Part shown: piece after piece, positions 1 to 31,951 of the stretch
Position numbering within the stretch: the first letter of the stretch is position 1
How the letters are laid out: each line of letters opens with the position of its first letter
Source of the DNA: Candidatus Asbonarchaeum danakilense
GTDB taxonomy: Archaea > Nanohalarchaeota > Nanosalinia > Nanosalinales > Nanoanaerosalinaceae
Reading direction: 5' to 3'
DNA: 31,951 bases
Assembly: GCA_034190465.1 (NCBI GenBank)
Contig: JAXINV010000079.1
Span: forward strand, 1-31,951
The notes under the pieces: generated by a model
Database searches by the model: none
The model's input: the letters and a program-made list of their open reading frames with translations, nothing else
What the model was told of the DNA's origin: nothing
Translations under genes and position numbers: made by a program

Positions 1-100
1 CGGACGCCGCACTTCCACTTCGCTCCGGTGCGGGAACCCTCGTTCCCTTGCGGGAAGCACGGTGCGCCGCATCTTGTTCTGTCGTACCGGCAGCTGTCCG
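1..100 (-). ncRNA. candidate structured RNA or 5' leader (may continue beyond the window start)
   Basis: Minus strand starts about 25 nt from the TTTATAAAA box (125-133). 5' CGGAC-A-GCUGC pairs with GCGGC-GUCCG at the window edge. Internal CCGGU/ACCGG stem and UUCCC-GCAA-GGGAA (GNRA tetraloop). Confidence 0.5.
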
Positions 101-124
101 GAAACTGGCCGGATAAGGCCGCTG

Positions 125-133
125 TTTTATAAA
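125..133. promoter_or_regulatory. bidirectional TATA box
   Basis: TTTTATAAA lies about 24 nt before GTG 157 (+) and about 25 nt before the minus-strand structured segment. Confidence 0.65.
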
Positions 134-156
134 CCGGGCGTGCATGTACTGTTGGC

Positions 157-1098
157 GTGTCACGGGAGCAACCCGCTGTCGGCGTCCTCTGGAACAAAGA
201 CATCAACTTGGCCGGTGACGCGCCGTTCGAACGCGAGGTCAAGAACGCTGATTATCGCACCTTCACCGAGCTCGCCAGCCAGCGCGGTCTGACGATCTAC
301 GTCGCCAGGTTGGAATGGTACAGCGGCAGCCGGCTCAGACGTGCCTGGCGCTGGGAGGACGGCTGGGAGACCGTCGACGATGTGCCGCTGGATCTTGTCG
401 TGGACAAGTTCGCATTCACCGACGCCACCGCCACGGTCAAGCAGGCGATCGAGGACGATATCGGCACGATGAACAGATACCGGCTCAAAGAGCTGTGCCG
501 TGACAAATGGGAAACATACCAGTTGTTCGAGGACTACATGCCGGAGACACGGCAGGCGACCCGGGAGAACATTGCGGCGATGCTGGAAAAGTACGACAGG
601 GTCGTCTGCAAGCCGCGGTACGGTGCTGGCGGCGAAGGCATCCAGGTCATCGACGACACTGAGGAGTTCGAGCCGGAGGACGACCTGCTGGTGCAGCGCT
701 ACATCGAGCTGGACGGCATCCAGGCGCTGGACGTTGACGGGCCGCACGACCTCCGTGTCGCGGTCGTGGACGGCGAGGTCGCTGTCAGCTATGTCAGGAC
801 GAACGACGAAGGTCAGCTGGCGAACATCAGCCAGGGCGGTGGCGAGCTGGTCTACGTCGACCGGGAGGAGCTCCCGGAAGCGGTGCATGCTATCGTCGAG
901 AGGACGGTCAGGGAGTTCGAACGGTTCCAGCCGTGTCTCTACACCGTCGACTTCGTGTTCGGTCCTGACGAGCAGCCGTACCTGATCGAGCTCAACACCA
1001 AGCCGCCGTTCGGCTACCACCGTGAGATCCAGGAGGCCGAACGTGAACGGCCGCTGATCGACGGTATCCTGGACATCATCGAGGAACGCACCGGCTAG
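157..1098 (+). CDS. ATP-grasp ligase (RimK/YheCD-like)
   Basis: Motifs DKWETYQ, VVCKPRYGAGGEGI, LLVQRYI, HDLRV, ANISQGGG and TVDFV...YLIELNTKP. Acidic composition. Confidence 0.85.
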   Translation: MSREQPAVGVLWNKDINLAGDAPFEREVKNADYRTFTELASQRGLTIYVARLEWYSGSRLRRAWRWEDGWETVDDVPLDLVVDKFAFTDATATVKQAIEDDIGTMNRYRLKELCRDKWETYQLFEDYMPETRQATRENIAAMLEKYDRVVCKPRYGAGGEGIQVIDDTEEFEPEDDLLVQRYIELDGIQALDVDGPHDLRVAVVDGEVAVSYVRTNDEGQLANISQGGGELVYVDREELPEAVHAIVERTVREFERFQPCLYTVDFVFGPDEQPYLIELNTKPPFGYHREIQEAERERPLIDGILDIIEERTG

Positions 1099-1099
1099 C

Positions 1100-2734
1100 T
1101 CACGACGGGTTCTCCAGCAGCAGTGCGAAATGCTGGTCAGCGCTGTAGGTCAGTTCGGTCAGGCCGTACGGCCGTTCGATGTCCCGGTGACCCTTCTTCT
1201 CGACCGGGAGCTCGGATTCGTCGGTATTTTTCGTGCTGTACAGCTGTGCGACACCGATCCTGTCGCCTGAACCGCCACCGACCCTGCCGTCGTTCCTGCC
1301 GGCGACCACGTAGTCGAAGCCGTTTTCCAGGCCGTAGGCGATGCTCGCCAGGCCCATGACTGGGAGCGCGTCACCGAATTCCTCGAAGTTGCAGGCGCTG
1401 TCCGGGTGGCCGCCCTCCTGACCGTCCTTGTACTGCATCCCCAGGTTGTCGATCGCGAATACGTCGTCTCCATCAGCGTCCAGGTGGAAGGCGCGGGCCA
1501 TCCCGATCCATTCGTCCTCATCGTCTCGCCTGACACCAAGGATCGTGGTGAACGGGTCGTCCGCCAGGTCCTCGTAGTAGTCGGTGGCGTGCCGCCGGCA
1601 GTTGCCGATGTCCTGGGCCGCCTGCTGCATCTCGTCAGGGTTGTCGATCTTGTAGACCTCGTACGGCATGTCGGCAGTACCCCAGTGTCGTTCCAGCGCG
1701 GCAAGTGTCTCATCCACGCGGAACCGTTCGATGGCGTTCCTGTAGCCGTCCTGCAATGCCTCCAGCTCGTCCTTTGAGGCGTCCGCCGCTCCTGTTGCGG
1801 CCCGCTGGATGTCCTTGCCGACCGCTTCCTGCAGTTGGTCGGCTGCCGCCCGCTGGACGGAGGGATGGCTGCTGTCCCACCGGACACCCATGACCGTCTC
1901 GCCGGCTTTGCTCTCCATCGCGGCCAGACTCCCGGGAAGCCCGTTCTCGACCTGCTCCGGGCTGGCCTCGGCTGTCAGCCGTTCGCCCTCGATCATCGCG
2001 GCCGCTGCTTCGTCGTATTCAGTTACCGTCGCCTCGACATCGTCGGCCATCCGCCGGACGAGGTGGCGCTGGATCGCCCGCGGGTCGAGCTCCGCGCCGT
2101 CGTACACCTTCTCAACGCCGTCCCGCAGCCGGTGGGTCGGCAGGAGGTCGTCGACAGTCTCCTCCACTGCATCGTGTGCCAGGTCGTCGACCCGGTCGTT
2201 GTAGAACATGTGGTCCTTGACGTACCGTTCCTCCGCGGCGTCGACGATGGCCGGCCGGATCTCGTCGATGAGATCGCTGCCACGGGCTCCCAGTTCCTCG
2301 GTGAGCGCGTCGTGGATCGCCGCAGGACTTGCATCGACCTCGCTGGCCGCGACCTCGAGCAGCCGGTCGGCGGTGACGGCGTCCTGGACGGCGTCCTCGT
2401 ACTCGTCCCTGAACGTCTCGCGTCGCTCTGCCTTGCTGGTGCCGCGGTCGGACGGCAGGCCTGCCCCTGTCGTGTCCGGCGTGGTCGTCACCGGGTCGAT
2501 CGTCTTCAGCTCCGTGTTGGTCTCCTTCTCGTAGCCTGTCTCCATCGTCTCGTAGAACGCGTCGTCATCGAGCCCAGACCCGTCGAACGTGTAGCCGTTG
2601 ATCGTCTCCTCGAGGTCGGTGCCGTACACCCCGTCATCGTCGTCGAACAGGGTTTCGGTGTCCTTCAGGTATTTGTCAGCGAGCGTGTCCCGCTCCTCAT
2701 CGTCATCGTCGCCACCGAAGAGGTCGTCCAGCAT
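1100..2734 (-). CDS. acidic hypothetical protein, possible C-terminal GNAT-like/PcfJ-like domain
   Basis: 544-aa ORF with halophilic composition. TATA-like TTTTTAAT at about 2760-2767 gives a leaderless start. The domain call is only a motif resemblance (DIGNC...DP..TILGV...IGMARAF...FAIDNL). Confidence 0.6.
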   Translation of the reverse strand: MLDDLFGGDDDDEERDTLADKYLKDTETLFDDDDGVYGTDLEETINGYTFDGSGLDDDAFYETMETGYEKETNTELKTIDPVTTTPDTTGAGLPSDRGTSKAERRETFRDEYEDAVQDAVTADRLLEVAASEVDASPAAIHDALTEELGARGSDLIDEIRPAIVDAAEERYVKDHMFYNDRVDDLAHDAVEETVDDLLPTHRLRDGVEKVYDGAELDPRAIQRHLVRRMADDVEATVTEYDEAAAAMIEGERLTAEASPEQVENGLPGSLAAMESKAGETVMGVRWDSSHPSVQRAAADQLQEAVGKDIQRAATGAADASKDELEALQDGYRNAIERFRVDETLAALERHWGTADMPYEVYKIDNPDEMQQAAQDIGNCRRHATDYYEDLADDPFTTILGVRRDDEDEWIGMARAFHLDADGDDVFAIDNLGMQYKDGQEGGHPDSACNFEEFGDALPVMGLASIAYGLENGFDYVVAGRNDGRVGGGSGDRIGVAQLYSTKNTDESELPVEKKGHRDIERPYGLTELTYSADQHFALLLENPS

Positions 2735-2766
2735 CGTACCACGTACTTACTCAGCAGCCTTTTTAA

Positions 2767-2786
2767 TTGTTACTCTTGAGTGACAA
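2767..2786. promoter_or_regulatory. imperfect palindrome (candidate operator) abutting a TATA box
   Basis: TTGTTACTC-TT-GAGTGACAA: 9-bp arms with one mismatch. Confidence 0.45.
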
Positions 2787-2862
2787 AAATAGATGGTCGC
2801 GGCGAGAAGGTTGTAGAGGCTGCCCTTCTGTTCGTCGACAGAAATGGGGTGTGTCGGCGGGT

Positions 2863-3471
2863 TCACTCCGTGTAGACGCCGACGCCGTCGTACGGCTCTT
2901 CGAGCGGTGTTGTGGAGAAGTTGCCCAGCGCCCACTGCAACCGTTGCTCGTCGCCCGACACCGGGATGGCGTGGATGCGTCCCATGTAGATGCCTGCCGC
3001 GACCTCCTCGGGGTAGAACCTGCTGGTGTTCCTGAGTCCTCTGCCCCAGTAGACCCGCAGATCGCCGCCGTACCTGTCCATGAAGTCCTGATCCGCGTAC
3101 GCTCTGCCGACGAAGGTGCTGTCGGCCGCGTCATACAGGGGGACGACGATCGCTTCGGGGACGCTGTTCGTCGGGTCCAAGGTCCGTGTGACGTTCAGCA
3201 CGACCTGGCCGTCGACGGTCTTTGACCCTATGATCTGCTCGTCGAAGTAGATGCCGTTCGCGAAGAACTGGGTCAGCACAGGGGCGTGGTATTCGAGCGT
3301 GTACGCGCTCTCGAACTCAGCCGTCCCGTTGCCGGCGAGCAGGGTGGCGTTGAGTATTGCTGTACCGTCATGCATCGTCACACCTGGTGTCCCGGTTGTA
3401 CCAGTGCCGCCAAGACAGCCGGCCAGCACTGCCGCCCCGACAAGGACCGTCACAGAGACGCGATCCTCCAT
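2863..3471 (-). CDS. putative lipoprotein / secreted protein
   Basis: ATG 3471 gives MEDRVSVTVLVGAAVLAGC (lipobox LAGC), followed by a Thr/Gly linker and several NxS/T sequons. Confidence 0.7.
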   Translation of the reverse strand: MEDRVSVTVLVGAAVLAGCLGGTGTTGTPGVTMHDGTAILNATLLAGNGTAEFESAYTLEYHAPVLTQFFANGIYFDEQIIGSKTVDGQVVLNVTRTLDPTNSVPEAIVVPLYDAADSTFVGRAYADQDFMDRYGGDLRVYWGRGLRNTSRFYPEEVAAGIYMGRIHAIPVSGDEQRLQWALGNFSTTPLEEPYDGVGVYTE

Positions 3472-3536
3472 GGTACCGGTCGAAAAATGATCGGCGGCTG
3501 GCTTAAATAGGTTTTGGCGGCCGCCCAACGGCCGTC

Positions 3537-5780
3537 TCACGTATCCTGATCGGGCAGCTTCCGGTCCAGGAAGTCCAGGATCGTCGCGCCGTCCTGCTTG
3601 TCCAGATGCTGGTTGGCGTTGCCGCAGGTCGGGGAGTAGACGCAGGCGTCACAGCCCTCCTCGCAGTCGCAGCCGTCCACGGTCTCCAGGCCCTCCTCAA
3701 CGATCGTCGCCAGGATGTCGAACGCCTCGTCCACCAGGCCGACCCCTCCCTCGTGTCCCTCGTGGATGAAGATCGCCGGGCCGCCGGTGTAGCCGTGCAG
3801 CTCGGTGGAGAGTCCTCCCAGGTCATGGTTCCGATCGCAGAGGACGTGCAGCGGCATGACGCCGATTATCGCGTGCTCCGCCGCGTGCAGGCCGTCGCCC
3901 AGCGTGTCGACCTCCTTCGGCGTGCCTTTCAGCTTGAAGCCGATCGCCTTGGTCCGGAACGAGAACGGCAGCTGCCGGTCCGGCGCGTAGTCGTGCGTCG
4001 CGATGGTCTCGTTCGTCGACTTGTCCCGCTCGAAGTAGCCGGTCACGTTGCCGTGCACCGTCACGTCGGCCAGGAACACGTCCACCCGGTCGCCCTCCCG
4101 CCGCTCCAGCTCCTCGTTGACCTCGATCTGCTTGTCCTTCTGCGGCTTGGTGTAGTAGCTCAGCCGTTGCCGCTTCCGCTCCAGCGTGACCTGGTCCCTG
4201 TCCGTGTCGAACGCCTCGACCCGGTACTGCCTGCCGCCGTGCAGGTAGATCGCCTCGGGATACACGTCCTTGATCGCGTCGCCGTACGAAAGGGTGGTCA
4301 GCGTCTTCCCGCTCGACGTGTTCAGGTAGATCGTCCGGTCGTCGATGTTCCGCAGGTTGAACGGCTTGCCCTTCGCCTCGTCGGTCGGCATCCACCGCCT
4401 GCCGCCCTGTTCGATCAGTCCCGCCTCCGCAGCGCTGAGCAGCCCTTCCTGGAACCGGCCGAAGTAGTCGTCGTCCCGCTCCGTGACCGGCCGCTCCACT
4501 GCCGCCTGCGCGATGTGCTGCGGCAGGATCTCGGTGTTGGAAGGATTAACTTTCGCGCTCTCCGGTTCCGCGAACAGCTCGTCGGTGTTCGCCGCGATGT
4601 AGTGGTCCAGGTTGTCGCTGCCCGGCACCAGGAACACGTGGCTCTCCTCCTCGCCCCGGCCGGCCCGGCCTGCCTGCTGCTGGACCTGCATCCGGCTGCC
4701 GGGGTAGCCGTCGATCACGACCGCGTCCAGCGAGCCGATGTCCACGCCCAGCTCCAGCGCTGTCGTCGACCAGACGCCGAGCAGCTCGCCGCTCCGTATC
4801 TTCCGCTCCACGGTCCGGCGCTCGTCGTCGCTCAGCGCGGCGTGGTAGGCCCGGATCTTGTCCGCCAGCTCGGCGCGTTCCTCCTCGCGGAGGTCCTGGG
4901 TCAGGTTCCGTGCGTACCGCTCCGAGGTCTGGCGGGCGTTGGTGAACGCGAGGGTCTGGACGTCGCGCTCCACGAGGTTCTGCATGATCTGCTTGCTGAC
5001 CGGGTGCGGGGAGTCCTGGTTGTCCGCGATCACCCACCGCTTCTCCCCTGTGGCGCTGCTGTCCTCGTCGATGCCGTGCCAGTCCTCGGTCCCTGTCACT
5101 TTCCGCGCGTGCTCGACAGGGTTGCCGATCGTCGCTGAGCAGGCCACGATGTCAGGGTCGGCATCGAAGTGGTCCAGGATCCGCTGCAGCCGCCGGAAGA
5201 CGAGGGCGACGTGGCTGCCGAACACGCCGCGGAACTCGTGCAGCTCGTCGACCACGATCAGGTCCAGGCTGTTGAACAGCCACGACCAGGTCTGCTGGGT
5301 GGCGTAGGGGAGGAGGGAGTAGTGCACCATGTCGATGGTGGTCAGCAGCATCCTGGGCCGCTGCTCCCTGACCTTCCGTTTCTCGCCCCGGTCGAGCTGC
5401 CCGGTGTAGCTCTGGACCGCGCCGGGCGCCATCCCAGCGGCCTGGACGTAGTCCCGCAGGGTCTCTGTCTGGTCGTTGATCAGTGCCCGCATCGGTGCGA
5501 TGTATAGCGTCCGTTTGCCGTCCAGTGCCCGTTCCAGCGCGGGGATGGTGTAGACCAGTGACTTGCCGGAGGCGGTTGGGGTGGAGAGGATGACGTTGGA
5601 TCCGTCGTCCAGCGCGTCCAGTGCCTCCTGCTGGTGCTGGTACAGCTTCGTGATGCCGTGCTGTTCCAGTGTCTGTTCGACCTGGTCGTTGAGGTCGTCG
5701 GTGCCGGCGAACGTGCCGTCGGTGGCGTCCTTGGTTATCGTGTCCTTGAGCGGGCCGGGGACGATCTGTCGTGGATCCAT
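3537..5780 (-). CDS. DEAD/DEAH-box helicase with C-terminal DUF1998 Zn domain (Hrq1/MrfA/SftH family)
   Basis: LYQHQ Q-motif, TPTASGKS, DELH, SAT, TTALELGVDIG, QQAGRAGR, HAAEH and CDCEEGCDAC..PTCGN. Start taken at ATG 5780. Confidence 0.92.
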   Translation of the reverse strand: MDPRQIVPGPLKDTITKDATDGTFAGTDDLNDQVEQTLEQHGITKLYQHQQEALDALDDGSNVILSTPTASGKSLVYTIPALERALDGKRTLYIAPMRALINDQTETLRDYVQAAGMAPGAVQSYTGQLDRGEKRKVREQRPRMLLTTIDMVHYSLLPYATQQTWSWLFNSLDLIVVDELHEFRGVFGSHVALVFRRLQRILDHFDADPDIVACSATIGNPVEHARKVTGTEDWHGIDEDSSATGEKRWVIADNQDSPHPVSKQIMQNLVERDVQTLAFTNARQTSERYARNLTQDLREEERAELADKIRAYHAALSDDERRTVERKIRSGELLGVWSTTALELGVDIGSLDAVVIDGYPGSRMQVQQQAGRAGRGEEESHVFLVPGSDNLDHYIAANTDELFAEPESAKVNPSNTEILPQHIAQAAVERPVTERDDDYFGRFQEGLLSAAEAGLIEQGGRRWMPTDEAKGKPFNLRNIDDRTIYLNTSSGKTLTTLSYGDAIKDVYPEAIYLHGGRQYRVEAFDTDRDQVTLERKRQRLSYYTKPQKDKQIEVNEELERREGDRVDVFLADVTVHGNVTGYFERDKSTNETIATHDYAPDRQLPFSFRTKAIGFKLKGTPKEVDTLGDGLHAAEHAIIGVMPLHVLCDRNHDLGGLSTELHGYTGGPAIFIHEGHEGGVGLVDEAFDILATIVEEGLETVDGCDCEEGCDACVYSPTCGNANQHLDKQDGATILDFLDRKLPDQDT

Positions 5781-5863
5781 GCGGTGGAAGACACGGCGCT
5801 CCCGATGCTTATTACGGTGACGGGTCGGACGTTCCGGCGCCTGTTCCACAACGAGTTTTTGTG

Positions 5864-5978
5864 TTGGCCGCGAATACAGGGATGGACGGACGGTGGCACC
5901 CCAGGGGAGGATCAGGGGCCTGTCGACGCGTTCATCCGTCCACCCCCGACCCCCGCAGGTTGTATCCAGGTTCCCAAT
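5864..5978 (-). ncRNA. candidate structured RNA
   Basis: GGAUACA/UGUAUUC, 13-bp GGGUGGACGGAUG/CGUCCGUCCAUCC and GGCCCC/GGGG(U)GCC stems. Three G-U pairs on the minus strand would be A-C mismatches on the plus strand. Confidence 0.5.
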
Positions 5979-6023
5979 CCTCCCGCTCCCTGGTTTCTGA
6001 AAGTACTGCTGAGGTGGTCCCTG

Positions 6024-6146
6024 ATGCCGTCACAGCACCGCGAATTCACGATGGATCTGGGCCTGCTCTGGAACCGGCTGGAGGAAACTGATAACCGGTT
6101 CGATCAACTGGTTCTGGACAACCTGGCGATGTTCCAGGAAGACTGA
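6024..6146 (+). CDS. small hypothetical protein (40 aa)
   Basis: MPSQHREFTMDLGLLWNRLEETDNRFDQLVLDNLAMFQED. GAGGTG SD-like motif upstream. The stop abuts the convergent ArsR gene. Confidence 0.5.
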   Translation: MPSQHREFTMDLGLLWNRLEETDNRFDQLVLDNLAMFQED

Positions 6147-6147
6147 G

Positions 6148-6675
6148 TCAGGCATCGAGCTGTGAGAAGACGTAGGAACTCCCGAGTGAGAAAAGGAGTA
6201 CGCAGGTGAGGACGACGAGCCCGACACCCAGCGCTTCCGGAGGGAGCAGCGGCGCCTGGTTCGCACCCTCATGCGCAGCCCCACCAGCGTCCAGCGTTCC
6301 GATGGCGGCTTGTGCTGTCTGCTCTGCCTGGGAGGCTGCACGCTGCCGGATGAAGGTCAGCGCTGTTCCGAGCAGCAGTATACCGGAGACGATTGACGAG
6401 GCGACGGAGAACTTGATTTTGCGTTCCCGCCCCTTGACGATAGTCTTCGCCTTCGAGGTGGGGTGGTAGAGGACACGACGTCGACCCTCCTCTTCATCCT
6501 TCTCCACGAGCCCGGCATCGACGAGGATGGAGAGGTGGGAGGCGATGGTTGACTTGCTCTTGCCCAGGTCGTCGCTGAGCGCTGTCGGGGTCGCTTCCTG
6601 GTCCAGCAGCCGGTCGAGTATCTTGATCCGGGTCGCTGAAGACAGGGCCTTGATCGTGGCGAAGGTCAGTTCCAT
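6148..6675 (-). CDS. ArsR-family wHTH regulator with C-terminal transmembrane segments
   Basis: KALSSATRIKIL...TPTALSDDLGKSKSTIASHLSILVDAGLV followed by two hydrophobic helices. Confidence 0.85.
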   Translation of the reverse strand: MELTFATIKALSSATRIKILDRLLDQEATPTALSDDLGKSKSTIASHLSILVDAGLVEKDEEEGRRRVLYHPTSKAKTIVKGRERKIKFSVASSIVSGILLLGTALTFIRQRAASQAEQTAQAAIGTLDAGGAAHEGANQAPLLPPEALGVGLVVLTCVLLFSLGSSYVFSQLDA

Positions 6676-6708
6676 GTGGTATCCTCTGGTGCCTCTATTT
6701 TTTAGTCC

Positions 6709-7314
6709 TCATCCTTCGTTCAACTGAGGTCGAACAGGTTCCAGGTGTTCCGTGAGGTTGGACGCCTCGATGTTCCGCTGGTCGTCGATGATGTTGACAC
6801 AACAGTTGTCCTGGTCGATGTAATACGCCTTCCGCGGTGACACGCCCTGGATGTGGGCCAGGTAGACCCTGTTGACCCCGCCATGGGCCACGATACAGAT
6901 GTCGCGGTCGTGCCGGTCGATCAGGTCGTCGATGGCGGGCACGACACGCGCCGCCAGATCGTGGTAGTCCTCGCCATGCCTATCCTCCCAGGCGGGCCGG
7001 CTGATACCTTTCTCCTCGAGCTCGGCGTCGATGTCGTCGTAGTGCATCCCGGTGCCGAGGCCGCGGTCGGCTTCCTTCAGGTCACTGATCGCGGTGGGCC
7101 GCATCCCATGCCGCTCCGCGACGATCCGTGCTGTTCGGTAGGAGCGGAGCAGTGTGCTGCTGTAGATCGCTGCGAAGTCTTGCTTTGCGAGGAAGTCGGC
7201 CAGCTGCTCGGCCTGTCGCTGTCCTGTCTCCGTCAACCTGGAGTCGAACTGGCCCTGGGTCCGTGGCTTCCGGTTGTAATGTGTCTCACCGTGCCGGCAG
7301 AGGTAGCACCACAT
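6709..7314 (-). CDS. histidine phosphatase family protein (PGM/CobC-like)
   Basis: RHGET, SSTLLRSYRTA, LKE and VAHGG motifs. TTTAAA at 7342-7347 supports a leaderless ATG 7314. Confidence 0.9.
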   Translation of the reverse strand: MWCYLCRHGETHYNRKPRTQGQFDSRLTETGQRQAEQLADFLAKQDFAAIYSSTLLRSYRTARIVAERHGMRPTAISDLKEADRGLGTGMHYDDIDAELEEKGISRPAWEDRHGEDYHDLAARVVPAIDDLIDRHDRDICIVAHGGVNRVYLAHIQGVSPRKAYYIDQDNCCVNIIDDQRNIEASNLTEHLEPVRPQLNEG

Positions 7315-7415
7315 CGTGCCAGAGGATGCACGTTTCACAGCTTTAAACCTGTTGTTCCCCGGCCCACCAGCTATTTGTACCGGCGGCCCGCATCGGAAGC
7401 TACGGTGCGTAACGG

Positions 7416-8930
7416 ATGACTGAGGTCTACAAGAACTTCATCGACGGTGAATGGGTCAAATCAGCTTCTGGCGAAACGTTCAAATCGAAGGAACCCGCCG
7501 ACCGGAGCAAGGTCCTCGGCGAGTTCCAGCGGTCAAATGAGGAGGACGCCCGACGAGCCGTACAGGCGGCTAACGATGCGCAGGAGGAATGGGAGGGCAT
7601 GTCACGCATCGAACGTGCTGAATACCTGGAGGAAGCGTTCAAGATACTGGAGGAACGGACCGACGAGCTGGGCGAGCTTGTCTCCCGTGAATGTGGCAAG
7701 GAACTGTCCGAGGGCAAGGCGGACGTGGTCGAGGCCACGCACATGCTGCAGTACGCGTTCGGCAACGCCCGCCAGCCCACTGGCGAGGTCGTGGAGTCGG
7801 AGATCCCGTCGAAGGACTCCTACGTCCACCGCCAGCCGGTCGGTGTCGTGTCATCGATCACGCCGTGGAACTTCCCGATCGCGATCCCGATCTGGTTGAT
7901 CGCGATCCCGCTGGTGGAGGGCAACACGGTCGTGTTCAAGCCCGCGGAGCAGACTCCGAAGTGTGGTGTCAAGCTGATGGAGGTGTTTGAAGAAGCGGGT
8001 ATCCCGGACGGCGTCATCAACATGATCACCGGTTACGGCGACGCCGGTGCGGAGATGGTCGATGATGAGAATGTTGACTCCGTGCTGTTCACCGGCTCGG
8101 CCCAGGTCGGTGAACAGATCCAGTGCGATGTCGCCGAGCAGGGCGGCAAGCAGTGCGCCTGCGAGATGGGCGGCAAGAACGCGATCATCGTGACGGAGGA
8201 CGCGGACATGGACATCGCGGTGCACTCGGCGATCATGTCGGCGTTCAAGACAACCGGCCAGCGGTGCGTGTCCGCGGAACGACTGATCGTGCACGAGGAC
8301 GTGATCGACGAGTTCCAGGAACGGTTCGTCGCGGCGGCTGAAAAGATCAACTACGGCCACCCTGTGGAGGACAACGTGTTCATGGGTCCGATGGTTGACG
8401 AGGACCAGGTCGAGAAGACGAAGTACTGGAACCAGGTGGTCCGGGACATGGACGCTGCCGAGGTCCTGGTCGACCGCGAGGACGACCTTGATGCCTCCCA
8501 CGAGGACGGCTACTTTGTCGGGCCGTTCGCCTACCGGATGGAGTACGACGAGGACGTGGACGTGCTGCACGATGAGGTCTTCGGCCCGCACGTCGCCCTG
8601 ATGCCGTACAGCGACTTCGATGAGGCGATCGAGATCCACAACTCGGTTGAATATGGCCTGGCGATGGCGATCTGCACGGAGGACTACCGGAAGGCCCGCC
8701 GCGCCCGCCAGGAATGCGAGGTCGGGCTGGGCTACGTCAACCTGCCGTCGATCGGGGCAGAGGTCCACCTGCCGTTCGGCGGTGTGAAGAAGTCCGGCTC
8801 AGGCATCGCGTCCGGCAAGGACATCATCCGCGCTGTGACGCACAGGATGGCCTGGACGGTCAACAACGAGAAGGACATCGAGATGGCCCAGGGCCTGTCC
8901 GCCGACATCTTCCGCGGCAGCGACGACTGA
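7416..8930 (+). CDS. NAD(P)-dependent aldehyde dehydrogenase
   Basis: ITPWNFP, FKPAEQTP, FTGS, EMGGKNA, GQRC (catalytic Cys), EVFGP and PFGGVKKSG motifs. Confidence 0.95.
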   Translation: MTEVYKNFIDGEWVKSASGETFKSKEPADRSKVLGEFQRSNEEDARRAVQAANDAQEEWEGMSRIERAEYLEEAFKILEERTDELGELVSRECGKELSEGKADVVEATHMLQYAFGNARQPTGEVVESEIPSKDSYVHRQPVGVVSSITPWNFPIAIPIWLIAIPLVEGNTVVFKPAEQTPKCGVKLMEVFEEAGIPDGVINMITGYGDAGAEMVDDENVDSVLFTGSAQVGEQIQCDVAEQGGKQCACEMGGKNAIIVTEDADMDIAVHSAIMSAFKTTGQRCVSAERLIVHEDVIDEFQERFVAAAEKINYGHPVEDNVFMGPMVDEDQVEKTKYWNQVVRDMDAAEVLVDREDDLDASHEDGYFVGPFAYRMEYDEDVDVLHDEVFGPHVALMPYSDFDEAIEIHNSVEYGLAMAICTEDYRKARRARQECEVGLGYVNLPSIGAEVHLPFGGVKKSGSGIASGKDIIRAVTHRMAWTVNNEKDIEMAQGLSADIFRGSDD

Positions 8931-8962
8931 CGTCGCTGCCCGTTTCTTCTCTTTTCTCTTTC
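8916..8962 (+). terminator. hairpin over the stop codon followed by a pyrimidine tract
   Basis: GGCAGCGACG-ACTGA-CGTCGCTGCC then TTTCTTCTCTTTTCTCTTT. Confidence 0.6.
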
Positions 8963-9270
8963 TCAGATCTTCTTGACCTTCTCCTGTTTCAGCACCAGCT
9001 TGACGAAGGCGTAGATCACCAGTGCGATGATGACGAAGTCCAGCATCGCGGCGAGCAGGTGGCCGATCCGGAGCTCGGCGCCAACGAGGGTGGCGGTGTA
9101 CTCCCGCCAGTTGCCGACAGGCAGCGCCAGCTCGATGAACGGCATGATGACGTCGTCCACCACGGCGTTGACCAGGTCCTTCGTTGCGTTGCCGATCACG
9201 ACGGCGATCGCCAGCCGACGATGCCGTACTCCCTGAGGAACTCGATGAAGCCCTGTGTCACGTCTTTCAT
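8963..9270 (-). pseudogene. mscL: large-conductance mechanosensitive channel MscL, one base missing at about 9214-9215
   Basis: ATG 9270 reads MKDVTQGFIEFLREYGIVG. The MscL TM1 motif LAIAVVIGNATKDLVNAVVDDVIMP continues in another frame. Restoring one base gives 102 aa. Confidence 0.8.
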
Positions 9271-9274
9271 GGTA

Positions 9275-10618
9275 TCACGCATGCTCTTTGACCGCTTCCT
9301 CCACCGCGTCCGCCAGCTCCCGCGCGTGGCGGCGTTCCAGTGTCAGCGGCAGCAGGAACCGGATCGCAGTGTTGTAGTTATCGTTGCCGCACGGTTCCGC
9401 CAGCACGTCGTGCTCGTCCAGCAGCGTGTGCAGCACCCTGTCACGCAGCTCGGGTGACGGTTCGCCGTCCCGCCGAAACTCGATGCCGCGGAACAGGCCG
9501 ATGCCCCGCGATTCCTCGACGATCGAGTACTGCTCCAGCTTGTCGAACCGCTCCTTGAGGTAGTTGCCCTCCTTTTCTGCGTTCTGCAGCAGGTGGTTGT
9601 CCCGGATCAGCTCGATGGTCTTCAGCGCGACGAAGCACTCCTTGGCGTTGCCGCCGTATGTCCCGGAGTGCTTGGCGTCCTCGTCTGTCGCGAACTCGTC
9701 CTTGATCAGCGAGGCGCCGAACGGCTCCACGCCGCCGGAGAACGTCTTGGAGACCGGGATCATGTCGGGCTGGACGTCGAAGTTCTCGATCCCGAACCAT
9801 TCACCGGTCCGGAACGCTGCCTGGACCTCGTCCACGATCATCGGGATGCCGTGCTCCCGTGTCAGCTCGCGGACGCCCTGCATGAACCTGGGATGCGGCA
9901 CGTTGTAGCCGCCCTCGCCCTGCAGGGATTCCAGCAGCACCGAGTTGATGTTGTCCGGTCCCTCGGTCTTGATCCTGGATTCCAGCTCCGCGAGGCATGC
10001 CTCCGCGTTCTCCTGCGGGTCCTGGTGCAGCTCGCCGCCGGTCTTCGAGGCGTACGGCGCGACGAAGGTCCGGGCCAGGAAGTTGAAGCCCTCGGTGTAG
10101 GTCGGCTTGGAGGTGGTATGGGACAGTGCCAGCGATGTCCGGCCGTGGAACGCGCCCTTGAACGCGACGTAGCTGTTGCCGCCCCGGTGGAGCTGCGCCG
10201 CCTTCAGGCAGCCCCGCTCGACCGCTTCGGACCCGGAGTTGCAGTAGTACACCTTCAGGTCGCCGCGGGAGAGGTTGCCTGGATAGATATCGGTCAGTTC
10301 CTCGGCCAGCTGGCGCTGCAGCGGGTGGTAGTAGCCCTGGCCGTCGATCATCAGGGGGAAGTCGCTGTCCTGTTCGTACAGCGGCCGGATCTCCTCGAGC
10401 AGCGGCTCGTACCGGTGGCCGAACGGTGTGGTGCCGACCTGGCTGGTGGCGTCCATCACGCCTTCCTGCTCCTCGCCGTCCCGGATGATGTCGATGTGCG
10501 GGCCGTCGCCGGCCGTGATGACGATCTCCTCACGGGTTGTGGGCAGCAGGACGCGCTTGTAGTCCTGGAACGTTTCGTCGTCTTCGCCACCGAGCAGCTC
10601 CCTGATCCGGTCAAGCAT
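9275..10618 (-). CDS. class III PLP-dependent aminotransferase (ornithine/4-aminobutyrate/lysine type)
   Basis: NSGSEAVE, AFHGRT, ESLQGEGG, DEVQ, VSKTFSGG (PLP Lys), HSGTYGG and RGIGLF motifs. Confidence 0.92.
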   Translation of the reverse strand: MLDRIRELLGGEDDETFQDYKRVLLPTTREEIVITAGDGPHIDIIRDGEEQEGVMDATSQVGTTPFGHRYEPLLEEIRPLYEQDSDFPLMIDGQGYYHPLQRQLAEELTDIYPGNLSRGDLKVYYCNSGSEAVERGCLKAAQLHRGGNSYVAFKGAFHGRTSLALSHTTSKPTYTEGFNFLARTFVAPYASKTGGELHQDPQENAEACLAELESRIKTEGPDNINSVLLESLQGEGGYNVPHPRFMQGVRELTREHGIPMIVDEVQAAFRTGEWFGIENFDVQPDMIPVSKTFSGGVEPFGASLIKDEFATDEDAKHSGTYGGNAKECFVALKTIELIRDNHLLQNAEKEGNYLKERFDKLEQYSIVEESRGIGLFRGIEFRRDGEPSPELRDRVLHTLLDEHDVLAEPCGNDNYNTAIRFLLPLTLERRHARELADAVEEAVKEHA

Positions 10619-10659
10619 TGCGGGTCACGGGACAGGATTGGGCCTGACGCTAATTAAGT

Positions 10660-11433
10660 TCACGGCCGGAGCTGTCGTTCCATCCAGTCAGCGGTCAGCA
10701 GGACGAGCTCCCGCTGGGCGCCGTCCGAGGTGTACAGATGGTCGCTGCCGGCCAGGACGTGGAGCTGTTTCGGCTGGTTGGCGTGGCGGAACAGCGCCTC
10801 GCCGTGGCTGAGCGGCACGGTCTCATCCCTGTCGCCGTGGATGACCCGGATGGGTGCATTGACCTTCTCGATCGCGTCCCGTGCATCGTACTGCCGCAGA
10901 TCCTCGACGAACGACCAGTTGACACGGACGCTGCCTTTCTTCACGGAGTCGAACTGGTAGAAGCCCTGGTCCTCCCACCGCTGCAGCTCGTCCGCACCGC
11001 CGACCAGCGGGGCGAGCTCTGCGTAGGCCGGTGAACCGGCAGGTGCCAGTGCCTGGATGTCGTACCTGGCGGCGACCATGATCGATGTCATCCCGCCGAG
11101 CGAGTGGCCCGCAAGCCCCATCCGGTCGGGATCGACGCCGTCCTGCTCCCGCAGGAAATCGAGGGCGTGCTCCAGGTCGTCGATCTGTGAGGAGAGCTGG
11201 ATGTCCTCGCATTTCCCGTCGGACTCGCCGACGCAGTCGCTGAAGTCGAACCGCAGCACGGTGAACCCCCGGTCGAGCAGTTTCTTCGCGATCGCGTGCA
11301 GGTGTGGGATCTCCTTGTAGCCGGTGAACGAGTGGCTGAGGATGACGCCCGGGGAGGGGGTTGTGTCCGGCTCGTCCAGCAGCCCGACGAGCTCCATGTC
11401 ACGCCCGTTCGTGAACCTGACCCGTCTGCTCAT
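10660..11433 (-). CDS. alpha/beta-hydrolase
   Basis: GHSLGG nucleophile elbow, HGDRDETVP and DH catalytic His. Confidence 0.9.
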   Translation of the reverse strand: MSRRVRFTNGRDMELVGLLDEPDTTPSPGVILSHSFTGYKEIPHLHAIAKKLLDRGFTVLRFDFSDCVGESDGKCEDIQLSSQIDDLEHALDFLREQDGVDPDRMGLAGHSLGGMTSIMVAARYDIQALAPAGSPAYAELAPLVGGADELQRWEDQGFYQFDSVKKGSVRVNWSFVEDLRQYDARDAIEKVNAPIRVIHGDRDETVPLSHGEALFRHANQPKQLHVLAGSDHLYTSDGAQRELVLLTADWMERQLRP

Positions 11434-11561
11434 CGTTCATCGCCTCCAGGTGGATCGCGTGACATCTGCGCGCCGCATTCAGGACAGCTGTGGCTGTCGC
11501 TGTCCTCGCCGAGCATCGTGGAGGTGCCGCACTCGTCGCAGGTGTACCGCTGCCCGCACAT
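11430..11561 (-). CDS. small CPxCG-type zinc-ribbon protein (43 aa)
   Basis: MCGQRYTCDECG...CPECGAQM. It fills the operon gap, and its stop overlaps the next ATG. Confidence 0.7.
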   Translation of the reverse strand: MCGQRYTCDECGTSTMLGEDSDSHSCPECGAQMSRDPPGGDER

Positions 11562-11565
11562 CAGA

Positions 11566-11829
11566 TCAGACTTCCTCGCCGGCGGCCCACTGTTCCAGGG
11601 TGTGGAAGTCGGTCTCGCCACAGATCCATTCGTCGGTCTCGGTGTTGTAGAAGAACGGGACACCGCCGCACTTGCCGTCGTCGAACTCCTCCATCTTCGC
11701 GGCGTTGTCCTCGTCATGCCAGACCTCCAGCTGCTTGACCTCGACGCCGGCATCCTTCAGGTTCTCGACCTTGTCCTCCATCGCCTTGCAGTGGGGACAT
11801 TCCTCCCCGTAGAACTCGTACAGTGTCAT
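11566..11829 (-). CDS. thioredoxin/glutaredoxin-like protein
   Basis: FYGEECPHC active site, cis-Pro motif GVPF and ICGE. Confidence 0.88.
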   Translation of the reverse strand: MTLYEFYGEECPHCKAMEDKVENLKDAGVEVKQLEVWHDEDNAAKMEEFDDGKCGGVPFFYNTETDEWICGETDFHTLEQWAAGEEV

Positions 11830-11868
11830 GGACGTGTCTTGGTGGCGCCGGTATTTACGTCTTGGCCG

Positions 11869-12240
11869 TCAGTCACGCAGCCGGTCGTACAGGTCCGATG
11901 CGGCATCCCGACCGTTCAACAGAAACTTCGCGCCCGCCGCGGTCAGGAACCCGCCCATCGCGGCCCGGGAGTAGTCCCCGGTCGCCACGCCGTCGGCCAG
12001 GGCACCACCTCCCACGAGGAAGATCGCCGCCGAGGTCGCCAGGTAGTAGCCGGAGAACAGGTCGGTCACCAGCTCCTGGTACGGCCAGTCCTCGTCCTCC
12101 ATCCGTTCCTCACCGCGATCGAACGCTGCATCGATCCGGTCCGACCGCTCCATGTACGCCCGCTGCTGGACGCCTGTACTTTCGCTGAACTCGGTCGCGC
12201 CCGGGTCGGCGGCGTACAGCTCAGGTTCCAGCTCCGTCAT
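11869..12240 (-). CDS. hypothetical membrane protein
   Basis: Acidic N-terminus and two hydrophobic segments. TTTTATA lies about 23 nt upstream (12263-12269). Confidence 0.65.
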   Translation of the reverse strand: MTELEPELYAADPGATEFSESTGVQQRAYMERSDRIDAAFDRGEERMEDEDWPYQELVTDLFSGYYLATSAAIFLVGGGALADGVATGDYSRAAMGGFLTAAGAKFLLNGRDAASDLYDRLRD

Positions 12241-12277
12241 GGCCCGGTACTGGGCTGCCCGGTATAAAAAAAAGGGG

Positions 12278-14545
12278 TCACAGTGCGGTGTCCTCGACCT
12301 CGGTCAGCCCGTGCTCGGTCTCCTTTTTCCGCAGGTTGTACAGGCTGCCGGTCACCGCGGCTTCGAGCTGCTCCTCGTGCGTGATCAGGAACAGCTGGTC
12401 GATCAGGTCGGCGACGTTGGTCCGCAGGGTCTCCGCCATGTCGTCGATCGCCCGGGTGTCCAGGTTGTGCGTTGGCTCGTCCAGGATCAGCAGCTTGAAC
12501 GTCGGTGCCAGCACGATCGCCAGCGCGATACGCAGTGTCAGCGCCGCGGTGTGTCGTTCCCCGCCGGAGACCTCGCCCTCGACCCTGACCCAGTCACCGC
12601 GGTCGTTCCGGACCTCGAGCACGTAGTCGTCGCCGGCGCGGAGCCGGATCGAGGTGTAGTCTTCGTACGGGTAGACCCGGTCCCAGACCTCCTGCATCAC
12701 GCTGTTCGCCTGGTCGACGAACCGTCGCCGCATCTCGCCCTGGGTCTCCACCAGCGCCCGCTCAAACCGGTTGAGGAAGTCCCGCAGCAGACCGTATCGC
12801 TCCACCTCCTGCTGCAGTTCTTCCAGGCGTTCCTGCTGCTTCTCGAACTCCTGCATCCGCTTACGTTTCTCCTCCAGCAATTCCTTTTTGGACTCCGTCT
12901 TGCTCGCCAGTACCTTGATGTCGCTCTCCAGATCGTTCCGCTCCTCCTTCGCCCCCTCCAGTTCGTCCTCGTCGAAGTCGATGTCGTCCAGCTCGTCCTC
13001 CACGTCCGCCAGCTTCTCCTGCTTCGCCGCGATCATCTCCCGCTTCTCGAAGATCTCGACGGCGTCCTCGAGCTGTTCCTGTTCCTCTTCCAGTTCCTCC
13101 TGCTGCCTGTCGTCGAGCTCGTCCTCAAGCTCGTCGCGTTGTTCTTCCAGTTCCTCGAGCTGTTCCTCGGCCTCATCGAGCTCGTCCTGCTTGTCCTCGA
13201 TCTGTTCGTCGATGTCCCGGTACTGCAGCAGTTCGTCGCGTTGTTCTTCCAGTTCGTCCTGTTCGTCCTCAAGCTCGTCCAGCGTGTCGTCCAGCTCGTC
13301 GATCCGCTCGTTCAGCTCCTCTTTCCGCTGTTTCTTCTCCTGCAGGATCTCGACCCGGTGCTCGTCGGTCAGTTCCTGGCCGCACGTGGGGCAGGTCTCC
13401 GTCGACTGGGACAGGTCTTTGAGCGCGTCCGTGACCTGGTCCAGCTCCGCTTCGGCGGACGAACGTTTGTCCCGCAGCTCCTCCAGCCGCTCGTCGAGCT
13501 CCCCGAGCCGTTCCTCGACGTCCTCAAGCTCGTCTTCCTTCTCCCTTTCGTCCTGCAGCTCGCCGAGCTCATCCTCCAGCCGTTCGACCGTGCTTTCCTG
13601 CAGCGCGAGCTGTTTCTCCAGCTCCTGCAGCTCGTCCTTCCGTTCCTCTATCGCATCGAGCTCGTCCTGTATCTCCTCGAGCCGGTCCTCCGCCTGTTCC
13701 CGCGATTCGACGTCCGGCTCCTCGTCAGGGAGCTGCTCCTGCAGGCTGTCGATCGTCGCCCTGAGCTGCGTGGCCTGTTTCTCCAGTTCCTCGACCCGTT
13801 CCTCGGTCTGCTCCAGCTCCTCGACCTGCTCGTCCAGTTCGTCCAGCCGTTCCTCGTTTGCCGCCTTCGTTTCCTGCAGTTCGTCCAGTTCGTCCTCCAG
13901 GTCGTCGATGGTGTCGGCCAGTTCCTCGATCTCGGCCTCGTCCAGCCGTTCCTCCAGCTCTTCCAGGTCCTGTTGCCGGGAGCTGTGCCGGTCCTTGACC
14001 CGGTTGCGGAGTGTGACGGCGTTGCTCCGGGCGTCCTCGAACCGTTCCAGCTTGAGCAGCTCGTCGATCCGTTCCTTCCGCTCCGACGGTGTCAGGTCGA
14101 TGAACCGGTCCAGCTGGTTCTGCTCCGCGAAGATGATGTTGGCGAACAGGTCGTAGTCGATGCCGAGCAGCTCTTCGACCGCCTCGGTGACCTCGGTGGT
14201 CTGCGGGCCGGCGACTAGGTCGCTGTCATGGTACAGCTTGGATTCCTCGGTGCCGCTGTCCCGCTTCAAGGTGCGCTCCACGCGGTAGCTGTCCCCGTCG
14301 ACGGTGAACGTGACCTGGATCTCGGCCTGGTCTGCCTTCGTCGGTGTCCGTCGTATCAGGTCGTCGAGGGAGATCTTCCGTTCCTGGACGGCGGGCGTGG
14401 TCCCGAACAGGCCGTAGGTGATGGCCTCGAGCACCGCAGACTTGCCGGAGCCCATCTCCCCGACGATGGCGTTGACCCCGCCGGTGAAGTCGAGCTCTGT
14501 CTGCTTGTGCGACTTCCAGTTCGTCAGTTCGACGTGTTCGATCAC
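12278..14545 (-). CDS. rad50: DNA double-strand break repair ATPase Rad50
   Basis: NWKSH, Walker A GEMGSGKS, coiled coil with CPTCG zinc hook, signature VSGGE and Walker B LILDEPT. Translationally coupled to mre11. Confidence 0.95.
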   Translation of the reverse strand: MIEHVELTNWKSHKQTELDFTGGVNAIVGEMGSGKSAVLEAITYGLFGTTPAVQERKISLDDLIRRTPTKADQAEIQVTFTVDGDSYRVERTLKRDSGTEESKLYHDSDLVAGPQTTEVTEAVEELLGIDYDLFANIIFAEQNQLDRFIDLTPSERKERIDELLKLERFEDARSNAVTLRNRVKDRHSSRQQDLEELEERLDEAEIEELADTIDDLEDELDELQETKAANEERLDELDEQVEELEQTEERVEELEKQATQLRATIDSLQEQLPDEEPDVESREQAEDRLEEIQDELDAIEERKDELQELEKQLALQESTVERLEDELGELQDEREKEDELEDVEERLGELDERLEELRDKRSSAEAELDQVTDALKDLSQSTETCPTCGQELTDEHRVEILQEKKQRKEELNERIDELDDTLDELEDEQDELEEQRDELLQYRDIDEQIEDKQDELDEAEEQLEELEEQRDELEDELDDRQQEELEEEQEQLEDAVEIFEKREMIAAKQEKLADVEDELDDIDFDEDELEGAKEERNDLESDIKVLASKTESKKELLEEKRKRMQEFEKQQERLEELQQEVERYGLLRDFLNRFERALVETQGEMRRRFVDQANSVMQEVWDRVYPYEDYTSIRLRAGDDYVLEVRNDRGDWVRVEGEVSGGERHTAALTLRIALAIVLAPTFKLLILDEPTHNLDTRAIDDMAETLRTNVADLIDQLFLITHEEQLEAAVTGSLYNLRKKETEHGLTEVEDTAL

Positions 14546-15822
14546 TGGATGAACGCCTCCAGGTTCGAGTCCCTGCCGTCGCCGGTTTCTTCGGGTTCAT
14601 CGTCCTCCGCTGTCCCGTCTTTCCCTTCTTCCTCCGCTCCTGCGGCGTCCTGCAGGTCGTCGGGGTCTGTCGCCTCCAGCTTGTCCATCGCGGCGTCGAG
14701 CTCGCCGTCGGAGAGCAGTGTGAACAGGTCGTCCAGGCCCTCCCAGTCCATCTTCTCCTGCAGGATCGCCATGCCCTGTTCGCGGGCGTTCTTCTCCTCG
14801 TACTGCACGTCCGCCTGGCCTTCCTCGTTGCTGGTCGCGGTCCGCTTCGCCACGGTCAGCAGCGCCCGGTCCTCGTACGGTTCCCGGAGCTCGGTGACGC
14901 TGATCTCGGCGTCGGTCTCGCCTGTCAGCACGAGCCGGACAAGCGGTTTTTTCTCCCGGTCGTCGAGGATCTCGTCCATCGCGTCCTGCACGGCGTCGCG
15001 GACCTGGCTGCCGGTCATGCCTGTCACGTCGATCTCACGGTGTTCGACGTCGCGTGTCCCGTCCAGCTCGATGAACTCGAGGCCGTCCCGGGTGTCGATC
15101 CGGAGGAAGCCCTTCGGCTTGTCGGCCTCGGTCTGGTTGATCTGGGTGGTGACGGTGGAGCCGGGGATGACCAGCGGCCGGTCGGCGTCCCGCATCTCGA
15201 GGTTGTACCAGTGGATGTGGCCGTCGATGATGTAGTCGAAGCCCTCGGGCAGGTGCTCGAGTTTGAGTGCAGGATGGTCGGGATCGGTGTAGACGAAGTT
15301 CTCGATGGACTGGTGCAGCATGAAGATGTTGGTCGCGCCGTCGACGGGAGTTGGATCGAACCGCTGCAGGACCTTGGGGGCGTACCGCTCCGGGACGCCG
15401 GACATACCGTGGACAGTGAGGGTCTCGTCGCCCTTCCGCAGGACGATGGTCTCGTTGTGCAGGTGGCAGAGGTAGCCGGCCTTCTCCAGCAGCTGGATCG
15501 GGTTGAGGAAGTCGCTGCTCCGACGCTCATGGGTTCCGTGGATGGCGATGATCGGTGTGCCGCGGAAGGAGAACTGTTTGTCGCCGTCGTCCGTCACGTC
15601 GACGTCGCTCTCGATGTCGTCGAACTCCTTGAACAGGTCGATGGCCCGTCCGAGCACCTCCTGCCGCGGTATCTTGCGGTCGAACAGGTCGCCGGGGAGG
15701 AGGATGACGTCGGCGTCACGTGACCGTTCCAGTGCCTCTCTGAAGTTGTCGAACGGGTCGTCCCGGCGCTCGGTGTCCCAGCCGTAGCCGAGGTGCTGGT
15801 CGCTGATGACCGCGATGTCCAT
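14542..15822 (-). CDS. mre11: DNA repair nuclease Mre11
   Basis: SDQHLG, GDLFD, GTHE, LHQ, GHIH and PGS motifs. Directly upstream of rad50. Confidence 0.95.
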   Translation of the reverse strand: MDIAVISDQHLGYGWDTERRDDPFDNFREALERSRDADVILLPGDLFDRKIPRQEVLGRAIDLFKEFDDIESDVDVTDDGDKQFSFRGTPIIAIHGTHERRSSDFLNPIQLLEKAGYLCHLHNETIVLRKGDETLTVHGMSGVPERYAPKVLQRFDPTPVDGATNIFMLHQSIENFVYTDPDHPALKLEHLPEGFDYIIDGHIHWYNLEMRDADRPLVIPGSTVTTQINQTEADKPKGFLRIDTRDGLEFIELDGTRDVEHREIDVTGMTGSQVRDAVQDAMDEILDDREKKPLVRLVLTGETDAEISVTELREPYEDRALLTVAKRTATSNEEGQADVQYEEKNAREQGMAILQEKMDWEGLDDLFTLLSDGELDAAMDKLEATDPDDLQDAAGAEEEGKDGTAEDDEPEETGDGRDSNLEAFIQ

Positions 15823-15920
15823 GCATGAAGCTGCCGCTCGAAGGCTTTAATATCTGGCCGGGGGTGTTCCGGAAGAAAAAGAAGGGAGAAGGGGAGGGCG
15901 CCTTACCGCCGCTCCGGAGG

Positions 15921-16619
15921 TCACTGGCCGGTGCCGGGCATCGCGACGTCGGTCCCGATCGGCTGCTGGCTTGTCGTGTTGATCGGCGGGATGCCGCCGA
16001 ACAGGGAGTTGATGAACAGCAGCCCGGACTGTTTGGTGACGTAGACGTCCCGCTGCGCGGTCCTGTTCGAGGTCGCGACGTCCATCGTCACGACGTACAG
16101 GTCGCTGAACTTGTCGCCGTTGATCGAGGCGACGGTGATGTTGGCAGGGACGACTCCGCCGAGCTGCTCTTCAAAGTATGCATCCGTCTTCTGCCGGATC
16201 TGCTGCTTCGTCATGCCGTCCTGCTTCATGTCGGAGGCGAAGATGAAGCCGGCCCCGAGGATGAGCCCGATCGCGAGCCCGGTGAGGAATACGGTCTTCG
16301 GCTTCTTCCACGGTGACCCGTCCGTCGTTCCCCGGTCGGGGCTGTGGTGTTTCCGGCCGTGCTCCCGCTTTGCCTTCAGGGAGTCGAAGCTCTTCCCGCA
16401 TTTCTCGCAGGCGTATTCGTCCTCCGGCTCTTCTTCGTCCTGTTCGCCGGTGTCTTCAGCATCGATACGGTTCCTGAGCCACTTTTTCAACGTTTTCCTG
16501 TCTTTGTTGCCCTTCTCGACGTTGAGAAGCTTCTGGAGGTCGAGGTCCTCCTCGTCGACCATCTCCTTGATCTCTGCGATGGTTTTCTGTGAGATTTCCT
16601 CGTAATCGTGGTTGGCCAT
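15921..16619 (-). CDS. membrane protein: helical N-domain, C2H2 zinc finger, TM helix, extracellular domain
   Basis: ATG 16619. YACEKCGKSFDSLKAKREHGRKHH and TM segment VFLTGLAIGLILGAGFIF. Confidence 0.7.
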   Translation of the reverse strand: MANHDYEEISQKTIAEIKEMVDEEDLDLQKLLNVEKGNKDRKTLKKWLRNRIDAEDTGEQDEEEPEDEYACEKCGKSFDSLKAKREHGRKHHSPDRGTTDGSPWKKPKTVFLTGLAIGLILGAGFIFASDMKQDGMTKQQIRQKTDAYFEEQLGGVVPANITVASINGDKFSDLYVVTMDVATSNRTAQRDVYVTKQSGLLFINSLFGGIPPINTTSQQPIGTDVAMPGTGQ

Positions 16620-16753
16620 GGAGATGCACCTCTGTACGGTGCAAGATTTGAGGCAGCGGTTTATAAAACTGGTTTGTCGGTCATCAGGTCCTGCTGGAAG
16701 GGTTCCGACCGGGACCGTGTTCTTTAAATCGTTCAGTCCCACATCTAGAACTG

Positions 16754-17002
16754 ATGCACATCGTGGAACTGTTCTACGCGGAGGGGGACCGGCAGAGCCG
16801 GGAGGCGAAACGTATCTTCAGTGAGGTCGTCGAGGAGTCGGATGACGTGATGCTGATCGGCCACGACATCGAGTCGGACCCGGGGATCCGGAAGGCGTCG
16901 GCGATGGATGTCTACGAGGTCCCGACCGCGATCATCGACCGGGAACGCGCGATGGTCGGTGTGCCCCACTCCAAGGAACAGGTGCTGCGCTCGCTACGGT
17001 GA
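16754..17002 (+). CDS. thioredoxin-fold protein lacking CxxC
   Basis: VELFYAEGDRQS...DVYEVPTAII...VGVP pattern. TTTAAA at 16723-16728. Confidence 0.65.
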   Translation: MHIVELFYAEGDRQSREAKRIFSEVVEESDDVMLIGHDIESDPGIRKASAMDVYEVPTAIIDRERAMVGVPHSKEQVLRSLR

Positions 17003-17006
17003 GACG

Positions 17007-17117
17007 ATGGATGAGGAACGGATGATCGAATGCCCGAACTGCGGGACGATCCCGCCCGATCCGCGCGGTGTCGTGGTCTGCCCTGAATGCGGGTTCGACG
17101 CCGCCCACGCCCGGTGA
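17007..17117 (+). CDS. small CPxCG zinc-ribbon protein (36 aa)
   Basis: MDEERMIECPNCG...VCPECGF, starting 4 nt after the previous stop. Confidence 0.7.
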   Translation: MDEERMIECPNCGTIPPDPRGVVVCPECGFDAAHAR

Positions 17118-17135
17118 CCGCTGCCCGGCGGAAGG

Positions 17136-17142
17136 TTTAAAA
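17136..17142 (+). promoter_or_regulatory. TATA box of proS
   Basis: TTTAAAA about 26 nt before the start of the paired leader. Confidence 0.65.
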
Positions 17143-17168
17143 GCCCTGTCCGGCCATTCACGGGTCAC

Positions 17169-17288
17169 GTGAGAGCGATGGACGCTGGCAAGCAGGGTGG
17201 CTGTGTTCCGCGCAGGGGACGATGAATCGGTCCGGGCAGGCCAGCATGTATTCTACCATACGCATCCTGGTTCCAGCATCCGCTCCAC
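17169..17288 (+). ncRNA. structured 5' leader of proS
   Basis: Nested pairings GUG/CAC, GAGC/GCUC, GGA/UCC, GCUGG/CCAGC and CAGGGUG/CAUCCUG, plus inner hairpins. SD AGGTGA at 17298-17303. Confidence 0.6.
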
Positions 17289-17309
17289 GGTTTCTCCAGG
17301 TGATCGACG

Positions 17310-18815
17310 ATGACTGATGAACAAGAACTCGGTATCACGGTGAGCAAGGACCAAAACATGTCCGACTGGTACACCCAGGTCGTGAAGAAGGCGGAGCTGG
17401 CGGACTACGCGCCGGTGAAGGGCTGCATGGTGATCAGGCCGTACGCCATGGATATCTGGGACCGGTTGAAGGACGTGTTCGACGACTGGATCGAGGACGA
17501 GGTCGATAACGCATACTTCCCGCTGTTCATCCCGGAGTCCTACCTGGAGAAGGAGAAGGACATCGTCGAGGGCTTCGACCCGGAGGTCGCCTGGGTGGAG
17601 AACGCGGGTCAGGATGAAGAGCTTGAGGAACGCCTGGCGGTCAGGCCGACCAGCGAGTCCATCATCGCGCCGTTCATGGCGGACTGGATCCGCAGCCACC
17701 GCGACCTCCCGTTCCGCCTCAATCAGTGGTGCAACGTGGTCCGCTGGGAGGCGACGGACACCCGTCCATTCCTCAGGACCCGCGAGTTCCTCTGGCAGGA
17801 GGGCCACACCGCCCACAAGGATGAGGAGAGCGCGACAGAAGAGGTGATGAAGCGGCTGGACCAGTACGCCCGGCTGTACGAGGACTACCTGGCGATCCCG
17901 GTGCTGAAGGGCCGGAAGCCGGAGCATGACAAGTTCCCTGGCGCGATCGTCACGACGACAGTCGAGTCCCTGATGCCGGACGGGAAGTCGATTCAGGGCG
18001 GGACGTCGCACAACCTGGGCACGAACTTCGCGGAGGCGTTCGACATCGAGTACGAGGACCGCAACCAGGAGAAGCAGTACTGCTACACGTGTTCCTGGGG
18101 GCTGTCGACCCGGGCGCTGGGCGCGCTGATCATGGCGCACGGCGACGACGACGGGCTGGTGCTGCCGCCCGAGGTGGCGCCGACCCAGGTCGTGATCGTG
18201 CCGATCTACCAGGAGGACAACCGTGACGAGGTGCTGGTCTACGCTGACGAGGTCGCTGACCGGCTTGACGGGTTCAGGGTCGAGGTCGACGACCGCGACT
18301 ACAAGACGCCCGGCTTCAAGTTCAACGAACACGAGCTCCGTGGTGTGCCGCTCCGCCTGGAGATCGGTCCCAACGAGGTCGAGGACCAGGTCGTCACGGC
18401 GGCCCGCCGGGACGACGGCAGCCAGGAGGAGCTGGCGCTTGACGGCATCGACGCCGCTGTCGAGGAGCTGCTTGAGGACATCCAGGTCGCGCTGTACGAA
18501 CGCCTGAAGGACTACCGCGACGACCACATCGCTGAGGCGGACAGCTACGAGAAGATCCTGGAGCTGATTGGCCGGCAGCGCGGCTATGTCAAGGCACCGT
18601 GGTGCGGCGATGAGGCCTGCGAGGCGGAGGTCAAGGACCAGGTCCACGCCGAGATCGTGATGGTGCCGTTCGAAGACGAAGATCCGATTTCCGGATCTTC
18701 TGGAAGCACGCGATCTGAAGGATCGGTGCAGGACGAGCAAGAGGAGCTGACCGGCAGCTGCGCCATCTGCGACAAGGACGCAGAGTTCACGGCGTACTTC
18801 GCGAAGAATTACTAG
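17310..18815 (+). CDS. proS: prolyl-tRNA synthetase, archaeal/eukaryotic type
   Basis: WY..VV.KAELADY, RPTSE, LNQWCNVVRWE, PFLRTREFLWQEGHT, QGGTSHNLG, SWGLSTR and the C-terminal C..C...FAKNY. Confidence 0.98.
   Translation: MTDEQELGITVSKDQNMSDWYTQVVKKAELADYAPVKGCMVIRPYAMDIWDRLKDVFDDWIEDEVDNAYFPLFIPESYLEKEKDIVEGFDPEVAWVENAGQDEELEERLAVRPTSESIIAPFMADWIRSHRDLPFRLNQWCNVVRWEATDTRPFLRTREFLWQEGHTAHKDEESATEEVMKRLDQYARLYEDYLAIPVLKGRKPEHDKFPGAIVTTTVESLMPDGKSIQGGTSHNLGTNFAEAFDIEYEDRNQEKQYCYTCSWGLSTRALGALIMAHGDDDGLVLPPEVAPTQVVIVPIYQEDNRDEVLVYADEVADRLDGFRVEVDDRDYKTPGFKFNEHELRGVPLRLEIGPNEVEDQVVTAARRDDGSQEELALDGIDAAVEELLEDIQVALYERLKDYRDDHIAEADSYEKILELIGRQRGYVKAPWCGDEACEAEVKDQVHAEIVMVPFEDEDPISGSSGSTRSEGSVQDEQEELTGSCAICDKDAEFTAYFAKNY
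18675..18736. repeat. 57-nt two-hairpin palindromic element in frame within proS
   Basis: GACGA direct repeats 57 nt apart enclose GAAGATCCG-ATTTC-CGGATCTTC and GCAC(G)CGATC-TGAAG-GATCGGTGC. Confidence 0.65.
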
Positions 18816-18985
18816 CGTAATTCTTCAGTTCCTCCGTCCGTCGCCGGACTCCGGTTGCCAAGAACTACTAGCGTAGTTCTTGTCTGCCCCTCACAACCTC
18901 CGGTAGCTCGGTTGCGAAAAACTACTGACGTAGTTTTTCATTTTCTCACGCGCCAGTGGCGGGTTCGGTCGCGAAGAACTACTGG
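18801..18985. repeat. tandem array of palindromic repeats copying the proS 3' end (period 56/57/57)
   Basis: Copies at 18801, 18857, 18914 and 18971. The first three are perfect 10-bp hairpins separated by about 30-nt variable spacers that end in CGGTY. Confidence 0.9.
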
Positions 18986-19089
18986 TGGGCTGGCCGCCCG
19001 TCGATCTGTTTTTTCTCTTTCCTGACAGCTGTGACGACGCATCGGCCGCTGCCGACATCCTTTAAAATCTCGGTGCCCGGTTGTGACGT

Positions 19090-19755
19090 ATGACTGACGA
19101 TATGCTGACCGGTGAGGAGCGCCGGTACCGGGAGTTCATGGCCGACGTGTTTGTCGGCCTTGAGGCGGACGATATCGAACCGTACGAGCACGATCAGCTG
19201 CGGATCGAGTACGGCGACGGCAGCAAACGGTACACATTGACACAGGAGGACTTCGACGAGATCACCGGCGACATGCTGGACGACGCACTCGAGCGGTACC
19301 ACGAGGACGGCGACGATGCACCGGAGCCGGAAGCGGTCGCAGCGCTGGCGGAGGCCCACACCGCCCGCGACGACCTGCCGACCGAGGACGAGCTCGAGGA
19401 GTGGCGTGACCCGGTCGAGGACATGCGTGTCGCGCTGACATCGACGACCGGGTTCAACGTCGCGGAGTACGTCGACGACTCGAAGTACGACGACTGGCAG
19501 GACGGAGGCCTGGACGCGTTCCTCGATTATCCCGACGAGACCGACGAGTTCGACGGCTTTCGGGACTGGTACGACCAGACGGTGCGGAACCTGGAGCTGA
19601 TGGACTACGACGAGCCGGAGCGGATCCTGACCGAGATCGCCAACCTGCCGTACGACGAGCCGGTCCACGATGTGCCGGACCGGTCGGTGACGGCGAAGGT
19701 GCAGGCCGCGGTGTCGTCGCTTCTCAGCGGCGGTGAACGCGTCGGCCCGGCGTAG
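19090..19755 (+). CDS. highly acidic hypothetical protein
   Basis: 221-aa ORF. TTTAAAA at 19061-19067 (leaderless start). Confidence 0.75.
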   Translation: MTDDMLTGEERRYREFMADVFVGLEADDIEPYEHDQLRIEYGDGSKRYTLTQEDFDEITGDMLDDALERYHEDGDDAPEPEAVAALAEAHTARDDLPTEDELEEWRDPVEDMRVALTSTTGFNVAEYVDDSKYDDWQDGGLDAFLDYPDETDEFDGFRDWYDQTVRNLELMDYDEPERILTEIANLPYDEPVHDVPDRSVTAKVQAAVSSLLSGGERVGPA

Positions 19756-19801
19756 CCGGGGCGCCGCTACATTTTTGTTGCTCCGCCGACAAGTCTTCTT
19801 C

Positions 19802-20260
19802 ATGGATCGACACCGGCTCCGTGAGAGGATCTACGAATACGATGCGAGGATCGCCCCTTGGCTCAGTCAGGAGGGTGTCGTCGTGCTGCGGTACAGTCTG
19901 GCACTGATCTTCATCTGGTTCGGCGCGCTGAAGCCGCTGGGGCTGAGTCCGGCTGCGGGCTTTGCCAGTCGGACGATCCCGTGGATGCCTGCAGATATCT
20001 GGATCCCATTGCTCGGTTTCTGGGAGGTTGCGATCGGCCTCTGCTTCCTCTACCGCCCACTGATCCGTGTCGCCCTGCCGTTGATGGGGCTGCACATGCT
20101 GGGGACGTTCTCAACGTTCTTCCTGCTACCTGAAGCGGTCTTTGCCCAGTTCCCGTTCGTGCTGACGATGGAGGGACAGTACGTGGTGAAGAATCTGGTC
20201 CTGATCGGGGCCGCGATGGTGGTCGGCGGTATCGTGACGGGGGAGACAAGCTCTTCGTGA
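19802..20260 (+). CDS. DoxX/DUF417 (YkgB-like) membrane protein
   Basis: LRYSLALIFIWFGALK, LGFWEVAIG and EGQYVVKNLVL motifs. Four hydrophobic segments. Confidence 0.82.
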   Translation: MDRHRLRERIYEYDARIAPWLSQEGVVVLRYSLALIFIWFGALKPLGLSPAAGFASRTIPWMPADIWIPLLGFWEVAIGLCFLYRPLIRVALPLMGLHMLGTFSTFFLLPEAVFAQFPFVLTMEGQYVVKNLVLIGAAMVVGGIVTGETSSS

Positions 20261-20279
20261 GAAGTGGAAAGGAAAGGGA
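20261..20279 (-). terminator. pyrimidine-rich terminator of the 171-nt RNA
   Basis: Minus strand reads TCCCTTTCCTTTCCACTTC directly after the closing stem. Confidence 0.5.
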
Positions 20280-20450
20280 GGAAACACCCCGCCGTCCCCT
20301 ATCGGCCGTGGAGTTATGACCGATGTGTTAGAGTGACTTCCCATCACACCCGGTTGCGGAGAGGTGGGTTATCGGGCATCCTCCCGGTATCCCCATCCTT
20401 TGCTCTTCGGTTTGGGGACTTTGAGTTGTTCGGGTTGACGGGGCGTATCC
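20280..20450 (-). ncRNA. candidate stand-alone 171-nt structured ncRNA
   Basis: TTATAAA box 23 nt upstream. 14-position terminal helix GGAUACGCCCCGUC/GGCGGGGUGUUUCC. Internal helices ACCCG/CGGGU, GUCCCCA/UGGGGAU, GGGAGG/CCUCUC, GUGAU/GUCAC and AUCGGUC/GGCCGAU. No convincing ORF. Confidence 0.7.
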
Positions 20451-20473
20451 AGTACCGTAGATGCCCGCAAACC

Positions 20474-20480
20474 TTTATAA
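20474..20480. promoter_or_regulatory. TATA box within a quasi-palindrome
   Basis: CAAACC-TTTATAAG-GGTTG. Confidence 0.65.
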
Positions 20481-20614
20481 GGGTTGTCCGGGCCGCCCCG
20501 GCTGGAAGAAAGCGCCTGTCCTGGCTCGGTGCCAGGATTATTAGTATTGGTTCTCCTCCCTTTTATGGATTCCGCCCCTCCACTACATGTCGTACCGTGC
20601 CGCGGTAACAACCA

Positions 20615-20622
20615 TTATATAT
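20615..20622. promoter_or_regulatory. bidirectional TATA box
   Basis: TTATATAT flanked by CAACC and GGTTG. Confidence 0.6.
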
Positions 20623-20655
20623 CGGGGTTGCCAAGTATTGTACCAGAACTTCGAA

Positions 20656-20764
20656 GGCTCCTTGCGGGGGAAGCACAGTTGAGCCAAGCGACAACATCGG
20701 GGGACACGTCAGGAAGATCGGTCGTTCTAGCTTCCGCTATCCACTCTTTCTGCTCCAGGGAGCC
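20656..20764 (+). ncRNA. candidate structured 5' leader of the 929-aa gene
   Basis: 9-bp closing stem GGCUCCUUG/CAGGGAGCC and internal GGAAGC/GCUUCC, followed by SD-like AGGGTGTGA. Confidence 0.45.
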
Positions 20765-20782
20765 CGTCAAGGGTGTGACTAG

Positions 20783-23572
20783 ATGAAGACTGTCAACGAG
20801 TACCAGGACAATCCGGAGGCACGTTACCAAAAAGAGTTCGAATGGCTCAAACAGGGGGATGAACTAGACTCGCGCTACCTGGCCGAGGAATTCGACATCA
20901 GTCCGAGCACCGCCAGGGAGGATCTTTCCGCGCTCAGTGACCGGCTTGGCCTGGAACCGGAACGCGGCGATCACGGCCGCCACGTCTATTCGCTGCCGGT
21001 CGACGATCCGGGCTACCTGGAGAAGTCTGAGGTCCGTGAGGCGGACGATATTGCCAACTACCTCTTCGGCGAGGCCTCCGGCATGCACCGCGATCTGAAC
21101 AACGATGAATGGGAGGAGAAGGAATCCATGACCCTGCTCACCATGTCGGAGCTGGGCTGGGGCACGAAGTTCAGCAGCGAGGAGGCCGTCGACGCGCTCG
21201 CGTACAAACTTGAGGAGAAGATCGATGCCGACGAACTCGACCCCGACGAGAACTTCGGCATCGTGATGAACGGCGGCGTGCTTCCCCGCATCTCGAAGTG
21301 GAACTACAAGACCGCCCGCCACGCCTACCGCGCCCTCGCGGAGTGGGAGGAGAACGAGTCGGACTCCACCGTCGAGGAGCTACGTGATACCGACCAGCTT
21401 GCAGAATACCTTGAGGACGAAAACATCCCGGACGATCCGGAGGAACGGGAGGAGTTCCTGGCTGGTGTCCAGGAGAAGATGGATGAGGTTCTCGACGGCA
21501 ACGAGAACATGCTCACCAACCTGCAGGAGGCCAGCGAGTACGCAGAAGCCCAGGTGGACAAGATCTACGACGCGCTTGGGGCGGAAGCAGATCTCTACAT
21601 GCACATGGGCGAGCAGGACGAGGCCAACATCGAGGACATGGAGGAGCTGAAGATCCAGGAGCTGACCGACGAGGTCGAGGACCGGATGGAGACGCTGCAG
21701 GAGAAGATCGATTCGCGGAACGACATGCTCCAGACGATGTCCCGTGAACTGGCAGACCTCGAGGGCGAACAGTACGACGAGGTCCGGGAGGAGATCGAGG
21801 AACACCTCGCGAACGACCGGGACCCCCGTGAACTGGAGCTCGAGGACTACGATATCGACAGCAGCGACCTGGAGACGTACGAGGAAGCACTTGAGGAACA
21901 GGAAGACCTCATCAAGGAGATCCGAGAGATGGAGCACAACCGGAACGCGATGCTCGTCGAGAAGGCGTTCGGCGAGGCAGCGGACTGGGGCAACCGGAAG
22001 TACCTTCCACCGGACAAGTCCGTACTGGCCCGCAAGCTTGCGGAGCTGGAGTACGAGGAGTACTACCACCAGATCGGCAACGTCGAGGAGGTGGACCGCG
22101 AATCTGACGTTACACGGTTCGACGTCGGCGGGTTCACGGTCGATCTGGCGCACAAGCTCCACTACACGAATACACCGCTCAAGACCGGGTTCAAGAAGGA
22201 GAAACGGAAGTACAAGGACCGTCAGGACGAGGAGGCCGACCTGTTCCTCACCGGCCACCACGGCCCGTTCAAGGCGCAGCAGTTCGTCCACGGCCGGGGC
22301 GAAGACGAGAACGACCACACCTGGATGGTCCAGCTATCAACGTTCATGGACCCTGAGAAACTGGAGGAAAACGGACTGGAGGAAGGCCTGACCCAGCTGC
22401 AGGACGTGAAGCGGATGGGCAAGGGCTTGTTCGACTCCACGGTCTCACTGATCAACATGACGGTCGAGGAAGGTCCTGACGGCGAGCTGCGGAAGCGGTT
22501 CAACGTTGAGGGCTGGGACGGCGAATACCTGAAGCGGCTGGGTGAACAGCTGAACGGTGAGAAGGTGCCGGGCAAGGACTTCGCCGACACGGATGACCGA
22601 CAGCACGTTGTCGCCCGTGGCGACGACCAGATCGGCGCCCAGCACGATATGGAATACATCTACGAACCGCTGACCGAGGAGGTCATCGCCGAGGACTTCC
22701 ACAACATCGATGAGTGGATGGACGGCCTCGAGGGCGACGCGACCGTGATCGAGGTCGGGGACGCGTTCCAGGGTACCGATGTCTACGATGGTCAGCAGCA
22801 GGAGGGCTCGATGTACCTCGGGATGGAGGAGCTCGACCTGAAGTCGGCGATCATCTCGGTGTTCGAGGACGAGGATGTCGAGTTCGAGTCCAAGGACGAG
22901 TTCTACGATTTCCTCCAGGAGACCGACCTTAGCTCAGAGACGCAGATGGCGCTGGACTATGCTGATCACCGCGACAAGCGCCAGGTCCCGGTCAACAACA
23001 TCGCGAAGCAGGGCGAGCTGGTCGAGGAGCTCTTGGTCGACAACTACGAGGAACTGATCGACCGCGGCGCTGATATGATCATCGTGGACGGCAACCACTA
23101 CAACGACAACCTGGACGGCCTCAGTGAGTCGGAGCGGTTGCTGGAGATCTTTGACTCGGAGTACCACGATGAGATCCGCACCGGTGACGGCAACGGTGAC
23201 GGCGACGGCACGTTCTACCTGGAGGGGGAGGACGGTGAGACGCTCCAGGTCCGGGCTAAGCACAGGCCGACAGGTTACGGCGCTGAGACGGTCGACAAGC
23301 TGCTGGACCAGGCGGTGGAGCAGGACACTGACCTTTTCGTCGCAGGCCACCTGCATGTCCCGTCGTTCGGCAAGCAGAACGATCTGATGGCGATGATGCC
23401 GGGATCGGCCCAGGCGACGAACGATTTCGTGAAGGGCTTCACCGATGCGCCGGCCGAGAAGGGCGCGGTCTACCTGTCGATGCCCAGTGACCCGGATAAG
23501 AAGGAGTTCGAGTTCGAGCATGTGTCGGTCAAGGGCCTGAACCCGCTGACAGGAGCTGCCGACGAGGAGTAA
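20783..23572 (+). CDS. wHTH + coiled coil + tandem calcineurin-like metallophosphoesterase protein
   Basis: N-terminal LDSRYLAEEFDISPSTAREDLSAL (DeoR-like HTH). Degenerate domain 1: MSELGWG, NGGVLP, MGEQD, LAHK, TGHHG. Domain 2: GDDQIG, VGDAFQG, DGNHY, AKH, AGHLH. Confidence 0.7.
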   Translation: MKTVNEYQDNPEARYQKEFEWLKQGDELDSRYLAEEFDISPSTAREDLSALSDRLGLEPERGDHGRHVYSLPVDDPGYLEKSEVREADDIANYLFGEASGMHRDLNNDEWEEKESMTLLTMSELGWGTKFSSEEAVDALAYKLEEKIDADELDPDENFGIVMNGGVLPRISKWNYKTARHAYRALAEWEENESDSTVEELRDTDQLAEYLEDENIPDDPEEREEFLAGVQEKMDEVLDGNENMLTNLQEASEYAEAQVDKIYDALGAEADLYMHMGEQDEANIEDMEELKIQELTDEVEDRMETLQEKIDSRNDMLQTMSRELADLEGEQYDEVREEIEEHLANDRDPRELELEDYDIDSSDLETYEEALEEQEDLIKEIREMEHNRNAMLVEKAFGEAADWGNRKYLPPDKSVLARKLAELEYEEYYHQIGNVEEVDRESDVTRFDVGGFTVDLAHKLHYTNTPLKTGFKKEKRKYKDRQDEEADLFLTGHHGPFKAQQFVHGRGEDENDHTWMVQLSTFMDPEKLEENGLEEGLTQLQDVKRMGKGLFDSTVSLINMTVEEGPDGELRKRFNVEGWDGEYLKRLGEQLNGEKVPGKDFADTDDRQHVVARGDDQIGAQHDMEYIYEPLTEEVIAEDFHNIDEWMDGLEGDATVIEVGDAFQGTDVYDGQQQEGSMYLGMEELDLKSAIISVFEDEDVEFESKDEFYDFLQETDLSSETQMALDYADHRDKRQVPVNNIAKQGELVEELLVDNYEELIDRGADMIIVDGNHYNDNLDGLSESERLLEIFDSEYHDEIRTGDGNGDGDGTFYLEGEDGETLQVRAKHRPTGYGAETVDKLLDQAVEQDTDLFVAGHLHVPSFGKQNDLMAMMPGSAQATNDFVKGFTDAPAEKGAVYLSMPSDPDKKEFEFEHVSVKGLNPLTGAADEE

Positions 23573-23578
23573 GACAGG

Positions 23579-23977
23579 TCAGCGCTGTGGCTCGTCCCGC
23601 TGATCGCGGGGCGGCTGCCGCTTCTGTCCCTGCTGACGTCGGCGGGACTGATCTGTGGCCTGCTGTTGCTTCCCCTGCCTTGATCGGGGCTGCTGTTGTG
23701 GCCTCTCATGTCCGGGCTGTTTGTCTTCGCTGCCGGTCAGTAGGTGGTGGATGCCGGTGTAGAACAGGCCGATGACGCCCCATCCGGCCATGAGGCCTCC
23801 GAGGCCGTACAGGGCCCAGCTGCTGTAGGTGAGGAGTGTCGGGATGTTGATAGGTAGTGATTCCATGAACTGGAAGTATGTCTGGGCGGCGGTGTTGAGG
23901 AAGGTGAGTCCGTAGCCGGCACCGGCCACGATGCCGCCGCCGATGATCTGGCCGAGTCGGTGGCTGATTGTGCCCAT
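23579..23977 (-). CDS. hypothetical membrane protein
   Basis: Two TM helices and a Gln/Arg-rich tail. TTAAA at 24001-24005. Confidence 0.7.
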   Translation of the reverse strand: MGTISHRLGQIIGGGIVAGAGYGLTFLNTAAQTYFQFMESLPINIPTLLTYSSWALYGLGGLMAGWGVIGLFYTGIHHLLTGSEDKQPGHERPQQQPRSRQGKQQQATDQSRRRQQGQKRQPPRDQRDEPQR

Positions 23978-24095
23978 GGGCCTTGTTGCGTGGTGCTGTG
24001 TTAAATGCGTTACCGGCTCACGGTCAGATATTTAAAGTTTGTACCTGTATGATGGGATACTGTTCTCGGAAGACGACCACGTTTGGGGTTTTATC

Positions 24096-24737
24096 ATGCA
24101 GAATATGCAAGAGCAGAAGCAGCAGATGGATAACATGGAAACGGGGACCACAACGCTCGGACTCGTGAGTGAGGACGGGGTGGTCCTTGCGACAGATAAC
24201 AGAGCGACGATCGGTAACCTCAAAGCCTCGAAGAAGGCCCAGAAGGTCTACCAGCTGGACGATCAGATTGGTCTGACGATCGCAGGTTCTGTCGGCGACG
24301 CCCAGCGTATCGTCCGTGTGATGCGGTCCCAGTTGAAGCTGTACAAGCTGGAGACGAAGGCGATCTCTGTCGAGGGCGCTGCGACCCTGTTGTCCAACAT
24401 CCTGCAGTCATCGAAGATGCTTCCATATATGAACCAGTTCGTCATCGGCGGTCTTGCCGATGAAGGTGGCGTCCTGTACGATCTCGACCCGATGGGCGGT
24501 CTGATGGAGCATGATGAGTTCACTGCCACGGGTTCAGGCTCAACGATGGCGTATGGCGTCCTTGAGGACGCGTATGATGAAGGCATGGCCGAGGACGATG
24601 CTGTCGAGCTCGCGGTGCGCGCAGTGAGTGCCGCGACCGAGCGCGATGTTGCGTCGGGCGACGGCATCGATGTCGTGACGATAACGGAGGAAGGCTACCA
24701 GGAGGTCGATGACGATCGCATCGAAGACCTGCTGTAG
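24096..24737 (+). CDS. psmB: proteasome beta subunit
   Basis: Short propeptide then G|TTTLG, DNRAT, AGSVGDAQ, ATGSGS and RDVASGDG. Upstream of aCPSF1 (conserved synteny). Confidence 0.97.
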   Translation: MQNMQEQKQQMDNMETGTTTLGLVSEDGVVLATDNRATIGNLKASKKAQKVYQLDDQIGLTIAGSVGDAQRIVRVMRSQLKLYKLETKAISVEGAATLLSNILQSSKMLPYMNQFVIGGLADEGGVLYDLDPMGGLMEHDEFTATGSGSTMAYGVLEDAYDEGMAEDDAVELAVRAVSAATERDVASGDGIDVVTITEEGYQEVDDDRIEDLL

Positions 24738-24752
24738 CCGTGCTTACAGAGC

Positions 24753-26639
24753 GTGATTCTTGTGGCAGGACTTGATGAAGTCAAGGAGATGCTTCCGGAC
24801 GACGCGATGATCCAGGATGCGAAGTATGAAGCGTCCGACATCGTGTTCTACACGAAAAGCAGAGATTTCTTTCTGGACAACGAAGATGTTGTCCGGGACA
24901 TCGTCTCGACGATCAAGAAACGCGTGGAGATCCGTCCTGCGCCGAACATCCGGCTGGGTGAGGCGGAGGCGAAGGAACGTATCGAGGATATCGTGCCGGA
25001 CGAGGCGGATCTTCAGGAGATGCATTTCCAGCCTGGGTTCGGCAAGGTCGTCATCCATGCCCGCAAGCCGGGCCTTGTGATCGGCAAGTCGGGCTCGACG
25101 CTGGACGAGATCAAGGAGAAGACCCGCTGGATGCCTGAGGTCGTCCGCGTCCCCGCCATCGAGTCGAAGGTGGTCGATCGGGCGCGTGAGATCATCCAGG
25201 AAGGTGCGGACTTCCGGAAGGACTTCCTGCACGATGTCGGGAAGAAGATCCAGCTGGAGAAGAGTATCGGCGATGAATGGGTCCGGGTGACCGGGCTGGG
25301 TAGTTTCCGCCAGGTCGGTCGCTCGTCGATCCTGCTCCAGACTGAGGAGTCGGACATCCTGCTGGACTGCGGTATCGACCCGACGGGTGAGGGCCAGGAC
25401 GCGTTCCCACACTTGGATGTGCCGGAGCTGAACCTGGACAGGCTGGACGCGGTGATCGTGTCCCACGCCCACCTGGACCACTGCGGCATGGTGCCGTACC
25501 TTTTCGAGTTCGGGTACGATGGCCCGGTGTACTGCACCGAGCCGACCCGGGACATCATGATCATGCTCCAGCTTGACTACCTTGACGTTGCGCGACGTGA
25601 GGGCAACACCGCCCCGTACGATTCGACCGCGATCAAGGAGGAGGTCAAGCGGACGATCACCCTGGATTACGGCGAGGTAGCGGATATCACGCAGGACATG
25701 CGGCTGACGTTCAACAACGCAGGCCATATTCTCGGGAGCGCGTCGGCGCACCTACATATAGGCGAAGGCCTGCACAACATAGTGTACTCAGGAGACATCA
25801 AATACGACCAGACCGAGCTGCTCCGTCCGGCGGATCCGAAGTTCAACCGGGTGGAGACGCTGATCCTGGAGTCGACGTACGGCGATAAGAAGGGCGACAT
25901 GCCGGACCGGAAGAAGGCGATGAAGAAGTTCAAGAAGCTGATCCGGGAGAAGGTGAAGGAGGGGGAGAAGGTCCTGATCCCGTCGTTCGCCGTCGGCCGT
26001 GCCCAGGAGATTATGGTGATGATCGCGGAGGAGTCGGAGAAGGACTACTTCGACGTCCCGGTCTACCTTGACGGGATGATCTGGGACGCGACCGCGCTCC
26101 ACACCGCGTATCCCGAATACCTGTCGAAGAAGGTGCAGAACAAGATCTTCAAGGAGGAGGACAACCCGTTGATGAAGGACTGCTTCCAGCGGGTCGGCAG
26201 CAACGAAGAACGGGAGGATGTGATCGATGGCGGGCCGTGTGTCGTGCTTGCGACGTCGGGCATGGTCACAGGCGGCCCGATCATGTCGTACCTGGAGTCG
26301 CTGGCGGAGGACCCGGACAACCGGATGATCTTCGTCGGCTACCAGGCCTCGGGGACGTACGGCAATAAGATCCAGTCCGGCCGGTCGAAGATCACGCTGC
26401 CGGGTAACGACAAGCCGACACACCTCAACCTGGATGTGAAGACTGTGGAAGGGTTCTCGGGCCACAGTTCCAGGCAGCAGCTGATCAACTACGTGAAGAA
26501 CCTGCCGAACAACCCGCAGAAAATCCTGTGCAACCACGGGGATGATTCGTCGACGTTCCAACTGTCCTCGACGCTGCACAAGATCTTCAACACGGACACG
26601 TCGGCGCCGCAGAACCTGGAGACGATCCGGCTGAACTGA
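24753..26639 (+). CDS. fttA: beta-CASP ribonuclease aCPSF1 (FttA) with KH domains
   Basis: KPGLVIGKSG (KH), VGRS, SHAHLDH, AGHILGS, ESTYG, FAVGRAQE, FSGHS and NLETIRL. The start may be GTG 24762. Confidence 0.96.
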   Translation: MILVAGLDEVKEMLPDDAMIQDAKYEASDIVFYTKSRDFFLDNEDVVRDIVSTIKKRVEIRPAPNIRLGEAEAKERIEDIVPDEADLQEMHFQPGFGKVVIHARKPGLVIGKSGSTLDEIKEKTRWMPEVVRVPAIESKVVDRAREIIQEGADFRKDFLHDVGKKIQLEKSIGDEWVRVTGLGSFRQVGRSSILLQTEESDILLDCGIDPTGEGQDAFPHLDVPELNLDRLDAVIVSHAHLDHCGMVPYLFEFGYDGPVYCTEPTRDIMIMLQLDYLDVARREGNTAPYDSTAIKEEVKRTITLDYGEVADITQDMRLTFNNAGHILGSASAHLHIGEGLHNIVYSGDIKYDQTELLRPADPKFNRVETLILESTYGDKKGDMPDRKKAMKKFKKLIREKVKEGEKVLIPSFAVGRAQEIMVMIAEESEKDYFDVPVYLDGMIWDATALHTAYPEYLSKKVQNKIFKEEDNPLMKDCFQRVGSNEEREDVIDGGPCVVLATSGMVTGGPIMSYLESLAEDPDNRMIFVGYQASGTYGNKIQSGRSKITLPGNDKPTHLNLDVKTVEGFSGHSSRQQLINYVKNLPNNPQKILCNHGDDSSTFQLSSTLHKIFNTDTSAPQNLETIRLN

Positions 26640-26689
26640 CGGGGAGACCACCAACGTTTTAAAGTAGCGACTCCATTGTAGTAACAGCG

Positions 26690-26818
26690 ATGACAGGACG
26701 TTCTTCACGGGGCGATGTCAAGGTGAAGCGGGAGCGGGCCGTGGACGAGATGTGGTCAAGAATCGACCCGCTGATGCACCGCCGCCACGAAGAGGCGATG
26801 GATCGCCGGACAGGTTAG
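26690..26818 (+). CDS. small hypothetical protein (42 aa)
   Basis: MTGRSSRGDVKVKRERAVDEMWSRIDPLMHRRHEEAMDRRTG. TTTTAAA at 26657-26663 sits at leaderless spacing. Confidence 0.5.
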   Translation: MTGRSSRGDVKVKRERAVDEMWSRIDPLMHRRHEEAMDRRTG

Positions 26819-26870
26819 ACGGATACACTGCCCGGCCGCGCCCTAGAGACTCCGTTTTGCTCTGAAGCCG

Positions 26871-27140
26871 TCACCTGTCGATCAGTGCCTTGATCTTCTC
26901 TGGCTGGAAACCGATGACTGCCTGATCCCCAACGAAGGTCTGTGGCACGCCCTGTTGTCCTGTTTTCTGGATCATCTCCTTTGCTTTCTTCCGATTGGCG
27001 GCGACGTTGTGCTCGGTGTAGTCGATGCCTTCCTCATCAAGCCACTGCTTAAGCTTGGCGCAGTAGGGACAGGACGGAGTGGTGAAGATTTCGATTTGGT
27101 TTGTCTTTGAACTTCCGTCTTTGTCTGTGGTCTGTGGCAT
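26871..27140 (-). CDS. glutaredoxin (NrdH/YruB-like)
   Basis: TPSCPYC, GQQGVP and VIGF motifs. Confidence 0.92.
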   Translation of the reverse strand: MPQTTDKDGSSKTNQIEIFTTPSCPYCAKLKQWLDEEGIDYTEHNVAANRKKAKEMIQKTGQQGVPQTFVGDQAVIGFQPEKIKALIDR

Positions 27141-27252
27141 AGTAATCACTGTTTGTGTAATAATACCGAACTTTTATACACGATGTGGTCTGGTGTCGAG
27201 GGAACCGGGTAAGAGAAAGAGGAAGTGGGAGAAAGAAGAAGATGGGCGCGCA

Positions 27253-27600
27253 CTATCGGTGGATGTGCGCGTAGGCCGGGGTGGCGATGAGCCATTCCTC
27301 GTCGATGCCCGCCACGTCGCCGTCGACCGATTTGACGGTCTTCTTGATGCGATCGATGGCGCGCTTGAGGTCTGTCATGTCCTTGTCCTTCAGCGGCTTC
27401 ATCTTGACCCAGACGATGTTGCCGTCACGGATCATGGACTGGACCTGTTCAACGTCGCCGTACTCGTTCAGCGTAACGACCCGGATCTTGACCTTGGACG
27501 CAGTGTCTTCGTCCGCTTCCTCCAGTTCCACGTATTCGTCTTCGTCGAGTTCTTGGACTGAATCATCGTCGTCGCCGCCTAAGAGCTTTCTGAAAGGCAT
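27253..27600 (-). CDS. sepF: cell division protein SepF
   Basis: EYVEL...IRDGNIV...LKRAIDRIK...GDVAGI...IATP. Confidence 0.9.
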   Translation of the reverse strand: MPFRKLLGGDDDDSVQELDEDEYVELEEADEDTASKVKIRVVTLNEYGDVEQVQSMIRDGNIVWVKMKPLKDKDMTDLKRAIDRIKKTVKSVDGDVAGIDEEWLIATPAYAHIHR

Positions 27601-27663
27601 TATCGCTGACCTCCTGACAGGAAAGTATTGGGTGCAGGACACTTAAATGTGTTTGCGAAGTCG

Positions 27664-27915
27664 TCAGTTCTCCACGCTTTCCAGCATGGAGGCGATGTTC
27701 CAGACCTCGGTCCTGGTGTGCTGTGCGATGTTCGGATCGTTTGAGATCTCATCCAGGTAGCTCGTCGCTGTGTTCACGCGGACGGAGAGTTCCTCATCCT
27801 CGTCTTCAAGCGCCTCGATGGCGTTGTCAAGAAGATCCTGGACGTTGCTCGGTACCTGGGTGTCCTTGAGTTCTTCCATGCTGTCGATAACGTTCTGGAC
27901 GTCTGATTCTACCAT
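27664..27915 (-). CDS. UPF0147 family protein
   Basis: D..VP.NV...LDEISNDPNI..HTRT.VW.I.S.LE signature. Confidence 0.92.
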   Translation of the reverse strand: MVESDVQNVIDSMEELKDTQVPSNVQDLLDNAIEALEDEDEELSVRVNTATSYLDEISNDPNIAQHTRTEVWNIASMLESVEN

Positions 27916-27927
27916 GGTTACCACCCA

Positions 27928-28278
27928 TTACTGGGCCATACCTCCGCCCATGCCCTGCATCTCCTGCTGGAACTGGTTCTGGGTGTCCTGGACCTTCTCC
28001 TTGATCTGTTTTTCCTTCTTTTCCAGGCTCTTCAGCCGGACCTCGAGGTCTTCCTGTTTCTCCTCGAGTTCGTCCTTGAGCTCCTCGTAGTCCTTGGAGA
28101 CGAGTACCGTGCCGACGGACTTGTAGAGCTGCTCGTCCTGAGAATCCTCCAGCTCGTCGAGCGCCCGTTCGATTTCCTGTTTCTCTGTCTTCGCGTTTTC
28201 TTTCTGCATCGTTACCTGCTGCAGCTGCTGACGCATCTGCTGGATCTGCATCGCCATCTGTTGACTCTGGTCATCCAT
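27928..28278 (-). CDS. pfdB: prefoldin beta subunit
   Basis: Two coiled-coil arms around YKSVGTVLV. Operon context. Confidence 0.95.
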   Translation of the reverse strand: MDDQSQQMAMQIQQMRQQLQQVTMQKENAKTEKQEIERALDELEDSQDEQLYKSVGTVLVSKDYEELKDELEEKQEDLEVRLKSLEKKEKQIKEKVQDTQNQFQQEMQGMGGGMAQ

Positions 28279-28305
28279 GGGTGGTCACCTCTGCCCGTAG
28301 ACGGG

Positions 28306-28518
28306 CTAGACGAACTTTGAACTGAGCTTTGTGAGACGGGTGGTGGTGTTGAGTGTGCCACGAAGCACGCCCAAGCTATCTGTCTCGATGTCGATGACAA
28401 CGTTGTCGTCATCGACGCTGACATCAAAGGAAACGCGGTCCGATCCGCCGAGGTCGGGCTTGATCGCCGTGTGAACCTTTTCGGGCTTGTCAACGTCGAG
28501 CCGGAGTGTCGCCTCCAT
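28306..28518 (-). CDS. pcc1: KEOPS complex subunit Pcc1
   Basis: AIKPD...R...I.TDSLGVLRGTLNT. Located between rpoP and pfdB. Confidence 0.85.
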   Translation of the reverse strand: MEATLRLDVDKPEKVHTAIKPDLGGSDRVSFDVSVDDDNVVIDIETDSLGVLRGTLNTTTRLTKLSSKFV

Positions 28519-28658
28519 TATCGTGCCTGGACGGTCTGTTTCTCCTCGGGTCGTTGCTTGAGGATGATCCGACCGGAGCACTTGGGGCAGATGATCTTCT
28601 CCTTGACCGGGTTGATGTCAATCTCTTCCTCGCATTTCGCACAGACGTAGCCTGCCAT
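28518..28658 (-). CDS. rpoP: DNA-directed RNA polymerase subunit P (Rpo12); not in the ORF track
   Basis: MAGYVCAKCEEEIDINPVKEKIICPKCSGRIILKQRPEEKQTVQAR. TAATG overlap with pcc1. Confidence 0.93.
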   Translation of the reverse strand: MAGYVCAKCEEEIDINPVKEKIICPKCSGRIILKQRPEEKQTVQAR

Positions 28659-28663
28659 CTGTA

Positions 28664-28885
28664 TCAGTCCTCCAGGCGCTCCTGCGCAGCTTCGAGTTCC
28701 TCGGTTCCCTCGCGGATGGCCTTCTCGATCTTGTCCGCGGCACCGGTGTCGGACGTGTAGGCGCCACCGGCGATCTTCTTACCGGTCTTGGTATCCTTCC
28801 AGACTCCTGCTGCTTCTCGCTTCAGTTTCCCCTGTGCTCGCTCGTGTTCTTCCTTATCGACGAATTCTTTCTGTCGCTTGGGCAT
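28664..28885 (-). CDS. rpl37ae: ribosomal protein eL43 (L37Ae), truncated and Cys-free
   Basis: KREAAGVW...GKKIAGGAY motif. Canonical position between rrp42 and rpoP. GGTGA SD. Confidence 0.82.
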   Translation of the reverse strand: MPKRQKEFVDKEEHERAQGKLKREAAGVWKDTKTGKKIAGGAYTSDTGAADKIEKAIREGTEELEAAQERLED

Positions 28886-28974
28886 AGCGTTCACCACCGC
28901 TGTTGGCATGACTGTCTGTGAATATTTTTAAATACACGTGGTCTGTGGAAAAAATGGGGGAGGGAGACGGGCTG

Positions 28975-29772
28975 TTACGCCCGCTCCAGCGCGTCCCTGA
29001 CCTTCTCCCTGAGCATCTCGCCCTTTTCCTTGGACGTTCTCAGGATCTCCATGACATCGTCGTCGGACAGAGCCTCTGGCTCGCCCTTCTGCATGGAGAC
29101 GACGTTGCCGTCCTCCTTGATCGTCGAGGTCAGCCGTGCCCGACGGACGTCCTCTTCGTCGGCCGTCGTGTCGAACAGGATCTGACCTGCGATCTTGGAC
29201 CCGGTCACAGTCATGGGGAGACCTTCCGTCTCGAGCGGCTGCCGCTCGTCCCTGTCGACCGTGCCTTCCTCTTCGTCGTAGGTCGGGAGGTCGGCGAGCT
29301 TGAGCGCTGTAACAGCGCCCAGCGACGCCGCGTCGATCAGGTTGCCGTCGTAGTCGATGACGTGGATGTCAATGAAGACCATCCAGCACGTCTCGCCCTC
29401 CTCGATGATGAGTTCCTCGAGGTCGAGCATCCCGGATTCCCGGATACCTCGATCGACGAGCCGTGCGAGCTCTGTGGCCTCATCACCGGGCGGACCTGAC
29501 TCGTACCGCGGTGCCGCCATACGGGTCAGCTCGGCGTTGGTGATGATCGCGCCGGCGTCCGGCGTGTCGGGGTACGGATCCCCGGTCTCGGTCGAGATGC
29601 CGACGATGACCTTGGTGTCGCCCATCTCGACGTACGCGGAACCGTCCGCTGTCTCGTGGACGTAGTCGGGCTCGATGGTGATGTCACGGAACTCGTCGAA
29701 GTCCCGGCCATCCAGCCGTTCACCGTCTTCGACCGTCTTCCTGATGTTAGTCTCGTTGATTTGTAGGACCAT
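28975..29772 (-). CDS. rrp42: exosome subunit Rrp42
   Basis: RLDGR..DEFR, ADGSA, ELARLVDRGIRES and DYDGNLIDA motifs. Confidence 0.96.
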   Translation of the reverse strand: MVLQINETNIRKTVEDGERLDGRDFDEFRDITIEPDYVHETADGSAYVEMGDTKVIVGISTETGDPYPDTPDAGAIITNAELTRMAAPRYESGPPGDEATELARLVDRGIRESGMLDLEELIIEEGETCWMVFIDIHVIDYDGNLIDAASLGAVTALKLADLPTYDEEEGTVDRDERQPLETEGLPMTVTGSKIAGQILFDTTADEEDVRRARLTSTIKEDGNVVSMQKGEPEALSDDDVMEILRTSKEKGEMLREKVRDALERA

Positions 29773-30518
29773 TAGCTTTCACCTCCGTTGTAGTCACCGA
29801 CGTTTTCGAACTCCTGCCTGAGGGCGTCTTTCTGCGCCTCGAACAGTTTCTGGTTGCCGCGCTCGGCAAGCTGCAGTCCTTCCTCCACGTCGTCGGCGGT
29901 GATGTCGCCGTCCATCTGGAGGAGGGTGATCTCGTCGATGTTGCCGTTGATCGTCGCGACGGGGATGTCTGCCTTACCGTAGGCGTCTTCCTCGCCTGCG
30001 ACGTCGAGCACCATCTGGTCTTCGAGCTTGCCGACTGCTGATGCCTGGACGATCCCCTTCATCGGGATGCCGGCGTCAGCCAGTGCAAGTCCTGCCGCGG
30101 TGATGCCGGTCACTCGTGTCGAGGCGTCGGCCTCGATGACCTGGACATCGACCTTGATCGCAGCCTTGGGGAACTCCTCGAGCCGGACTGCGGGTTCCAG
30201 CGCTCGCTTGGTGACGAGGCTGATCTCTTTGTCCCGCCTGCTGGGCTTGGGACTCATCCGGTCGTCGACGGAGAATGCTGCCATGTTGTACTTGGCCTGG
30301 AGCACTGCCTTGTCGGGCTCCTGCAGGTGCTGCGGGTGCAGCTCCTTCGGTCCTTCGACGCCGGCGATGACACGGGTGTTCCCGATCTCGACCAGCGCGG
30401 AGCCGTCAGGCCTGTTGAGGATGCCGACCTCGATGTTGAGGTCACGCATCTCGTCCGGTGCCCTGCCGTCGAGGCGTTCACCGTCGACGAGCAGGTCCTC
30501 TTTCTGTTTCTGTGGCAT
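29772..30518 (-). CDS. rrp41: exosome exonuclease Rrp41
   Basis: RLDGR..DEMR, DGSA, PSRRDKEIS, ADASTR, EED..GKAD and LLQMDG motifs. Confidence 0.96.
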   Translation of the reverse strand: MPQKQKEDLLVDGERLDGRAPDEMRDLNIEVGILNRPDGSALVEIGNTRVIAGVEGPKELHPQHLQEPDKAVLQAKYNMAAFSVDDRMSPKPSRRDKEISLVTKRALEPAVRLEEFPKAAIKVDVQVIEADASTRVTGITAAGLALADAGIPMKGIVQASAVGKLEDQMVLDVAGEEDAYGKADIPVATINGNIDEITLLQMDGDITADDVEEGLQLAERGNQKLFEAQKDALRQEFENVGDYNGGES

Positions 30519-30524
30519 TGACTA

Positions 30525-31199
30525 TCACTTCCGCTCCTTCAGCCATTCCTCGACCTTGCTGGTGAGTCCGGAGACGTGGGCTTCCTTGGCGACCTTGTAG
30601 CAGGCCTGGGCCGCCAGGCTTTCCTTGTCGCCGTTGATCCAGACCCGTCCGTTCTGGCCGATGACGATGCTGGTGTTGGTATTGTCCTTGATCGTGTTTA
30701 CCATCGTGCCCTTCTTGCCGATGAGGCGGGGCACTTTCGTGGGAGGTACGGTGATGACACGTCCCTCCTCAAGCTTGCGGGCACGCTTGTCCTGCATTGT
30801 GAGCTGGACGTCTTTGCCCTTCGTGACTTTCTGGATCTTGCCGACGACGACGTCACCGATGTCGAACCAGTCTGCGATGTCGTCCTCGGTCAGGTCGACG
30901 TATTCTTCCACCGCTTCGCCGATCGGGAGGATGGCGTCGTACGGTGAGTTGATGTCGACTGTCCAGTTTGAGTGGGATACACGGGAGATCTCGCCGATGA
31001 CGGAGTCTCCTTTCTCGGGGACGTACCGTCCGCGTCGCGGACTGACACGTACCTCCCCGTCCCTGAACTCGACGGTACCGACGTATTCGGAGAGGATGTT
31101 GCCCGCCTCCAGGTAGGTACCGTCGCCCGGGCTTGCTTCGCCCGATGCCAGTGCCTGTCCAGGCACGACGATGTCACGGTTGTTGACTAATTTTTCCAT
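30525..31199 (-). CDS. rrp4: exosome RNA-binding subunit Rrp4
   Basis: VVPG, YVPEKGDSVIG (S1), VPRLIGKKG (KH) and GQNGRVW motifs. Confidence 0.96.
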   Translation of the reverse strand: MEKLVNNRDIVVPGQALASGEASPGDGTYLEAGNILSEYVGTVEFRDGEVRVSPRRGRYVPEKGDSVIGEISRVSHSNWTVDINSPYDAILPIGEAVEEYVDLTEDDIADWFDIGDVVVGKIQKVTKGKDVQLTMQDKRARKLEEGRVITVPPTKVPRLIGKKGTMVNTIKDNTNTSIVIGQNGRVWINGDKESLAAQACYKVAKEAHVSGLTSKVEEWLKERK

Positions 31200-31220
31200 G
31201 GTTGGTTCACCTTGTGGTAA

Positions 31221-31372
31221 TGTGAGAGTGAGTGGTGGATTGGCACGTTACAGCTGTATCTAGCTGGTTTGTAGCCCTCGATAGGCGTCGTGAAGTCATG
31301 TGCATCCACCTTGTGTGATGAAGGAGAATTCGGGGTTATCGGAAAACTTTTTCTCCTCTTTTTTCTCTCACA
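31221..31372 (-). ncRNA. structured 5' leader of the exosome operon
   Basis: TATAAAA at 31393-31399. Stems UGUGAGAG/CUCUCACA, GGAGAA/UUCUCC, GGUGGAU-GCAC/GUGC-CA-AUCCACC and CAGCU/AGCUG. SD AGGTGA at 31207-31212. Confidence 0.65.
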
Positions 31373-31461
31373 GACGGATGCGTCCGGAAATCTTTTATAG
31401 GTGCTGGCGAGCACCCGGCTATATTAGGCGTCGGCCCGCATAGGGAGACAGGTGGGCCACG

Positions 31462-31951
31462 ATGGCAGACGACGAGGAGGTCGAGGAAGCGGTGGAGAAG
31501 AAGGAAAGCACGTTCCAGTGGGTCGGTGACAGCGAGACGTACGAGGACGAGACCATCGACCTGGCGGAGCCCGAAACGACGGACGAGGGCGACGAGCGCG
31601 GATACGAGGACAGGAAACGGTCGTTCCTGGAGGCGGTCGACCACTACGTCTCAGCCCGGAAGAACCCGAACACGGGCCAGTCGATGCGCAACCACAAGCG
31701 CCGCAGCACGTCCGGCACCTCGATGAGCGAGTTTGAGCAGAAGATAGAGAAACGTGCCAAATACCTGGGCGGCGAACTGGAGGACCATGGCGATGCTGTG
31801 AAACAGTACGGCAGGAGGCTGAAGGACGACCTCAGCAACGACGACTACGAGAGCGCTGTCGAGGACATCGCCGCGATCTACAAGGCGACAGGCGACGACG
31901 ATCTCCGCGACTCACTCATGGGCAAGGTCAAGGACCTGTACGAACACGAGA
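31462..31951 (+). CDS. acidic hypothetical protein, partial (runs off the window)
   Basis: Open frame MADDEEVEEAVEKKESTFQWVG... to the window end. AGGTGG SD-like motif upstream. Confidence 0.75.
   Translation, partial: MADDEEVEEAVEKKESTFQWVGDSETYEDETIDLAEPETTDEGDERGYEDRKRSFLEAVDHYVSARKNPNTGQSMRNHKRRSTSGTSMSEFEQKIEKRAKYLGGELEDHGDAVKQYGRRLKDDLSNDDYESAVEDIAAIYKATGDDDLRDSLMGKVKDLYEHE

Follow-up and report, generated by a model that had tools for sequence, protein, structure and literature searches.

A proS leader with the layout of a proposed proline-tRNA-sensing +1 frameshift cassette, within a mixed set of six intergenic stretches of a nanohaloarchaeal contig

The DNA analysed here, called the window, is the whole stretch of 31,951 nucleotides from Candidatus Asbonarchaeum danakilense (contig JAXINV010000079.1). 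It carries proS, the leader of the rrp4 exosome operon, a helicase gene, an ATP-grasp ORF and the gene of a 929-aa protein (Table 1). A sequence-only reading had singled out the stretches 1-100(-), 5864-5978(-), 17169-17288(+), 20280-20450(-), 20656-20764(+) and 31221-31372(-) as a single class, specific to the lineage, of RNAs whose 5' and 3' ends pair with each other. These stretches were examined in the genome of the window (G000) and in other genomes, including one of the same genus (G001).

Table 1. Features of the window discussed in the text
Feature	Position	Strand	Remarks
Hairpin cassette at contig end	1-100	+	in this orientation like sequence behind tRNA-Gly genes
Palindromic TATA box	125-133	.	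placed for leaderless ATP-grasp ORF 157-1098 (+), equally for minus-strand start at about 100
GC-rich imperfect hairpin between small ORF and helicase gene	5879-5947	-	no TATA box, no homolog found
TATA box of proS transcript	17136-17141	+	predicted TSS about 17165, spacing borrowed from leaderless genes
Long leader stem of the sequence-only reading	17169-17288	+	similar end pairing predicted in some relatives, missing in others
uORF of proS leader, frame 0	17178-17225	+	15 codons including a single one for Pro; ends 84 nt upstream of proS
Predicted +1 shift cassette	17196-17210	+	SD-like GGTG 17196-17199, P-site GTT 17205-17207, A-site Pro CCG 17208-17210
+1 frame, open from shift site to TGA	17209-17313	+	TGA overlaps proS ATG (ATGA)
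proS, proline-tRNA ligase	17310-18815	+	TIGR00408 above cut-off; SD AGGTGA at 17298-17303
Candidate structured RNA of about 170-190 nt, multibranched and closed by a helix	20280-20450	-	TATA 20474-20480, pyrimidine tract 20260-20279
Promoter region of 929-aa gene: upstream element at 20583-20593, TATA box at 20615-20622	20583-20622	+	similar layout in G001, G002, G003 and G012
5' leader of 929-aa gene	20645-20782	+	G000, G001 and G002
929-aa protein with HTH at the N terminus and calcineurin-like metallophosphoesterase at the C terminus	20783-23572	+	7 of 70 genomes
Whole rrp4 leader	31221-31372	-	8-bp outer closure predicted in this genome only
Inner hairpin of rrp4 (exosome operon) leader, GGAG/CUCC core after purine-rich 5' tail	31321-31358	-	TATA 31394-31399

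End-to-end pairing could be drawn in all six stretches, as had been claimed. The motifs said to link them were also present: the proS and rrp4 leaders each have GUGAGAG at their 5' end and, 9 nt ahead of AGGUGA, a CAC, and CUGGAUAC was found at both 5.9 kb and 20.4 kb. In G001, the GUGAGAG and CAC layout of the two leaders and the GGAUAC motif are all missing. The position just after a TATA box held for four stretches, with a TATA-like box 21-27 nt upstream (1-100, proS, 20.4 kb and rrp4), but the distance is 35 nt for 20656 and no box lies within 60 nt of 5978. That many genes here look leaderless agrees with the 219 of 706 genes of G000 in which the start is preceded by a TATA-like hexamer at 20-29 nt; for 252 of the 706 the hexamer was not found.

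Folding of the six stretches on the given strand against 200 shuffles gave z values, in order, of -1.2, -0.2, -1.4, -2.7, -0.5 and -5.2. Two of them are below -2, and the other four fold no better than the shuffles. A perfect closing helix of at least 5 bp spanning 90-180 nt was found in 230 of 252 real gaps and in 1130 of 1260 shuffles. With at least 8 bp over the same span, the excess is modest but real (63 of 252 gaps, 25%, versus 171 of 1260 shuffles, 14%, tRNA flanks included). For 47 TATA-anchored leaders of G000, the 5' end was set to the predicted TSS and the 3' end to the start codon; end pairing of at least 7 bp then showed no excess (32% versus 34% of 940 shuffles). A sequence search of G000 detected no clear second copy of any of the six elements and no match between them, the best other hit having an E value of 0.022. 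The Rfam covariance models for riboswitches, sRNAs, RNase P, SRP and tRNA gave no credible match for the six elements in the window and in the 20.3-20.8 kb stretch of two genomes, and a tRNA/tmRNA search returned none. RNase P RNA, SRP RNA and an rRNA leader were ruled out as identities, since those RNAs sit elsewhere (RNase P and SRP on other contigs).

A single class for 5'-end protection or translation control is very improbable in view of these results, and we regard it as largely refuted. Helices do exist in all six stretches, long closing helices are in modest excess in the gaps, and end pairing is predicted despite changed sequence in the 20656 leader (three genomes), the 20.4-kb RNA (two genomes) and many of the predicted frameshift leaders described below. 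Intergenic DNA is also more folded than coding DNA, with z below -3 in 70 of 663 non-tRNA intergenic windows of G000 versus 3 of 200 coding windows, from which it follows that structured elements are common in this genome; they are of mixed kinds. Against one class stand the missing common sequence, the four folds that do not differ from shuffles and the TSS-anchored closure at shuffle level. Among relatives, the closure is kept for 20280-20450 and 20656-20764, variable for proS and lost for rrp4, being missing in the other rrp4 leaders folded; 5864-5978 is without a homolog. The 39 predicted frameshift leaders have a mean z of -0.9 and only 8 are below -2. What stands of the wider idea are the real 5' leaders of proS, rrp4 and the 929-aa gene, all three with features that are conserved, one likely stand-alone sRNA and one cassette resembling a mini-element, but not one class. 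In GC-rich DNA, pairing between ends that is picked out by eye arises for the most part by chance, and this negative result matters as well.

The inner hairpin of the rrp4 leader was found in 10 of 30 rrp4 loci, 40-44 nt from the TATA box every time. It is likely to be a real 5'-proximal element, and we propose that it would bind a protein or protect the end. A frameshift cassette in this leader was considered and is unsupported, as the frames differ between genomes.

The stretch 1-100 matches G003 at 44 of 56 positions (E=1.8e-4) and has a module in common with the C21 trailer of G000. It is like the hairpin cassettes in the trailers of tRNA-Gly genes in its modules and in the tRNA-sense orientation. 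Those cassettes follow a tRNA gene, whereas 1-100 abuts the contig end, so any tRNA gene would lie beyond it; no overlapping contig was found. On balance, these similarities favour the tail of a tRNA-trailer cassette, for which REP-like elements are a known comparison. The neighbouring TATA box suits the divergent ORF at 157 just as well, at a distance of 23-25 nt. The stretch 5864-5978 is probably an incidental, unconserved hairpin. A role as helicase leader was rejected, since in G001 and G002 the helicase gene has no leader, and so was a remnant of the gene at the same place in G001 (E=0.16 only).

The 20.4-kb element is 82% identical to G001, compared with 64% for the next spacer, and 3 of its 42 pairs are compensatory between the two genomes. 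A model built from the two sequences, which has low power, matched only those two among 70 genomes, and in a set of 88 loci, of which 80 are viral, it matched nothing other than the seed. We consider 20280-20450 a likely real stand-alone structured RNA and a genus-restricted sRNA candidate; that it acts by protein binding through its conserved loops is doubtful. A conserved peptide was ruled out, the ATG being missing in G001. A 10-nt word in common with the rrp4 loop was rejected as a family motif: the genome contains 35 copies of its 8-nt core, and one base differs in strain contigs.

In the leader of the 929-aa gene, GGCTC at 20656-20660 can pair with a near partner at 20681-20685 or with a far partner at 20758-20764 that adjoins the SD. 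The G-rich core at 20666-20676 is invariant in G000, G001 and G002. The leader might switch between SD-free and SD-masked folds, which we put forward tentatively as the less probable case. The 20656 motif and relatives of the 929-aa protein were both searched for in viral contigs and were found in none.

The clearest layout was found in front of proS. Here, an SD-like GGUG, an NUU codon and a codon for the amino acid of the downstream enzyme follow each other in a short uORF; the Thr version of this cassette precedes thrS and the Cys version cysS. G000 was scanned for a GGTG-like word, 5 nt, NTT and a codon of any kind, where an ATG lies upstream and the +1 frame stops at the start of the gene. 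Four genes were obtained: cysS with a Cys codon, thrS with a Thr codon, proS with a Pro codon and a fourth gene whose codon in this position is a stop. When 760 genes were scanned with looser settings, cysS, thrS and proS came up again, together with one other gene. At serS of G000, a Ser codon after TTT was noticed by eye, but the +1 frame closes early.

The best reading of the proS cassette is an aminoacyl-tRNA-sensing +1 frameshift with translational coupling. From the layout we infer that ribosomes would initiate on the short uORF and, with sufficient Pro-tRNA, read GUU-CCG in frame to the frame-0 stop, which at 84 nt before proS would be too far for a restart on the gene. Coupling in Haloferax was nearly lost at about 20 nt in the experiments described in PMC10666635. 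When Pro-tRNA is scarce, the A site would be empty. The tail of the 16S rRNA would pair with GGUG five bases upstream, a spacing shorter than that of most starts, and the tRNA in the P site may slip from NUU to UUN. The shifted ribosome would then traverse the leader, melt its stem, terminate at the ATGA overlap and restart on proS. For the valine tRNA, the slip from GUU to UUC gives a mismatch at the first position, which counts against it.

A cassette with the matching codon was found at 13 of 56 proS, 21 of 30 thrS and 6 of 30 cysS loci, counts that are drawn from related genomes and are not independent. Since 43 of the 56 proS and 24 of the 30 cysS loci are without it, the cassette is optional. 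None was found before proS of Halobacteria and bacteria among the loci listed (up to 160). Although neither property was required in the search, NTT was present at all 40 cognate-codon sites and 39 of them were +1-coupled, compared with 1 of 17 and 0 of 17 at the non-cognate sites. The layout is conserved with the matching codon before three synthetases: the amino acid at the A site is constant, while synonymous codons differ (CCA/CCG/CCT; ACC/ACA/ACT). The uORF has one Pro codon in G000 and one to three in the relatives listed, and starts with TTG in two genomes. GGTG lies 5 nt upstream of the P-site codon in the 40 sites, and GGUG is complementary to the 16S tail of G001. Between GGTG and the start codons of G000 genes, the spacing peaks at 7 nt (89 cases), with 47 cases at the 5 nt of the cassette.

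Two explanations for these leaders that do without a frameshift were considered. Either a ribosome stalled at the cognate codon remodels a stem, as in translational attenuation, or GGUG is an ordinary SD that starts a +1 ORF. Folding of 39 predicted frameshift leaders showed many stems that span the shift site, as the first would have it, but no conserved fold. Several proS leaders have an AUG or GUG of the +1 frame 4 nt downstream of GGUG, as the second would have it, but this triplet is a start codon in 0 of 21 thrS sites and is ACG, GCC or GTA in several proS sites. Both leave NUU at 40 of 40 sites unexplained, and we judge them quite unlikely. An RNA similar to a T-box, or one that mimics tRNA and binds the synthetase itself, would also account for a cognate codon in a synthetase leader, and the cassette motif of G000 resembles a T-box bulge. 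The window has no Rfam T-box match at E<=5, the base following GGUG differs between sites, and the codon is always in frame in the uORF of a leader lacking a conserved fold, which makes this explanation highly improbable.

The frameshift reading is further borne out by the position of the +1 stops. After spacer shuffling, 6.2 coupled thrS sites were expected and 21 of 21 observed (14 genera); the values were 2.5 and 12 of 13 for proS (8 genera) and 2.7 and 7 of 7 for cysS, where one site, 318 nt away, is probably a chance case. The -1 frame was coupled in only 2 of each set. In G018, the +1 frame stops 27 nt short of proS, within another small ORF. The frame-0 stops of the uORFs lie 30-169 nt from the gene. 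It is conceivable that the same frameshift has a transcriptional output, in which the shifted ribosome shields the leader from premature termination or cleavage of the FttA type and the stop near the start codon is a by-product. Archaeal polarity is ascribed to FttA in PMC12548453, and 24 of the 40 +1 stops are near, not on, the ATGA overlap. However, 16 of 40 stops are exactly on ATGA, the commonest coupling motif, all but one are within -12 to +16 nt, and every gene retains its SD inside the +1 frame, so that a transcriptional output appears unlikely. Second promoter-like motifs, which could bypass the cassette, were seen by eye in several of these leaders. Translation control, as had been suggested for the stretches, is well supported for proS, but it would act through the uORF and the reading-frame layout, not through the closing helix. 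Taken together, we estimate a probability of about 75% that the six stretches are a mixed set with a clear mechanism in one of them, the proS leader as a proline-tRNA sensor working by +1 frameshift and coupling.

To our knowledge, it is largely open how archaea match the levels of tRNA synthetases to the amino-acid supply. The sequences make it fairly probable that nanohaloarchaea regulate these enzymes by a portable, codon-swappable ribosome-slip cassette and that two further elements of the window are an sRNA of this genus not described before and, before the HTH-metallophosphoesterase gene, a leader with two states, possibly an archaeal riboswitch. If so, tRNA charging would be sensed in a third way, besides attenuators and T-boxes, and the cassette would suit host-dependent cells with few regulators. 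With 15 bases and a specificity set by one codon, it would be a case in which 'hungry codon' frameshifting is used in nature and selected. A 2016 review describes the natural extent of such shifting as unclear and a functional trans-frame product from it as unknown (PMC5009743, as far as its account goes). Our literature searches found no report of frameshift-based amino-acid sensing in archaea.

In bacteria, leader-peptide attenuators (trp, his, pheST, thr) and T-box leaders sense the charging of the cognate tRNA before synthetase or biosynthesis genes. The proS cassette differs in having one codon and not a run, and in the reading frame as its read-out; neither a terminator/antiterminator pair nor a T-box fold was found in the proS leader. 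The termination-reinitiation at ATGA described for Haloferax (PMC10666635, PMC6728339) is alike in that a stop overlaps or abuts a start codon, but the upstream (+1) frame of the cassette lacks a separate start, so that ribosomes would enter it solely through the predicted slip. In the ketolide-induced uORF frameshift of the ermC leader, as outlined in PMC5009743, ribosomes likewise cross the spacer, unfold the RNA and turn on the downstream gene. There the trigger is a drug and the outline has no portable cognate-codon cassette, whereas the trigger proposed for proS is a shortage of aminoacyl-tRNA. Closest is prfB of bacterial release factor 2, an autoregulatory +1 frameshift that, in the same source, has a short zero-frame ORF, an internal SD close upstream, a P-site codon of the NUU type and a slow A-site codon as the sensor, with the shift restoring the supply of the limiting factor. 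The SD spacing is 3 nt in this published shift and 5 nt, counted from GGUG, in the archaeal cassette. The A-site codon of prfB is a stop and its shift yields a fusion protein, whereas the A-site codon of the cassette is a sense codon, for the amino acid that the enzyme charges; the cassette sits in a separate leader, where it would act via coupling with the +1 frame stopping at the gene start. In conclusion, the cassette would work like prfB without being a member of it.

Upstream of proS, we found a putative frameshift cassette in which an SD-like GGTG is followed after 5 nt by NTT (P site) and a cognate codon (A site). Here it lies in frame within a short uORF and encodes the peptide G-x-x-V-P. 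The comparison covered the 70 genomes of the class of the genome under study (G000, Candidatus Asbonarchaeum danakilense); 56 gave one proS locus each and 14 had no match. The cassette was present in 13 of the 56 loci; among up to 160 loci compared it was not seen upstream of proS in Halobacteria or bacteria. The frame-0 stops of these uORFs lie 30-169 nt upstream of proS, and in 12 of the 13 loci the +1 frame stops within -12 to +16 nt of the proS ATG, i.e. is coupled to it.

When G000 was scanned with the A-site codon left free, cysS with TGT, thrS with ACC and proS with CCG were recovered; a fourth gene had a stop codon in the A-site position. Among the best 30 of 61 thrS matches, 21 carry a Thr-codon cassette, all coupled; among the best 30 of 59 cysS matches, six carry a Cys-codon cassette, again all coupled. 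Spacer shuffling predicted +1 coupling in 6.2 of the 21 thrS and 2.5 of the 13 proS sites, and the -1 frame was coupled in only two of each set. In a test demanding neither NTT nor coupling, NTT was present in 40/40 cognate sites and 39 were coupled, compared with 1/17 and 0/17 of the non-cognate sites. The +1 frame ends exactly on ATGA in 16 of the 40. These results strongly support one regulatory design in the window, the proS leader, which is apparently unpublished and is accompanied by two or three smaller RNA leads.

Features compared in the window
Feature	Position	Strand	Basis
proS leader	17169-17309	+	word GGTG-N5-NTT-CCN conserved upstream of proS in relatives
Structured RNA candidate	20280-20450	-	own TATA box and downstream pyrimidine tract in G000 and G001
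Leader of HTH-metallophosphoesterase gene	20656-20764	+	compared across G000, G001, G002

The G000 cassette sites of thrS (Thr codon) and cysS (Cys codon) are at C14:9750 and C3:25400 (loci L320, L321). Of five further loci, all serS, one (G026) has a Ser-codon cassette and the remaining four are laid out differently. The G000 serS leader (L322) and the loci L515, L517 and L518 have a conserved leaderless uORF starting M-x-G-F, then a second SD-like word; the frames are arranged differently from those of the standard cassette, possibly as a cascade of two steps. In one proS leader (L314, G051) the shift word occurs in several variants arranged in tandem, and upstream of proS in G003 (L004) the proS SD and first codons are repeated three times in tandem.

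The long proS stem noted in the sequence-only reading was predicted in G000, its same-genus relative G001, G007 and G008, but not in G002 or G005; the mean folding z of 39 cassette leaders was -0.9. The stem is not the conserved core of the leader; it could keep the start region covered until opened by a ribosome. At the other end of the gene (18801-18987, plus strand), the last 15 nt of proS occur four times at a spacing of about 57 nt, three of these copies being followed by their reverse complement, the only such case among 1104 G000 genes. A hairpin spans the proS stop codon in 11 of 29 relatives, with additional units in several, and these 3'-end repeats are built like tRNA-trailer cassettes.

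The window corresponds to contig C16 and holds archaeal exosome, proteasome and FttA-like genes; the genome has 1.2 Mb and 61% GC. Gene calling relied on a codon model of our own and gave 1381 genes at a coding density of 89%, with approximate starts and gaps. Six stretches, 1-100(-), 5864-5978(-), 17169-17288(+), 20280-20450(-), 20656-20764(+) and 31221-31372(-), had been proposed as one class of 100-170 nt RNAs closed by 5'/3' pairing, mostly just after a TATA box. The sequence does contain their paired helices, the word CUGGAUAC and the GUGAGAG...CAC-9 nt-AGGUGA layout. TATA-like boxes stand 21-27 nt upstream of four of the six and 35 nt upstream of the 20656 element, and none was found within 60 nt of 5978. 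The one at 125-133 is placed equally well for a divergent ORF at 157. Folding beyond shuffles held only in part, with z on the given strands of -1.2, -0.2, -1.4, -2.7, -0.5 and -5.2 in coordinate order. With 12 shuffles per window, a noisy estimate, z was below -3 in 70/663 intergenic windows vs 3/200 coding ones, the intergenic being more folded, and in 31/120 tRNA-like flanks. A free-ended closure of 5 bp occurs in 90% of shuffled gaps, and with 8 bp the real gaps modestly exceed the shuffled ones (63/252 vs 171/1260). With the ends fixed at the TSS and start codon, 47 leaders equalled their shuffles. Since a genome search found no clear second copy of any element and no match between them, Rfam gave no match and anchored closure stayed at shuffle level, the six stretches do not form the single class proposed.

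The rrp4 leader (31221-31372) has a purine-rich tail and a GGAG...CUCC hairpin, a combination seen at 10 of the 30 rrp4 loci compared, 40-44 nt from a TATA box (own family 7/8, family f4 3/3, others 0/19). Local z fell below -2 in only two of the ten, and covariation is unable to confirm the hairpin because its core is invariant. We guess that it is an autoregulatory binding site for a product of the exosome/L37Ae operon. The outer GUGAGAG/CUCUCAC helix, source of the z of -5.2, occurs only in G000 among the rrp4 leaders folded. The rrp4 leaders of family f3 (L074-L093) are of another, likewise conserved type: about 55 nt long, they carry a small hairpin close to the 5' end. A 30-codon uORF (31205-31299, minus strand) ends inside the rrp4 SD, and a similar uORF in G001 shares a short stretch with it.

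The 20280-20450 element was rejected as a leader because the gene behind it differs: in G000 that gene is convergent, and in G001 it is co-directed and has a TATA-like box of its own. The candidate RNA was found in 2/70 genomes. Identity to G001 is 140/171, and 85/132 in the adjoining spacer; in these two sequences only, 3/42 predicted pairs are compensatory and none broken. Among the strain differences listed, at least 6 substitutions fall in the element vs at least 19 in 20487-20602, the former mostly in a variable arm, and one changes U-G to U-A. Two loops of 10 nt hardly vary, and by eye GGAG and CUCC could pair to form a pseudoknot. The genome search gave no long complement, which makes the candidate likelier to bind a protein than to act as an antisense RNA.

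The 929-aa HTH-metallophosphoesterase gene (20783-23572) is patchy (7/70 genomes), and a close homolog is labelled Candidatus Nanohaloarchaea. The protein resembles phage phosphoesterases, with phage-like look-alikes (feature score 0.90, a lead only). The first 32 nt of its leader are 91% identical to G001, the remainder 65%. In the lowest-energy folds of G000, G001 and G002, the 5' GGCUC pairs with a far partner adjoining the SD, which is the closure first proposed, maintained despite base changes. Pairing imposed on the near partner instead is 3-7 kcal/mol less favourable and sequesters the SD or the start codon in a stem. These three modelled sequences allow for a switch. G-rich hairpin loops are present in the leaders of G003 and G012, where the near/far layout is lacking, and neither was found in G039 and G051. 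An element at 20583-20593, some 30 nt upstream of the TATA box of this gene, is conserved in five genomes; no further copy with the same spacing was found in G000.

On the plus strand, 1-100 matches a tRNA-Gly trailer in G003 (44/56), and one of its modules recurs in the tRNA-Gly trailer on G000 contig C21; many G000 tRNA genes carry stacked hairpin units resembling it. The shared TATA box could also drive an RNA on the minus strand. The 3' flanks of tRNA genes on C5, C9, C11, C18, C21, C29, C31, C36, C46 and C53 repeat the T-arm and acceptor end every 80-86 nt or so, with hairpins between. Several G000 tRNA genes and the G003 tRNA-Gly (L043) seem to have long hairpin-filled introns missed by ARAGORN. 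The 5864-5978 element is a single GC-rich hairpin without TATA box or homolog in five relatives. The acidic 40-codon ORF at 6024-6146 (+), without family, may be a remnant located at the junction of a rearrangement.

At the cassette, a ribosome with the cognate codon in the A site and no tRNA would wait, the SD-like word would pair at tight spacing, and the P site would slip from NUU to UUN. The shifted ribosome would then read through the leader, terminate and reinitiate at the gene start. A search of openly accessible literature listings found no paper describing the cassette. Each step has precedent elsewhere, those at proS being predicted: prfB and ermC-leader shifting and hungry codons are precedents for the frameshift steps (PMC5009743), and translational coupling in Haloferax is limited by distance (PMC10666635).

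Follow-up and report, generated by a model that had tools for sequence, protein, structure and literature searches.

The 3' end of the prolyl-tRNA synthetase gene (proS) of Candidatus Asbonarchaeum danakilense is followed by an array of gene-end copies, which probably represents three non-autonomous mobile cassettes (units A, B and C) lying ahead of the ancestral proS end (copy D). The array is real and polymorphic, and it is part of an apparently undescribed group of tiny hairpin cassettes that replace gene ends. These cassettes belong to a family of small double hairpins, which is spread through the order of nanohaloarchaea. The window analysed, contig C16 of the genome referred to as G000 (GCA_034190465.1, JAXINV010000079.1:1-31951), comprises 31,951 nt; the genome of 1.2 Mb has 61% GC, is 92% complete, encodes acidic proteins and is present in salt-lake runs.

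Anatomy of the proS 3' end

The proS product matched TIGR00408 with 564 bits at a cut-off of 437, and its ProRS-C_1 domain runs to the very last residue, which implies that position 18815 is the true 3' end of the gene. Four copies of the gene end, the first beginning at 18801 and the others spaced 56, 57 and 57 nt apart, were recounted, reading AKNY-stop, AKNY-stop, AKNY-stop and AKNYW (Table 1); this is what the initial annotation had stated. In each of units A to C, hairpin 1 is a perfect 10-bp stem with the stop codon within a 4-nt loop. Its left arm repeats the four terminal codons of the gene in synonymous form, its right arm is complementary to the left, and beyond it come a linker and another, small hairpin. 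Three stem columns are variable, every one of them a third codon position that is altered on both arms, so that the mirrored differences described before were all recovered as compensated. Across five units from two species, 49 of 50 cells were paired, the covariation score was reached by none of 500 shuffles, and nearly all pairs of the array stems are Watson-Crick. The folding z-score was -3.55 for the region and -3.9 to -4.6 for units A-C, with copy D at 0.05.

Table 1. Coordinates of the features discussed; positions refer to the window unless a contig or locus is named.
Feature	Position	Strand	Remarks
proS	17310..18815	+	archaeal-type prolyl-tRNA synthetase; ends in YFAKNY and stop
In-frame double-hairpin insertion in proS	18677..18740	+	net +57 nt, 19 codons; z -5.3
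Unit A	18801..18856	+	working gene end 18801-18815; hairpin 18803-18826
Unit A, distal part			small second hairpin ~18837-18848; end motif CGGTT
Unit B	18857..18913	+	displaced synonymous end; hairpin 18859-18882; weak second hairpin
Unit C	18914..18970	+	displaced synonymous end; hairpin 18916-18939; second hairpin ~18948-18964
Copy D	18971..18985	+	decayed gene end, read as the oldest; stop changed to TGG
Terminator-like hairpin 18983-19003 and T-rich tract	18983..19020	+	bacterial-type rule, pattern scan only
SDR array, four copies	G000 C9:39474-39650		
Thermosome array, three copies	G000 C11:9040-9200		
Parvulin array, three copies	G000 C11:28510-28690		
Unknown-gene array, three copies	G000 C76, around 1226	-	
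Double hairpins in both end palindromes of an IS200/IS605 element	L107:1370-1410, 2915-2970		

That the spacers differ and carry hairpins of their own, as claimed initially, was found for A and C, but the second hairpin of B has only 3-4 bp, and the spacers of A and C are related. Spacer similarity within G000 was p = 0.16 for A-B, 0.07 for B-C and 0.006 for A-C (a weak alignment). The spacers are thus too dissimilar for a recent tandem duplication. No other occurrence of the proS array motif was found in the 1.2-Mb genome.

The hairpin and T tract (the latter at 19009-19020) behind copy D are probably the ancestral proS transcription end, as judged from their sequence pattern. Since the array lies upstream of the T tract, it is probably transcribed. 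The gene right after proS (19090-19755) encodes an acidic 221-aa protein without a Pfam or NCBIfam match, and it is kept in the sister species, G001.

The array in other samples and relatives

Positions 18588-19500 were spanned with 0 substitutions by single contigs of run X1, the possible source run, and run X2, another sample of the same study. A chimera of assembly or strain variants, raised at the outset, is ruled out by the unchanged array in the contig of the second sample, both contigs being short-read ones.

The proS end of G001 has three copies. Its first unit was identified as the orthologue of B (26 of 33 spacer positions identical) and its second as the orthologue of A (22 of 30), each with 0 of 500 shuffles reaching the match, whereas spacers at the same position in the two species aligned poorly (p = 0.11 and 0.02). 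With B and A at positions 1 and 2 of G001, the A/B order is swapped between the species, and the orthologue of unit B is the working proS end there. In a contig of run X4, which stems from a relative in another study and shows 28 differences in 688 aligned bases compared with the window, an extra unit precedes A and unit C is missing. By eye, the extra spacer is identical at 23 of 27 positions to the first spacer of G001 and at 21 of 27 to that of C. At the position equivalent to D, both the X4 contig and G001 have a stop codon. Whole units have been gained, lost and reordered at this gene end; neither copy number nor order is fixed among related proS 3' regions, the comparison that had been proposed as a check.

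A covariance model of the proS unit gave 12 matches in 8 of 70 genomes, from three families, all of them at proS ends (at most 78 candidates scored per genome). Second copies were detected in relatives at 10 of 48 proS, 7 of 31 parvulin and 6 of 28 thermosome ends among the loci listed, with false-positive rates of the search of 1.7%, 0.3% and 0.2%, respectively. Thirteen extra matches to the AKNY-stop pattern in relatives turned out to be chance coding matches, and two others were proS ends.

Arrays at other gene ends and tRNAs

The phenomenon is not confined to proS: arrays were found at 5 of the 1,296 predicted protein-gene ends of G000, namely proS, parvulin, thermosome, SDR and one gene on C76, and also at tRNA ends. 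The SDR array is the sole result taken from a loose genome-wide scan for the architecture, which was noisy (33 real versus 17 shuffled matches). The layout is common to all: gene end, loop, inverted arm, linker, small hairpin and gene end again. Together with the variation in copy number and content at proS, these comparable elements uphold the earlier suggestion of a tiny element that inserts repeatedly. Related cassettes sit at one and the same gene end across genera and families with unrelated upstream codons.

Repeats of the 3' end were seen for 14 of the 32 G000 tRNA calls with a recognisable T loop, two of them across N gaps; the copies begin at the T loop. A nearly identical core lies behind different tRNAs, flanked in each case by the end of that tRNA, which implies that the host served as the template for the target-specific part, at least when a site was first colonised. 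Members of the same family also occur in the long introns of many G000 tRNAs, and many contigs end at these tRNA sites. On L207 (near 1500-1560) and L274, the sequence behind a tRNA-Pro cassette is the 3' end of another tRNA, reflecting either recombination between cassettes at two tRNAs or misassembly.

The wider hairpin family and its insertion sites

The second-hairpin motif GAARATCTYYGATYTTC was matched 265 times in 51 of the 70 genomes, with 0 matches for the reversed control; its R and Y positions covary in 148 of 150 cases among the matches listed, and among the genomes searched it is missing from whole genera (g5, g16 and g24) and from G030, while G026, G031, G036, G042 and G049 are rich in it. 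Matches lie within tRNA introns, downstream of tRNAs and of parvulin, and in free double hairpins located within genes. Family-shaped hairpins numbered 58, compared with 10-14 in shuffles, and double hairpins 51, compared with 11-15. Family members are double hairpins of 52-74 nt. The G000 proS spacers, in which the exact GAARATC..GATYTTC motif does not occur, form a subfamily without exact GAARATCTYYGATYTTC; what would tie the proS units to the wider family is their size, their layout and a hairpin 1 of GAARA..TYTTC shape.

Free members of the same size were found at other hairpin sites. One lies within proS itself, where the first hairpin of the in-frame insertion (18678-18700) is of the GAARA..TYTTC family; the insertion lengthens the C-terminal domain of ProRS by 19 residues and is absent from G001 and X4. 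In an IS200/IS605 element, double hairpins of 57 and 56 nt occupy the left and right end palindromes; both ends are filled in G049 and empty in G047, this being one element only, and its insertions are family relatives, not proS units. The target duplication at two filled/empty sites was 0-3 nt, hence of no fixed length, and the unit ends are not inverted repeats, as was found on comparison with MITEs.

Among 229 gene ends with a T tract, 25 had a stop-spanning hairpin whose arm is perfect over 6 bp or more, compared with 1.1% in a swap control; a stop-spanning hairpin before the T tract is a general host feature and possibly a nanohaloarchaeal type of terminator. All observed targets, gene ends included, are therefore hairpins. 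The proS and parvulin ends encode the GAARA start, and the SDR end encodes the RCA start of a second subfamily, which may explain why these genes would have been colonised.

The normality of stop-spanning hairpins in these genomes also favours an explanation that dispenses with dedicated mobility. According to it, the unit was born once, by template switching or a generic hairpin insertion, and unequal recombination between the 12-25 nt copies then lengthened and shortened the arrays; divergent front ends were imported with foreign proS alleles, using long homology on one side and microhomology on the other, and arm pairing was kept by template-switch correction and selection on the terminator hairpin. 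Template switching is described, in the cited sections, as creating and repairing stems in one step (PMC8794818), the spacers of one array are partly related, and no enzyme was found. We nevertheless consider this explanation unlikely, because related cassettes occur at the same gene end in other genera and families next to unrelated upstream codons, the unit length at proS is nearly constant (55-62 nt) over unrelated spacer families, one sequence-conserved second hairpin is common to tRNA, parvulin, thermosome and in-gene sites, and the filled/empty sites of 56-57 nt are clean, without long homology.

Copies as former working gene ends

Between adjacent copies, 80 synonymous and 15 non-synonymous differences were counted (23 arrays; p at most 1e-18; the count pools related genomes, which are not independent), compared with 28-40% synonymous differences expected for a decaying identical duplicate. 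The ratio was 32:11 in G000 alone (p = 6e-7), including an out-of-register last SDR pair that contributes one synonymous and six non-synonymous differences, and 7:1 in its proS array (p = 0.005). The last copy takes part in every one of the 15 non-synonymous differences; for inner pairs the ratio is 21:0. Several decayed copies below threshold were left uncounted (proS of G011, G025, G033 and G058; parvulin of G029; thermosome of G001, G015 and G026), so that non-synonymous decay may be understated. A thermosome pair on L179, with 0 differences across an N gap, is probably an assembly duplicate. Adjacent proS copies differed at 2.4 synonymous sites, compared with 2.7 for the ends of unrelated genomes. 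At 53 of 54 discriminating sites, arms agreed with their own copy and not with the following one, a result favoured by the location of arms via the best match to their own copy.

These counts, together with the use of the B orthologue as the working end in G001, bear out the proposal that each copy was once the working proS end. The second unit of G000 corresponds to the working end of G001 for thermosome (35 of 37 nt), parvulin (21 of 30 nt), SDR (by eye) and proS, which implies that new units are mostly added gene-proximally; inner losses or reshuffling happen alongside. Of the polarised record envisaged initially, the overall polarity was retained, since only distal copies decay, and strict chronology was not, since A and B are swapped and one relative is without the inner unit C.

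Some pairs are identical or nearly so, with 0 differences for parvulin in G011, two in G048 and one between the first two C76 copies; they fit a templated duplication and count against a pure carry-in model. In such a duplication, a generic element made up of linker and second hairpin would copy the host end as a long target duplication, together with an inverted arm, at insertion, with later divergence. It would also suit the tRNA arrays, in which repeats of each tRNA's end, at times with some bases trailing it, surround a common core, and the arms that follow lineage-specific residues, as in G025, where the arm tracks a K-to-R change of the gene and thus indicates that arms also evolve along with the gene at the site. 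Its prediction, however, is a majority of non-synonymous differences, whereas the opposite, 80:15, was seen, and the opposite order of A and B in two species is inexplicable by it. We conclude that templated duplication as the sole process at protein genes is largely refuted, and as an account of the array it is quite improbable, yet it may give birth to a site-adapted cassette, though it does not describe most arrays at protein genes. Of the two routes offered initially, a replacement tail brought in by the element fits protein genes better than a templated duplicate.

Search for a mobilising enzyme and viral carriers

No Y1 transposase, TnpB, reverse transcriptase, IS110 or Cas1 was found in the 92% complete G000 genome, and no integrase in 14 regions behind proS, so that the resident Y1/HUH transposase or integrase which the initial annotation had suggested looking for did not turn up in these places. 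In the order, Y1 is present in 4 of 70 genomes, within IS200/IS605-type elements. Weak integrase-profile matches near proS in several relatives were traced to the reverse strand of a DEAD-box helicase gene, and a GIY-YIG match in G000 is UvrC. The sole tyrosine recombinase of G000 (457 aa, with a C-terminal cysteine-rich region) is encoded on contig C45 (L050) beside two cdc6/orc1-like genes, in a locus that looks like an integrative element. Reading the N-termini of the genes flanking 34 G000 hairpin sites revealed no recurring candidate enzyme.

Scans of virus and metagenome collections for the proS hairpin or doublet (19 and 35 loci) yielded, among the matches listed, AT-rich chance matches without proS, and 35 viral matches to the second-hairpin motif were devoid of the cassette architecture. 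Two further viral patterns, one of them the spacer consensus, had 0 matches. In these scans, no virus was seen to carry the units, nor was a circular form of them encountered. A search for viral ProRS gave a single match, a contig of a viral collection (L290:5001-5462) that encodes a distant relative (29%) of the ProRS C-terminal part.

The failure to find a transposase, a nearby integrase, a reverse transcriptase or Cas1 counts against mobility of the cassettes, whereas the synonymous excess, the swapped A/B order, the filled/empty sites and the motif GAARATCTYYGATYTTC count for it. Alternatively, the units might be what remains of the att sites of larger integrative elements, be they viruses, plasmids or islands, that regenerated the proS end on integrating there and later lost their core. 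Like att duplications, the tRNA copies start at the T loop, tyrosine recombinases are encoded in 43 of the 70 genomes of the order, and 52-bp terminal-only IS605 remnants exist in Haloquadratum; partial tRNA duplications derived from integration are a general occurrence according to the cited sections (PMC9897764, PMC3119063). We regard this origin as very improbable, given that no distant second copy with intervening genes was found (the 13 extra pattern matches checked being due to chance), that the 14 regions behind proS contain no integrase, that IS605 ends of the order bear hairpins other than those of the cassettes, and that units of constant length with covarying arms, at 19 or more different targets within a single genome, misfit site-specific integrases.

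A host-selected 3' untranslated structure (for exosome protection or alternative termination) or a CRISPR-like memory array is hardly credible: the probable transcription ahead of the T tract, the exosome core genes located in the window and the still perfect inner hairpins would suit it, but a second copy is missing from 38 of the 48 proS ends inspected, the stability of an RNA does not call for synonymous codons in copies that are not translated, the stems consist almost entirely of Watson-Crick pairs, and neither Cas1 in G000 nor a match of the array in Rfam or of the spacer consensus in viruses was found.

Proposed mechanism

In the cassette reading, a unit would move as a folded single-stranded DNA, which is probably circular. 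Hairpin 1 would provide the homology to the target, its arm pairing in cis with its own copy and in trans with the resident gene end, while a protein supplied in trans would recognise the conserved second hairpin. Upon insertion at the start of the homologous codons, the gene would gain the end carried by the cassette, and the old end would be pushed downstream, where it would decay. Site-adapted cassettes may have originated from a generic element that captured the stop-spanning terminator hairpin of a gene. Considering the identical pairs, the tRNA core with target-specific ends and the G025 arm, new site-adapted cassettes are probably created by host templating, and template switching may help keep the stems perfect.

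The specific guide-arm step is advanced tentatively, with doubt prevailing. It is likewise possible, if somewhat doubtful, that single-stranded cassettes of ~57 nt are the smallest self-targeting mobile DNAs, in which one hairpin would be a constant handle for a nuclease or recombinase and the other a programmable guide of 10-25 nt combined with the replacement end.

Comparison with known systems

Integration that regenerates a gene end is exemplified by phage 21 and e14 at icd. tRNA-integrating islands and prophages regenerate the 3' end of their target gene, and such integrative elements, as described in the cited sections, likewise keep a working end, displace the old end downstream, carry synonymous copies, target conserved genes and accrete in tandem (PMC9897764, PMC3119063). 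Unlike them, the cassettes are units of 52-74 nt without integrase or cargo between copies, hold the replacement end in a hairpin with a covarying arm, and reach many unrelated targets with one family.

SMR-A of Haloquadratum walsbyi is ~110 bp long with terminal inverted repeats (PMC3119063). According to the cited part of that source, SMR-A and terminal-only PATEs are also free of transposase, without clear target duplication, unexplained in their mobilisation and hypersaline, and insertion into near-terminal palindromes of IS605 is shared by SMR-A and relatives within the cassette family (PMC3119063). Compared by description, the cassettes differ as tandem double hairpins of 56-57 nt, and gene-end replacement with stacking at tRNA and protein-gene ends is not described for SMR-A or PATEs in the cited part (PMC3119063).

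REP, BIME and REPIN repeats, CGTC-tagged repeats and RPE resemble the cassettes, as far as the cited sections describe them, in being short palindromes with covarying stems, often dimers, downstream of genes (PMC3733652, PMC6006769, PMC2229807); MJRE, as cited in PMC2229807, is grouped there with REP-like short palindromic repeats. REP-type repeats sometimes supply a stop codon and insert in frame, and CGTC repeats have no known transposase in the cited account (PMC3733652). Many dispersed short palindromes with covarying stems were found here as well. No unpaired GTAG/GGAG or CGTC tag was seen at the hairpin foot, GTAG occurring only inside the stems of B and C, and G000 has no Y1 HUH transposase gene of the REPIN-RAYT kind. 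Unlike in REP types, hairpin 1 of the cassettes is target-specific and encodes the host C-terminus, and several copies pile up at a single site; for REP-type repeats, the cited sections describe no stacks of cassettes that encode their target (PMC3733652).

A possible working analogy is offered by IS200/IS605 elements, which transpose as single strands with guide sequences; in the cited sections, the protein binds a hairpin while bases of the element pair with the cleavage or target site (PMC3201880). The putative guide of the cassettes would have 10-13 nt and be site-specific, compared with a tetranucleotide in IS200/IS605. Integron cassettes, as far as their published outline goes, may provide a further analogy, with addition at the first position, reordering and folded single-strand att sites. 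A folded single-strand attP is also known for CTX phage. Unlike in both systems, no TnpA or IntI was found and the cassettes have no ORF. The boxes of attC sites follow the consensus RYYYAAC...GTTRRRY; they are absent from the array, and the tyrosine recombinase lies on another contig.

The likeness to CRISPR arrays suggested initially does not extend beyond geometry, that is, a regular period, a palindromic repeat-like part and apparent polarity. Unlike in CRISPR, the 'repeat' is a recoded host gene end, variable between copies at third positions, and the spacers are structured and homologous to each other and between species. No description of such cassettes was found in the open-access literature searched.

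Significance

The cassettes apparently represent a class of mobile DNA that has not been described before and has no protein of its own; it occurs in a DPANN lineage with streamlined genomes, where it enters essential genes and tRNAs without harm. The conserved motif in 51 of 70 genomes, the filled/empty pairs and the ordered arrays are handles for hunting the missing enzyme, and they may shed light on the as yet unexplained movement of small mobile repeats in haloarchaea and of CGTC-type repeats. In practical terms, the units account for unusual in-frame insertions in these genomes, for their long tRNA introns and for assemblies that break at tRNAs. That a categorically new arm-guided insertion system lies behind the array is conceivable but on balance doubtful. 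If the arm is a guide, a compact DNA-programmed insertion chemistry would be indicated; if the cassettes are the smallest self-targeting DNAs, scarless homology-directed insertion at chosen gene ends and a record of past gene-end alleles would follow.

Two further features of the window were noted. Positions 20783-23572 encode a 929-aa protein with weak matches only, to an N-terminal HTH and a C-terminal metallophosphoesterase. At 8916-8940, a perfect 10-bp hairpin with a T-rich tract behind it has the stop codon of an aldehyde dehydrogenase gene in its loop.

Follow-up and report, generated by a model that had tools for sequence, protein, structure and literature searches.

A predicted structured RNA gene, probably functional, found so far in one genus of nanohaloarchaea

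Introduction

The question raised by this locus is whether a 171-nt element in the DNA of Candidatus Asbonarchaeum danakilense is a gene for a structured non-coding RNA and, if so, whether that RNA belongs to any known family. The element lies in a 31,951-nt stretch (contig JAXINV010000079.1, positions 1 to 31,951; hereafter the window), and the original prediction described it as an unassigned RNA that is either a novel archaeal class or a heavily diverged known RNA. To our knowledge, archaeal structured RNAs beyond guides, SRP RNA and RNase P RNA are barely catalogued. Table S3 of PMC10266531 gives four ncRNAs of Ca. Nanohalococcus occultus that are highly expressed and unassigned (SVXNc_nc0001 and SVXNc_nc0003 to 0005), and a 266-nt nanohaloarchaeal itsRNA is named in PMC7002113. 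No published description of the present RNA was found in the literature, including a full-text search for three sequence words; the itsRNA of PMC7002113 stood outside this comparison.

Results

Layout and signals of the locus

Two genomes carry the comparison: G000, the window's own genome (1.2 Mb, 92% complete), and G001, the sole genome of the same genus that was compared. The features at the locus are as follows.

19733..20260, plus strand: convergent gene for a DUF417-like membrane protein (weak match, E 1e-4, below the cut-off)
20262..20279, minus strand: pyrimidine tract, probable terminator, abutting the stop codon of the DUF417-like gene
20280..20450, minus strand: predicted structured RNA gene, 171 nt (177 nt in the G001 counterpart)
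20474..20480, minus strand: TATA-like box TTATAAA, with its end 23 nt upstream of the G at 20450 where the RNA is predicted to start
20783..23572, plus strand: divergent gene for a 929-aa HTH and metallophosphoesterase protein, adjoining the RNA in G001 too and 82% identical there

RNA positions are counted from the G at 20450 (nt 1) to 20280 (nt 171) on the minus strand. The promoter and terminator assignments rest on sequence matches. The centre of the TATA-like box lies 27 nt upstream of 20450, where it had been predicted, the RNA is predicted to start with GG, and the 23-nt distance from box to GG is identical in G001, whose box is AT-only. The pyrimidine tract predicted to follow the terminal helix is likewise present in both species (14 of the 15 nt directly after the helix), and its first 6 nt are identical. 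Promoter spacing and tail are thus preserved between G000 and G001 although the downstream gene has been exchanged: in place of the DUF417-like neighbour G001 has a different gene in the opposite orientation, which carries its own TATA-like box. The RNA gene is present in a single copy in G000 and has a single homologue in G001. Among 125 G000 windows with an end-to-end helix only one, that of the RNA, also has an upstream AT-rich box and a pyrimidine tail; this uniqueness is post hoc, because the criteria came from the element itself. A looser promoter-helix-tail descriptor also recovers 5S rRNA in G001.

Several other elements were observed in passing. A second candidate with TATA box, helix and tail lies at C44:116-226 of G000 (plus strand, 111 nt, folding at -61.5 kcal/mol) and lacks a homologue in G001, in G028 and in the searched part of G002. 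At C25:8640-8760 of G000 a conserved non-coding block, flanked by two TATA-like boxes, separates a gene for DNA ligase from a TrmB-like one; the 10-nt word that it has in common with the RNA is probably due to chance. Within the window, the open reading frame at 19090-19755 (plus strand) encodes an acidic 221-aa protein that is 74–77% identical in G001, where a paralogue also occurs; its one weak match elsewhere is in G002, and it has no Pfam or atlas match.

The 929-aa product of the divergent gene combines an HTH, a coiled coil and a metallophosphoesterase, resembles phage YonJ-like phosphoesterases and has homologues in 7 of 70 genomes; its 82% conservation within the genus is unusually high, and no viral locus for it was found. 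Five proteins, P0002-P0006, are 52–82% identical to it; a relative at 70% identity carries a nanohaloarchaeal label from its source, which places the host organism among the nanohaloarchaea. The promoter and 5' leader of this gene (20582-20690, plus strand) contain conserved blocks, including an upstream palindrome-like word and a TATA box, and the leader has a hairpin-forming word with a G run common to G000, G001 and G002. These blocks could serve in autoregulation of the gene or belong to a second RNA element.

Conservation between species and strains

The RNAs of G000 and G001 match with a BLAST E of 5.6e-35 (134 of 168 aligned columns identical; 82–85% by global alignment). An identity of 80–85% for the RNA compares with 51.6% at 75,643 four-fold codon sites and with a median protein identity of 66.5%; among known RNAs of the same two genomes it is 84–89% for RNase P RNA and 90% for SRP RNA. 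Conservation ends at the boundaries of the RNA. Contigs of close strains independently show the same pattern: contig X4 shows at most 3 substitutions in 20372-20486 (115 nt of RNA plus promoter) vs 17 in the 83 nt of 20487-20569 (Fisher p 5e-5), there is no listed change at 20451-20486 in contigs X4 and X7, and the strain indels listed, 20323 and 20348, are confined to helix edges or linkers. The shared AUG frame is shifted by indels in G001 and in the strain contigs, so that no common reading frame is left; because frameshifting indels occur both between species and between strains, the RNA is non-coding. The element is under selection as RNA, and we regard it with high confidence as a functional RNA gene.

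Secondary structure

The structural elements of the RNA, in transcript order, are the following.

20437..20450, minus strand: 5' strand of the terminal helix P1 (nt 1-14)
20432..20434, minus strand: P2, a 3-bp extension of P1 (nt 17-19 with 153-155), invariant
20389..20419, minus strand: hairpin H1 (nt 32-62), 7 bp, a 2x1 internal loop and 2 bp
20379..20385, minus strand: Shine-Dalgarno-like purine run (nt 66-72), invariant
20340..20376, minus strand: middle arm in the best shared model (nt 75-111)
20301..20324, minus strand: hairpin H4 (nt 127-150), 7-bp stem and 10-nt loop
20280..20293, minus strand: 3' strand of P1 (nt 158-171), with one G-U to G-C change

The terminal helix of 14 positions was recovered as predicted; P1 has 13 pairs and one mismatch, with pair probabilities of 0.92–1.0 in both species. 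Since the pairs of P2 never vary, this extension offers no covariation test. H1 (pair probabilities 0.82–1.0) shows a double change that turns A-U into G-C, together with a single one-sided change, and its purine-rich 10-nt apical loop is invariant. H4 has undergone two double changes between G000 and G001, and at position 20306 the strain contigs X4, X7 and X9 replace U-G by U-A with the pair retained. The H4 loop is invariant in G000 and G001; in a divergent 99-nt contig (X9 record 21) five stem pairs are retained and the loop differs, as judged by eye.

Taken together, 32 of 32 pairs of P1, P2, H1 and H4 hold in both species, with 3 double and 2 one-sided changes, vs 41–55% paired positions and zero double changes in slid controls. 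With two full sequences only, and a covariation score that is reached by 53 of 500 shuffles, this covariation is not significant. The preference for the minus strand that had been read from G-U pairs was confirmed: the folding z is -2.47 on the minus vs -1.63 on the plus strand in G000 and -3.44 vs -2.18 in G001, and the G-U/G-C and U-G/U-A exchanges preserve pairing on the minus strand alone. As for the shuffle z-score that had been proposed as a check, it is stronger on the minus strand, but a value of -2.47 or below occurs in 11 of 120 random G000 windows, that is, the folding energy is ordinary.

The middle region (nt 63-126) admits at least 4 competing folds, within ~3 kcal/mol of each other in G000 and 8 kcal/mol in G001. 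In the best shared model the middle arm would consist of 3 bp (75-77/109-111), a tandem G.A internal loop (78-79/106-107), 4 bp (82-85/100-103) and a length-variable apex; this model ties the free MFE in G000 (-67.5) and is 2.7 kcal/mol less favourable than the MFE in G001, and its pairs are invariant between the two. The purine run at nt 66-72 could pair perfectly over 7 positions with nt 169-175, which comprise the end of P1 and the first 4 nt of the tail (-12.2 kcal/mol), and would then compete with the three final pairs of P1; because all seven pairs are invariant, this duplex is unproven. The only parts that the comparison supports are the terminal helix, the two hairpins and part of the middle arm. 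Of the five internal helices of the original prediction, the two hairpins and the 3-bp extension are common to both species; the count of five is only partly supported, because of the competing folds in the middle. The whole would fold as a four-way junction of P1/P2, H1, the middle arm and H4.

Comparison with known RNA families

A search of the window with Rfam 15 gave no match at gathering score, and none at E<=10 over 20150-20800; the bare RNAs of G000 and G001 matched at chance level only (9–16 bits vs cut-offs of 45–70). As had been predicted, the locus lacks tRNA, 5S rRNA, SRP and canonical RNase P character: there is no model or ARAGORN match for tRNA, tmRNA or 5S rRNA, and neither an SRP model match nor a helix 8 motif. 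The model RF00373 does not score at the locus, nor do RF02357 (type T), RF00030 (MRP) and RF00162 (SAM-I) in either G000 or G001. G000 has a full-length RNase P RNA on contig C18 (81.9 bits), an SRP RNA on contig C3 (RF01857, 107.5 bits) and 5S rRNA also elsewhere in the genome. Since these ordinary copies exist, the RNA is not their diverged stand-in, and the suggestion of a heavily diverged known RNA found no support for these three families.

Known classes with other hallmarks were also considered. A box C/D guide was rejected in view of the lack of canonical C, D, C' or D' boxes and of a conserved guide upstream of the D-like word; the sequence 5' of that word is the variable apex, which holds no shared 16S complement. 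An H/ACA guide was rejected likewise, there being no pseudouridylation pocket (the internal loop of H1 is 2x1 and H4 has none) and no conserved ACA tail. The RNA does resemble both guide classes in that its tandem G.A lies in C-box-like and D-box-like words and L7Ae is encoded; unlike these guide sRNAs it is 171 nt long and has a long terminal helix. In one reading the pair beside the tandem G.A is U.U in G000 and C.C in G001. The purine run followed by CCC, GAU and then CC recalls what we take to be the kink in P2 of the SAM-I riboswitch. Unlike that riboswitch, the RNA has closed ends, no downstream gene under its control and no match to RF00162, and placement in a 5' UTR was ruled out by the neighbour, which is convergent in G000 and has its own TATA-like box in G001. 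Retron or RT-linked ncRNA, TnpB/Cas12f guide and Y RNA were rejected because the cognate genes are absent: RT (PF00078), TnpB (PF07282) and Ro60/TROVE (PF05731) were each found in 0 of 2 genomes (G000 and G001, 92–93% complete). An IS110 bridge RNA would have an IS110 recombinase gene beside it and two large internal loops; no such gene occurs among the window ORFs that were scanned. Inspection by eye for the known motifs of split or permuted tRNA, of tmRNA, of cobalamin and c-di-GMP riboswitches, of CsrB-like RNA and of group I introns led to none of these being retained, for lack of a model match.

The tRNA genes gave some observations of their own. Many in G000 (C2, C3, C8, C10, C18, C21, C31 and others) have hairpin-rich introns of ~40–225 nt that are conserved in G001, and those of tRNA-Met (C8) and tRNA-Glu (C31) hold C/D-box-like words. 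A partial duplicate of the gene's own 5' end precedes several tRNA genes (G000 C5:47218, C11:36858 and C31:8051; G001 L246, L265 and L280; G028 L316), and others have recurrent short palindromic repeats immediately upstream; these duplicates and repeats may mark MITE-like insertions.

Range and relation to published nanohaloarchaeal RNAs

A covariance model (R1) built from the RNAs of G000 and G001 only, and therefore weak, was run over the 70 genomes of the phylum and matched in 2 of them, G000 and G001; a 14.5-bit match in G004 was rejected as antisense within a reading frame. In the phylum of G070 the model matched 0 of 151 genomes, a set without a positive control. BLAST over 61 genomes gave G001 plus chance words only, and two additional patterns over the 70 genomes gave no new member. 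Pattern scans of JGI metagenomes returned 53 matches and 0 homologues, and those of GTDB genomes 10 matches with the G001 contig (L224) as sole homologue; the context filter rejected every one of the 80 matches listed of 120 14-mer matches in viral contigs, and phage and plasmid BLAST gave no further member. Distant members might escape the pattern scans, because the patterns relied on loops that proved variable. The promoter-helix-tail descriptor found no counterpart in the whole of G028 or in 255 kb of the ~700 kb of G002; it is insensitive, since it missed the 5S rRNA of G028 itself. The search for nanohaloarchaeal homologues that had been proposed therefore yielded the homologue in G001 and none in the other genomes. 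The RNA appears restricted so far to one nanohaloarchaeal genus, which is a lower bound because the two-sequence model is weak and further members of the genus exist. The element is in all probability an uncatalogued RNA gene, as the original prediction had it; the word "class" is too wide for one genus.

Like the present RNA, SVXNc_nc0001 and SVXNc_nc0003 to 0005 are, as given in PMC10266531, stand-alone nanohaloarchaeal RNAs of 115–322 nt with no family. The closest likeness is to nc0001, whose family, matched by eye to L012/L372, is present in 42 of 70 genomes: it has its own TATA box and the same motif order, and a well-supported tandem G.A K-turn follows a similar 9-nt purine word. The core of this K-turn covaries and is C/D-like. 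Unlike the present RNA, which has none, nc0001 (~300 nt) has a short reading frame. Neither an HMM of nc0001 (29 members) nor a covariance model of its core scores at the locus or anywhere in G000 and G001; the RNA is therefore not a member of the nc0001 family. With nc0003 to nc0005 it has no motif in common by eye. Two details concern nc0001 itself: the family (L372:1517-1828, plus strand, and L373-L401) is apparently printed as the reverse complement in Table S3 of PMC10266531, and the stop codon of its short reading frame lies seemingly inside the K-turn.

Discussion

The features of the locus suggest how such a gene would work. Transcription most likely proceeds from the TATA promoter of the RNA, starts at the first G and ends in the pyrimidine tract. 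The ends would be closed by the long helix, like those of 5S rRNA in the same genome, and the RNA would most likely act by shape, as the protein-bound scaffold or decoy of a small ribonucleoprotein. Contact sites would be the tandem G.A internal loop (K-turn-like), the invariant purine-rich loop and the linkers, and a candidate partner is L7Ae. We infer this mode of action because the ends are closed, loops and linkers are conserved, a tandem G.A occurs together with L7Ae and there are no conserved antisense targets of at least 11 nt. Our main reading, with a probability of about 0.45, is that the locus is a self-contained gene whose product is a stable structured RNA, non-coding and working through its fold and protein binding.

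That L7Ae itself binds the RNA is a tentative and on balance doubtful proposal. L7Ae-family genes are present in both G000 and G001. The K-turn-like tandem G.A pattern arises in 80 of 3000 shuffles, has two readings and was noticed post hoc. A standard K-turn has a 3-nt bulge 5' of the G.A pairs and a Watson-Crick helix beyond it (as described in PMC5061560); one reading of the RNA lacks the helix on the 5' side of the bulge, and the other lacks the 3-nt bulge. A scan of 145 of the 215 genus-gained proteins found no dedicated partner and yielded general RNA enzymes only (an RNase R-like protein, RNase H, a helicase and HEPN). In a separate observation, two 92%-conserved proteins rich in lysine/arginine and acidic residues are encoded at C21:1811-2470 and C7:6032-6589 of G000 and are absent from G028; the one of them that was scanned has no Pfam match at 1e-7. 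A housekeeping ribonucleoprotein would be expected beyond one genus, and the failure to find the RNA in 68 of 70 genomes counts, like the lack of a dedicated partner among the proteins scanned, against the main reading.

Other explanations differ in what the RNA would act on. Archaeal sRNAs are typically intergenic, have their own promoter and are narrow in range (according to PMC7002113), and the RNA, being intergenic with its own predicted promoter and a narrow range, resembles them; it might then act in trans as an antisense sRNA, with its invariant loops and linkers base-pairing to mRNAs, and four conserved 10-nt antisense matches were found vs 0 in the reversed control. These four sites are three mid-gene and one promoter, conserved 9-mers number 12 vs 13 in the control, and no conserved antisense site of at least 11 nt exists in 0.8 Mb aligned between G000 and G001; helix-locked ends and a conservation near that of RNase P RNA would also fit a structural RNA better, and we consider this explanation unlikely. 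The neighbourhood suggests instead a partner (regulator, antitoxin or substrate mimic) of the 929-aa HTH-metallophosphoesterase, since the two genes are adjacent and divergent in both genomes and the protein is patchy (7/70) and resembles phage phosphoesterases. Yet none of the five other genomes with a homologue of the protein has a match to the RNA upstream of it (in G064 only ~60 nt upstream were examined) or, by model R1, anywhere else, and in G002 the homologous gene directly follows ProRS; the occurrence of the protein in five genomes with no detectable RNA weakens a partnership, which appears quite improbable. A DNA-level origin (a DNA-level site, a MITE remnant, a UTR element or a small ORF rather than an RNA gene) could draw on the fact that the TATA box is readable on both strands. 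Against it, the element is single-copy, its terminal repeat holds conserved G-U pairs, it remains constant while its neighbours change and it has no conserved frame, and we judge a DNA-level origin highly improbable.

Two further explanations assign the RNA to core machinery. It could be a ribozyme, perhaps a paralogue of RNase P or MRP RNA that has shrunk: it shares with these RNAs its own promoter, a terminal helix, a pyrimidine tail, a similar rate of conservation and two short words, AAAGUCC and GAGCAA, that recall RNase P and are both present in the RNase P RNA of G000, and its multi-way fold would suit a ribozyme. It differs from them in having no P4 pseudoknot and no CR-IV or CR-V; before the 3' strand of P1 both the P4 partner and CR-V (judged against what we take to be its consensus) are missing, the AAAGUCCCC run pairs locally, with covariation, and the CR-I-like word pairs within H1, with a double change. 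Together with the silence of RF00373, RF02357 and RF00030 at the locus, this leaves a ribozyme as little probable as a DNA-level origin. Alternatively, a U3-like or ribosome-associated RNA would pair transiently with 16S rRNA at the central pseudoknot, or hold 30S subunits through its Shine-Dalgarno-like run, and so chaperone assembly or park ribosomes. The 16S sequence used for this comparison is that of G001, which has a full 16S gene (L371:1501-2974) and 23S, with tRNA-Ala in the spacer (L371, L285), the G000 assembly being without 16S. Only two 9-nt complements to it are common to both species, nt 8-16 with 16S 866-874 and nt 74-82 with 16S 502-510, both of which we take to lie beside the central pseudoknot, and the invariant GGAGG (nt 67-71) is complementary to the 16S 3' end and would be masked by the 7-bp duplex with the 3' end of the RNA itself. 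The two complements compare with 0.63 expected (p ~0.13), nt 8-16 is buried in P1, a third match, to the 16S of G028, is lost against G001's own 16S, and the pair of motifs is confined to 2 of 70 genomes, though the 16S targets are conserved. The likeness to U3 snoRNA, one of possible function only, thus consists of two short small-subunit rRNA complements beside the central pseudoknot that are not significantly above chance, in an RNA of one genus that, unlike U3, has no box C/D core, and this role seems very improbable. No U3-like RNA is known in archaea, according to PMC8339473.

A bolder proposal, which we hold to be improbable, is that the RNA is the first member of a new archaeal class of stable RNA with a role in core machinery, as a ribonucleoprotein scaffold or a U3-like 16S chaperone, and that diverged counterparts, missed by the two-sequence model, may exist across DPANN archaea. 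In its boldest variant the terminal helix would open and the RNA, acting in trans, would base-pair with the 16S segments on the two flanks of the central pseudoknot, the Shine-Dalgarno-like run alternating between the RNA's own 3' end and that of 16S.

Returning to a structured RNA that acts through its fold and protein binding, the original prediction of an RNA gene with its own promoter and terminator is upheld by conservation, by the structure-keeping changes and by the lack of an Rfam match, the transcript itself being predicted. The RNA is known here from sequence alone, with two full sequences from one genus, and is probably a real, uncatalogued and functional structured RNA gene of that nanohaloarchaeal genus. 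With its ends, three supported helices and invariant loops it is a short, defined test object. If it were true that it chaperones 30S assembly, this would bear on whether archaea have an equivalent of U3. Because nanohaloarchaeal genomes are only ~1 Mb in size, an RNA that is kept almost like RNase P RNA is likely to be important to these organisms.
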